A stretch of 64,000 bases of DNA from Anthoceros angustus (Eukaryota; Plantae; Anthocerotophyta). The notes beneath the pieces were generated by a model. That model did not search any database. It worked only from the letters and a program-made list of their open reading frames with translations, and was not told where the DNA came from. The DNA lies in the NCBI GenBank assembly GCA_010909165.1, contig MU008177.1:496001-560000 (forward strand), read 5' to 3'. Shown here piece after piece: positions 1-64,000 of this stretch. The translations under genes and the position numbers were made by a program. Numbering within the stretch: the first letter of the stretch is position 1; each line of letters starts with the position of its first letter.

Positions 1-540
1 GTTGAGTAGTTCTTTTCGGCATCCGTGAGTTGTCTACCGCATAGAAAATCGGATGATCCGTTTCTTCTCATCTTCGACTTGAGCGGTCCCAATGGCATAG
101 GCGGACACATCCACGTATACATGAAGCGGCTTCCCAATCCGGCGGTTGTAAAGTTGGTGCGCTCACCAAATCCTTCAAGCTGAAAGCCTCTGTCGTCCAT
201 TCGAAGGTGTATCCTTTTGGTTAATTGTGTCAACAAGGCTGCCTTCTTGGCGAAATCCTTGATGAACCTCTGTAATACCCCACTAGCCCTACAAAAGCCA
301 CACCTTGTCAGTGCGTCCATCTCGACTATCACTGCTACCTTCTCTTTATCTACCAATCCTCGTCGAAACTCGATGTGCTAATAGAATGCCCTCCGTCATG
401 CCAAAATAACACTTCACGGATGAAGTTTCATGTTCGACTCTGCATTTGAAACATTGCCTCAAATGGTCTAAATGCAAGTTCCTTCTCCCAAATACGAAAT
501 CATCCGAATACCTCCATGAACTTCTCGAGTGCTAGCGGCG
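1..540 (-). pseudogene. Ty3/gypsy RT C-terminus/RNase H fragment (duplicate copy)
   Basis: Near-identical to 1767-2290 and 3479-4000; encodes ..QLTDAEKNYST and FIKDFAKKAALLTQL. Confidence 0.85.
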
Positions 541-800
541 GGATGTAGGTAAGAGGCCATTGTGTCGACAACGTAGCAACCCTCGACGCATCACACCTCG
601 GGTGAACTCCCACATCCTTTTGCATCGTAGCCACCAAAACCCGGCATTCAAAATCTTCTTAACGGTCACTGCGAATAGTGTCCACCTGCCTCTTACATGC
701 GCTTGTGCAGTCGGCCTCCGCGAGACATCGGATCTTTTCGTCGGCCCAAGTTTGCAGGACACCTTCCTCAGCGGTAGGGTGCGGCTTTATGGAGAAAGAC
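541..800 (-). pseudogene. Ty3/gypsy integrase N-terminal zinc-binding region (truncated)
   Basis: GVLQTWADEKIRC..AVTVKKILNAGFWW resembles the HHCC domain of non-chromovirus integrases; frameshifted. Confidence 0.7.
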
Positions 801-3200
801 CGCTTCCCTTGACAACCCATCGGCATGATGCCATGCTCCGAATTTCGTACTTCACGCTCAACAAATACCTCGGGCATGAACGCCCCTCGTTCTAATCTTC
901 TCCTTCCGGTGTGCACGTCTCCTCCTCCTAGGACGTTCGTTAATGGCTCCGGATGGCGTGTATCCATCCTCGGCCACGGCTTCTGCCGCCCGCCCTGCGT
1001 TCCTCAACAGTTCGTCGCATGTTCTTCCTTCATTAAGTTGATTTTCGCCTGCTTCTGCGGTCCATCTTGTGCTCCCATGGCGACCTCCTCTTGTTGCACC
1101 TCCATGGTCGGATTTTGAGGATTGCCGGTCGCCAACTCTCCCTTGCAATTTTCTTCAAGCTTGTCATGGGATCTCCTTCCTCGTCCATCTCGTGCCCACC
1201 TCCCTATCTCCTCCTCGCGGCCTGGCCGACCCAAGTGGGGCCTTCCGTCGCTCAAAAGCGGTTTCTCATGTGTTTTCTTTCTTTTGCCAACGTGTGGCCT
1301 CCACTTGCAGCCCCGGCTCACCCTTGAGGAGAATTCAGCCTCCTCCTTGCGCCCATGCTGGCGCCATCCTATCTCCTCGGTTCCAGTTGTCCTGCTGCTT
1401 TTCACCTGCGCTCCCTTCTTGCTCATTTGGCCTCTCTGGGCAAGCTTTGATCAATTCTTAGGCCTTCGACAACATGCTCACCTCCTTCCCTTGACTTGGG
1501 TCATGGTAACCAACTCCTCGTCGAAATCGATCATCGTGGCTTCAAGTCGCTCTCCGGTTTTAGAAATGAAATCAGCGTTCGATGTTGCTTCACGGTTTTC
1601 GTCATAGTCAAACTCTTGCAGTAATACCCATCGGCAATCCTTCACGACAAATCGGCTTGTTGACAAGATACTTCAAGCAAAATGGTCAACATGAAGCGTA
1701 ACCTTGCAAGCGGATAGTGTCTAAACTTCTTACAGAGTAAATGATACCAAGACCCTCCGCTCCGTGGTTGAGTAGTTCTTTTCGCATCCGTGAGTTGTCT
1801 ACCGCATAGAAAATCGGATGATCCGTTTCTTCTCATCTTTCGACTCAAAGGCGGTCCCAATAGCATAGCGGACACATCCGTATACATGAAGCGGCTTCCC
1901 CAATCCGGTTGTAAAGTTGGTGCGCTCACCGTCCTTCAAGCTGAAAGCCTCTGTGCGTCGTCCATTCGAAGGTGTATCCTTTTGGTTAATTGTGTCAACA
2001 AGGCGCCTTCTTGGCGAAATCCTTGATGAACCTCTGTAATACCCCACTAGCCCTACAAAAGCTTTGCCTTCACTGCAGGGGTCGTCCATCTCGACTATCG
2101 CTACCTTCTCTTTATCTACCAATCCTCGAAACTCGATGTGCTAATAGAATGCCTCGTCATGCCAAAATAACACTTCACGGATGAAGTTTCATGTTCGACT
2201 CTGCATTTGAAAGCATTGCCTCAAATGGTCTAAATGCAAGTTCCTTCTCCCAAATACGAAATCATCCGAATACCTCCATGAACTTCCTCGGAAATCTCGG
2301 AAGATCGCGTTCACTACCCGTTGAAAGTGGCGGGGCATTACACAACCGAAGGGAGCTTGAATAGCGTAAGTTCCCCAATCCGGTGAGCGTTGTCTTTGTC
2401 TGATCCTCCTTCCCTTGACAACCCATCGGATCTTTTCGTCGGCCCAAGTTTGCAGGACACCTTCCTCAGCGGTAGGGTGCGGCTTTATGGAGAAAGACGT
2501 CCTTCCCTTGACAACCCATCCGGCATGATGCCATGCTCCGAGAATTTCGTACTTCACGCTCAACAAATACCTCGGGCATGAACGCCCCTCGCGGTCTAAT
2601 CTTCTCCTTCCGGTGTGCACGTCTCCTCCTCCTCCTCCTAGGGCGTTCGTTAATGGCTCCGGATGGCGTGTATCCATCCTCGACTTGTTGCACCTCCTTC
2701 CTCGCCCATCTTGCGTTCCTCCAGTTTCATGTTCTTCCTTCATTAAGTTGATTTTCCGTCGGCCCAACGTGTCTGGGTCCATCTCGTGCTCCATGGCGAC
2801 CTCCTCGACTTGTTGCACCTCCATGGTCGGATTTTGAGGATTGCAGATCGCCCCTCTCTGCAATTTTCTTCAAGCTTGTCATGGGATCTCCTTCCTCGCC
2901 CTGCGCACCTCCTAGGGCGTCTCCTCCTCGGCCTCATGGCGCCACGACCTCGCCAAGTGGGGCCTTCCGTCGCTCAAAAGCGGTGCTCTCATGTCGCGCC
3001 CAACGTGTGGCCTCCACTTGCAGCCCCCGGCTCACCCTTGAGGAGAATTCAGCCTCCTCCTTGCGCCCATGCTGGCGCCATCCTATCTCCTCGGTTCCAG
3101 TTGTCCTGCTGCTTTTCACTGGCGCTCCTTCTTGCTCATTTGGCCCTCTGCAACAGCGGTTTTTGATCAATTCTTAGGCCTTCGACAACATGCTCACCTC
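801..3200 (-). pseudogene. Duplicated RNase H plus RNase H-integrase linker segments
   Basis: RWVLLQEFDY..NADFISK at ~1480-1660; linker present at ~800-1480 and again at ~2400-3200; repeat period ~1.7-1.8 kb (anchors 1, 1767, 3479). Confidence 0.75.
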
Positions 3201-4560
3201 CTTCCGACTTGGGTCATGGTAACCAACTCCTCGTCGAAATCGATCATCGTGGCTTCAAGTCGCTCTCCGGTTTTAGAAATGAAATCGGCATTCGATGTTG
3301 CTTCAGCTGGTTTCTCGTCATAGTCAAACTCTTGCGGTGACCCATCGGATCCTTCACGACAAATCGGCTTGTTGACAAGATACTTCAAGCAAAATGATCG
3401 ACATGGAAGCGTAACCTTGCAAGCGGATAGTGTCTAAACTTCTTACGAGTAAATGATACCAAGACCCTCCGCTCCGTGGTTGAGTAGTTCTTTTCGGCAT
3501 CCGTGAGTTGTCTACCGCATAGAAAATCGGATGATCCGTTTCTTCTCATCTTCGACTCAAGCGGTCCCAATGGCATAGGCGGACACATCCACGTATACAT
3601 GAAGCGGCTTCCCAATCCGGCGGTTGTAAAGTTGGTGCGCTCACCAAATCCTTCAAGCTGAAAGCCTCTGTCGTCCATTCGAAGGTGTATCCTTTTGGTT
3701 AATTGTGTCAACAAGGCTGCCTTCTTGGCGAAATCCTTGATGAACCTCTGTAATACCCCACTAGCCCTACAAAAGCCACACCTTGTCAGTGCGTCCATCT
3801 CGACTATCACTGCTACCTTCTCTTTATCTACCAATCCTCGTCGAAACTCGATGTGCTAATAGAATGCCCTCCGTCATGCCAAAATAACACTTCACGGATG
3901 AAGTTTCATGTTCGACTCTGCATTTGAAACATTGCCTCAAATGGTCTAAATGCAAGTTCCTTCTCCCAAATACGAAATCATCCGAATACCTCCATGAACT
4001 TCCTCGGAAATCTCGGAAGATCGCGTTCACTACCCGTTGAAAGTGGCGGGGCATTACACAACCGAAGGGAGCTTGAATAGCGTAAGTTCCCCAATCCGGT
4101 GAGCGTTGTCTTTGTCTGATCCTCCTTCGAAATTTGATTGTACCGAATATCCATCAAGCTGTACATCTCATGGCCATGTCCAACACCTGTCCATGAAAGG
4201 TAAAGGGTGATGATCCTTCTTCGTTGCTTCATTGAGTTTTACGAAATCTTGACACACCTTTCCTGCTTCTTTGGTACAATCACGATGGGGCGACCCACTC
4301 CGGTGAGCCGGATAAATCACCCCACCTCCAAGTATTGGTCGGTGATCCTTAACAACCATGGAATACTTGGGATTCGGCTGTATTGCTTGATCCTCTTTTG
4401 CCCTCCTTCAAATCTATTCGATGTATTCCCAGTTCTTCCGGTATCCCTGTCATGTCAGTAATCTTGAAGGCAAACACATCAACATATTCTCTAAGGACCC
4501 TACGAAACTCATCTTTTTCTATCTGGCCTAGGTACTTAGAAATCTTGACTACCTTGCTAG
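3200..4560 (-). pseudogene. Ty3/gypsy reverse transcriptase and RNase H (frameshifted)
   Basis: EYVDVFAF; DFVKLNEATKKDHHPLPFMD; LCNAP..FQR; catalytic DD at ~3977-3982; VDKEKV; QLTDAEKNYSTTER; KKFRHY; KYLVNKP. Confidence 0.9.
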
Positions 4561-4869
4561 GTTCTAACTCTAGGTCTTCTACCGCATCGGGATCTACATA
4601 TGTTCCCTCTGGACTGCTGCCTATACTGGTTCCGGATCCCTCTTCCGGAAAGTCTCGCTCATAAGCCCTTCAAAAGGCTACTCCTTCTCTATGGGCCTCA
4701 TCCTCGGACTCCTCTATGGCTTCCTCTATATGTAAGCAGGCATACACCAAAATCACTCTTTATTTGACCTCATTGAGGACCCCGATATGCTCGATCCTTT
4801 GCAGGAGCTTACCCCGTGCTACAGGTGTACCGTCGGTGGGTTGCGGACTCCCCTCATGAGCCTTACTCC

Positions 4870-5200
4870 ATGACACAAAAGCAATCGCCCGGGTCATCTC
4901 GGACTTGAAGGTGATGCCACTCGACCAAAATCAAAAACACCGATGCCATACAACCAAGGCCTACCTATCAAAACCTTATAGCCTAAATCGGCGCATCACA
5001 ATGTAGGTAAGATGGAAGGTGAGTCCCCAATTCGATGGGCACGTTCCTCCAGTGGCTTTCTCCTTATGCAGTCGGCCATCCGTAAAAATACTCGGGCGGG
5101 TGAAACTCGGTGAACCCGAGTTGATGAGCCGTCTCCTCCGTCATCAAGTTGACTCGATCCGAATCTAATGGCACGTCGGGCACCAAACACCCGCAATCTC
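4870..5200 (-). pseudogene. Retrotransposon aspartic protease
   Basis: Reverse complement of ~5135-5175 gives VPLDS(G)..VNLMTEE once one indel is allowed; lies between gag and RT. Confidence 0.65.
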
Positions 5201-6326
5201 AACCTCAATCTCGGGTGCCCCAAATCAATGAGTTCGACCACATTTACCTCCGCCGATTTCTCCCTCCTAACTTGATTCCCTGATCGCCTCCTTCACAATT
5301 TTGCGGGATCTTGGACTCATAAGCATCTCGGTGACCACAAATTCGCGGTCAAGTAATGCGTCGTGGCCCGGAATTTTATCGACAAGTTTCCTCCCGCTTG
5401 CAGCCACAGCGGCGACTCCGACCTTATTGGTAAAGTTTATTCCATGACCCTCCTATCGGTGGGACCCATACCGTGGATCAATTACAGCTCTGCGACCCTT
5501 TCCGTGTCGGGTGAGCTGTTTAATTCATCTTCCGGCATTGCCGCTACTTCTCGACTAATGTCGGGAGGAAGCGTTCGTTCCTCCCCTCCTTTGGTCTTCC
5601 GTCCCGCCCGGGGTAGTCTGCGGTCTATCCCGTAGTGCGGACTAGGTGAGTGCCTTCTGCTTGGGGGTGGTTCTGCTCCTCTTGCGCGAACCGCGTCTCC
5701 GGAGGCCATGGTGAGTCATCCCTCACCTTCCTCCGTTTTCCTTCCTCATCGCCGTTTTCCATCCTCCTTTCGCGGCCCGACCTGGTTACCACGGCCACCA
5801 TCAACCTTTCATCCGCTCATCTCTCCTTCATATCCTTCCTCCACGATACGGCGTCACCTGCTGATCCCTCGAGAATCATACTCGCCTCCACCTTCAACAC
5901 CGGTGTTGTGGTCACGGTAATTGCGGTTTTGAGTTGGGTCGTGCCTCTTCCTGCAGCTCCGTCGACTCACAGTCGTCTGGTGTCACTCGCGTCACCCGTG
6001 CACTGGGGTCCCCATTTTATGTCCCAATTCCTTGACACAGCAAAGGGTACATAACCTACTTGCTTCCGTGGTTACGGGCATTCGTTGAGTAGTGTCACGG
6101 GGCTCCATAATTATAACACCACCGGAATCGCCATCTGTGGATCGGTCTCCATTGTCCGGCGATGTCGGTCGTGAGCCATACCTTGAGGGGTGTGCGGTCG
6201 GTTGGTAAGTCGCCCTCATTGATTGAGGTGGTGACTTCGGTGACGCTTGCACAATGCGCCTCGTCCACATACCAATAATCTCCGGCATACGGTTTCCACA
6301 TGATTTACGCGTGTCGCGGTGCGAAT

Positions 6327-6368
6327 ACATTCTCGGTTGGTGTGTCCCGTTTGATGACAAATTGAGCA
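6327..6368 (-). other. CX2CX4HX4C nucleocapsid zinc knuckle of gag
   Basis: Translates CSICHQTGHTNREC. Confidence 0.9.
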
Positions 6369-8139
6369 ATACACCAAGCGCCTTGCGGTGAGGAGATCTT
6401 CGTGGAGCTTGATTCTTCCTTGACCTCTAACTCGGTCAATCTTGGTCAAAGCCTCCACTTGTTCAGCAATCCCTCCTCCTGCTGCAGACGTTTCTCCCTT
6501 CTCCATCCGACGGGCCGTCTTCCCTTTCCTCTCCTTCTCCAATGCGCGTTCCGCCTCCTCTTGTCGTTTTTTGACCTTCTCTAGGTCCTTCCTCATTCGT
6601 TCGTAGGCCTTCTCTGATTCCTCATCCGATGTGGAGCTTTCTTGAGTTCCGCTGTCCTCACTTTCTGATGAGGAAGAGGCGGCGAGCTAGGAGGGAAGGC
6701 GAGGAGCTAGATCTCCTCGATCCTTCCTCTTCTTATGACTCGCCTCTTCTTCCTCCTTCTCCCAACTCGGACTCCCATTCCTCGGCTAAGCGGAGGCCCC
6801 TTAGCGTCTTCGTTCCGCTGCAGTGTACCTCCATTTTCGTGACAAGCCACTCACAAACCAATCCAACGCTTGCTCTTGTGAGTACCAGTGGGTGGATCTC
6901 CGGCCTCTCGGGTGCACATTTGAACTCGATCCGGATATCCATAAAACCTCTCCACATAATCGAACAAGACTCGTTTCTTCCTTGGAGGGTTCTCAACTTG
7001 CTAAAGTGTGGTGTGCGTGGCGAGCCCTCGGAACCGATTCAAGAAGGCTGCCTTAAGAGCTTCCCAATCCGTGGATTATGTGCGACCATACCCTTTGGGC
7101 ATGCCCTCTCGGCGATCCGGAAGATCGCGATCGCTCGGACTCCCATTCCTCGGCTAAGCGGAGGCCCCGCCAACGCCTTCGTCCGCTGCAGTGTACCTCC
7201 ATTTTCGTGACAAGCCACTCACAAACCAATCCAACGCTTGTTCTTGTGAGTACCAGTGGGTGGATCTCCGGCCTCTCGGGTGCACATTTGAACTCGATCC
7301 GGATATCCATAAAACCTCTCCACATAATCGAACAAGACTCGTTTCTTCCTTGGAGGGTTCTCAACTTGCCAAGTGTGGTGTGCGTGGCGAGCCCTCGGAA
7401 CCGATTCAAGAAGGCTGCCTTAAGAGCTTCCCAATCGTGGCCGAATTATGTGCGACCATACCAGTTGGGCATGCCCTCTCGGCGATCCGGAAAGATCGCG
7501 ATCGCTCGGCGACTCCATCCTCCAAATTAGCGTGGGAGGCGTGCTCGAAAGTTCTTACAAGCCTCCGCATCATCTCCTTCTTCTTCTCGCGAATTTGGCG
7601 TATTCTTTGGCGACTATGAAGTTAGGCGGTCCTCCTCCTCCACCAACTCCACTCATGTTGCTCGTTCGAGTGTCCACTGGACCAACACTCCTCGCCGGGG
7701 TAACAGAAACAAATCGGGATCCTTGAGCACGAAAATCTTCTAGTAGCGACCTCCCTCTAGTTCGTCCCAAAGATCAATCGACCAGCGATTCGATCGAGTC
7801 GTTCCGCCTCCTCCGCGTTTCTCCTTCTCCATCCGACGGACCGTCTTCCCTTCCTCTCCTTCTCCAATGCGCGTTCCGCCTCCTCTTGTCGTTTGACCTT
7901 CTCGGGTCCTTCTCATTCGTCGTTCGTAGGCCTTCTCGATTCCTCATCCGATGTGGAGCTTTCTTGAGTTCCTGTCCTCACTTTCGATGAGGAAGAGGCG
8001 GCGACTGGAGGAGGTGAGGAAGGCGAGCTAGATCTCCTCGATCCTTCCTCTTCTTATGACTTCGCCTCTTCTTCCTCCTTCTCCACTCGGACTCCCATTC
8101 CTCATTAAGCGGAGGCCCCTTAACGTCTTCGTTCCGCTG

Positions 8140-9715
8140 CGGTGTACCTCCATTTTCGTGACAAGCCACTCACAAACCAATCCAACGCTTGCTCTTGTGA
8201 GTACCAGTGGGTGGATCTCCGGCCTCTCGGGTGCACATTTGAACTCGATCCGGATATCCATAAAACCTCTCCACATAATCGAACAAGACTCTCGTTTCTT
8301 CCTTGGAGGGTTCTCAACTTGGCCAAGTGTGGTGTGCGTGGCGAGCCCTCGGAACCGATTCAAGAAGGCTGCCTTAAGAGCTTCCCAATCGGGCGCACGA
8401 ATTATATGCGACCATACCCTTTTGGGCATGCCCTCTCGGCGATCCGGAAAGATCGCGATCGCTCGGCGACTCCATCCTCCAAATTAGCGTGGGAGGCGTG
8501 CTCAAAGTTCTTACAAGCGCCTCGCATCATCTCCTTCTTCTTCTCGCGAATTTGGCGTATTCTTGGCGACTATGAAGTTGGTCCTCCTCCTCCACCAACT
8601 CCACTCATGTTGCTCGTTAGTGTCACTGGACCAACACTCCTCGCCGGGGTAGTGAAACAAATCGGGATCCTTGAGCACGAAAATCTTCTAGGGAGTAGCG
8701 ACCTCCCTCTAGTCGTCCCAAAGATCAATCGATCGGCGATTCGATCGAGTCGTTCGCCAAATCCTCCGACCAAGCACGAAACTCCCGCTCGGCGACCTCG
8801 TCGTCACGCCGGTTTTGGAAGATGAGGTGGTGTCACCGCTTTGAGAAGCAAAGCGTCGCGGGCGTTCGCGGCGGTTGTGAAACTCGTGCTCGGAGGGCGC
8901 CCTTCCTCTCGGCGATCCGGAAAGATCGCGATCGCTCGGCGACTTCTCTTCTCGACCTCCTTCCTCTCGGCCGGTGATCTCGCCTCTTCTTCCTCCTTCT
9001 CCTTCTCCAATGCGCGTTCCGCTGCGGTGTACCTCCATTTTCGTGACAAGCCACTCACAAACCAATCCAACGCTTGCTCTTGTGAGTACCAGTGGGTGGA
9101 TCTCCGGCCTCTCGGGTGCACATTTGAACTCGATCCGGATATCCATAAAACCTCTCCACATAATCGAACAAGACTCTCGTTTCTTCCTTGGAGGGTTCTC
9201 AACTTGGCCAAGTGTGGTGTGCGTGGCGAGCCCTCGGAACCGATTCAAGAAGGCTGCCTTAAGAGCTTCCCAATCGGGCGCACGAATTATATGCGACCAT
9301 ACCCTTTTGGGCATGCCCTCTCGGCGATCCGGAAAGATCGCGATCGCTCGGCGACTCCATCCTCCAAATTAGCGTGGGAGGCGTGCTCAAAGTTCTTACA
9401 AGCGCCTCGCATCATCTCCTTCTTCTTCTCGCGAATTTGGCGTATTCTTGGCGACTATGAAGTTGGTCCTCCTCCTCCACCAACTCCACTCATGTTGCTC
9501 GTTAGTGTCACTGGACCAACACTCCTCGCCGGGGTAGTGAAACAAATCGGGATCCTTGAGCACGAAAATCTTCTAGGGAGTAGCGACCTCCCTCTAGTCG
9601 TCCCAAAGATCAATCGATCGGCGATTCGATCGAGTCGTTCGCCAAATCCTCCGACCAAGCACGAAACTCCCGCTCGGCGACCTCGTCGTCCGCCGATTCA
9701 TTTGGAAGATGAGGT
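8140..9715. repeat. 885-bp period direct duplication of a gag segment
   Basis: 8140-8830 and 9025-9715 look identical by eye; ORFs 8570..8773 and 9455..9658 have identical translations. Confidence 0.9.
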
Positions 9716-10259
9716 GGTGTCACCGCTTTGAGAAGCAAAGCGTCGCGGGCGTTCGCGGCGGTTGTGAAACTCGTGCTCGGAGGGCGCCCTTCCTAAATCC
9801 TTTGGACACCACTTCTCTTCTCGACCTCCTTCCTCTCGGTGATCTCGCCTCTTCTTCCTCCTTCTCCTTCTCCAATGCGCGTTCCGCCTCCTCCTCCTCC
9901 TCCCGCTCGGCGACTTCCTCGCGACTCGTGTCTCTACTTCCTCCCGCTGCCACGAGTGGCGGCGGTAGCGGTCTCTTCCCTTAGCGGTTTCTTCGTAGGC
10001 TCGTAAATCTCTTGCGGTGGCGGTGGTGACCTTCCGCGTGTATCTCCCGAGATCGACCCCTATCGACATCGCAACCATCCTCATGTCCTCCAACCCACGG
10101 TGTTAAGAAGGAAGCAAATCACACCCCTCTAGTGTCTCAACCATTCACCCTATGACAACTTAGGCGTGAATTCTTCTCACCCATGGTCGACCCTCGGTCC
10201 CTTCTCAAGCATGCTACAGCTAGCGATGGAAACCACAAAACTTCAACTTCAACAACAAA

Positions 10260-10273
10260 TCCCGACAGCGCCA
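10260..10273 (-). promoter_or_regulatory. Primer-binding site TGGCGCTGTCGGGA
   Basis: Minus strand reads ...CCCTACCACA-TTTT-TGGCGCTGTCGGGA: LTR end in CA, short spacer, TGG-initial PBS, 176 nt upstream of the gag ATG. Confidence 0.85.
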
Positions 10274-10277
10274 AAAA

Positions 10278-13200
10278 TGTGGTAGGGAGAATCAGGGGCA
10301 CTCCCAGGTCCTCCCACTATAGCGGCCACACTTATCACTTTATCGCCCGTCGTTGGGTTTCGTCCCATGAGACTTGTGTGAAAGTTCGAGGCCTTGTGGT
10401 CGTCCTTCTCTTCTCGACCTTCTCAAGCAAGGCGCCCTCTACTCTCCCTCTCAGCTGCACCACTTGCCTGCTTGAAAAATCGCCAACCTCGACCCACAGC
10501 GACACAAAACAATTGCGGGTCACGCCTCGGCAAACGCAGGCGCCAGGACCCCAGTTCACACCGCGATTTCGTCCCTACTTCTAAGACCAAACTTGACCTA
10601 CAACGACACAACACAATTGCGGGTCACCTCGGACAAGAGCCTACCACGGCGCCGAGGACCCCTGGTTCACAGCGATTCGTCCCTTCTAAGACCAAACTTC
10701 TCCACTCGGGGCGCTCTTACTTGCAGTTGGGATTCGTCCCTTAGGCTCTGTGGCCTTCCACTAACACCTACACCTCTAATCCTCTACTCATCTTCTCATC
10801 TCCTCATCCTCTTCCTCCTATTCTAACCTCGATTCGGGCTTCTTGGTTTCGACTCGCCCTTACGGCTGGCGCACAGGGTCGCCTCCACCAGCAAGTTCTT
10901 CCTTGGGCGGTTGCTATGAGTTTGACACGGACGAGAACCTCCGAGTCTTTCCTGTAGTCTACCCTCAAGCCGAGTTCTCAGGCATTTGCCACACACCCAA
11001 AGCAAAGCAATTTCACAACCATTCACAAGGGAGCAACTCGTTTAGGCACTTGCAGGAGCAAGTCCTCCACCAAGCACTCCGACCACGCGACTTCCTCTCT
11101 ACGGACTGTTGGCTCACGGACGAAATTCCTCTGTAATGGCAAAGGACTCGATGGCGTGGGCGCAAGACATGATACTTTACTTTGTGAAATCCTCCTCCTC
11201 TTATAGGAGGCCTTCCACATACAACCTCCCTTGGGTGACCCTCTGCAGGTCACCTTTTCCAATTCTATTATTTCCTACATGACATTTAATGTCGGCACCT
11301 AAATCTATTATGCGATCCTTGGTAAATTCTATTCTAGTAACTTCACCTAAGACCATCCTTGAAGGATGTCGATTACACCACCTATCCTTCCGTTCCCCAA
11401 AGCTCATTTATGGTCATTGACCATTCTTAGTCTTATCTTTTGGGGTGGTGACATGTCCCTTGATTGGCTCCCTCGCCCTCCTTTTGCTCTTGCCCTTCCC
11501 GGATCTTGTCGCCTTAATGTGTGGGGCAAGTACAATCCCCCTTCCTCCATCTCCAGGCGCCTAAAGTCTGTTATCTTCCATCGTCGCGCCTCCCGCACCT
11601 AGGCGCCTTCTCCACTCGGGGCGCTCTTGCAGTTGGGATTCGTCCCTTAGGCTCACTGTGGCCTTCCACTAACACCTACACCTCTAATCCTCTACTCATC
11701 TTCTCATCTCCTCATCCTCTTCCTCCTATTCTAACCTCGATTCGGGCTTCTTGGTTTCGACTCGCCCTTACGGCTGGCGCACAGGGTCCGCCTCCACCAG
11801 CAAGTTCTTCCTTGGGCGGTTGCTATGAGTTTGACACGAGAGAACCTCCAGTCTTTCCTGTAGTCTACCCTCAAGAGTTCTGGGCATTTGCCACACACCC
11901 AAAGCAAAGCAATTTCACAACCATTCACAAGGGAGCAACTCGTTTAGGCACTTGCGAGCAAGTCCTCCACCAAGCACTCCGACCACGCGACTTCCTCTCT
12001 ACCGAGACTGTTGGCTCACGGACGAAATTCCTCTGTAATGGCAAAGGACTCGATGGCGTGGGCGCAAGACATGATACTTTACTTTGTGAAATCCTCCTCC
12101 TCTTATAGGAGGCCTTCCACATACAACCTCCCTTGGGTGACCCTCTGCAGTCACCTTTTCCAATTTTCTATTATTTCCTACATGACATTTAATGTCGGCA
12201 CCTAAATCTATTATACGATCCTTGGTAAATTCTATTCTAGTAACTTCACCTAAGACCATCCTTGAAGGATGTCGATTACACCACCTATCCTTCCTATTCC
12301 CCAAAGCTCATTTATGGTCATTGACCATTCTTAGTCTTATCTTTTGGGGTGGTGACATGTCCCTTGAGGATTGGCTCCCTCGCCCTCCTTTGCTCTGTCC
12401 CTTCCCGGATCTTGTCGCCTTAATGTGTGGGGCAAGTACCATCCCCCTTCCTCCTCCAGGCGGCGCCTAAAGTCTGTTATCTTCCATCGCGCCTCCGCAC
12501 CTAGGCGCCTTTTCTCCCCTCCTGGTGGCGCCCGTTCATCGCACCCTACCGCGGTAGTCGGCGGACTACGTGGTAGGTGACTACCTACCATGGTAGTCGG
12601 TACCTATCTCCTTCTTCTCCTTCCTCCATCGGTGATGTCTTGGGTGAGATCCTTTGCTCTTTTCTTTGTTGGTTTGTCCATACCTACCATAGAGCATGTC
12701 TTCAAAGAATCTTCTTCCTCCTATTCTAACCTCGATTCGGGCTTCTCCTTCTTCTTGCGTTGGACTCCTCCTCGGCCCGGCTCCTCCCTTATCGTGGGGC
12801 GAGGGAACTTCTCACCCCTCCCCTTCCTCGGTGGACCCGTCCTTAGTCTCCTCGGTGGGGTTGTCTCTCCCACCACCCAGCTCCTCCGGTATACTACGGA
12901 CCCCGGCTCCTTCATCTTCGGCCGGGCCTCCGGCGACTCTAACAGCTCCGCGGCACTGCCCTACCCGGTAGTCTGGCGGACTACCGGCGTGTGTGTCTAC
13001 CACGGTGGTCAGCGGACTACCGTGGTGGTGGTCACCCACCGTGGTAGGTTGACCCCGGAGGTGGGCTTTCCCCTCCTTGCTCTGCGCCACCTTCTACCTT
13101 TGGCGCTGGCTCCTTCGTCTCGACTCCTCAGTTCCTCGAGTCCATTTCGATGGCCTCATCAAAATCGGAGGCCTCACTGCACACGCTCCTTCATCATCAT

Positions 13201-15171
13201 GAGGACCCAATGTCCTCCTCTTGGCCAAAGATCTCATTGTTGGCCTTCAAAATTCTATTGTGGAGGTGAGCCCCAAGTTGATATTGCATTTGGAGATCAT
13301 CAATCTCGTGGGCCACTCTCCATCTTCACACCTACCTTTGTAGGCGTCCCTTGAGGTGGTCAATTCCCCACCTTGACATGGAGGTCACATTCTCCTCCCT
13401 TGCTTCCTTGGTGGTGGCCAATTTTGCACGAAGGGCATAATGCCAAAACCTTCGCTTCCTTACTACCGGCATTCTATGTACCACTTTCTTGTGGTACTCC
13501 TCCTAGTCTAACCTCGGTTCGGGCTTCTTGGTTTCGACTCGCCCTTACGGCTGGCGCACTCCTCCACCAGCAAGTTCTTCCTTGGGCGGTTGCTATGAGT
13601 TTGACACGGACGAGAACCTCCGAGTCTTTCCTGTAGTCTACCCTCAAGCCGAGTTCTCAGGCATTTGCCACACCCAAAGCAAAGCAATTTCACGAACCAT
13701 TCACAAGGGAGCAACTCGTTTAGGCACTTGCGAGCAAGTCCTCCACCAAGCACTCCGACCACGCGACTTCCTCTCTACCGGGCCATGTTGGCTCACGGCC
13801 CTCTGTAATGGCAAAGGACTCGATGGCGTGGGCGCAAGACATGATACTTTACTTTGTGAAATCCTCCTCCTCTTATAGGAGGCCTTCCACATACAACCTC
13901 CCTTGGGTGACCCTCTGCAGTCACCTTTTCCAATTCTATTATTTCCTACATGACATTTAATTATGCGATCCTTGGTAAATTCTATTCTAGTAACTTCACC
14001 TAAGACCATCCTTGAAGGATGTCGATTACACCACCTATCCTTCTTCTCCTTCTTCCCCAAAGCTCATTTATGGTCATTGACCATTCTTAGTCTTATCTTT
14101 GGGGTGGTGACATGTCCCTTGATTGGCTCCCTCGCCCTCCTTTTGCTCTGTCCCTTCCCGGATCTTGTCGCCTTCCTAATGTGTGGGGCAAGTACAATCC
14201 CCCTTCCTCCATCTCCAGGCGCCTAAAGTCTGTTATCTTCCATCGCGCCTCCCGCACCTAGGCGCCTTTTCTCCGGCCGCGGTGGCGCCCGTTCATCGCA
14301 CCCTACGCGGTAGTCGGCGGACTACGTGGTAGGTGACTACCTACCATGGTAGTCGGTACCTATCTCCTTCTTCTCCTTCCTCTCCATCGGTGATGTCTGG
14401 GTGAGTTCCTCTTGCTCCTTCCTTGTTGGTTTGTCCATACCTATCATAGAGCATGTCTTCAAAGAATCTTCCCCATTCGATTATGTTGCTACTAACTCCG
14501 GGCCTTCTTGCGTTGGTCTCCTCTCGGGCCCGGCTCCTCCCTTATCCGTGGGGCGAGGGAACTTCTCACCCCTCCCCTTCCTCGTGGTCGGACCCGTCCT
14601 TAGTCTCCTCGGTGGGGTTGTCTCCCACCACCCAGCTGCTCCTAGGGGTATACTACGGACCCCGGCTCCTTCATCCTCGGCCGGGCCTCCGGCTCCTCCC
14701 TTATCCGTGGGCCACTCTCCATCTTCACACCTACCGGTAGTCTGGCGGACTACCGGCGTGTGTGTGTCTACCACGGTCAGCGGACTACGTGGTGGTGGTC
14801 ACCGTGGTAGGTTGACCCCGGAGGTGGGCTTTCCCCTCCTTGCTCTGCGCCACCTTCTACCTTTGGCGCTCTGGCTCCTTCGTCTCGACTCCTCAGTTCC
14901 TCGGAGTCCATTTCGTGATGGCCTCATCAAAATCGGAGGCCTCTGCTGCACTTGCGGCTCCTTCTGTCATCATCATGAGGACCCAATGTCCTCCTCTTGG
15001 CCAAACGCAAGATCTCATTGTTGGCCTTCAAAATTCTATTGTGGAGGTGAGCCCCAAGCTATGATATTGCATTTGGAGATCATCAATCTCCGTGGGCCAC
15101 TCTCCATCTTCACCTACCTTTGTAGGCGTCCCTTGAGGTGGTCAATTCCCCACCTTGACATGGAGGTCACA
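10278..15171 (-). repeat. PBS-proximal part of the LTR of the autonomous element (internally duplicated; ~2.2 kb monomer)
   Basis: Ends CCCTACCACA next to the PBS; ~900-bp period duplication (TATA anchors 11198 and 12100); second partial copy at ~13500-15171. Confidence 0.75.
11198..11206 (-). promoter_or_regulatory. Candidate LTR TATA box CTATAAGAG (also at 12100-12108 and 13870-13878)
   Basis: TATA-like motif ~920 nt upstream of the LTR end in element orientation. Confidence 0.5.
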
Positions 15172-15189
15172 TTCTCCTCCCTTGCTTCC

Positions 15190-17299
15190 TTATTTGGCTG
15201 GCCAATTTTGCACGAAGGGCATAATCACCCAAAACCTTCGCTTCCTTACTACCGGCATTCTATGCACCACCTTCTTGTGGCTCCTCCTCTGGACCTCCTT
15301 CCTTCCAAGTCCTCTATTCTTGAGCAAGCCCTTCCTCTCCGCTTGCCAAGCATCTTTCTCTCCAGCTCCTGGTCTTGGTTTTGAATTTCCAGCTCGGGCG
15401 CTTCTCTTCCAAACTAAAGGGCTCTTCTCAACTCTTCCTTCATGTCCGGATGATGGCTTGCGTAGCCATCACACTTCTTCTTGCGTCCATTTCTTTGGAC
15501 GCTACCTTCTCCTTCCAGCCTCTGTTTTGCCCTTCTCTTGCTCTAATTGGGCAAAATGCTCTCCGCCTGCCTCCATGATCCGTTGGGTGGTTGCTCGAAT
15601 GGCTCTTTCTTGGTTTTGACAACCTCCCTCAAGACCTTCTCCTTGGCCCGATCCATAAGGTCGTGGAGCTTCTCCTGACCTTTTCCTTGGCTGCCTTTTC
15701 ATCGGACTCCATGGCCTCCAATTGCCATTTGGTCCTGCCTTCCTCCGGCCATGTCTTGAGATTTCACTTCCTCTTGGCATGCCCACAAGGAGGCTGCTGT
15801 CTCTAGCCTTCAAATCCACACGGTGAGTGCTTCACAAGCACCAGCAATTCTCCTAGGGGTCCTAATTCCACCCCTTCTTTCTTCTTCTTGCTGGAAATTT
15901 CCAGCTCTCACACTTCTCGGGCCATCGCGGCGTCCCTTCCGTCGCTCCATCCGCCTCCCACCCGGTAGCGGAGATGGTGGCCTCGGCGCCCTTCGCTCTT
16001 GCTCTCTTCCCTTGCTTCTCCTTCCCTTCCACCGTAGTGCTGCTGGCGGCGTGGGGTGCCTACCGGTGGGCTGCTCCCCAGTAGTCGCCTACCTACCATG
16101 GTGGTGAGTGCCCACCCCTTGGGTGGCCTTCCTCCGGTCTTCCAGCCATTCTTGGCGTGGGGTGCCTACCGGTGAGGCTGCTCCCCAGTGATGCCTACCA
16201 TGGTGGGGTGGCCTACCACGGTGAGTGCCCACCCCTTGGGTGCCTCCCTGAGTGATCTGAGGTGCCTCTCTTGTAGGCACAAAGGAGATGGTGGGGACTC
16301 CCCACTCTCGGGCATCACCCCTCCTGTGGTCCTTCTCTCATAGACCACCATCCGGCCTTCGCTTCTTGCTCTCTTCCCTTGCTCACTGTGGGAAAGGATT
16401 CCCACTCGGCAACTTTGTTGCCTCGAACCTTCTCCTCTTGCCTCTAGCATTTTGTGGAGGTCGACCTCCCACCGTCTTCGCAATGCAAAGGCAAAGGCCT
16501 TTCCAACCTCGGTGGAGTGGATGACCTCAAAGGGATGCCATGCATCTTCAAGCTCCTTGCTTGTGAGAGTCCCTCGGTTTCCCATAAATGCACCAAATAG
16601 GTGCTAAGATAGGCCTTGGCCTTCCTCATCCACCGAATTTGGCTTGAGGAGCTTCTCTCGATGGTGTATGTACGCTTCATACATGATAGTCCCCAATCGG
16701 CTTGGCTCCCATGGAAATCTTCCACAAAATTGGAGGAAGTTGGTCTTTGAAATAAGAGTGCGTTGGTAATTTACCAACCCCAGCACAATCTTTGCGAAGA
16801 GCCTCCACTTGACTCCTTGATGCTCTCGGTCTTCCAGCCATTCTTGGCGTGGGCCTTCACTCCTCCATCCATCATGTCAAGGAACTCTGCGGGATGTCGG
16901 AGGATCCTCTTCCTCCATTCGACCTTTCGAGGAGAGCAATTCGAGCTCTCTTCCTCCGGTCTTCCATACACCGAATACTTCTCACGGTCCAACGGGATCC
17001 GTTCTAGCATTCCTTCCGGTGGCGGCACTTCCGATTGATGGAGGTTGATGTAACACTCCTCAATCAATTCCAAATTGGTGTAGGCCCATTGGCGGCCATA
17101 CACCCATCCTAGTTGGATGTTCTCCTCCTCCGCCGAAAATCAACCAAATCTCGGGGTTGCTGCCCGGCAAAGCAAGTGAATTGGGGCATCACAAGTTCAC
17201 CTCCTGGCGGGGCCTGCTGCTTTCTTTCCTTTCCTTTCCTCTCGCGAGGAGGAGCCCTTGCCGGCGGCTCCTTCCCTTGCCTTTTCCATTTCGAGGCAT
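15190..17299 (-). pseudogene. ORF A, copy 1: ~700-codon accessory protein (basic N-terminus, conserved core, coiled-coil C-terminus), frameshifted
   Basis: ATG at 17299 (MPRNGKGKG..); YGRQWAYTNLELIEECYINLHQSE; GLVNYQRT; TIMYEAYIHHREKLL; LSTYLVHLW; WQLEAMESDEKAAK..EEHFAQLEQE; TAA at 15190-15192. Synonymous divergence from the 37821 homologue. Confidence 0.7.
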
Positions 17300-17520
17300 G
17301 GCACCTTCCTTACTCCTCGCTCTAGCAAAGAGGATTACTTCCCAATTTCAGCGTTGTGTGCTCAAGCTTCACCTCCAAACACTCCTTTTCTCGTCGTGTG
17401 ACTCCCGACAACACAAGCACACGTTAGCCTGTCTTGAGCCTCAGGCTCAATTTCCTCCTTGATTTCTTCTCCGGCGCCCGCAGTGGTGTGATTTTCCTCC
17501 TTCTACTCTCCTCTCCTTCA

Positions 17521-19480
17521 CCTTCTTGTGGTACTCCTCCTCTGGACCTCCTTCCAAGTCCTCTATTCGTTGAGCAAGCCCTTCCTCTCCGCTTGCCAAG
17601 CATCTTTCTCCTTGCTTGCTCACAGTTCTTGGTTTTGAATTTCCAGCTCGGGCGCTTCTCTTCCAAACTAAAGGGTCCTTCTCAACTCTTCCTTCATGTC
17701 CGGATTTTGATGGCTTGTAGCCATCACATTCTTGCGTCCATTTCTTTGGACCGCTACCTTCTCCTTCCAGCCTCTGTTTTGCCCTTCGCTCTTGCTCTAA
17801 TTGGGCAAAATGCTCCTCTTGCCTCCATGATCCGTTGGGTGGTTGCTCGAATGGCTCTTTCTTCTTGACAACCTCCCTCAAGACCTTCTCCGCGCTCCAT
17901 AAGGTCGTGGAGCTTCTCCTGACCTTTTTCCGGCTTGGCTGCCTTTTCATCGGACTCCATGGCCTCCAATTGCCATTTGGTCCTGCCTTCCTCCGGCCAT
18001 GTCTTGAGATTTCACTTCCTCTTGGCATGCCCACAAGGAGGCTGCTGTCTCTAGCCCCTTCAAATCCACACGGTGAGTGCTTCACAAGCACCAGCAATTC
18101 TCCTAGGGGTCCTAATTCCACCCCTTCTTTCTTTGGAAATTTCCAGCTCTCACACTTCTCGGGCCATCAGCCCCTTCACCGTCGCTCCATCCGCTCTCCC
18201 ACAGCGGAGATGGTGGGGACTCCCCACTCTCCATCTTCTCCTTCCCTTCCACCTTCTTGTGGTACTCCTCCCTTGCTTGCTGGCGGCGTGGGGTGCCTCT
18301 CGCGAGGAGGAGCTTCTCCTTGATGCTCTCGGTCTTCCAGCCATTCTTGGCGTGGGGTGCCTACCATGGTAGGTGCCCACCCCTTGGGTGGCGCCTCCCT
18401 CCAAGACCTTCTCCTAGGGGTCCTAATTCCACCCCTTGGGTGCCTCTCTCGTAGGCACAAAGGAGATGGTGGGGACTCCCCACTCTCGTCACCCCTCCCG
18501 TGGTCCTTCTCTCATAGACCACCATCGGCCTTCTCGGCCGCTTCTTGCTCTTCTTCCCTTGCTTGCTCACTGTGGGAAAGGATTCCCACTCGCAACTTTG
18601 TTGCCTCCATCTTCTCCTCTTGCTTCTAGCATGCTTGTGGAGTCGACCTCCCACCGTCTTCGCAATGCAAAGGCAAAGGCCTTTCCAACCTCGGTGGAGA
18701 TGGATGACCTCAAAGGGATGCCATGCATCTTCAAGCTCCTTGCTTGTGAGAGTCCCTCGGTTTCCCATAAATGCACCAAATAGGTGCTAAGATAGCAGGC
18801 CTTGGTCCTTCCTCATCCACGAATTTGGCTTGAGGAGCTTCTCTCGATGGTGTCGCTTCATACATGATAGTCCCCAATCGGCTTGGCTCCCATGGAAATC
18901 TTCCACAAAATTGGAGGAAGTTGGTCTTTGAAATAAGAGTGCGTTGGTAATTTACCAACCCCAGCACAATCTTTGCGAAGAGCCTCCACTTGACTCCTTG
19001 ATGCTCTCGGTCTTCCAGCCATTCTTGGCGTGGGCCTTCACTCCTCCATCCATCATGTCAAGGAACTCTGCGGGATGTCGGAGGATCCTCTTCCCCCATT
19101 CAACCTTTCGAGGAGAGCAATTCGAGCTCTCTTCCTCCGGTCTTCCATACACCGAATACTTCTCACGGTCCAACGGGATCCGTTCTAGCATTCCTTCCGG
19201 TGGCGGCACTTCCGATTGATGGAGGTTGATGTAACACTCCTCAATCAATTCCAAATTGGTGTAGGCCCATTGGCGGCCATACACCCATCCTAGTTGGATG
19301 TTCTCCTCCTCCGCCGAAAATCAACCAAATCTCGGGGTTGCTGCCCGGCAAAGCAAGTGAATTGGGGCATCACAAGTTCACCTCCTGGCGGGGCCTGCTG
19401 CTTTCTTTCCTTTCCTTTCCTCTCGCGAGGAGGAGCCCTTGCCGGCGGCTCCTTCCCTTGCCTTTTCCATTTCGAGGCAT
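17521..19480 (-). pseudogene. ORF A, copy 2 (tandem duplicate, period 2181 bp, lacks the last ~30 codons)
   Basis: ORFs 16771..17103 and 18952..19284 are nearly identical; ATG at 19480. Confidence 0.7.
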
Positions 19481-21200
19481 GGCACCTTCCTTACTCCTCG
19501 CTCTAGCAAAGAGGATTACTTCCCAATTTGTTGTGTGCTCAAGCTTCACCTCCAAACACTCCTTTTCTCGTCGTGTGACTCCCGACAACACAAGCACACG
19601 TTAGCCTGTCTTGAGCCTCAGGCTCAATTTCCTCCTTGATTTCTTCTCCGGCGCCCGCAGTGGTGTGATTTTCCTCCTTCTACTCTCCTCTCCTTCACCT
19701 TCTTGCCGGCGCTCCAACCGCCTTGGTGTGGCTCCTTCAATGTGTCTCTTTTCCGTTGAAGAGCCTCCACTTGACTCCTTGATGCTCTCGGTCTTCTCCT
19801 CCTCCTCTTTCTCCTTTCCTCCTTGATGCTCTCGGTCTTCTCCTTCGCCGCCTTCCTCCTTGATGCTCTCGGTCTTCTCCTTCCTCTTTGCGCTCCGGCT
19901 TGATCTCGGTCTCTTGGGAGTGAGTTCGCCTTAGCTCGAAGGAAGTTGGCGCCAAACCGCACTTTGCTTTGGATAGCCACTGGCGGCCACACAACCCTAG
20001 ATTGTGCATCATTCACAAAATCCTAATCGATCTATAATACCTATTTTCCTACTGCCTAATTAATCTCTTGCTAATTACTATATATTTATCCTTTATTGAT
20101 GAGCATATATAGTGGATATCCCCTATTCTAATTTCCTTTTTGTGAGATCTGTGACCTACCACGGTGATACCGACCTACCGTGGTAGTGTGACCTCTGATG
20201 ATACCTCTACCGCCCTTCGGCTGCCTTCTCCTCTTGCCTCTAGCATTCCTTTCCTCCTCTTTCTCCTTTCCTTGCCTTCCTAACAATATCCTACAACTCC
20301 GACTTGACTTGAGAAAATTTCCGGCATGATCCTCTTCAATCGTTCTAGCCAAAAAAATCAAACTTGTTCGTCTTGGGCTCTTTTGGGCTGGTTGCCCAAA
20401 CTTTGCGTTCCACAAAGGATTGTCGTAAGAAGAATGGGGAACCTCGAGGCATGGCACCTTCCTTACTCGCTCCTAGCAAAGAGGATTACTTCCCAATTTC
20501 AGCGTTGTGTGCTCCAAGCTTCACCTCCAAACACTCCTTTTCTCGTCAGCGGACTCCGAGGCACAAGCACACGTTAGCCTGTCTTGAGCCTCCGGCCGAT
20601 TTTCCTCCTTGATTTCTTCTCCCGTGTGGTCGCGATTTTCCTCCTTCTACTCTCACTCTCCTTCACCTCCCACCGCCTTCCTCTCGCGAGGAGGAGCCCT
20701 TGCGGCTCCTTCAATGTGTCTCTTTTCCCGGATTGAAGAGCCTCCACTTGACTCCTTGATGCTCTCGGTCTTCTCCTCCTCTTTCTCCTTTCCTCCTTGA
20801 TGCTCTCGGTCTTCTCCTTCGCCACCGCCTTCCTCCTTGATGCTCTCGGTCTTCCATACACCCATCCTAGTTGGATGTTCTCCTCCTCTTTCTCCTTTCC
20901 TCCTTGATGCTCTCGGTCTCTTGGGAGTGAGTTCGCCTTAGCTCGAAAAGGAAGTTGCCAAGCGCACTTTGCCTCCTTTGGATGATGCCACCGGCGCACA
21001 CAACCCTAGATTTGTGCATCATTCACAAAATCCTAATCGATCTATAATACCTATTTTCCTACCGCCCTAATTAATCTCTTGCTAATTACTATATATTTAT
21101 CCCTATTGATGAGCATATATAGTGGATATCCCCTATTCTAATTTCCTTTTGCCTTCCTAACAATATCCTACAACTCCGGCTTGATCTCGGTCTTCCATAC
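19481..21200 (-). promoter_or_regulatory. Leader/promoter region upstream of ORF A with AT-rich TATA-like block, duplicated (~1.0 kb period) and chimeric
   Basis: CTATATAT-like motifs near 20080-20115 and 21090-21125; collinear homology to 36721-37820; duplicate anchors 19992 and 21001. Confidence 0.5.
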
Positions 21201-21454
21201 ACCCATCCTAGTTGGATGTTCTCCTCCTCTTCCCCCATTCAACCTTTCGAGGAGAGCAATTCGAGCTTTCTTCCTCCATTCGACCTTTCGAGGAGAGCAA
21301 TTCGAGCTTTCTTCCTGGGATATCCTTTTGCCTTCCTAACAATATCCTACAACTCCAGCTTCAAGATTCAAAAGTTTTCGCATGTTCCTCTTCAATCGTT
21401 CTAGCCAAAAAAATCAAACTTGTTCGTCTTGGCTCCCATGGAAATCTTCCACAA

Positions 21455-24400
21455 AGGATTGTCGTAAGAAGAATGGGGAACCTCGCAAGGAGGCCCCACT
21501 GAGCTAACATTGCAAATAAGAAACAATCTTCCTCAACTCAGTGATTGCTCCTTTTGTGCTTCTTCCAAGCCCTCAATACCTCATGGTACTTAGGCAGTGG
21601 AGCTACTTCACATATTTGTTACAATGAAACTCTTTTGAGTCTTACTCACCAACCACAGGACATCGTGTCCTCACAGGGAATGATCACAACCTACCCATAG
21701 CGGGTGTCGGTTGATTGTATTCAAGTGTGATTCAGTCGTTCTTCATCTTCATCACGTCCTCCATGTTCCTTCAATGTGCAAGAATCTAGTATCACCGCAA
21801 GTCTTTGTCAAGAACACACTGCAGTGATCCTTTATGCGATAGTTGTCTTCTCTCTTTCATAAGTGATAGAAACTATACAATGCACAGCACTTTAGATGAT
21901 GGTCTCTATAGATTGTCGACAAGTGGGAGCCACCCATTCGCTAATGTTGCCATTCCAAACCCGACACCTACCCAAACCATGCTTTGGCATTGTCGCCTTG
22001 GTCATCCTAATAGTCAAAAATTAATCCAAATGTCTAAGGGAGCTTTATATAGAACCCCTTGCCTTGCAAAGGTTGAACACCTACCTTGGTGCGAATCTTG
22101 TGTCCTCACTAAACGACATCAAGAGCCTTTCAAAAATAAATCTCCACAAACGGCCAAGTCACCTTTAGAGATAGTGCACACAGACATTTGTGGACCCTTG
22201 TCTACACCCTCCCTTTCACTTCTTCAAGGACTACATGAAATGGGCTGAGAGACTTACAGATCACAAACTCAAGACCTTACGTTCCGACAATGGTGGAGAG
22301 TTTACATCTCTTGGTGAGGATTTTGTCGAGTTGAAGGTATAGCTCAACAACTTACGCTTGTCTACACTCCTCAACAAAATGGCGTGGCAGGCGAATCTCG
22401 CCTCCAAGAGATCACGGTTGCTTATTGGTACAAGCTAAGTTATCTAAGGCTTATTGGGCGGAGGCCCTCCTAGACAACCTATCTCATGAATCGATTGCCT
22501 ACATCAGTTCAAGGTATGACTCCATATGAAGCATTCATTGGCAAGAAGCCTTCTATTGACCACCTTGAATTTTTGGATCCCCACATATGTTTTTATTCCC
22601 AAAGCATTGCGTAAGTTGGATCCCAAAGCATAAGTACACTTTCATTGGCTACACAAGGTATCAAAGGTACAAATTGTTCAACCCTTCTACAAGGCAACTT
22701 TTATCATGGGAGTGTTACTTTTCATGAGTCTTACCTCTTTTCCCCATGTGGGAGCGATAGGCTTGGTCCTCCTCTTGATGAGACCATTGACCCTTCTTAT
22801 TTTGATGATCTGATTATTTCACTCCATTTCCCATTCCCGCTTCGTGTTCCTTTAGTTGAACCTATTATGCATAAGGAGGAGGAGTTAGCATCCATTCCAC
22901 AACGGGCCGATGTTGACATCATCGGCGCGATTGACACTCATGATGATGAGTTTGATGACCCTACGGAGGATGACATTGTGGAGCCAGATCCTCGTTGATC
23001 CCGCCTCGTGGATGATGCACACACACAAAGGTACAACCTTAGATCCCGACCTACTATCTCGGGTCTGCGGGTTGGAAGGAACCTCCTTTAGGATACCTAG
23101 CTGTTTTGATGATCCTATACCCCTATATCACTTTATTCTCAAGCTGTCTACAAGGCAACTATAGACCCGGAAGAACCTCTTACCTTAAAACAAGCTTTCT
23201 CTTCTCTGAAAAGACTTATGGAAGGTAGTCAGAGATTCGAATATAATTCCCTAGTTAATAACTCTACATGGGAATTGGTCAAACCACCTAGGGGTAGGAA
23301 GATAGTAACCAGCAAATGGGTATTCAAAATTAAAAGAAAAGGAGATGGTTCTATAGAAAGGTATAAGGCACGCCTAGTAGCGAGGTTTTACACAAATTCT
23401 GGTCTAGATTACATACCTTGGGCCACTTATGCCCCAAGAGCCAAATTTGCCACACTTCGAATGATATTTGCCTTATGTGCCCAACATGATCTTGAACTCC
23501 ACATGATGGATGTTAAGACAGCATATTTGTATGGGCGCCTGCAAGAGGAAATATACATGAGACAACCCGAGGGTTACGAAGTTAAGGGCAAAGAAGATTG
23601 GGTATGCCGACTCATCAAAGGTTTGTATGGCCTTAAGCAGTCAGGCAAGAATTGGAACTTAACCATACATGTACAACTTATTGGGAGAGGATTTAAGCAA
23701 AGCCAGGGTGATGCTTGTATGTACATCCTAATATCTGGCAATGATATATTTTATCTTCTACTTTATGTTGATGATGTTTTTATGGCAACAAACTCCCTCA
23801 CTCTCCTAGCCGAAACTAAAGCATGGCTTAGGACTCTATTTGAGATGTCCGATCTAGGAGAAATGACATATGCACTTGGTGTTAATATTATACGAAATAG
23901 AGGTAATAAGACTCTAAGTATAGTTCAAACCAAGTATATTAAGGAGAGTTTAGCTAAATTTGGACTTGAGGATGCAAAGCGCACCCACACCTTTGCAAGT
24001 GGTGTTAGGCTTACCTCGATATGAGTCCCAAAACAGTGAAGAAAAGCTAGAAATGTCAGTTCCATACCGACATCTTGTTGGCACTCTAATATATTTATGC
24101 AATTTTACGAGACCGGATATATCTTTTGAAGTCGGTTCACTGCTCACAATTCTTGGAGAACCACAGGCGTGAGCCTTTGGATGTCAGCGTATATTCGATA
24201 CCTTAAAGGCACTATGTACAGGATCGATGTTCAAGCATACACCAGCTATCAACACATTAACTCTAACGGCATATGATGCCGACTATCGGTGACCCGACAC
24301 GAAAATTTGTCGGTATGTATTACTCTTGGGAGCACCAATATCTGGTCAAGTAAGAAACAACCTACTATAGCTTTGTCATCGAATCTCAAGTGGTACTAAC

Positions 24401-24715
24401 CTCGGTTCTAAAGACATAGTGTGGTCCAGTTAGTTTTGAGTGAACTTCACCATCCTCAACTTAAGCCTACATCTTTGTTTAGTGATAGCCGGTGCCATTG
24501 CACTTGCGAAATCACCTTTTCATTCTAGAACTAAACATATAGCTGTTGAGTATCACTACATAAGGGAAAGGTTAGAAGATCAAACCATAAATATTAGTTA
24601 TGTTCAAACTTTAGACAATGCTGATTTATTAACAAAGTCATTGGGAATTGAGTTACATAGGAAACACATGAAATGTTTGGGTATAATGGACACACTGTCC
24701 AAACCTTTAACCTAA
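21455..24715 (+). mobile_element. Ty1/copia retrotransposon: gag end, protease, integrase, RT, RNase H (decayed)
   Basis: TKDCRKK (knuckle end); WYLGSGATSHIC at 21584; LWHCRLGH; VHTDICGP; SDNGGEF; WELV..KWVFKIK..RYKARLVA, MDVKTAYL, LYGLKQS, LLYVDD (ORF 23218..24024); RTKHIAVEYHYIRE, ADLLTKSL. Copia domain order PR-INT-RT-RH. Confidence 0.93.
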
Positions 24716-24842
24716 TACTCACCCTAGCAGCCTTAGGGCCGATTTAAGATAACCTTAAAATCTTAGCCCAAAAATTATTGTCTTACTATTTTCTGAACAT
24801 TTTTCTTCTTCTATCTCAAAATAGCTTAGGTCATCCCTGCCT

Positions 24843-27246
24843 TCCTCCTCATAGACGGCCAACATAGAACCTGGAATATTTATATTAAAAATAAAAATAA
24901 TATTTAAGCAGTATTTATGTGATTAAAACAATAAATTCCCTTAGCACCAAAGGCACCTACGGAAAATATGTTTGATATGTCCTGGAAATTCCTCACATGG
25001 GAGACTTGCTATTTTATCATGTGGATGGTAGTTTCCTCACATATATAGGAGTCCGGACATCTCCTTTTCACTTAAACCTAAGGTGAGTATGTATACTTTA
25101 TTTTCTGGTCACCTTTTGGTAGAATTCGCTTATAATAGCCCATGTTTTTGTCTTTAATACACTTAGGAAACAAAATGTGTTTACAGCCGCATCAATCGCA
25201 GAAAATTTATGCTAGGTTATTATGATCCTAAAACTCATATAGAAATTAGGATGCTTAAAATCGGATAACCCTTATTTAATATATTGCACCTTTCTTTTCC
25301 CTTCCTTGTCATATCCTCCCCATGCCGTCTCCACCCATCTCGCTCAAGCGTCCCACACAAGTGTCACCTCTTATCCATCAAGTCGTTAGCATCCTTGTAA
25401 TCCACTTGTGTCATAGCTTCTTCTTAGAAGCATAAGATGGGCAATCTTTCCTACAAACACTTTTGGCGAGGTGGGCATTTTGCGGCGGAGCATCATTCAT
25501 TGAGGGGGAGGGGCACGTCCTCATCACCTAGGCTGCGCTTCCTCCCCTTTGGTGAGCACATCCGAATTGCTTCACAAATGAAGACATGGCGGAAATGAAG
25601 ACATGGCGAAAATGAAGACGCAATCTTACACTCGGACTCAGCTTTCCTCTTCATAGACGGCCAACATAGAACCTGGAATATTTATATTAAAAATAAAAAT
25701 AATATTTAAGCAGTATTTATGTGATTAAAACAATAAATTCCCTTAGCACCAAAGGCACCTACGGAAAATATGTTTGATATGTCCTGGAAATTCCTCACAT
25801 GGGAGACTTGCTATTTTATCATGTGGATGGTAGTTTCACATATATAGGAGTCCGGACATCTCCCTTTTCACTTAAACCTAAGGTGAGTATGTATACTTTA
25901 TTTTCTGGTCACCTTTTGGTAGAATTCGCTTATAATAGCCCATGTTTTTGTCTTTAATACACTTAGGAAACAAAATGTGTTTACAGCCGCATCAATCGCA
26001 GAAAATTTATGCTAGGTTATTATGATCCTAAAACTCATATAGAAATTAGGATGCTTAAAATCGGATAACCCTTATTTAATATATTGCACCTTTCTTTTCC
26101 TTCCTTGTCATATCCTCCCCATGCCGTCTCCACCCATCTCGCTCAAGCGTCCCACACAAGTGTCACCTCTTATCCATCAAGTCGTTAGCATCCTTGTAAT
26201 CCACTTGTGTCATAGCTTCTTCTTAGAAGCATAAGATGGGCAATCTTTCCTACAAACACTTTTGGCGAGGTGGGCATTTTGCGGCGGAGCATCATTCATT
26301 GAGGGGGAGGGGCACGTCCTCATCACCTAGGCTGCGCTTCCTCCCCTTTGGTGAGCACATCCGAATTGCTTCACAAATGAAGACATGGCGGAAATGAAGA
26401 CATGGCGAAAATGAAGACGCAATCTTACACTCGGACTCAGCTTTCCTCTTCATAGACGGCCAACATAGAACCTGGAATATTTATATTAAAAATAAAAATA
26501 ATATTTAAGCAGTATTTATGTGATTAAAACAATAAATTCCCTTAGCACCAAAGGCACCTACGGAAAATATGTTTGATATGTCCTGGAAATTCCTCACATG
26601 GGAGACTTGCTATTTTTATCATGTGGATGGTAGTTTCCTCACATATATAGGAGTCCGGACATCTCCTTTTCACTTAAACCTAAGGTGAGTATGTATACTT
26701 TATTTTCTGGTCACCTTTTGGTAGAATTCGCTTATAATAGCCCATGTTTTTGTCTTTAATACACTTAGGAAACAAAATGTGTTTACAGCCGCATCAATCG
26801 CAGAAAATTTATGCTAGGTTATTATGATCCTAAAACTCATATAGAAATTAGGATGCTTAAAATCTTGGATAACCCTTATTTAATATATTGCACCTTTCTT
26901 TTCCTTCCTTGTCATATCCTCCCCATGCCGTCTCCACCCATCCGCAGCAACACAAGTGTCGACCTCTTTATCCATCAAGTCGTTAGCATCCTTGTAATCC
27001 ACCTGTGTCATAGCTTCTTCTTAGAAGCATAAGATGGGCAGCAATCTTTCCTACAAACACTTTTGGCGGTGGGCATTTTGCGGCGGAGCATCATTCATTG
27101 AGGGGGAGGGGCACGTCCTCATCACCTAGGCTTCCTCCCCTTTGGTGAGCACATCCGACAATTGCTTCACAAATGAAGACATGGCGGAAATGAAGACATG
27201 GCGAAAATGAAGACGCAATCTTACACGGACTTGCTTTCCCTCTTCG
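24843..27246. repeat. Three head-to-tail copies of an ~800-bp unit of unassigned origin
   Basis: Anchor atagacggcc at 24851, 25653, 26452; each unit ends with 3 copies of a 17-bp AAATGAAGACATGGCG-like motif. Confidence 0.92.
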
Positions 27247-28112
27247 CTGGAGCGCGCCCCTGAGGATCCTTAGGCATCTGGTTCAGCTTCATCCTCCGAG
27301 GATGAGGTCGATCAATGACAAATGCGAGATTTCTTTACGAAAGGCCGCAGGAAGGACGAGGTCGTGGGCGAGACTCTTCATCACCAGAGGACACGACTAG
27401 ATGCATCAGCGGTAGGCGCCCTCGTCCTTTTGTTTGGGCGCCAGGCGCCGTGAGCGCCCCTTGCCTGCAAGGACGCGAGGGCTGGAAGGGCGCCTCCTCC
27501 GTGGGCGGGGCTCGGGGCAGGCGCGATGGCGCCCCACGTGGCGCCTCCTCCGTGGGCGGGGATTGGGCGCCTGCGCGGGTAACCCTCCCGCCATCGCCAT
27601 CACCGCACATGTACCAACCACCAAGTTGTCGGGATCGCGTTCGTGAAGTTTGAGGAAGAAGGGTATTATCCATTATCCTTTTGATTTTCCTTTTCGGAAA
27701 TTAGGGTATTTTCTGGATTTTCCTCTATATATAAATCCGCTTAAATACTTTTAATTAGTTTTAATTCCACCTATTTACTGAAGTTGGGTTTTTAGTTTCT
27801 CATCTCAGTTCTCCTTAAGTGGGAGTTATTTTAATAGTGATTATTACTTTCAGTTTTACCTTAAGTTTTACTTTATGCCTTTAAGTAAAGTTTAGTTAGG
27901 GACTAGTTTTACTAGACTAGTTTTCCTAGACCTCTTTTGGTCGAAAATCACCCCTAGTTCATAGTGAGTGGGAGTGATAAAATAGCTTACTATTAGGGCA
28001 CTCTTCACTAGGGCACCTAGGACTTAATAATTAATTTAGTCCTTAGGGCTCTAGGTAGTTTCTTTTAGTAGTTATTTAATTGGTTAGTTGTTACAACCAC
28101 TTATTGGTTACA
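27247..28112 (+). other. Unassigned GC-rich then AT-rich block with TATA; possible solo LTR
   Basis: GC-rich 27250-27650 with duplicated GGCGCCTCCTCCGTGGGCGGGG; CTATATATAAA at ~27724; ends ..GTTACA near 28095 or 28112. No partner LTR or TSD found. Confidence 0.3.
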
Positions 28113-28148
28113 ACTACCTTGCCTACATAAAGGCATGTACTTTCTATT

Positions 28149-29205
28149 ATGAATGTAATGCAACACATATTGCTTAAGCTTGTGTATGATTCTCATCATT
28201 TTCTTATGTTCACAGACGACAAGAGTCATTTTGTTACTTCCTACATCTTGAAGAACAAAAGTGAGTGTTTCTTCTATTTCAAGGAGTACATAAAATTTGC
28301 TGAACGTTGGATTGGGAAGCAGCTCAAAACCCTAAGATCAGATAATGGCGGGGAATTCACCTCCAATGAATTTTAAGCCTACTGCAAGAAAGAAGGCATA
28401 GGTAGACAACTCAGTGTTGTCTACACTCTTCAACAGAATGGAGTGGCTGAACGATTGAATCTTACACTGCAGGAGATGACCTCCTCTTTGTTACATGATG
28501 CTCAACTGCCACTTCCATATTGGGCAAAAGCTTTGATGACATCCACCTATCTTTGAAACAGGTTGCCTACAACCGCTGTTGACGGACAGACCCCGTATGA
28601 GGCATTTACCGGTAGGAAACCTTCTCTCCAACACTTGAGAACCTTTGGGTGTCTCGCCTATGCTTTTATACTTAAGAAAAAGCGCAAGAAGTTCTCTGAT
28701 AAGTCCTGGAAACTTCTCATGCTAGGGTATACGGAGGGTATCAAGGCTTATAGACTTTATGATGTTCCCACAAATAAAATCATTTATGCTCGGAGTGTTA
28801 CCTTTGATGAAGGGCGTACTTGGGCATCAGTGGGAGCCCAGCAGCATGTTACAGACCCTGCTGATGATGGGGACGATCTTGATGTCTCACATTTTGATCT
28901 CACCGACCATGGTACTCAGAATTCTACCTTTGCGGACATAGCTCCTGCAGGTGGGGAAAATATAGCAGCAACAGAGTTAGAAGAAGCTCCTCTGCTAGCT
29001 ATGCCTGAACAGCCAACTTTGCAGGACCCACATCCTCAACATCCTAGTGGTGCTTATCTCAAGTTAGAAATTGCTGACCTTGATCCAGCTGATCCATCTG
29101 ATTCAGAGGCCGACGAGCCGCCTGCTGATGAAGACAATGACCCTGAACCAGAACCCTTGCCAGATCCTGTTCGACGTTATCCTACATGTGAACGGCGACC
29201 CGAGG
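28149..29205 (+). pseudogene. Second Ty1/copia integrase and INT-RT linker
   Basis: FTDDKS, LRSDNGGEF, QNGVAER, TPYEAFTGRKP, LRTFGCLAY, LGY..KAYRLYD, VTFDE in one frame with two nonsense codons; DNA differs from copia 1. Confidence 0.92.
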
Positions 29206-29570
29206 ACCCTACCATGGGCGCCCAGGGACCCCCTGATCCGCACCGCGTTTCGTCCCTACTTCTAAGACCAATCTTCTCCACTCAGGGAGCGCCCTTTTAC
29301 TTGCAGATTTGGGATTCGTCCCTTAGGCTCTGCCTGTGGCCTTCCACTAACACCTACACTTCTAATCCTCTACTCGTCTCCTCATCCTCGCCCTCCTATT
29401 CTAACCTCGCTGGCTTAAGGCCGACTCGCCCACGCAGCAACCCTGGGTCGGCCTCCACCAAAGAAGTTCTTTCTTGGGCGGTTGCTATGAATTTGACACC
29501 AAACGGCGAGGATCTCCGAGTCTGTCCGGCGGTCTTCCTCAAACCGAGAGTTCCACAGGCATTGCCACTT
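29206..29570 (-). mobile_element. Fragment of an LTR related to 10530-10990, interrupting copia 2 (partly repeated at ~30200-30400)
   Basis: Shares TTGGGATTCGTCCCTTAGGCTC, CCTTCCACTAACACCTACAC and CTTGGGCGGTTGCTATGA with 10720-10930. Confidence 0.75.
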
Positions 29571-31395
29571 GTTTTTCAAGATGTAGGAAAGACAAACGAG
29601 AGAAACCACGTGAAGGTCAAAAATATCAACTACCACTAGACTTGGCTTTCAAGAAATCTCATTGTTTCTATCCAATAGTTTCGATCTCGATTAATTTGAT
29701 TTACAACTCGCTCCATTTCAACTTTTGTAGCTTCGCCCATTTGATTTGCACTCCATTCAATTTAGCTTTGATTGAGTACGTGGGACATGGATTAATGGGC
29801 GTTTTGGAATGGGTATTTACACATTTACTCTAGCCGCTCTCGGTGCGCTAACCGCTCTAGATAGATGGTGTAGTAGACCCCTAGCATGATGTGTCTATTC
29901 AAAGGTTGGTAACGATGAGCTATGATATTGGCTCTTTTAGTTGGCGATGGCTCGTTAAATATTCCTACGCACATGTGAGACATACGAGGTTGAGGCATGA
30001 GACTTAGCATGCACTCTCACACACACACCGGATGTACGGACTCTTTCTTGTTATCACTTGCCAAAGGACTCCACCAGCCAGCTTTGAAATGTGAGGACTT
30101 GCGATAGCCGATATCCCGCACAACATATTAGTCTAGATCTTGGACCATGGCACGGTAGTAACCCACTACCCGCAAAGGCTGTATGATGTTCGTGGACCAC
30201 CGCTATCATCGTCCTCCTATTCTAACCTCGCTCGGCCATCGGCTTCGACCGCCTTACGCACAAGGCCTGGGTCGGCCTCCACCAAAGAAGTTCTTTCTTG
30301 GGCGGTTGCTATGAATTTGACACCAAACGGCGAGGATCTCCGAGTCTGTCCGGCGGTCTTCCTCAAACCGAGAGTTCCACAGGCATTGCCACTTGTTTTT
30401 CAAGATGTAGGAAAGACAAACGAGAGAAACCACGTGAAGGTCAAAAATATCAACTACCACTAGACTTGGCTTTCAAGAAATCTCATTTTCTATCCAATAG
30501 TTTCGATCTCGATTAATTTGATTTACAACTCGCTCCATTTCAACTTTTGTAGCTTCGTCCATTTGATTTGCACTCCATTCAATTTAGCTTTGATTGAGTC
30601 GTGGGACATGGATTAATGGGCGTTTTGGAATGGGTATTTACACATTTACTCTAGCCGCTCGGCCGCTAACCGCTCTAGATAGATGGTGCATGGTAGACCC
30701 CTAGCATGATGTGTCTATTCAAAGGTTGGTAACGATGAGCTATGATATTGGCTCTTTTAGTTGGCGATGGCACATTAAATATTCCTACGCACATGTGAGA
30801 CATACAGTTGAGGCATGAGTGTTAGCATGCACTCTCACACACACCGGATGTACGGACTCTTTCTTGTTATCACTTGCCAAAGGACTCCACCAGCTTTGAA
30901 ATGTGAGGACTTGCGATAGATATCCCGCACAACATATTAGTCTAGATCTTGGACCATGGCACGGTAGTAACCCACTACCCGCAAAGGCTGTATGTATGCT
31001 CGTCGTCACCACCGCTATCATCGTCCTCGAGCGGCGAGACAAAATGTTGCGAGATGTGGTCTAGAAGGTTCCTTTGGCGGACGCGGAAGGTTACCATCGT
31101 TGGGATTGTACTCTTAAGTAAGCGGAATCTTTCGATTTTGCTTCGCTTATTAGGGTTTACACCTAAGTCTAATAGCTCTAGGGTTTGCAAGTGCACTGCG
31201 GGATGGTTGGAAAGGATATTCGAATTACCTTGTCCATGTATATATATACAAGATAAAATAGAGAGAGAGAGAGATCGCAACTTAACGACAAAGGAGCTTG
31301 CAAATAGAAGAAGAAGAATTTTATTAAATCCACGACTTTCTAAGTGCGTACAAGATATAGAATATTTAGAAAAAGAGATATAGAACTTGGCGACA

Positions 31396-31610
31396 AAGGA
31401 AGATGAAAATAGAAGGAGCTTATACATAAGATAGAAAAGTTTTACTAGGGACCAAGGAAGATGAAAATAGAAGGAGCTTATATAAATAAGATAGAAAAGT
31501 TTTTCCAAAGTCCATTTGAGGATGATCATCATGGAATCGAATACCATGCATCCATACGATGCGATAAGATTAATACAAAGGAGTCGAGAAGATTAATACA
31601 AAGGAGTTTA
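31396..31610. repeat. 58-bp x2 and 23-bp x2-3 tandem repeats between protease units (also ~33855-34095 and ~36360-36605)
   Basis: AAGGAAGATGAAAATAGAAGGAGCTTATA.. at 31396 and 31454; AAGATTAATACAAAGGAGTCGAG at 31566 and 31589. Confidence 0.85.
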
Positions 31611-31797
31611 GAGTTAAGATTTGGTCAACTATGTGCGTGAGAGATTTATATATCATCCGTTTCATTGTGAAATACAACGTTCACGTTGATAGAAATATAC
31701 TCAAATGAGCATTACAAATTATAACTTAGTTGTGAAATCAAATTCTCACATTAATAAATTACCCAAATGAGTATTACAAACTATGACAACTTAAAAT

Positions 31798-32825
31798 TTA
31801 GTGTTCTATATGGTATCAGGATATCCCATATCGTGTACATACCACATACACCTCCTCAGATACTTACTGTATATGCGCAATGCTTCACCCCAACTTGTAC
31901 CTCATTGGTTGCGCAATATCCGAGTCAATGTTACTTTCAGACCCCATCCAATAACTACCACGATGATCTAACACGGACCACAATTTCACCAAAGAAGACC
32001 CCACTTTATAACTCTTAAAATCCGAACCACTACCGCTATTGCAACCCCAATGGATGGATGGATACTTCTTGAGCTAATGCATCCGTGATCAAATGCAAAG
32101 CGTATAGTTGAATCGGTACAATAGGTTCGAGACCAACCTTATTATTTTGACATATTCCTTCGCCTCAGATATGGATAACTGTTCAAGAACGTTATCAGAA
32201 TTCAACCATGTAGCCAGCTTCTTCTACAAGTGCACCAACAGACACCGCTCCAAAGGTATTGCACTCCAAAAGCTCTTGCTCGATAGGGAGACCACCCGCA
32301 CCTTTATTGCATGTTGAGTTTCGCAAGTCCGCTGCAACAAAAGCCCAACAACAACCGCATGTACCTTGATTCTTCATCGCCCAATTATATTCGGGCTTTC
32401 CAATCAAAGGAAACGGCGGATCTTCAAGTCGTTTAGCACTAATCCTAGAAGAACTAGGCGCAATTGTGCTCCTATTGAAACTTGGAACTTTCGCAATAAA
32501 AAGTTGGTCTTGAATTCTTCATCCGTCAAACCAAAATTGGTTCAAACCCAACGAACGTAACCTCCTTATTGCGCTTCTCAATATACTCGTATGTTTCCTT
32601 GAAGATTTCAAAGCGAAGCAACTTCTCTTCAAGTCCTTCATAAACTCGTCCATGTTCTAGTATCCAATCCTCGAATGCGCTAGTCAAATGCAACTTGAGA
32701 AGACAAATTTATGAAAGCACTTCCAAGAGGGACATCTTGTGTGACCAACTCTCTAGACATTACGCATGTTGCACTAGCTATGACCGTAAAAGCAACATGA
32801 GTAGGAAAACACATTTCGCCATCAT
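31798..32825 (-). CDS. Papain-family (C1A) cysteine protease preproprotein, copy 1 (frameshifts may be real or sequencing errors)
   Basis: Signal-peptide-like MMAKCVFLLML..; I29 prodomain FEDWILEHGRVY..EKLLRFEIFKETYEYI; KNQGTCGCCWAF (catalytic Cys); SLSEQELLEC; LDH.VVVIGWG (His); WGE.GY; GVCGMY..YP; 1028 bp, about 342 codons. Confidence 0.85.
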
Positions 32826-34278
32826 AAATGTCTAATAGTTTTTCAAGATACTAACAATAATATTAGTCCGAGGCAATGACAATGAAAACTCTAATGTGCC
32901 TAGTCACATATATAGACTTGGCTTTCAAGAAATCTCGCTGTTCTATCCAATAGTTTCGATCTCGATTAATTTGATTTACAACCGCTCCATTTCAACTTTT
33001 GTAGCTTCGTCCATTTGATTTGCACTCCATTCGAATTTAGCTTTGATTGAGTACGTGGGACATGGATTAATGGGCGTTTTGGAATGGGTATTTACACATT
33101 TACTCTAGCCGCCTCAGCGCGCTAACCGCTCTAGATAGATGGTCCGTAGTAGACCCCTAGCATGATGTGTCTATTCAAAGGTTGGTAACGATGAGCTATG
33201 ATATTGGCTCTTTTAGTTGGCGATGGCCGTTAAATATTCCTACGCACATGTGAGACATAGAGTTGAGGCATGAGATCATATGCACTCACACACACAATCA
33301 CCGGATGTACTGGACTCTTTCTTGTTATCACTTGCCAAAGGACTCCACCAGCTTAATGAAATGTGAGGACTTGCAGAAATATATCCCGCACAACATATTA
33401 GTCTAGATCTTGGACCATGGCCGGTAGTAACCCACTACCCGCAAAGGCTCAGTATGTATGCTCAGACCACCGCTATCATCGCCCTCCGAGCGAAGCGAGA
33501 CAAAATGTTGCGAGATGTGGTCGCTAGAAGGTTCCTTTGGCGGACGCAGGAAGGTTACCATCGTTGGGATTTGTGTACTCTTAAGTAAGTGAATCTTTCG
33601 ATTTTGCTTATTAGGGTTTACACCTAAGTCTAATAGCTCTAGGGTTTGCAAGTGCACCGCAGGATGGTTGGAAAGGATATTCAATTACCTTGTCCATGTA
33701 TATATATACAAGATAAAATAGAGAGAGAGAGAGAGAGATTTAACGCAACGACAAAGGAGCTTGCAAATAGAAGAAGAAGAATTTTATTAAATCCTCACTT
33801 TCTAAGTGCGTACAAGATATAGAATATTTAGAAAAAGAGATATAGAACTTAGCGACAAAGGAAGATGAAAATAGAAGGAGCTTATACATAAGATAGAAAA
33901 GTTTTACTAGGGACCAAGGAAGATGAAAATAGAAGGAGCTTATATAAATAAGATAGAAAAGTTTTTCCAAAGTCCATTTGCGAGGATGATCATCATGGAA
34001 CTGAAATACCATGCATCCATACGATGCGATAAGATTAATACAAAGGAGTCGAAGATTAATACAAAGGAGTCGAGAAGATTAATACAAAGGAGTCGAGCAG
34101 ATTTGGTCAACTATGTGCGAGAGATTTATATATCATCTCGTTTATCGTGAAATACAACGCTCACGCTTGATAGAAATATACTCAAATGAGCATTATAAAT
34201 TATAACTTAGTTGTGAAATCAAATTCTCACATTAATAAATTACCCAAATGAGTATTACAAACTATGACAACTTAAAAT

Positions 34279-35313
34279 TTAGTGTTCTATATGGTATACA
34301 GATATCCCATATCTGTACATACCACATACACCTCCTCAGATACTTGCTACCGTGTTATGCGCATGTAACCGGCTTCACCCCAACTTGTACCCCATTGGTT
34401 GCGCAATATCCAAAGAGTCAATGTTACTTGCACCCCATCCAATAACTACCACAAAGATGATCTAACACTGGACCACAATTTCCACCAAAGAAGACCCCAC
34501 TTTATAACTCTTAAAATCCGAACCACTACCGCTATTGCAACCCCAATGGATGGATACTTCTTGAGCTAATGCATCCGTGATCAAATGCGAGCAAAGCGTA
34601 TAGTTGCGAATCGGTACAATAGGTTCGAGACCAACCTTATTATTTTGACATATTCCTTTCATCAGATATGGATAACTGCTTCAAGAACGTATAACCAACC
34701 ATGTAGCCAACTTCTTCTACAAGTGCACCAACAGCTCCTCCAAAGGTATTGCACTCCAAAAGCTCTTGCTCGATAGGGAGACCACCCGCACCGTCCTATT
34801 GCATGTTGAGTTTCGCAAGTCTGTTGCAACAAAAGCCCAACAACAACCGCATGTACCTTGATTCTTCACCGCCCAATTATATTCGGGGGCTCTCCAATCA
34901 AAGGAAACGGGCGATCTTCAAGCTTTAGCACTAATCCTAGAAGAACTAGGCGCAATTGTGCTCCTATTGAAACTTGGAACTTAAAAAAAAGTTGGTCTTG
35001 AATTCTTCATCCACAACCAAAATTGGTTCAAACCCAACGAACGTAACCTCCTTATTGCGCTTCTCAATATACTCGTATGTTTCCTTGAAGATTTCAAAGC
35101 GAAGCAACTTCTCTTCAAGTCCTTCATAAACTCGTCCATGTTCTAGTATCCAATCCTCGAATGCGCTAGTCAAATCAGCAACTTGAGAAGACAAATTTAT
35201 GAAAGCACTTCCAAGAGGGACATCTTGTGTGACCAACTCTCTAGACATTACGCATGTTGCACTAGCTATGACCGTAAAAGCAACATGAGTAGGAAAACAC
35301 ATTTCGCCATCAT
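34279..35313 (-). CDS. Papain-family (C1A) cysteine protease preproprotein, copy 2
   Basis: Same motifs as copy 1; ORF 34964..35302 shows the prodomain; 1035 bp; frameshifts mostly at different positions from copy 1. Confidence 0.85.
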
Positions 35314-36720
35314 AAATGTCTAATAGTTTTTCAAGATACTAACAATAATATTAGTCCGAGAGCAATGACAATGAAAACTCTAATGTGCCTAGTCACATAT
35401 ATAGACTTGGCTTTCAAGAAATCTCACCGTTTCTATCCAATAGTTTCGATCTCATTAATTTGATTTACAACCCGCTCCATTTCAACTTTTGTAGCTTCGT
35501 CCATTTGATTTGCACTCCATTCGAATTTAGCTTTGATTGAGTACGTGGGACATGGATTAATGGGCGTTTTGGAATGGGTATTTACACATTTACTCTAGCC
35601 GCCTCAGCGCCGCTAACCGCCTAGATAGATGGTCCGTAGTAGACCCCTAGCATGATGTGTCTATTCAAAGGTTGGTAACGGCGAGCTATGATATTGGCTC
35701 TTTTAGTTGGCGATGGCCTCAAAATATTCCTACGCACATGTGAGACATATGAGTTGAGGCATGAGATCGTTAGCATGCACTCTCACACACACAACACGGA
35801 TGTACTGACTCTTTCTTGTTATCACTTGCCAAAGGACTCCACCACCACCTTGCAAATGTGAGGACTTGCGATAGCCGATATCCCACAACATATTAGTCTA
35901 GATCTTGGACCATGGCCTCGGTAGTAACCCACTACCCGCAAAGGCTCAGATATGCTTCGCTGCACCACCGCTATCATCGCCCTCCGCCGAGCGAGCGAGA
36001 GACAAAATGTTGCGGAGATGTGGTCGCTAGAAGGTTCCTTTGGCGACGCCGCAGGAAGGTTACCATCGTTGGGATTGTGTACTCTTAAGTAAGCGGAATC
36101 TTCGATTTTGCTTCGCTTATTAGGGTTTACACCTAAGTCTAATAGCTCTAGGGTTTGCAAGTGCACTGCAGATGGTTGGAAAGGATATTCAATTACCTTG
36201 TCCATGTATATATATACAAGATAAAATAGAGAGAGAGAGAGATACGCAACTTAACGACAAAGGAGCTTGCAAATAGAAGAAGAAGAATTTTATTAAATCG
36301 ACTTTCTAAGTGCGTATAAGATATAGAATATTTAGAAAAAGAGATATAGAACTTAGCGACAAAGGAAGATGAAAATAGAAGGAGCTTATACATAAGATAG
36401 AAAAGTTTTACTAGGGACCAAGGAAGATGAAAATAGAAGGAGCTTATATAAATAAGATAGAAAAGTTTTTCCAAAGTCCATTTGCGAGGATGATCATCAT
36501 GGAACTGAATACCATGCATCCATACGATGCGATAAGATTAATACAAAGGAGTCGAGAAGATTAATACAAAGGAGTCGAGAAGATTAATACAAAGGAGTCG
36601 AGAGTTAAGATTTGGTCAACTATGTGCAGGAGAGATTTATATATCATCTGTTTCATTGTGAAATACAACGTTCACGTTGATAGAAATATACTCAAATGAG
36701 CATTACAAATTATAACTTAG

Positions 36721-38901
36721 TAACAGCCCAAAAGAGCCGGAGGAAGGACGAACTTGATTTTTTTTGGCTAAAAACGATTGGAAGGGATCATGTCGGGAAT
36801 TTTCTGAATTCTTTGAAGCTGGAGTTGTAGGGTATTGGTGGGGAAGCAAGGAGGATATCCCAGGGAAAAGAAACGGGTCAAATGACCCCTGTGCGAAATG
36901 GAAAGTCAATCGGGCAGCACCGCCAGAGGGTCGCTACACCACGCCCCTGTGAGGTCAGGTGAAGAGGATCACCAGTTCGGTAGACTACCGTGGTAGGCTG
37001 ACGAGGTCTTGGCCAAAAAGGGAAATTAGTACAGGGGGATATTCACTAGATATGCTCACCAATAGGGGAATAGATAAATAGGATTAATTACAAGGTAATT
37101 AATTTGGGGACAGGGGAATAAGTAATTTAGGCAGGATTAGGAATTTTAGGATGGAAACCCAAATCTAGGGCTGAGCAGTCTCTAGGTGGCAGCAATCCAA
37201 GGAGGGCAAAGTGCAGTTTTGGCGACTCTCTGTTCGAACTGAGGCATCCGCACTTCGCGAAGAGCTGTGACTGGAGCTGGGGAGTAAGCGCGAGGAAGAG
37301 GAGAAGGAAGGCTGCCATCGCTATCGTCGCCACGGCTTGCGAACGGAAGGAAGGCGGAGCGCGAGAGAGGGAGAAGAAACCCTAGCCGGGTGAAGAGAAA
37401 AGAGGAGAGGAGCCCACCAAACGCTCTGAAGTATCGAGGACATAGGGGCGAGAAGGGCACTCCGAGCTGCTGAAGGAAGGCGAGAGGTGCTCGCTGAGCA
37501 ACGTGAGTGTGGAGAAAGCTGTAAAGGGCAGGAAGCACGAGATTGGGACGTCTAAAGCGGCACGGGACTGAGGGAATTAAGAACGAGAGGAAGAACGCCG
37601 CGACCACCTCACCGGTGACGCCTTGCCCTGGAAGGAGAGCTCCTGAGGAGAATTGGCGACAGCTGGGGAGCATCACCGAGACTAACGTTGGAATTGTGTC
37701 CCAGGAGAGGTCTTGCTGCCCGAAGCAAGGAGTGTTTGAGAGTGAACCTCTGAGGCCACCAGCGCTCCAGATTGGGAAGTAAATTTTCTTCCTTAGAAGC
37801 AATTGGAGTGGAAAGACACCATGAATCGAGCAGGGAAGGGCAAGGGAAAGGAACCGCCGGCCAAGGGTTCCTCCTCAAGAGGAAGAAAAGGAAAGAAGGC
37901 AAGCAGTGAGGCCGCCTGTGAGGGGTGAGGTCGAGATGCCTCAATTCACTTGTTTTATGGACAACTCAACCCCGCGACGGTGGATTTTAAGCAAGGAGGA
38001 ACATAACATCCAATTGATGGTGTATGGCCGCCAATGGCCTACACCAATTGGAGTTGATTGAGGAGTGTTACATCAACCTCCATCAATCGGAAGCGCCCCT
38101 GCCATGACAGAGAGAGGAATGCTCGACCGATCCGCTATGGACGGTTCAAGCATTCTGGCTGTGTATGGAAGGTCGGAGGAGGAGAGCTCAGAATCGCTTC
38201 CTAGAGGACAAATGGAGGGAAGAGGATTGCCTCTCGAAATTCCTCGTGAGGTCCTCGACATGATGGACGGAGGAGTGAAGGCCCACGCCAAGAATGGTCG
38301 GAAGACTGACAAAGATCAAGGAGTCAAGTGAGGCTCTTGCTAAGATTGTGGGGTTGGTAAATTATCAGCGGACTTCTTATTTCGGCACCAACTTCCTGCA
38401 ATTTTTGTGGAAGATTTCGAGAGGGGCCAAGGCAGATTGGGGCACCATCATGTATGAGGCCTACATCCATCACAGGGAGAAGCTCCTTAGGCCAAATTCG
38501 GTGGATGAGGAAGGGCCAAGGCCTCTGCTTAGCACCTATTTGGTGCATTTGTGGAGACCGAGGGCTCTCACCAAGAAGGACCGGAGGATGCTTAGCATCC
38601 TTCGGAAATTCACCACTAAGTTTAGAGAGGCCTTTGCCTTTCGCTTTGAGGAAGACGACGGGAGGTCAGACCTCCACAAGCACGCCAGGGCCAAGGGCGG
38701 AGGAAGTAGAGGCAACGAGGTTGCCGGAGTGGGAAGTCTTTCCCTCCCAAGAGCGAGGGGAAGAAGAGGAGCGAGATCTGGCCGAGGAGGGCCGGATGGT
38801 AGTCTACGAAAGGAGGACTACCGCGGGAGGGGTGACAGCCCCAAGGGTGGGAGGAGTCCCCACCATTTCGTGGGTGCCTAGGGAAGAGGCACCTCGGCAG
38901 C
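36721..38901 (+). mobile_element. Left part of a second, diverged ORF A-bearing terminal region (probable LTR 5' part)
   Basis: Starts (G)TAACAGCCCAAAAGAGCC at an abrupt junction in the protease repeat; collinear with the reverse complement of ~16250-20395. Confidence 0.75.
37821..38901 (+). pseudogene. ORF A homologue, N-terminal half (interrupted at 38901)
   Basis: MNRAGKGKGKEPPAKG..; YGRQW..ELIEECYINLHQSE; GLVNYQRT..DWGTIMYEAYIHHREKLLRPNSVDEEG..LSTYLVHLW (ORF 38294..38881). Confidence 0.75.
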
Positions 38902-41900
38902 TGTGGAAGACCACATGTACACTAACCTCCCCTGGACTGTTGATTTGAATGTTTTTTTTTGTTTTTCTTATGTTTTGTGTGATGGAGTGCTTAGGAAATG
39001 TCCGAGGCAAGGCCTTTTATACTAAAATGGTCCTTGGCCCATGACAATATTACTTTTACAAATAATTAGTCCTTGGGCCTCGAACTGAATATCGCCGGCT
39101 AGAAGGTCCTTGGACCTTGGGATTTTAGGAATAAAATTGTCTATATAAGGTGGGGATCCTTCATTCGAGGGGCCTGTGAACAAGTGGAGACGTGGCACCT
39201 CCGGAGAAGTTCGAAGCTAGCGGAGAGGTATAAGCGGAGAGAGGTGAGGCTAGGGCGGTCAAGAGAGAGGCAGCAAGAAGCGAGCAACAGCCACCGCTAG
39301 AAGCAGCCACCACGGTGGTGGAGCTACCACGGTGGTGGAGCGCACCGTCGCCACCACGGTGGTGGAGCCGGCCATCGTCGGAAGAAGGACCCAAGGTGGG
39401 GAAGCCACCGTCGAGCAGAGAGGGGATGCAACCCCTCGATTCCGTGAAGCAACCAGGATTGTCCACGGAGCCGCATACCTTCACAAAGTTGTGCTCGAGG
39501 AAATGAGCAAGGCGGAGGCTAGAGCATGGATGGAGGAACGCATGTTTGGCTGTCCAGGATGAGGAGCGAGGAAACGGCGCAGGGGCAGACGGACGCGCCT
39601 CCTAGGAGGAGTGAAGGGACCTCGGATAGCGGGAGTGAGGTGGAGATATTAAGGGAGGATCTTTGGATCGAGGCGTGGTAGGAGAGCGAGGGAACACCCA
39701 TGGGCTAGGCGGCCACGAGGCGGGCGCTGATTTTAGAGGGAGCGGCATCATAGGTCGTGGCTTTCACTTGGATTAGAGGATAAGGTGCTAGGAAGCTTGT
39801 GAATATAGATACCGAATTGGTAGGCGCGCTGGTAGGTTAGCCATCTTAGACACCGGAGGTAGGTTAGCCATCTTTAGACACTGGAGGTAGGTTAGCCATC
39901 TTAGACATCGAAAGTGAGCTATGCGCGGCCGATGTATAAGAGACCCTTGAGTGTCTCTCTAGACAATTTCGTGTGAGCTCCCGTGTCGAATTTGTGCGCG
40001 TGGTTGGTTGGAGACATCCGATCGATGATGGGCGATTGTGTCTTGTCCTCTCGTCACAAGAGGGCCGGGAGATCCTGGATGGTCGAGAGCCGAGTGACCA
40101 AGCTCCGTCCGGGGTGACTAGTGGTGAAGGGTGCTCAATGCATGCCAGGAGAGGGAAATTCTGCTGGGGACCGGGTGAGATCGCGGGGAATCGCCTGTGG
40201 AGCCGACCACTGTTTTTTTTCCTTTCCCAACCCACTGCCTAACCACAGTGTCTAATCCCAAGGAGGGGTCTGTGGCTGAGGTCTGTGGCCCAGGAGGGGT
40301 CTGTGTGGCCCAAGGAGGGGTCTGTGGCCCAAGGAGGTCTGTGTGGCCCGAGGAGGGGTCTGTGGCCCAAGGAGGTCTGTGTGGCGAGGTCTGTGGCCCA
40401 AGAGAGGGGATCTGTGGGAACATCTTGTGCGCGGTGGTGTAAGGGGTCCTAGAAGAAAGGGGTGAGTGAGTCGTGAAGGGAGTCTAGGAAGTGGTGAGCG
40501 AGAGTCCGGAACGCGGAACGCCGAGGAAGGTTGGGAATAAATTGTGGGGTCGAGGAAATCGATGGAGTGAGGTGCCGCGCGGCGTGGCCATGGTGTGCAT
40601 CCACCGTGAGCTCGGGTGTGAATCCACATGAGTGTGACTTGGTACATGTGAATCGCATAGGACCATAGCCCTTAACGAGGCGTGGTAGGAGAGCGAGGGA
40701 ACACCCATGGGTCTAGGGCTGGCCACGAGGCGCTACTGATTTTAGAGGAGCGCATCATAGGTCGAGGCTTTCACTTGGATTAGAGGATAAGGTGCTAGGA
40801 AGCTTGTGAACCTATAGATACCGAATTGGTAGGCGCGCTGGTAGGTTAGCCATCTTTAGACACCGGAGGTAGGTTAGCCATCTTTAGACACCGGAAAGTG
40901 AGCGAAAGTGAGCTATGGCTGATGTATAAGAGACCCTTGAGTGTCTCTCTAATGCACAATTTCTGTGTGAGCTCCCGTGTCGAATTTGTGCGTTGGTTGG
41001 AGACATCCGATCGATGATGGGCCGATTCAGCCTCGCCAAGAGGGCCGGGAGATCCTCGGATGGTCGAGAGCCGAGTGACCAAGCTCCGTCCGGGGTGACT
41101 AGTGGTGAAGGGTGCTCAATGCATGCCAGGAGAGGGAAATTCTGCTGGGGACCGGGTGAGATCGCGGGGAATCGCCTGTGGAGCCGACCACTGTTTTTTT
41201 CCTTTCCCAACCCACTGCCTAACCACAGTGTCTAATCCCAAGGAGGGGTCTGTGGCTCGGGAGGTCTGTGGCCCAGGAGGGGTCTGTGTGGCCCAAGGAG
41301 GGGTCTGTGGCCCAAGGAGGTCTGTGTGGCCCGAGGAGGTCTGTGGCCCAAGGAGGTCTGTGTGGCGAGGTCTGTGGCCCAAGAGAGGTCTGTGGCCTAA
41401 GAGAGGGGATCTGTGGGAACATCTTGTGCGCGGTGGTGTAAGGGGTCCTAGAAGAAAGGGGTGAGTGAGTCGTGAAGGGGAGTCTAGGAAGTGGTGAGCG
41501 AGAGTCCGGAACGCGGAACGCCGAGGAAGGTTGGGAATAAATTGTGGGGTCGAGGAAATCGATGGAGTGAGGTGCCGCGCGGCGTGGCCATGGTGTGCAT
41601 CCACCGTGAGCTCGGGTGTGAATCCACATGAGTGTGACTTGGTGTACATGTGAATCGCATAGGACCATAGCCCTTAACGAGGCGTGGTAGGAGAGCGAGG
41701 GAACACCCATGGGCCGCAGGTGGGGGCCACGAGGCGCGCTGATTTTAGAGGGGAGGCATCATAGGTCGAGGCTTTCACTTGATTAGAGGATAAGGTGCTA
41801 GGAAGCTTGTGAACCTATAGATACCGAATTGGTAGGCGCGCGTGGTAGGTTAGCCATCTTTAGACACCGGAGGTAGGTTAGCCATCTTTAGACACCGGAG

Positions 41901-43018
41901 GTAGGTTAGCCATCTTAGACACCGGAAAGTGAGCTGGTGCCTGGATGTATAAGAGACCCTTGAGTGTCTCTCAGACAATTTCTGTGTGAGCTCCCGTGTG
42001 TCGAATTTGTGCGCGTGGTTGGTTGGAGGCATCCGATCGATGATGGGCCGATTGTGTGCAGGCCCTTCCTCGTCACAAGAGGGCCGGGAGATCCTCGGAT
42101 GGTCGAGAGCCGAGTGACCAAGCTCCGCGTCTGGAGTGACTAGTGGTGAAGGGTGCTCAATGCATGCCAGGAGAGGGAAATTTCAGGGACCGGGTGAGAT
42201 CACGGGTGTGCGGATCGCCTGTGGAGCCGACCAGCTGTTTTTTTCCTTTCCCAACCCGCTGTCTAACCAGATTGTGTCTAATCCCAAGGAGGTCTGTGGC
42301 CTGTGAGGGGGTCATGTGGCCCGAGGAGGGGTCTGTGTGGCCCAAGGAGGGGTCCGTGTGGCCCAAGGAGGGGTCTGTGGCCTGGGAGGGGTCTGTGGCC
42401 CAAGAGAGGGGTCTGTGTGAGAGGTGGTGAGAGAGGAGGATCTGGGAACATCTTGTGCGCGGTGTATGAGGTCCTAGAAGAAAGGGGTGAGTGAGTCGTG
42501 TGAAGGGAGTCTAGGAAGTGGTGAGCGAGAGTCCGGAACGCGGAACCGAGGAAGGTTGGGAATAAATTGTGGGGTCGAGGAAATCAGCGACGGAGTGAGG
42601 TGCCGCGCGCGCGTGGCCATGGTGTGCATCCACCGCTGAGCTCGGGTGTGAATCCACATGAGTGTGACTTGGTGTACATGTGAATCATATAGGACCATAG
42701 CCCTTAACGAGCGAGCAGGGAACCGGGCGCCAAATAGTCGATCGCGACGCTGGCCGGGCGGTCGGGTGGGTCCACCACAGGTGGTTGAATCCACCACCGC
42801 GTGGCGAACCCACCACGGCGGTGGTGGAATCCACCACGCGTGGTCGAACTTACCACGGTAGTTGATTATGGAGGTAGGAACCGATTGTAGGAGGACTAGA
42901 ATCCATAGTTTTAGAACATCTTGACACAAAACCATTCCCTTGGGATCGAATCCTAGGACTATAACGACATAGAGGGTAAATGTGGCCTCTTTGCTCGGAT
43001 GCAAAAACCCATTCCACA
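38902..43018 (+). repeat. Gag-only element LTR 1 (contains a ~1.0 kb block x3; monomer ~2.1 kb)
   Basis: TGTGGAAGACC start, CCATTCCACA end; block anchors ~39674, 40680, 41681. Confidence 0.85.
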
Positions 43019-43105
43019 TTTTGCGCCGGGAATGAAACCGCTGGATTATAGGAAAGACTAACCATAGCTTAGGTGTCTAGTCTTTGAGTGTATTTAGTTT
43101 GGTAG

Positions 43106-44600
43106 ATGGATGCCACGAGTTGAGTCGGAGGTCAGTCAAGTCGGGAAGAAAGCCTCAAGCGGCAACACCCCAAGCTGGAAAGGTTGAAAGGGTTGCTCGG
43201 GAGTTGAGGAGGACCCAATTGGAGGACGACTTGTGGGGAAAAGAAGGGGCAAGGAATCACGGATTTGGGGGTCCGATCTTGGAGCAAGATCCCCAATCTC
43301 GGTCGAGGTACCACGCCAAGAGACCTTGATCCAACCTTGTCTCGACCTCTAGGTGTGCATCCAGCCCCAATCAACCGTGGACGCTGAATCACCATCGCTA
43401 CCATAGCCCCAACCATGTCCACCACATGTGGTGGTCACCACCAAGCAACCTTACCTGCTGTATGGAGAGGAGAAGGGTATGAGGATCGATGAATTTGTTG
43501 AGCGTTTGAGCTGACATTTGCAAACCAGAATGGCGATGCAGATTCAACTGCTCTATGGAGTTCTTCGGGCGGTCCAAAGAAGTGGTACAGCGCGAGTACC
43601 TCAAGTCGCCCACACCCCAACCACCTTTGAAGAATTGAAGAATGCCTGTGAGAGGTTTAGGGGATTGACATGGAGGGCTACGTGTTGTCCAAGCTTGAGA
43701 GGTTACAAAGAGAGAGGAAGGAAACCTTGCAAGCGATGTTGAGAGGTTTCACACCACGTGATCGTAGTGGTCCTCATTCGAGCTGCAGCAATACGGTGGT
43801 TTGCTAAAGGCCTGGTTCTAAGATGGGGAGACACGTAAGGTGGCAAGCGGAGAAGAATTTGGGCAAGGCTATCAAGGCGCTAAATTACGAGGAATCTAAC
43901 TCGCAGGAGATGAAGAAGGCTAAGAAGAGGAAGAAGTCCAAAACGGGAAAAGAAAGGATTCCTCATCGCCCTGGAGAAAGTTCCTCAGAGAGGAAAGCTC
44001 CTCAAGATTCCCTGAGGATTCCATGGAGGAAGAAACGAGTGACAGCTTGGAGGAAGATTCGATGGGGAGCGCGAGGAAAAGAAGAAATCAAGGGTGAAGT
44101 GGAAGGGAAGAAGAGCTGCATGGGGAACAAAGAGTCGAGGGCGAAACAAGAGGCGTTGTATGCAAAAAAGATGCGAGCAAGCAAGGAGGGAGGCCGAGGC
44201 GGCAACCAAGAAAGTGGAACAACACGTGGAGGCGAGAGGCCAAACCCAATTCAAGAGGGGAAGGGAGACGATGGCCTCGAATGAGAAGGGAGAAAGAGCT
44301 TCACAAATCGACGATCCGAAATTTGTGAGTATCCGGCAATCGCCAAATTCCTCAAAACCTCTCTAAGGTACAAGAACAAAGTTCGTCCATTACTCGCGAC
44401 CGTCGTAAGACACAAGACCAAGTTATATCGAATGGGACCGACGGTAACAAGGTGGTGACGACCGAGGTGGATGGGTCCGCTCAGTCCCGGAGGTTTTCCA
44501 CAATGGTTCCATCCACCGCAGATTGAATGGTCGCTTTGCCAACCGAGTTGGTTGGCGAGTTGAAAAGTATTATCAATAAGTTGGCGAGGACGCCAACAAA
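43106..44600 (+). pseudogene. gag, unit 1
   Basis: PYLLYG..GYEDPDEFVER, TTFEELKNA..ERFRG, LSKLERLQ, RWFAKGL, MGRHVRWQAEKNLGKAIKA, then a Lys/Glu/Ser-rich tail. Confidence 0.75.
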
Positions 44601-44601
44601 T

Positions 44602-44612
44602 GAGAAGGGGAG
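44602..44612 (+). promoter_or_regulatory. Polypurine tract GAGAAGGGGAG (also before LTR starts at 49008, 53869, 54831, 55910, 60681)
   Basis: Purine run 2 nt upstream of TGTGGAAG; the same LTR start abuts unrelated DNA at 38902, which confirms the boundary. Confidence 0.85.
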
Positions 44613-44614
44613 TA

Positions 44615-47403
44615 TGTGGAAGACCACATGTACACTAACCTCCCCTATTGGTTTGAATGTTTTTTTGTTTTTCTTATGTTTTGTGTGATGGAGTGCTTAG
44701 GAAATGTCCGAGGCAAGGCCTTTTATACTAAAATGGTCCTTGGCCCATGACAATATTACTTTTACAAATAATTAGTCCTTGGGCCTCGAACCTGTGAATA
44801 TCAGTTAGAAGGTCCTTGGACCTTGGGATTTTAGGAATAAAATTGTCTATATAAGGTGGGGATCCTTCATTCAAAGAACAGGGGCCCAGGGAACAAGTGG
44901 AGACGCCTGCAGGAGAAGTTCGAAGCTAGCGAGAGGTATAAGCGGAGAGAGGTGAGGCTAGGGCCGTGGTCAAGAGAGGCAACCAAGAAGGTAGAGCAAC
45001 ACCACCGAAGTGCCCACCGCTAGAAGCGACCACGGTGGTGGAGCCACCACCGTCATGAAGCAGCCACCACGGTGGTGGAGCCGCCATCGTCGGAAGAAGG
45101 ACCCAAGGTGGGGAAGCCACCGTCGAGCCGAGGAGGGGATGCAACCCCTCGATTCGAAGCAACCAGCCTGGATTGTCCACGGAGCCGGCATACCCTTCAC
45201 AGTTGTGCTCGAGGAAATGAGCAAGGCGGAGGCTAGAGCATGGATGGAGGAACGACGCTTGGTCCGGATGAGGAGCGAGGAACGGCGCAGGACTGACCGC
45301 CTCCTAGGAGGAGTGAAGGGACCTCGGATAGCGGAGTGAGGTGGAGATATTAAGGGAGGATCTTCGGATCGAGGCGTGGTAGGAGAGCGAGGGAACACCC
45401 ATGGGCGCTGGCACAGGGAGGGCTGATTTTAGAGGGAGCATCATAGGTCGAGGCTTTCACTTGGATTAGAGGATAAGGTGCTAGGAAGCTTGTGAATTTG
45501 TAGATACCGAATTGGTAGGCGCGTGGTAAGTTAGCCATCTTTAGACACCGGAGGTAGGTTAGCCATCTTTAGACACCGGGTGAGAGCTAGTGAGCTGACT
45601 GCTGATGTATAAGAGACCCTTGAGTGTCTCTCTTAATGCATACCTGTGTGAGCTCCCGTGTGTCGAATTTGTGCGTGGTTGGTTGGAGACATCCAATCGA
45701 TGATGGGCTTCGGTGTCATCCTCGTCACAAGAGGGCCGGGAGATCCTGGATGGTCGAGAGCCGAGTGACCAAGCTCGATCTGGGTGACTAGTGGTGAAGG
45801 GTGCTCAATGCATGCTAGAGAGGGAAATTCTGGGGACCGGGTGAGATCGCGGTGTGCGAATCGCCTGTGGAGCCGACCAGCTTTTTTTCCTTTCCCAACC
45901 CACGCCCAACTGGATTGTCCACGGAGCCGCATACCCTTCACAGTTGTGCTCGAGGAAATGAGCAAGGCGGAGGCTAGAGCATGGATGGAGGCCTTTGGCT
46001 GTCCAGGATGAGGAGCGAGGAAAGCGTCGCGGAGGCGAGCGCCTCCTAGGAGGAGTGAAGGGACCTCGGATAGCGGAGTGAGGTGGAGATATTAAGGGAG
46101 GATCTTCGGATCGAGGCGTGGTAGGAGAGGGGAACACCCATGGGCGGCTAGGCGGCCGTGGCAAGGATTTTAGAGGGAGCATCATAGGTCGAGGCTTTCA
46201 CTTGGATTAGAGGATAAGGTGCTAGGAAGCTTGTGAATAGATGAATTGGTAGGCGCCATGGTAGGTTAGCCATCTTTTAGGTAGTTAGCCATCTTTAACA
46301 CGGAGGTAGGTTAGCCATCTTTAGACACCGGAAAGTGAGCTATGGCGTGACGGATGTATAAGAGACCCTTGAGTGTCTCTCTTGCAGACAATTTCGTGTG
46401 AGCTCCCGTGTGTCGAATTTGTGCGTGGTTGGTTGGAGACATCCAATCGATGATGGGGTGATTCGGTGTCTCCTCTCGTCACAAGAGGGCCGGGAGATCC
46501 CCGGATGGTCGAGCCGAGTGACCAAGCTCCTGGGTGACTAGTGGTGAAGGGTGCTCAATGCATGCTAGAGAGGGAAATTCTGGGGACCGGGTGAGATCAG
46601 TGTGAATCGTGGAGCCGACCACTGTTTTTCCTTTCCCAACCACTGCCTAACCAGATTGTGTCTAATCCCAAGGAGGGTCTGTGTGGCCTGGAGGGGTCAT
46701 GTGGCCCGAGGAGGGTCTGTGTGGCCCAAGGAGGTCTGTGGCCCAGGAGGGTCTGTGGCTCGGGAGGGTCTGTGTGGCCCAAGGAGGTCTGTGGCCCAAG
46801 AGAGGAGGACCTAAGAGAGGAGGATCTGTGGGAACATCTTGTGCGGTGGTGTATGGAGGTCTTAGAAGAAAGGGGTGAGTGAGTCGTGTGAAGAGGAGTC
46901 TAGGAAGTGGTGAGCGAGAGTCCGGAAACGCGGAACCGAGGAAGGTTGGGAATAAATTGTGGGGTCGAGGAAAGCCGATGGAGTGAGGTGCCGCGGCGGC
47001 GCGGGCCATGGTGTGCATCCACCGTGAGCTCGGGTGTGAATCCACATGAGTGTGACTTGGTGTACATGTGAACTGCATAGGACCATAGCCCTTAACGAGC
47101 GGGTGGGAACCGGCGCCAATAGTCGATCGCGACGCTGCTGCGCCGCGGCGGGTGGGTCCACCACGGTGGTTGGATCCCCACCGCGGTGGCGAACCCATCC
47201 ACCACGGCGGAATCCACCACGGCGGTGGTCGAACTTACCACGGTAGTTGATTATGGTTAGGAACTAATTGTAGGAGGACTAGAATCCATAGTTTTAGAAC
47301 ATCTTGACACAAAACCATTCCCTTGGGATCGAATCCTAGGACTATAACGACATAGAGGGTAAATGTGGCCTCTTTGCGTCTTCGGATGCAAAACCATTCC
47401 ACA
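44615..47403 (+). repeat. Gag-only element LTR 2
   Basis: TG..CA termini as in LTR 1; internal duplication near 45905-46330; followed by TTT-TGGCGCTGTCGGGAA. Confidence 0.85.
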
Positions 47404-47496
47404 TTTTGGCGCTGTCGGGAATGAAACCGCTGTCGATTATAGGAAAGACTAACCATAGCTTAGGTGTCTAGTCTTTGAGTGTATTTAGTTTGGTAG

Positions 47497-48995
47497 ATGG
47501 ATGCCACGAGTTGAGCCGAGGGTGAGTCAAGTCGGGAAGAGAAGCCTCAAGCGAACACCAAAGCGGAAAGGTTGAGAGGGTTGAAATCGGGAGTTGAGGA
47601 GGACCCAATTGGAGGACGACTTGGGGAAGAAGGGGAGTAAGGAATCACCGGGATTTGGGGTCCGATCTTGTTGAGCAAGATCCCCAATCCCCGGTCTGAG
47701 GTACCACGGCCGAGACCTTGGTCCAACCTTGTCTCGACCTCCTCCTAGGTGTGTGTGCACAACCCAATCAACTTGGAACACGTCATGGAGTCGCCCAATC
47801 ACCAACATAGCCGCCAGTTCCATCAAGGCTGGCACCACACAACCTTACCTGCTGGGAGGAGAAGGGGTATGAGGATGACGAATTTGTTGAGCGCTTTGAG
47901 CACATTTGCAAACCAGAATCGGGTACACATTCAACTGCTCTATGGAGTTCTTCGGGCGGTCCAAAGTGGTACAGCGCAGTACCTCAAGTCGCCACACCCC
48001 AACCACCTTTGAAGAATTGAAGAATGCCTTCGTGAGAGGTTTAGGGGATTGACATGGAGGGCTACGTGTTGTCCAAGCTTGAGAGGTTACAAGAGAGAGG
48101 AAGGAAACCTTGCAAGCGTATGTTGAGAGGTTTCACCACGTGATCGTAGTGGTCCTCATTCAGCAGTAATACGGTGGTTCGCTAAAGGCCCGGGTTCTAA
48201 GATGGGGAGACACGTAAGGTGGCAAGCGGAGAAGAATTTGGGCAAGGCTATCAAGGCGGCGCTAAATTACGAGGAATCTAACTCAGGAGATGAAGAAGGC
48301 TAAGAAGAAGAAGAAGTCCAAAACGGGAAAAGAAAGGGATTCTCATCCCTGAGAAAGTTCCTCAGAGAGGAAAGCTCCTCAAGATTCCCTGTGAGGATTC
48401 CATGGAGGAAGAAACGAGTGACTTGGAGGAAGATTCGCCGATGGGGAGCGCCCGAGGAAAAGAAGAAATCAAGGGTGAAGTGGAAGGAAGAAGAGCTGCT
48501 GGGGAACAAAGAGTCATGAGGGCGAAACAAGAGGCGTTGTATGCAAAAAAGATGCGAGCAAGCAAGGAGGAGGCCGAGGCGGCAACCAAGAAAGTGGAAC
48601 AACACAAGTGGAGCGAGAGGGCCAAACCCAATTCAAGAGGGGAAGGGGAGACGAGATGGCCTCGAATGAGAAGGGGAGAAAGAGCTTCACAAATCGACGA
48701 TCCGGAAATTTGTGAGTATCCGGCACGCCAAATTCTCAAAACCTCTCTAAGGTACAACAAAGCGTCATTCATTACTCGCGACCGCTCAGAAGACACAAGA
48801 CCAAGTTATATCGAATGGGACCGGACGGTAACAACGGTTATGGGTGACGACGAAAGGTGGATGGGTCCGCTCGTGGTCCCGGAGGTTTTCCACAATGGTT
48901 CCATCCACCGCAGATTTGAATGGTCGCTTTGCCAACCGAGTTGGTTGGCGAGTTGAAAAGTATTATCAATAAGTTGGCGAGGACGCCAACAAATG
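47497..48995 (+). pseudogene. gag, unit 2
   Basis: Homologous to unit 1; internal region 47404-49007 (1604 bp). Confidence 0.75.
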
Positions 48996-49007
48996 AGAAG
49001 GGGAGTA

Positions 49008-52000
49008 TGTGGAAGACCACATGTACACTAACCTCCCCGGACTTGGTTTGAATGTTTTTTTTTGTTTTTCTTATGTTTTGTGTGATGGAGTGCTTAGAAA
49101 ATGTCCGAGGCAAGGCCTTTTATACTAAAATGGTCCTTGGCCCATGACAATATTACTTTTACAAATAATTAGTCCTTGGGCCTCGAACTGTGAATATCGC
49201 CGTGCTAGAAGGTCCTTGGACCTTGGGATTTTAGGAATAAAATTGTCTATATAAGGTGGGGATCCTTCATTCAAAGCAGGGGCCTGTGAACAAGTGGAGA
49301 CGCCTGCACCTGGAGAAGTTCGTGAAGCTAGCGGAGAGGTATAAGCGGAGAGAGGTGAGGCTAGGGCCGTGGTCAAGAGAGAGGCAAATCAAGAAGGTAG
49401 AGCAACACACAGGGTCAAAACCAGCTAGAAGCAGCCACCACGGTGGTGGAGCCACCACCACCACGGTGGTGGAGCCGCCATCGTCATGGAAGAAGGACCC
49501 AAGGTGGGGAAGCCACCGCTGAGCTGAGGAGGGGATGCAACCGATTCCGTGAAGCAACCAGCCGGATTGTCCACGGAGCCGGGCATACCCTTCACAAAGT
49601 TGTGCTCGAGGAAATGAGCAAGGCGGAGGCTAGAGCATGGATGGAGGAACGCACGTTTGGCTGTCCGGATGAGGAGCGAGGAAACGTGCAGGGGCGTGAG
49701 ACGACGCCTCCTAGGAGGAGTGAAGGGACCTCGGATAGCGGGAGTGAGGTGGAGATATTAAGGGAGGATCTCGTGAGGCGTGGTAGGAGAGCGAGGGAAC
49801 ACCCATGGGCCGCAGGGCTAGGCGAGGCAAGGCCTTTTATACTAAAATGGTCCTTGGCCCATGACAATATTACTTTTACAAATAATTAGTCCTTGGGCCT
49901 CGAACTGTGAATATCGGTGCTAGAAGGTCCTTGGACCTTGGGATTTTAGGAATAAATTGTCTATATAAGGTGGGGATCCTTCATTCAAAGCAGGGGCCTG
50001 TGAACAAGTGGAGATGGGCACCTCCGGAGAAGTTCGTGAAGCTAGCGGAGAGGTATAAGCGGAGAGAGGCTAGGGCCAGGGTCAAGAGAGAGGCAAATCA
50101 AGAAGGAGAGCAACACACCGCAGTGAACACCGCTAGAAGCCCACGGTGGTGGAGCCACCGTCGGGCAGCCACCACGGTGGTGGAGCCGCCATCGTCGGAA
50201 GAAGGACCCAAGGTGGGGAAGCCACCGTGAGCGTCAGAGGAGGGGATGCAACCGATTCCGTGAAGCAACCAGCCGGATTGTCCACGGAGCCGGGCATACC
50301 CTTCACAGGTTGTGCTCGAGGAAATGAGCAAGGCGGAGGCTAGAGCGTGGGTGGAGGAACGCACTTTGTCCAGTGATGAGGAGCGAGGAAACGTGCGCAG
50401 GGGCAGTAGACGGACGGCGCCTCCTAGGAGGAGTGAAGGGACCTCGGATAGCGGGAGTGAGGTGGAGATATTAAGGGAGGATCTTCGGATCGAGGCGTGG
50501 TAGGAGAGCGAGGGAACACCCATGGGCCGCAGGGCTAGGCGCCTGAGCAAGCGCGCTGATTTTAGAGGGAGCGCATCATAGGTCGAGGCTTTCACTTGGA
50601 TTAGAGGATAAGGTGCTAGGAAGCTTGTGAATTTGTAGATACCGAATTGGTAGGCGCGTGGTAGGTTAGCCATCTTAGACACCGGAGGTAGGTTAGCCAT
50701 CTTTAACCGGAGGTAGGTTAGCCATCTTTAGACACCGAAAGTGAGCTATGGCGCGATGTATAAGAGACCCTTGAGTGTCTCTCTAATGCATACTGTGTGA
50801 GCTCCCGTGTGTCGAATTTGTGCGTGGTTGGTTGGAGACATCCGATCGATGATGGGCTGATTCGCAGGCCGCCCCTCTCGCCACAAGAGGGCCGGGAGAT
50901 CCTGGATGGTCGAGAGCCGAGTGACCAAGCTCCGTCTGGGTGACTAGTGGTGAAGGGTGCTCAATGCATGCCAGGAGAGGGAAATTCAGGGACCGGGTGA
51001 GATCGCGGGTGCGAATCGCCTGTGGAGCCGACCACTGCTTTTTTTTTTCCTTTCCCAACCCATGCCTAACCATTGTGTCTAATCCCAAGGAGGGGTCTGT
51101 GAGGGGTCTGTGGCCCAAGGAGGTCTGTGGTGGCCCAAGGAGGGGTCTGTGTGGCCCAAGGAGGGGTCTGTGGCCCAAGGAGGTCTGTGGCCCAAGGAGG
51201 GGTCTGTGGCCCAAGAGAGGTCTGTGGGAGAGAGGAGGATCTGAACATCTTGTGCGCGGTGGTGTATGAGGTCCTAGAAGAAAGGGGTGAGTGAGTCGTG
51301 TGTGAAGAGGAGTCTAGGAAGTGGTGAGCGCGAGAGTTCGGAAACGCGGAACGCGAGGAAGGTTGGGAATAAATTGTGGGGTCGAGGAAATCTGATGGAG
51401 TGAGGTGCGCGCGTGGCCATGGTGCATCCACCGGTGAGCTCGGGTGTGAATCCACATGAGTGTGACTTGGTGTACATGTGAACAGGTGCATAGGACCATA
51501 GCCCTTAACGAGCGAAAGGGAACCGGGCGCCAAATAGTCGATCGCGACGCGAAGCGCCGCGGCGGTGGGTCCACCACGGTGGTGGAGCCACCACGGTGGT
51601 GGAATCCACCACATGTGGTGGAATCCACGGCGGTGGTCGAACTTACCACGGTAGTTGATTATGGTGGTAGGAACCGATTGTAGGAGGACTAGAATCCATA
51701 GGAACATCTTGTGCGCGGTGTATGAGGTCCAGAAGAAAGGGGTGAGTGAGTCGTGTGTGAAGAGGAGTCTAGGAAGTGGTGAGCGAGTGGAAAATGCGAA
51801 CCGAGGAAGGTTGGGAATAAATTGTGGGGTCGAGGAATCACGGAGTGAGGTGCCGCGGCGTGCGTGGCCATGGTGCATCCACCGTGAGCTGTGAATCCAC
51901 ATGAGTGTGACTTGGTGTACATGTGAATCCGGTGCATAGGACCATAGCCCTTAACGAGTAGCGGGGAACCGGCGCCAAATAGTCGATCGCGACGCGGCGC

Positions 52001-52260
52001 GTCGGTGGGTCCACCATGGGTTGAATCCACCACCGGTGGCGAATCCACCACGGCGGTGGTGGAATCCACCACGGCGGTGGTCGAACTTACCACGGTAGTT
52101 GATTATGGCTGGGTAGGAACTAATTGTAGGAGGACTAGAATCCATAGTTTTGGAACATCTTGACACAAAACCATTCCCTTGGGATCGAATCCTAGGACTA
52201 TAACGACTTATGGGTAAATGTGGCCTCCTTGCGTCTCTGGATGCAAACACCCATTCCACA
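49008..52260 (+). repeat. Gag-only element LTR 3
   Basis: Same termini; internal duplications restart near 49826 and 51700. Confidence 0.85.
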
Positions 52261-52263
52261 TTT

Positions 52264-52281
52264 TGGCGCCGCTGCCGGGGA
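52264..52281 (+). promoter_or_regulatory. Primer-binding site TGGCGCCGCTGCCGGGGA (tRNA-Asp-like)
   Basis: 3 nt after the LTR-terminal CA; 17/18 match to TGGCGCCGTTGCCGGGGA, the complement of the plant tRNA-Asp(GUC) 3' end used by Athila. Other units read TGGCGCTGTCGGGAA. Confidence 0.75.
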
Positions 52282-52361
52282 GTGAAACTGCTGTCAGGAT
52301 TGTAGGAAAGACTAACCATAGCTTATGTGTCTAGTTTTTTAGTGTTTATCTGGCTTGGTAG

Positions 52362-53855
52362 ATGGATGCCACGAGTTGAGTGAGGAGTCAGTCGGGAAGA
52401 GAAGCCTCAAGCGCAACACCAAGCGAAAGATTGAGAGGGTTGCTCGGGAGTTGAGGAGGACCCAATTGGAGGACGACTTGTGGGGAAGGAAGGGGTAAGG
52501 AATCACGATTTGGGGTCCGATCTTGTTGGAGCAAGATCCCCAATCTCGGTCGGACGAGGTACCACGGCCGAGGAACCTTGGTCCAAACCTTGTCTCGACC
52601 TCTTCTAGGTGTGTGCGCAATCAGCCCCAATCAACTCGGACACGCTGGTCAACCACGCTACCACATAGCCACGTCATGTCCACCATCACGGCGGTGGTCA
52701 CCACCAAGCAACCTTACCTGCTGTATGGAGGGAAAGGGTATGAGGATCCCGATGAATTTGTTGAGCGTTGAGCTGACATTTGCAAACCAGAATCGGGTGA
52801 TGCACGCATTCAATGTCTATGGAGTTCTTCGGTCCAAAGAAGTGGTACAGCGAGTACCTGTCACCACACCCCAACCACCTTTGAAGAATTGAAGAATGCC
52901 TTCCGTGAGAGGTTTAGGGGATTGACATGGAGGGCTACGTGTTGTCCAAGCTTGAGAGGTTACAAAGAGAGAGGAAGGAAACCTTGCAAGCGATGTTGAG
53001 AGGTTTCACCACGTGATCGTAGTGGTCCTCATTCGAGCAGCACGGTGGTTCGCTAAAGGCCCGGTTCTAAGATGGGGAGACACGTAAGGTGGCAAGCGGA
53101 GAAGAATTTGGGCAAGGCTATCAAGGCGCTAAATTACGAGGAATCTAACTCGCAGGAGATGAAGAAGGCTAAGAAGACAGAAGAAGTCCAAAACGGGAAA
53201 AGAAAGGGATTCCTCATCGCCCCTGGAGAAAGTTCCTCAGAGAGGAAAGCTCCTCAAGATTCCCGAGGATTCCATGGAGGAAGAAACGAGTGACACTTGG
53301 AGGAAGATTCACGATGGGGAGCGCCGAGGAAAAGAAGAAATCAAGGGGTGAAGTGGAAGGGAAGAGCGCATGGGGAACAAAGAGCGAGGGCGAAACAAGA
53401 GGCGTTGTATGCAAAAAGATGCGGAGCAAGCAAGGAGGGAGGCCGAGGCAACCAAGAAAGTGGAACAACATGTATGGAGGCGAGAGGGCCAAACCCAATT
53501 CAAGAGGGGAAGGGAGACGAGATGGCCTCGAATGAGAAGGGAGAAAGAGCTTCACAAAATCGACGATCCGAAATTTGTGAGTATCCGGCACCGCCAAATT
53601 CCTCAAAACCTCTCTAAGGTACAAGAACAAAGCTGTCCATTACTCGCGACCGCTCAGAAGACACAAGACCAAGTTATATCGAATGGGACCGGACGGTAAC
53701 AACGCGGTGACGATCGAAAGGTGTGGATGGGTCCGCGTGGTCCCGGAGGTTTTCCACAATGGTTCCATCCGCAGATTTGAATGGTCGCTTTGCCAACCGA
53801 GTTGGTTGGCGAGTTGAAAAGTATTATCAATAAGTTGGCGAGGACGCCAACAAAT
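52362..53855 (+). pseudogene. gag, unit 3
   Basis: YGGKGYEDPDEFVER etc.; internal region 52261-53868 (1608 bp). Confidence 0.75.
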
Positions 53856-53868
53856 GAGAAGGGGAGTA

Positions 53869-55909
53869 TGTGGAAGACCACATGTACACTAACCTCCCTC
53901 GACTGTTGGTTTGAATGTTTTTTTGTTTTTCTTATGTTTTGTGTGATGGAGTGCTTAGGAAATGTCCGAGGCAAGGCCTTTTATACTAAAATGGTCCTTG
54001 GCCCATGACAATATTACTTTTACAAATAATTAGTCCTTGGGCCTCGAACTGTGAATATCGGTGCTAGAAGGTCCTTGGACCTTGGGATTTTAGGAATAAA
54101 AATTGTCTATATAAGGTGGGGATCCTTCATTCAAAGAACAGGGGCCTGGAAGAAGTCCAAAACGGGAAAAGAAAGGGATTCCTCATCGCCCCTGGAGAAA
54201 GTTCCTGTGAGAGGAAAGCTCCTCAAGATTCCCGAGGATTCCATGGAGGAAGAAACGAGTGACACTTGGAGGAAGATTCGATGGGGAGCGCCGAGGAAAA
54301 AGAAGAATCAAGGGTGAAGTGGAAGGGAAGAGCGCGTGGGGAACAAAGAGTCGAGGGCGAAACAAGAGGCGTTGTATGCAAAAAGATGGAGCAAGCAAGG
54401 AGGGAGGCCGAGGCGGCAACCAAGAAAGTGGAACAACACAAGTGGAGGCGAGAGGGCCAAACCCAATTCAAGAGGGGAAGGGAGATAGATGGCCTCGAAT
54501 GAGAAGGGAGAAAGAGCTTCACAAAATCGACGATCTCGAAATTTGTGAGTATCCGGCACCGCCAAATTCCTCAAAACCTCTCTAAGGTACAAGAACAAAG
54601 CGTCATTCATTACTCGCGACCGCTCGTACACAAGACCAAGTTATATCGAATGGGACCGGACGGTAACAACGGTTATGGGTGACGAGAGTGGTGGATGGGT
54701 CCGCTCGGTCCCGGAGGTTTTCCACAATGGTTCCATCCACAGATTGAATGGTCGCCAACCGAGTTGGTTGGCGAGTTGAAAAGTATTATCAATAAGTTGG
54801 CGAGGACGCCAACAAATGAGAAGGGGAGTATGTGGAAGACCACATGTACACTAACCTCCCCGACTTGGTTTGAATGTTTTTTTGTTTTTCTTATGTTTTG
54901 TGTGATGGAGTGCTTAGGAAATGTCCGAGGCAAGGCCTTTTATACTAAAATGGTCCTTGGCCCATGACAATATTACTTTTACAAATAATTAGTCCTTGGG
55001 CCTCGAACTGAATATCGCCGCTAGAAGGTCCTTGGACCTTGGGATTTTAGGAATAAAAATTGTCTATATAAGGTGGGGATCCTTCATTCAACAGGGGCCT
55101 GTGAACAAGTGGAGACTGGCACCTCCGGAGAAGTTCAGAAGCTAGGAGAGGTATAAGCGGAGAGAGGTGAGGCTAGGGCCGTGGTCAAGAGAGAGGCAGT
55201 GCAAATAAGAAGGACAGGAAGAAGTCCAAAACGGGAAAAGAAAGGGATTCCTCATCGCCCCTGGAGAAAGTTCCTCAGAGAGGAAAGCTCCTCAAGATTC
55301 CCGAGGATTCCATGGAGGAAGAAACGAGTGACTTGGAGGAAGATTCGATGGGGAGCGCACGAGGAAAAGAAGAAATCAAGGGTGAAGTGGAAGGGAAGAA
55401 GAGTCACATGGGGAACAAAGAGTCTGAGGGCGAAACAAGAGGCGCTATGCAAAAAGATGCGAGCAAGCAAGGAGGGAGGCCGAGGCAACCAAGAAAGTGG
55501 AACAACATGTATGGGAGGCGAGAGGCTGACCCAATTCAAGAGGGGAAGGGAGACGAGATGGCCTCGAATGAGAAGGGAGAAAGAGCTTCACAAAATCGAC
55601 GATCTCGAAATTTGTGAGTATCCGGCACCGCCAAATTCCTCAAAACCTCTCTAAGGTACAAAGAATGTCATTCCATTACTCGCGACCGCTCGTAAGACAC
55701 AAGACCAAGTTATATCGAATGGGACCGGACGGTAATAAACGGTTATGGGTGACGATCGAAAGGTGGATGGGTCCGCTCGGTCCCGGAGGTTTTCCACAAT
55801 GGTTCCATCCACCGCAGATTTGAATGGCCTTTGCCAACCGAGTTGGTTGGCGAGTTGAAAAGTATTATCAATAAGTTGGCGAGGACGCCAACAAATGAGA
55901 AGGGGAGTA
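53869..55909 (+). repeat. Two truncated units: LTR 5' part fused to the gag 3' half plus PPT
   Basis: LTR starts at 53869 and 54831 jump at ~54148 and ~55212 into GAAGAAGTCCAAAACGGG of gag. Confidence 0.8.
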
Positions 55910-58900
55910 TGTGGAAGACCACATGTACACTAACCCTCCCCGACTTGGTTTGAATGTTTTTTTTGTTTTTCTTATGTTTTGTGTGATGGAGTGCTTAGGA
56001 AATGTCCGAGGCAAGGCCTTTTATACTAAAATGGTCCTTGGCCCATGACAATATTACTTTTACAAATAATTAGTCCTTGGGCCTCGAACTGAATATCGCC
56101 GCTAGAAGGTCCTTGGACCTTGGGATTTTAGGAATAAAAATTGTCTATATAAGGTGGGGATCCTTCATTCAAAGAAGGGGCCTGTGAACAAGTGGAGACG
56201 CCTGCACCTCCGGAGAAGTTCGAAGCTAGCGGAGAGGTATAAGCGGAGAGAGGTGAGGCTAGGGCCGTGGTCAAGAGAGGCAGCAAACCAAGAAGGGGTA
56301 GAGCAACAACCACCGCAGGGTCAAATACCACTTGGGGAAGCAGCCACCACGGTGGTGGAGCCACCACCGTCAGGGGCAGCCACCACGGTGGTGGAGCCGC
56401 CATCGGAAGAAGGACCCAAGGTGGGGAAGCCACCGTGACAGAGGAGGGGATGCAACCCCTCGATTCCGTGAAGCAACCAGCCTGGATTGTCCACGGAGCC
56501 GGGCATACCTTCACAAAGTTGTGCTCGAGGAAATGAGCAAGGCGGAGGCTAGAGCATGGATGGAGGAACGCACGCTTTGGCTGTCCGGATGAGGAGCGAG
56601 GAAACGCGGCGCATGAGACGACGGCGCCTCCTAGGAGGAGTGAAGGACCTGGATGGAGTGAGGTGGAGATATTAAGGGAGGATCTTCGGATCGAGGCGTG
56701 GTAGGAGAGCGAGGGAACACCCATGGGCCGCAGGGCTAGGCGGCCATGAGGCAAGCGCTGATTTTAGAGGGAGCGCATCATAGGTCGAGGCTTTCACTTG
56801 GATTAGAGGATAAGGTGCTAGGAAGCTTGTGAATTTGTAGATACCGAATTGGTAGGCGCGCTGGTAGTTAGCCATCTTTAGACACCGGAGGTAGGTTAGC
56901 CATCTTAGACACCGGAGGTAGGTTAGCCATCTTTAGACACCGAAAGTGAGCTGCTGAGCCGGATGTATAAGAGACCCTTGAGTGTCTCTGCATAATTCTG
57001 TGTGAGCTCCGTGTGTCGAATTTGTGCGTGGTTGGTTGGAGACATCCAATCGATGATGGGCTGATTCGTGGCCGCCTCTCGCCACAAGAGGGCCGGGAGA
57101 TCCTCGGATGGTCGAGAGCCGAGTGACCAAGCTCCGCATCTGGGTGACTAGTGGTGAAGGGTGCTCAATGCATGCCAGAGAGGGAAATTCGCTGGGGACC
57201 GGGTGAGATCGCGGGTGTGCGAATCGCCTGTGGAGCCGACCACTGTTTTTTTTCCTTTCCCAACCCACTGCCTAACCACAGTGTCTAATCCCAAGGAGGG
57301 TCTGGGCCTGTGAACAAGTGGAGACGCCTGCACCTGGAGAAGTTCGGGAAGCTAGCGGAGAGGTATAAGCGGAGAGAGGTGAGGCGGGTCAAGAGAGGCA
57401 GCAAATCAAGAAGGGTAGAGCAACAGCCACCGGTCAAAACAACCACCGCTGGGAAGCCACCACGGTGGTGGAGCCACCACCGTCAGCGCACCAGTGGTGG
57501 AGCCGCCATCGTCGGAAGAAGGACCCAAGGTGGGGAAGCCACCGGAGCGTCAGAGAGGGGATGCAACCCCTCGATTCCGTGAAGCAACCAGCCTGGATTG
57601 TCCACGAGCCGGGCATACCTTCAAAGTTGTGCTCGAGGAAATGAGCAAGGAGGCTAGAGCATGGATGGAGGAACGCACGCTTTGGCTGTCCGGATGAGGA
57701 GCGAGGAAACGTGCAGGGGCGAGAGACGGCGCCTCCTAGGAGGAGTGAAGGACCCTGAAAGGGAGTGAGGTGGAGATATTAAGGGAGGATCTTCGGATCG
57801 AGGCGTGGTAGGAGAGCGAGGGAACACCCATGGGCCGCAGGGCTAGGCGCTGAGGCAAGCTGATTTTAGAGGGGAGGCATCATAGGTCGAGGCTTTCACT
57901 TGGATTAGAGGATAAGGTGCTAGGAAGCTTGTGAATTTGTAGATACCGAATTGGTAGGCGCGTGGTTAGCCATCTTTAAACACCGGAGGTAGGTTAGCCA
58001 TCTTTAGACACTGGAAAGTGAGCTATGGCCACGGCCGATGTATAAGAGACCCTTGAGTGTCTCTCTTAACAATTCTGTGTGAGCTCCGTGTGTCGAATTT
58101 GCGTGCGTGGTTGGTTGGAGACATCCAATCGATGATGGGCTGATTCGTGCCGCCCTCGTCACAAGAGGGCCGGGAGATCCTGGATGGTCGAGAGCCGAGT
58201 GACCAAGCTCCGTCTGGGTGACTAGTGGTGAAGGGTGCTCAATGCATGCCAGGAGAGGGAAATTCTGGGGACCGGGTGAGATCGCTGGTGCGAATCACTG
58301 TGGAGCCGACCACTGTTTTTTCCTTTCCCAACCCACTGCCTAACCAGATTGTGTCTAATCCCAAGGAGGGTCTGTGGCTGTGGAGGGCCCAAGAGGAGGG
58401 TCTGTGTGGCCCAAGGAGGTCTGTGGCCCAAGGAGGGGTCTGTGGCCCAAGAGAGGTCTGTGGCCAAGAGAGGAGGATCTGTGGGAACATCTTGTGCGCG
58501 GTGGTGTATGAGGTCCTAGAAGAAAGGGGGTGAGTGAGTCGTTGTGTGAAGGGGAGTCTAGGAAGTGGTGAGCGCGAGAGTCTGGAAACGCGGAACGCTG
58601 AGGAAGGTTGGGAATAAATTGTGGGGTCAGAGGAAATCAGCGACGGAGTGAGGTGCCGCGGCGTGCGTGGCCATGGTGTGCATCCACCAGTGAGCTCTGG
58701 GTGTGAATCCACATGAGTGTGACTTGGTGTACATGTGAATCTGTGCATAGGACCATAGCCCTTAACGAGCGGGGAACCGGCCAAATAGTCGATCGCGACG
58801 CGCGCGGTCGGGTGGGTTCCACCGTGGTTGATCACCACCGCGGTGGAACCCACCACGGTGGTGGAATCCACCACGGCGTGGTCGAACCACCACGGTAGTT

Positions 58901-59052
58901 GATTATGGTAGGAACCGATTGTAGGAGGACTAGAATCCATAGTTTTAGAACATCTTGACACAAAACCATTCCCTTGGGATCGAATCCTAGGACTATAACG
59001 ACATAGAGGGTAAATGTGGCCTCTTTGCCTTCGGATGCAAAACCATTCCACA
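55910..59052 (+). repeat. Gag-only element LTR 4
   Basis: Same termini; ~1 kb internal duplication restarting near 57303; PBS at 59056. Confidence 0.85.
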
Positions 59053-59142
59053 TTTTGGCGCTGTCGGGAATGAAATGTCAGATTATAGGAAAGACTAACC
59101 ATAGCTTAGGTGTCTAGTCTTTGAGTGTATTTAGTTTGGTAG

Positions 59143-60668
59143 ATGGATGCCACGAGTTGAGTCGGAGGATCGAGTCAGTCGGGAAGAAAGCCTCAAGCCG
59201 CACAACACCAAGGAAAAGATTGAGGAGGGTTGCGGATCGGGAGTTGAGGAGGACCCAATTGAGGACGACTTGTGGGGAAGGAAGGAATCATCGATTCGGG
59301 GTCCGATCTGTTGAGCAAGATCCCCAATCTGGTCGAGGTACCACGGCCGAGACCTTGGTCCAAACCTTGTCTTCCGACCTCTCTAGGTGTGTGCGCATCC
59401 GCAGCCAATCAATTGTGGAATCGCCGCATCAATCACCACCAACATAGCCGCGTCATGTCCACCATGCCGGTGGTGGTCACCACCAAGCAACCTTACCTGC
59501 TGTATGGAGAGGGAAAGGGTATGAGGATCCCGACGAATTTGTTGAGCGTTTTGAGCAGCTGACATTTGCAAAACCAGCGGGCGGCGATGCGATTCAACTG
59601 CTCTATGGAGTTCTTCGGGCGGTCCAAAGAAAGTGGCAGACGCGATTAAGTCACCACACCCCAACCACCTTTGAAGAATTGAAGAATGCCTTCCGTGAGA
59701 GGTTTAGGGGATTGACATGGAGGGCTACGTGTTGTCCAAGCTTGAGAGGTTACAAAGAGAGAGGAAGGAAACCTTGCAAGCGTATGTTGAGAGGTTTCAT
59801 ACCACGTGATCGTAGTGGTCCTCATTCGAGCCGCAGTAATACGGTGGTTCGCTAAAGGCCCGGTTCTAAGATGGGGAGACACGTAAGGTGGCAAGCGGAG
59901 AAGAATTTGGGCAAGGCTATCAAGGCGGCGCTAAATTACGAGGAATCTAACTCGCAGGAGATGAAGAAGGCTAAGAAGATGAAGAAGTCCAAAACGGGAA
60001 AAGAAAGGGATTCCTCATCGCCCTCGGGAGAAAGTTCCTCAGAGAGGAAAGCTCCTCAAGATTCTGAGGATTCCATGGAGGAAGAAACGAGTGACTGGAG
60101 GAAGATTCACGATGGGGAGCGCACGGAGGAAAAGAAGAAATCAAGGGTGAAGTGGAAGGAAGAAGAGTCTATGGGGAACAAAGAGTCGAGGGCGAAACAA
60201 GAGGCGCTATGCAAAAAAGATGCGGAGCAAGCAAGGAGGGAGGCCGAGGCGGCAACCAAGAAAGTGGAACAACATGTATGGAGGCGAGAGGGCCAAACCC
60301 AATTCAAGAGGGGAAGGGAGACGAGATGGCCTCGAATGAGAAGGGAGAAAGAGCTTCACAAAACCGACGATCCGAAATTTGTGAGTATCCGGCACCGCCA
60401 AATTCCTCAAAACCTCTCTAAGGTACAAAGAAAGGCGTCATTCATTACTCGCGACTGCTCAGAAGAAGACACAAGACCAAGTTATATCGAATGGGACCGG
60501 ACGGTAACAAACGGTTATGGGTGACGAAGGTGGATGGGTCCGCTCAGTGGTCCCGGAGGTTTTCCACAATGGTTCCATCCACCGCAGATTTGAATGGTCG
60601 CTTTGCCAACCGAGTTGGTTGGCGAGTTGAAAAGTATTATCAATAAGTTGGCGAGGACGCCAACAAAT
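59143..60668 (+). pseudogene. gag, unit 4
   Basis: ORF 59871..60524 gives the longest open stretch; internal region 59053-60680. Confidence 0.75.
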
Positions 60669-60680
60669 GAGAAGGGAGTA

Positions 60681-62995
60681 TGTGGAAGACCACATGTACA
60701 CTAACCCTCCCTCGACTTGGTTTGAATGTTTTTTTTGTTTTTCTTATGTTTTGTGTGATGGAGTGCTTAGGAAATGTCCGAGGCAAGGCCTTTTATACTA
60801 AAATGGTCCTTGGCCCATGACAATATTACTTTTACAAATAATTAGTCCTTGGGCCTCGAACTGTGAATATCAAAGCTAGAAGGTCCTTGGACCTTGGGAT
60901 TTTAGGAATAAAAATTGTCTATATAAGGTGGGGATCCTTCATTCAAAGAACAGGGCCTGTGAACAAGTGGAGACGCTGCACCTCCGGAGAAGTTCGAAGC
61001 TAGCGGAGAGGTATAAGCGGAGAGAGGTGAGGCTAGGGCTGTGGTCAAGAGAGAGGCAAATCAAGAAGGGAGAAAGTTCCTCAGAGAGGAAGGAAGAAGA
61101 AGGACCCAAGGTGGGGAAGCCACCACGGTGGTGGAGCCACCACCGTCATGAAGCAGCCACCACGGTGGTGGAGCCGCCATCGCGAAGAAGGACCCAAGGT
61201 GGGGAAGCCACCGCCGAGCGTCAGGAGGGGATGCAACCCCTCGATTCCGTGAAGCAACCACTGGATTGTCCACGGAGCCGGCATACCCTTCACTGTGTTG
61301 TGCTCGAGGAAATGAGCAAGGCGGAGGCTAGAGCATGGATGGAGGAACGCAGCTTGGCGCCCGGATGAGGAGCGAGGAAACGTGCGCAGGGGCAGTAGAC
61401 GGACGGCGCCTCCTAGGAGGAGTGAAGGGACCCTGATAGCGGGAGTGAGGTGGAGATATTAAGGGAGGATCTTTCGGATCGAGGCGTGGTAGGAGAGCGA
61501 GGGAACACCCATGGGCCGCAGGCGGCCCACGAGGCGGGGCTGATTTTAGAGGGAGCGCATCATAGGTCGAGGCTTTCACTTGGATTAGAGGATAAGGTGC
61601 TAGGAAGGAACTATAGATACCGAATTGGTAGGCGCCATGGTAGGTTAGCCATCTTTAGACACCGGAGGTAGGTTAGCCATCTTTAGACACCGGAGGTAGG
61701 TTAGCCATCTTAGACACCGGAAAGTGAGCTATGGCGCCGCGGATGTATAAGAGACCCTTGAGTGTCTCTCTTAATGCATACCCTGTGAGCTCCGTGTCGA
61801 ATTTGTGCGCGTGGTTGGTTGGAGACATCCAATCGATGATGGGGCGATTCGCAGGTCCTCTCGCACAAGAGGGCCGGGAGATCCTGGATGGTCGAGAGCC
61901 GAGTGACCAAGCTCCGTCCGGGGTGACTAGTGGTGAAGGGTGCTCAATGCATGCCAGGAGAGGGAAATTCCCGCAGGGGACCGGGTGAGATCGCGGGTGT
62001 GCGAATCGCCTGTGGAGCCGACCAGCTTTTTTTTCCTTTCCCAACCCGCTGTCTAACCAGATTGTGTCTAATCCCAAGGAGGGGTCTGTGGCCCTGGAGG
62101 GGTCTGTGTGGCCCGAGGAGGGGTCTGTGTGGCCCAAGGAGGGGTCTGTGTGGCCCAAGGGGGGGGGTCTCGGGAGGGTGTGTGGCCCAAGGAGGGGTCT
62201 GTGTGGCCCAAGAGAGGTCTGTGGCCCAAGAGAGGAGGATCTGTGGGAACATCTTGTGCGCGGTGGTGGAGGTCTTAGAAGAAAGGGGTGAGTGAGTCGC
62301 CAGTGAAGAGGAGTCTAGGAAGTGGTGAGCGAGAGTCCGGAAACGCGAACGCCGAGGAAGGTTGGGAATAAATTGTGGGGTCGAGGAAATCGCGACGAGT
62401 GAGGTGCCGCGCGCATGCGTGGTGTGCATCCACCGGTGAGCTCGGGTGTGAATCCACATGAGTGTGACTTGGTGTACATGTGAACCGCGGTGCATAGGAC
62501 CATAGCCCTTAACGAGCGTGAAAGGGGAACCGCCAAATAGTCGATCGCGACGCGCAAGCGCCGGGCGTGGGTGGGTTCCACCACGGTGGTCGAACTTACC
62601 ACGGTGGTGGAATCCACCACCGGTGAGCTCGGGTGTGAATCTACATGAGTGTGACTTGGTGTACATGTGAATCGGTGCATAGGACCATAGCCCTTAGAGG
62701 CGTAGCGGGGCAGGCGCCAAATAGTCGATCGCGGCAGCGGCGTCGGTCGGGTGGGTCCACCACGGGGTTGGATCACCGCGGTGGCGAACCCACCACGGTG
62801 GTGGAATCCACCACGGTGGTCGAACCTACACGGTAGTTGATTATGGCCGGGTAGGAACCGATTGTAGGAGGACTAGAATCCATAGTTTTAGAACATCTTG
62901 ACACAAAACCATTCCTTGGGATCGAATCCTAGGACCATAACGACATAGAGGGTAAATGTGGCCTCTTTGCGCCTTGGATGCAAAAACCCATTCCA
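60681..62995 (+). repeat. Gag-only element LTR 5 (terminal)
   Basis: TGTGGAAG start; ends CCATTCCA with no PBS after it and ORF A sequence resuming. Confidence 0.85.
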
Positions 62996-62996
62996 T

Positions 62997-64000
62997 GCCA
63001 GCCCCTAGGGGAGGCAGCCTACCCTAGTGGGTAGGCACTACCGCAGGCGCTTAGCCTACCACGGTAGGTAGGCAGACTACCGCTGGGGATCACCACCGCT
63101 GAAGGGGCTAGGGAACTAGTAGCCTCCTTGTGGGCATGTCGAGGAAGTCAAGGCCTAAGAGAGGAAGGGAAGGAGAAGCAGCGCGAGGCGCCGCGGGCGG
63201 CGCCCAGGCCGCCATCACCCGCGCTGGGTGGGAGAGCGGATGGGGCGACGGTGAGAGGACCCACGCCGTCGCGCGATGGTCCGAGGAGCGAGGGAGCTGG
63301 AAATTTCCAGCAAGAGGCCAGCGGGGGCGGAATTCGGGCCCCTAGGAGATTTGCTGAGTGCTTGTGAAGCACTCAGCCGCGTGGACTTGAAGGGGGCTAG
63401 GGAACTAGTAGCCTCCTTGTGGGCATGTCAGGAGGAAGTCAAGGCCTAAGAGATGACCGAGAGAAGAGCAGGGACCAAATGGCAATTGGAGGCCATGGAG
63501 TCCGATGAGAAGGCAGCCAAGTTGGAGAAGGCTGTAGAGAAACTCCAGCGCGATCTTGTGGATCAGCGACGCGCGGAGAAGATCCTGGAGGGGAAGTTGT
63601 CCCAAACGGAGGAAAGAGCAGTCCGGGCAACCACCCAAAGGGATTCATGGAGGCAAAAGGCGGAAGAGCACTTTGCCCACCTAGAGCAGGAGAGGAAGAG
63701 CAAGGCCGAGGCTCTAGGGAGAGAAAAGCGGTCCAGCAAGTGGATGCGCAGGAGCAGGTGATGGCTACCAAGCCATCAAAATCCGGGACATGGAGGAAGA
63801 GTTGAGATTTTGGACCCGGTACAATTTGGAGGAGAAACGCGCGGAGTTGAGACACAAGACCAGCAATTGCAGGAGCTGGAGCGCGAGAGGAGTGCTTGGC
63901 AAGTGGAGAGGGAAGGGCTTGCCCAGCAATTAAGGGACTTGGAAGGGAAGAGGTCCCATGATGAGGAATACCACAAGAAGGTGGTACACCGGATGCTGGT
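62997..64000 (+). pseudogene. ORF A homologue, C-terminal coiled-coil half (runs off the window)
   Basis: WQLEAMESDEKAAKLEKAVEKLQRDL..AEEHFAHLEQER..EEYHKKVVHRM, homologous to the reverse complement of ~15230-16250. Confidence 0.8.

Follow-up and report, generated by a model that had tools for sequence, protein, structure and literature searches.

Tandem arrays of LTR retrotransposons with a single flanking TSD are reported to occur commonly in rice, Arabidopsis, almond, and cotton (PMC11899658), and the non-autonomous families of sugar beet include 97 arrays of 3–21 LTRs, 73 of them retaining TSDs, as well as families in which LTRs of at least 2.1 kb are combined with short internal regions (PMC13570524). 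Published TR-GAGs are shorter than 4 kb and have one intact GAG ORF (Chaparro et al. 2015, PMC4350172). Here, we analyzed a 64-kb window (the whole stretch of DNA considered), ~24 kb of which is a genuine, old, and decayed head-to-tail array with units that share their LTRs. A sequence-only reading had called such an array unusual; given that tandem arrays are already known as common in plants (PMC11899658) and that families with long LTRs and short internal regions have been described (PMC13570524), it is an ordinary finding, and both the kind of structure and the mechanism proposed for it have been published (PMC11899658, PMC13570524).

Organization of the Array

The array extends over positions 38902–62997 of the window, with its LTRs, internal regions, and partial units all on the plus strand. 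Self-BLAST and junction alignments gave the order LTR-internal region-LTR-internal region-LTR-internal region-(two partial units)-LTR-internal region-LTR, in which four internal regions and five LTRs are complete and two further units are partial; this reproduces the pol-less LTR–gag array with two partial units of the sequence-only reading. In the junction alignments, every junction within the array is either LTR–PBS or PPT–LTR without extra flanking sequence, and no additional TSDs are present inside, which is the alternation of n internal regions with n + 1 LTRs by which a tandem LTR-retrotransposon array is recognized.

The LTR borders are sharp: complete LTRs start with TGTGGAAG and run from TGTGGAA to TTCCACA, with the exception of LTR6, in which the terminal CA reads TG. 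With direct repeats, TG...CA ends, and short terminal inverted repeats, they have the termini of LTR retrotransposons, and a TATA-like TCTATATAAGG is located at ~39143 in LTR1. The present LTRs measure 2.3–4.1 kb and have been enlarged by private tandem duplications. LTR1 (38902–43018; 4117 bp) consists of an A segment, three B subrepeats of ~1007 bp each (39669–40675, 40676–41677, and 41678–42711), and a C segment; LTR2 (44615–47403; 2789 bp) has a private duplication with a period of 742 bp (45168–45918 and 45910–46659); and LTR3 (49008–52260; 3253 bp) has two, of ~717 bp (49106–49824 and 49823–50541) and ~459 bp (51243–51701 and 51702–52147). LTR5 (55910–59052; 3143 bp) contains a private duplication with a period of ~1126 bp (56178–57312 and 57304–58382), and LTR6 (60681–62997; 2317 bp) has a single B copy and a ~190-bp duplication. 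The duplication periods thus differ between LTRs (1007, 742, 717, 459, 1126, and ~190 bp), as do the breakpoints. The earlier observation that the LTRs are longer than the internal region stands as far as their length is concerned, but this length is owed in part to each LTR's own internal tandem duplications. The ancestral LTR was probably ~2.1 kb long, with LTR6 nearest to that form, and the monomer would have been ~2.1 + 1.6 + 2.1 = 5.8 kb.

The two partial units (53869–55909) have a period of ~1070 bp, and in each the initial ~280–370 bp of an LTR (53869–~54147 and 54831–~55209) are fused to the final ~690 bp of an internal region (54148–54830 and 55210–55909). The fusion lies at an AAGAAG microhomology, and junction a resembles junction b with an additional deletion of ~100 bp.

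Internal Regions and the gag Remnant

The four internal regions are located at 43019–44614 (1596 bp), 47404–49007 (1604 bp), 52261–53868 (1608 bp), and 59053–60680 (1628 bp); the first of them comprises a decayed PBS, a frameshifted gag remnant, a K/E-rich tail, and the PPT. The PPT GAGAAGGGGAG is identical upstream of six LTR starts in the junction alignment, and the 60 bp upstream and 26 bp downstream of the LTR start are virtually identical across these six junctions. PBS-like remnants beginning TGGCGC follow a TTT spacer downstream of the ends of LTR1, LTR2, LTR3, and LTR5, so that both PBS and PPT are placed as in an LTR retrotransposon. The PBS has decayed in three of the four units; the best-preserved copy is that of unit 3 (TGGCGCCGCTGCCGGGGA; 52264–52281), 3 nt past LTR3, which agrees with the published tRNA-Asp PBS (PMC2844528) at 17 of 18 bases and is the only match to it in the window.

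The 1.6-kb internal region amounts to the frameshifted remnant of a Ty3-type gag, without pol. A phmmer search of 1.8 billion proteins returned a single match, a Riccia sorocarpa gag protein (P0001; E = 9.2e-4), and tblastn of this protein gave E = 4.7e-11 in internal region 4 at 59505–60047, the best gag match; the sole detectable relative is a liverwort gag protein of 230 amino acids with 32% identity. It should be noted that the gag homology rests on this phmmer match and the local tblastn rather than on Pfam, as Retrotrans_gag scored E = 0.07–0.1 on stop-free pieces (0.08 on the fragment from internal region 4), short of the Pfam cut-off. No significant Pfam match was obtained with long ORFs from the LTRs or the internal regions, and the array ORFs tested (at least 150 amino acids) yielded no Pfam pol domain. 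Rfam and ARAGORN had no match in the window, and an exact look-up of nine window ORFs (eight from the array and one Copia reverse transcriptase) in the protein collection recovered none of them. The gag named in the sequence-only reading is therefore borne out as homology, but as a frameshifted remnant in each copy: each of the four has its homology divided among reading frames, with one frameshift common to them all. As this common frameshift lies within a stretch that is invariant in the four copies, the units derive from one already-defective progenitor.

Insertion Site

The array interrupts a host repeat, the "ORF A" element. The left flank (37727–38896, plus strand) is 77.5% identical to the minus strand of 16259–17387, and the repeat continues in the right flank (63003–63985, plus strand), where 63163–63985 is 76% identical to the minus strand of 15266–16030. 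When joined, the flanks align across the junction and are collinear with the uninterrupted paralog at ~16270 on the minus strand (77% identical). The putative TSD copies, as read from the plus strand, are GCAGC on the left (38897–38901) and CCAGC on the right (62998–63002), which match at four of five positions; the LTR 3' ends lie 2 nt beyond those first proposed. The earlier claim that a pol-less LTR retrotransposon is arranged here in tandem, with shared LTRs, is supported: the whole array has one insertion site and one putative, near-perfect 5-bp TSD, with an empty site that can be judged only from the 77% paralog.

Divergence among Units

The units differ by 6–10% substitutions in addition to many indels. 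Overall they are nearly equidistant and star-like, with singleton differences far exceeding informative ones, and no clean order of duplication could be extracted from comparisons of the LTRs, the B subrepeats, or the internal regions. Two blocks nevertheless group the units differently: in block 44300–44614, 12 informative sites unite units 1 + 3 versus 2 + 4 with none for either other split, whereas block 43300–43649 has 14 informative sites for 1 + 2 versus 3 + 4, against 5 and 5. Such block-dependent groupings indicate in situ recombination or gene conversion between units and give the array a mosaic history. The partial units have diverged to the same degree as the full ones, and so have most private duplications; at least one subrepeat duplication (B1/B2), at 3–4% versus ~8%, is clearly younger.

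Divergence along the unit is very uneven, from 0.7–2% up to 12–20%, and this unevenness is only partly explained. The low-divergence blocks are the 5' 250 bp of the LTR (to the TATA-like box), its 3' 145 bp, the PPT, and the gag core, and there are runs of 120 bp that are invariant in 4–7 copies. A private in-cis duplicate within LTR3 has the same profile, with 0–4% over the first 200 bp and 6–12% further on, which led us to reject selection among independent family members as the cause. CpG decay is not supported as the driver of the variation either, with a CpG observed/expected ratio of 0.82, few CpG transitions, and a CpG density only weakly correlated with variation. The differences have an indel-to-substitution ratio of 0.25–0.8, a transition/transversion ratio of 1–1.6, and little CpG bias. 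Uniform sequencing noise was rejected as their source, as tandem pairs in the window diverge by anything from 0.4% to 10% and the informative sites are block-specific.

Tandem Duplication across the Window

Direct repeats spaced by at most 6.5 kb cover 78% of the 64-kb window and 67% of the sequence outside the array. They include Copia-derived sequence and a second array of gag remnants at 6489–9887, so that a regional process of duplication at the DNA level exists. A broader reading, which we consider unlikely, is that an unusually active process, operating across the region or the genome, tandemly duplicates several unrelated TE families at a scale of 0.2–6 kb and has the array as its largest product; the copies would decay unevenly and with many indels, centered on clusters of the palindrome CCACCACGGTGGTGG. 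In that case, this would be a bryophyte locus turning retrotransposons into satellite-like higher-order repeats, perhaps pericentromeric.

Origin of the Array

We consider it probable (roughly 0.6) that the locus is an old tandem LTR-retrotransposon array that began with one integrase insertion of a non-autonomous Ty3/gypsy-type element and subsequently grew in place. Integrase would have inserted a single element into another repeat, producing a 5-bp duplication; this element would have had ~2.1-kb LTRs, an Athila-like tRNA-Asp-type PBS, and 1.6 kb of internal sequence in which gag was already broken and pol was missing. LTR–internal units would have been added by unequal homologous recombination between the long LTRs, and tandem duplications of 0.2–1.1 kb mediated by microhomology or short repeats may have generated the private LTR subrepeats and the two partial units. 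The mosaic relationships of the units could result from gene conversion or further unequal exchange, and the whole locus would later have decayed through substitutions and many small indels. The anatomy, the single insertion site, the gag homology, the mosaic history, and the prevalence of tandem duplication in the region are shown by the sequence, whereas we infer this order of events and that recombination gave rise to the first additional unit. The sequence-only reading had offered unequal LTR–LTR recombination or a concatemeric cDNA; either could have produced the array, although we favor unequal LTR recombination. The differing LTR duplications and the microhomology at the partial-unit junction reflect DNA-level events that ignore LTR borders and argue for growth in place.

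Insertion of a concatemer, for which integrase would have inserted a multi-unit cDNA in one step, with decay to follow, is rather unlikely in our view; the cDNA would stem from repeated template switching during reverse transcription or from a transcript reading through a tandem template or 1-LTR circle. It agrees with the single putative TSD, the intact outer LTR termini, and the star-like, nearly equidistant pattern of the units, whether full or partial, and of most private duplications, and the mechanism has been raised as possible (PMC11899658). Such equidistance fits a single burst and counts against stepwise growth in place, in which unequal exchange should leave more hierarchy than is seen, although conversion can erase hierarchy. 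A concatemer leaves the tandem duplication of unrelated TE sequence across the window unexplained, however, and is at odds with duplication breakpoints that are placed arbitrarily and vary from one LTR to the next and with at least one subrepeat duplication (B1/B2) being clearly younger; the block-specific groupings would still call for later in situ recombination. Growth in place, the reading we prefer, has to contend with the only partly explained unevenness of divergence, the imperfect TSD, and an empty site known only from a 77% paralog.

It is quite improbable that the units came from outside, be it as cDNA or 1-LTR circles of other family members recombining homologously with a resident LTR or as family members that inserted into the resident element and then underwent LTR recombination, and that they represent different members of a family instead of duplicates made in place. 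The low-divergence blocks do resemble cis-acting parts conserved among active family members, but the in-cis duplicate of LTR3 is equally uneven, so that the unevenness belongs to the sequence and not to selection between elements; partial units cannot be products of retrotransposition, yet have diverged like full units, and the decayed PBS of three of the four units as well as the lack of additional TSDs also speak against arrival from outside. Still less probable is an artefact of assembly, either as the expansion of a single element or shorter array, which the sequence-only reading had named as the finding that would undo its interpretation, or as noisy long reads laid out in tandem, with copy differences amounting to sequencing error. 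The spectrum of differences is odd for natural decay and the duplication breakpoints look arbitrary, as an artefact might produce; however, a range of 0.4–10% between tandem pairs leaves no uniform noise floor of the size needed, long invariant runs occur in 4–7 copies, and the window is without Ns. Copies 6–10% and many indels apart, with different LTR structures, share derived indels and substitutions block by block (12:0:0 in one block and another grouping elsewhere), which random error cannot yield.

Comparison with Known Systems

With this array, a structure now known as common in seed plants gains a bryophyte-like example, which also shows that a non-autonomous long-LTR element left with no more than a gag remnant is able to build an array of five LTRs. 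It opens no new mechanism and does not settle whether such arrays originate by recombination or concatemer insertion; as the locus records both recombination and conversion among its units, along with many tandem duplications independent of the LTRs, it could help to study how TE arrays become satellite-like DNA.

The element is non-autonomous and LARD/TR-GAG-like, without being a strict TR-GAG. TR-GAGs (PMC4350172) share with it LTRs, a PBS, a PPT, and gag as the sole recognizable coding homology, with protease, RT, RNase H, and integrase absent, and their 5-bp TSD has a putative counterpart here; the label TR-GAG given by the sequence-only reading fails on length and coding capacity, as TR-GAGs are <4 kb with LTRs of ~0.5 kb and an intact GAG ORF, whereas the monomer here is ~5.8 kb with ~2.1-kb LTRs and a gag that is frameshifted in every copy. 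At this size, and with only a broken gag, the element agrees with the definition of LARDs as non-autonomous elements of >4 kb without functional coding capacity (size according to PMC13570524). As in the Athila-lineage FIDEL of peanut (PMC2844528) and ATHILA (bioRxiv 10.64898/2026.03.20.713144), the PBS is complementary to tRNA-Asp (TGGCGCCG(T/C)TGCCGGGGA), and a short AT-rich spacer lies between it and the end of the LTR; a tRNA-Asp/Asn PBS TGGCGCCGTTGCC after a 3–6-bp AT-rich spacer is characteristic of Athila (bioRxiv 10.64898/2026.03.20.713144), and unit 3 has TTT followed by TGGCGCCGCTGCC. Unlike Athila-lineage elements, the array has neither pol nor env, and an assignment to this lineage is by the PBS alone.

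Alternating LTRs and internal regions and shared internal LTRs are also found in the TLI1/TLI2 and IDENTAM tandems (Morales-Diaz et al. 2025, PMC11899658), which as a whole are flanked by one 5-bp TSD (putative in the present array), are mostly Ty3/gypsy, include one rice example inside another TE, and have been discussed in terms of the same two candidate mechanisms. For the most part, those tandems have retained pol domains and are of young age (85–99% LTR identity), whereas the present array is non-autonomous and 6–10% diverged, has five full and two partial LTRs as well as sub-LTR duplications, and belongs to a bryophyte-like genome. It is likewise similar to the sugar beet TA copies (PMC13570524) and to TA-TRIM/Cassandra arrays in being non-autonomous, with 3–21 LTRs and mostly retained TSDs in the former; LTRs of at least 2.1 kb with short internal regions exist among the sugar beet TA families, most traceable ones of which are Ty3/gypsy-derived (PMC13570524). 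In contrast to the sugar beet copies, the array described here comes from another plant lineage, its gag remnant is still recognizable, and its LTRs are inflated by private duplications of ~0.2–1.1 kb.

Anatomy of the Array and Its Insertion Site

Both self-BLAST and a map of the window against the first unit reproduced the alternation of LTRs and internal regions described in the sequence-only reading (38902-62997), including internal lengths of 1596, 1604, 1608, and 1628 bp; the LTR 3' ends had to be moved, as the true ends lie 2 nt farther. The borders are sharp in junction alignments: TGTGGAAGACCACATG opens every LTR and has GAGAAGGGGAGTA immediately before it, and at the six LTR-start junctions the 60 bp upstream and 26 bp downstream of the border are virtually identical. 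At its 3' border each complete LTR carries CCCATTCCACA, followed by TTT and then a PBS-like TGGCGC. LTR6 terminates in CCATG where the others have CCACA, and CCAGC follows directly; the last bases of the left flank are GCAGC.

The proposed rejoining of the flanks was borne out, in that the joined flanks align uninterrupted with the paralogous copy of the host repeat at ~16270 (minus strand); this paralogue is only ~77% identical, so that an empty site is supported, but not to the exact base. The host repeat itself (37727-38895 and 63163-63985, plus strand) has two tandem paralogues at 15266-19705 (minus strand), inverted, ~20 kb away and with 76-78% identity, and a Pfam search of its ORFs found no domain.

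LTR1 is composed of an A segment of 767 bp, three B copies of ~1007 bp each and, last, ~305 bp of C segment. In the remaining LTRs, B is present essentially once, alongside private duplications differing from LTR to LTR, with periods of 742 bp in LTR2, 717 and 459 bp in LTR3, 1126 bp in LTR5, and ~190 bp in LTR6; we infer an ancestral LTR of ~2.1 kb and a monomer of ~5.8 kb. Minisatellites of 17-28 bp are found within B and C, and the near-palindrome CCACCACGGTGGTGG has 56 matches against 0.1 expected (up to two mismatches, both strands), all within the LTRs of the array, in two clusters per LTR (e.g., 39307-39365 and 42772-42858, with equivalents in every array LTR) that coincide with the hypervariable blocks. 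The two partial units represent a ~1070-bp duplication that takes in the final 690 bp of the internal region together with the 280-370 bp at the start of the LTR; an AAGAAG microhomology marks the join. Because these events disregard the LTR borders, they are DNA-level duplications. Long antisense ORFs in the LTRs gave no family matches and are to be expected, the strand being pyrimidine-rich.

The Internal Region

The PBS of unit 3 (52264-52281) shares 17 of 18 bases with the tRNA-Asp PBS tggcgccgttgccgggga published for the Athila-like FIDEL (PMC2844528) and is the sole site of this type within the window; the PBS of the remaining units contains deletions. In the ATHILA lineage such a PBS stands 3-6 bp past the LTR, with an AT-rich spacer between (bioRxiv 10.64898/2026.03.20.713144).

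The internal region has no significant match in Pfam; two of its copies match positions 12-42 of Retrotrans_gag at a nonsignificant E of ~0.08. When 1.8 billion representatives were searched in full by HMMER with a 135-aa piece (59448-59852), one protein was returned (E 9.2e-4), the 230-aa "Retrotransposon gag domain-containing protein" P0001 of the liverwort Riccia sorocarpa, which carries PF03732 (E 1.9e-15) and Ty3_capsid (E 1.3e-9); no other relative of this gag was detectable. With P0001 as query, tblastn matched the window at 59505-60047 (E 4.7e-11), and other reading frames hold more collinear gag pieces, for example LDYKHIVLKKLSALKRKKKETL versus IDMEGYVLSKLERLQRERKETL. By sequence similarity, this match and the collinear pieces in different frames identify the internal region as the remnant of a Ty3-type gag, broken up by frameshifts. 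The frameshift between FRERF and DMEGY sits in a stretch invariant across all four copies, indicating that the units share a progenitor that was itself already defective. The absence of pol noted earlier holds, as 1.6 kb leaves no room for it and the array ORFs of at least 150 aa that were tested have no pol domain.

Divergence and History of the Units

Pairwise, the units differ by 6-9% substitutions, and every 100 bp holds ~3 indel events. Whether the A segment, C segment, B copies, or internal regions are compared, the relationships come out nearly star-like, the first two B copies of LTR1 (3-4%) being the only clearly younger pair. Informative sites are specific to blocks: 12 sites in 44300-44614 group units 1 and 3 against 2 and 4, with 0 for the alternatives, and 14 sites in 43300-43649 group 1 and 2 against 3 and 4, the two alternatives having 5 sites each. 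This mosaicism shows in-place recombination or gene conversion between units.

Divergence along the unit is strikingly uneven, with 12-20% in 43101-43649 and 0.7-2% in 43650-43950 in all six unit pairs. Conserved cis-acting parts of independently replicated family members were considered and rejected as the cause: a private in-cis duplicate in LTR3 has the same profile, and the unevenness is thus intrinsic to the sequence. GC content accounts for part of it (Spearman 0.49).

Across all tandem pairs of the window, the indel-to-substitution ratio is 0.25-0.8 and ts/tv ~1-1.6, with little CpG effect, and this spectrum holds at each divergence level from 0.4% to 10%; either an unusual spectrum of mutation or long-read errors left in the assembly may lie behind it. 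Being odd for natural decay, it is what could speak for the array as an assembly artefact, which we nevertheless regard as very improbable, since tandem pairs of the same window span 0.4% to 10% divergence, runs of ~120 bp are invariant across 4-7 copies, no two LTRs are structurally alike, and random sequencing error is unable to produce shared variants specific to blocks.

Regional Tandem Duplication and the Origin of the Extra Units

The window is TE-rich eukaryotic DNA, with a strand switch of purine skew at ~21-36 kb; a search for tRNA and Rfam families found none. Direct-repeat pairs (at least 300 bp, at most 6.5 kb apart) cover 78% of the window; outside the array, the share is 67%. Examples lie at 1-4128, 10697-16061, 16261-20140, 24839-27245, and 29384-36721. 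The pairs span several unrelated TE-derived sequences, including Copia-derived sequence, the host repeat (15268-19705), and a second gag remnant; DNA-level tandem duplication is therefore a general process at work here. The second gag remnant (6489-9887, minus strand; WEALKAAFLNRFRGL to YSQEQALDWFVSGL), which the Riccia protein picked up in tblastn, is unrelated to that of the array and tandem with periods of ~370-1330 bp. A Copia-type element lies at ~21.8-29.6 kb, its coding remnants (21805-24024 and 28563-29639) interrupted and partly duplicated in tandem; they retain gag_pre-integrase (E 3.9e-13), RVT_2 (E 3.7e-57), and integrase SH3 (E 2.1e-27).

Such a process would also have generated the extra LTR-internal units, and DNA-level tandem duplication is the most economical source for them. 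Insertion of the array in one step as a concatemer, with which the near-star phylogeny of the units is compatible, seems to us unlikely; DNA-level duplication remains our preferred reading.

Comparison with Known Tandem Arrays

In rice, Arabidopsis, almond, and cotton, tandem LTR retrotransposon arrays with shared internal LTRs and a single flanking TSD, one of them within another TE, were reported to be common, with both mechanisms left open (Morales-Diaz et al. 2025; PMC11899658). In sugar beet, 97 tandem copies from 38 nonautonomous families contain 3-21 LTRs, 73 of the 97 retaining TSDs, and some families combine LTRs of at least 2.1 kb with short internal regions; the same study makes the case that TRIM, LARD, and TR-GAG grade into one another (PMC13570524). 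The observations of the sequence-only reading stand, and its interpretation does so only in part. The label TR-GAG, defined by a size below 4 kb and a single intact GAG ORF (PMC4350172), does not apply to a monomer of ~5.8 kb with a frameshifted gag, and the features called unusual are not so against this literature. Possible genome-wide interest attaches only to the uneven decay, rich in indels, and to the surplus of tandem duplication across the region; the array itself is an additional case of an already described type of structure.
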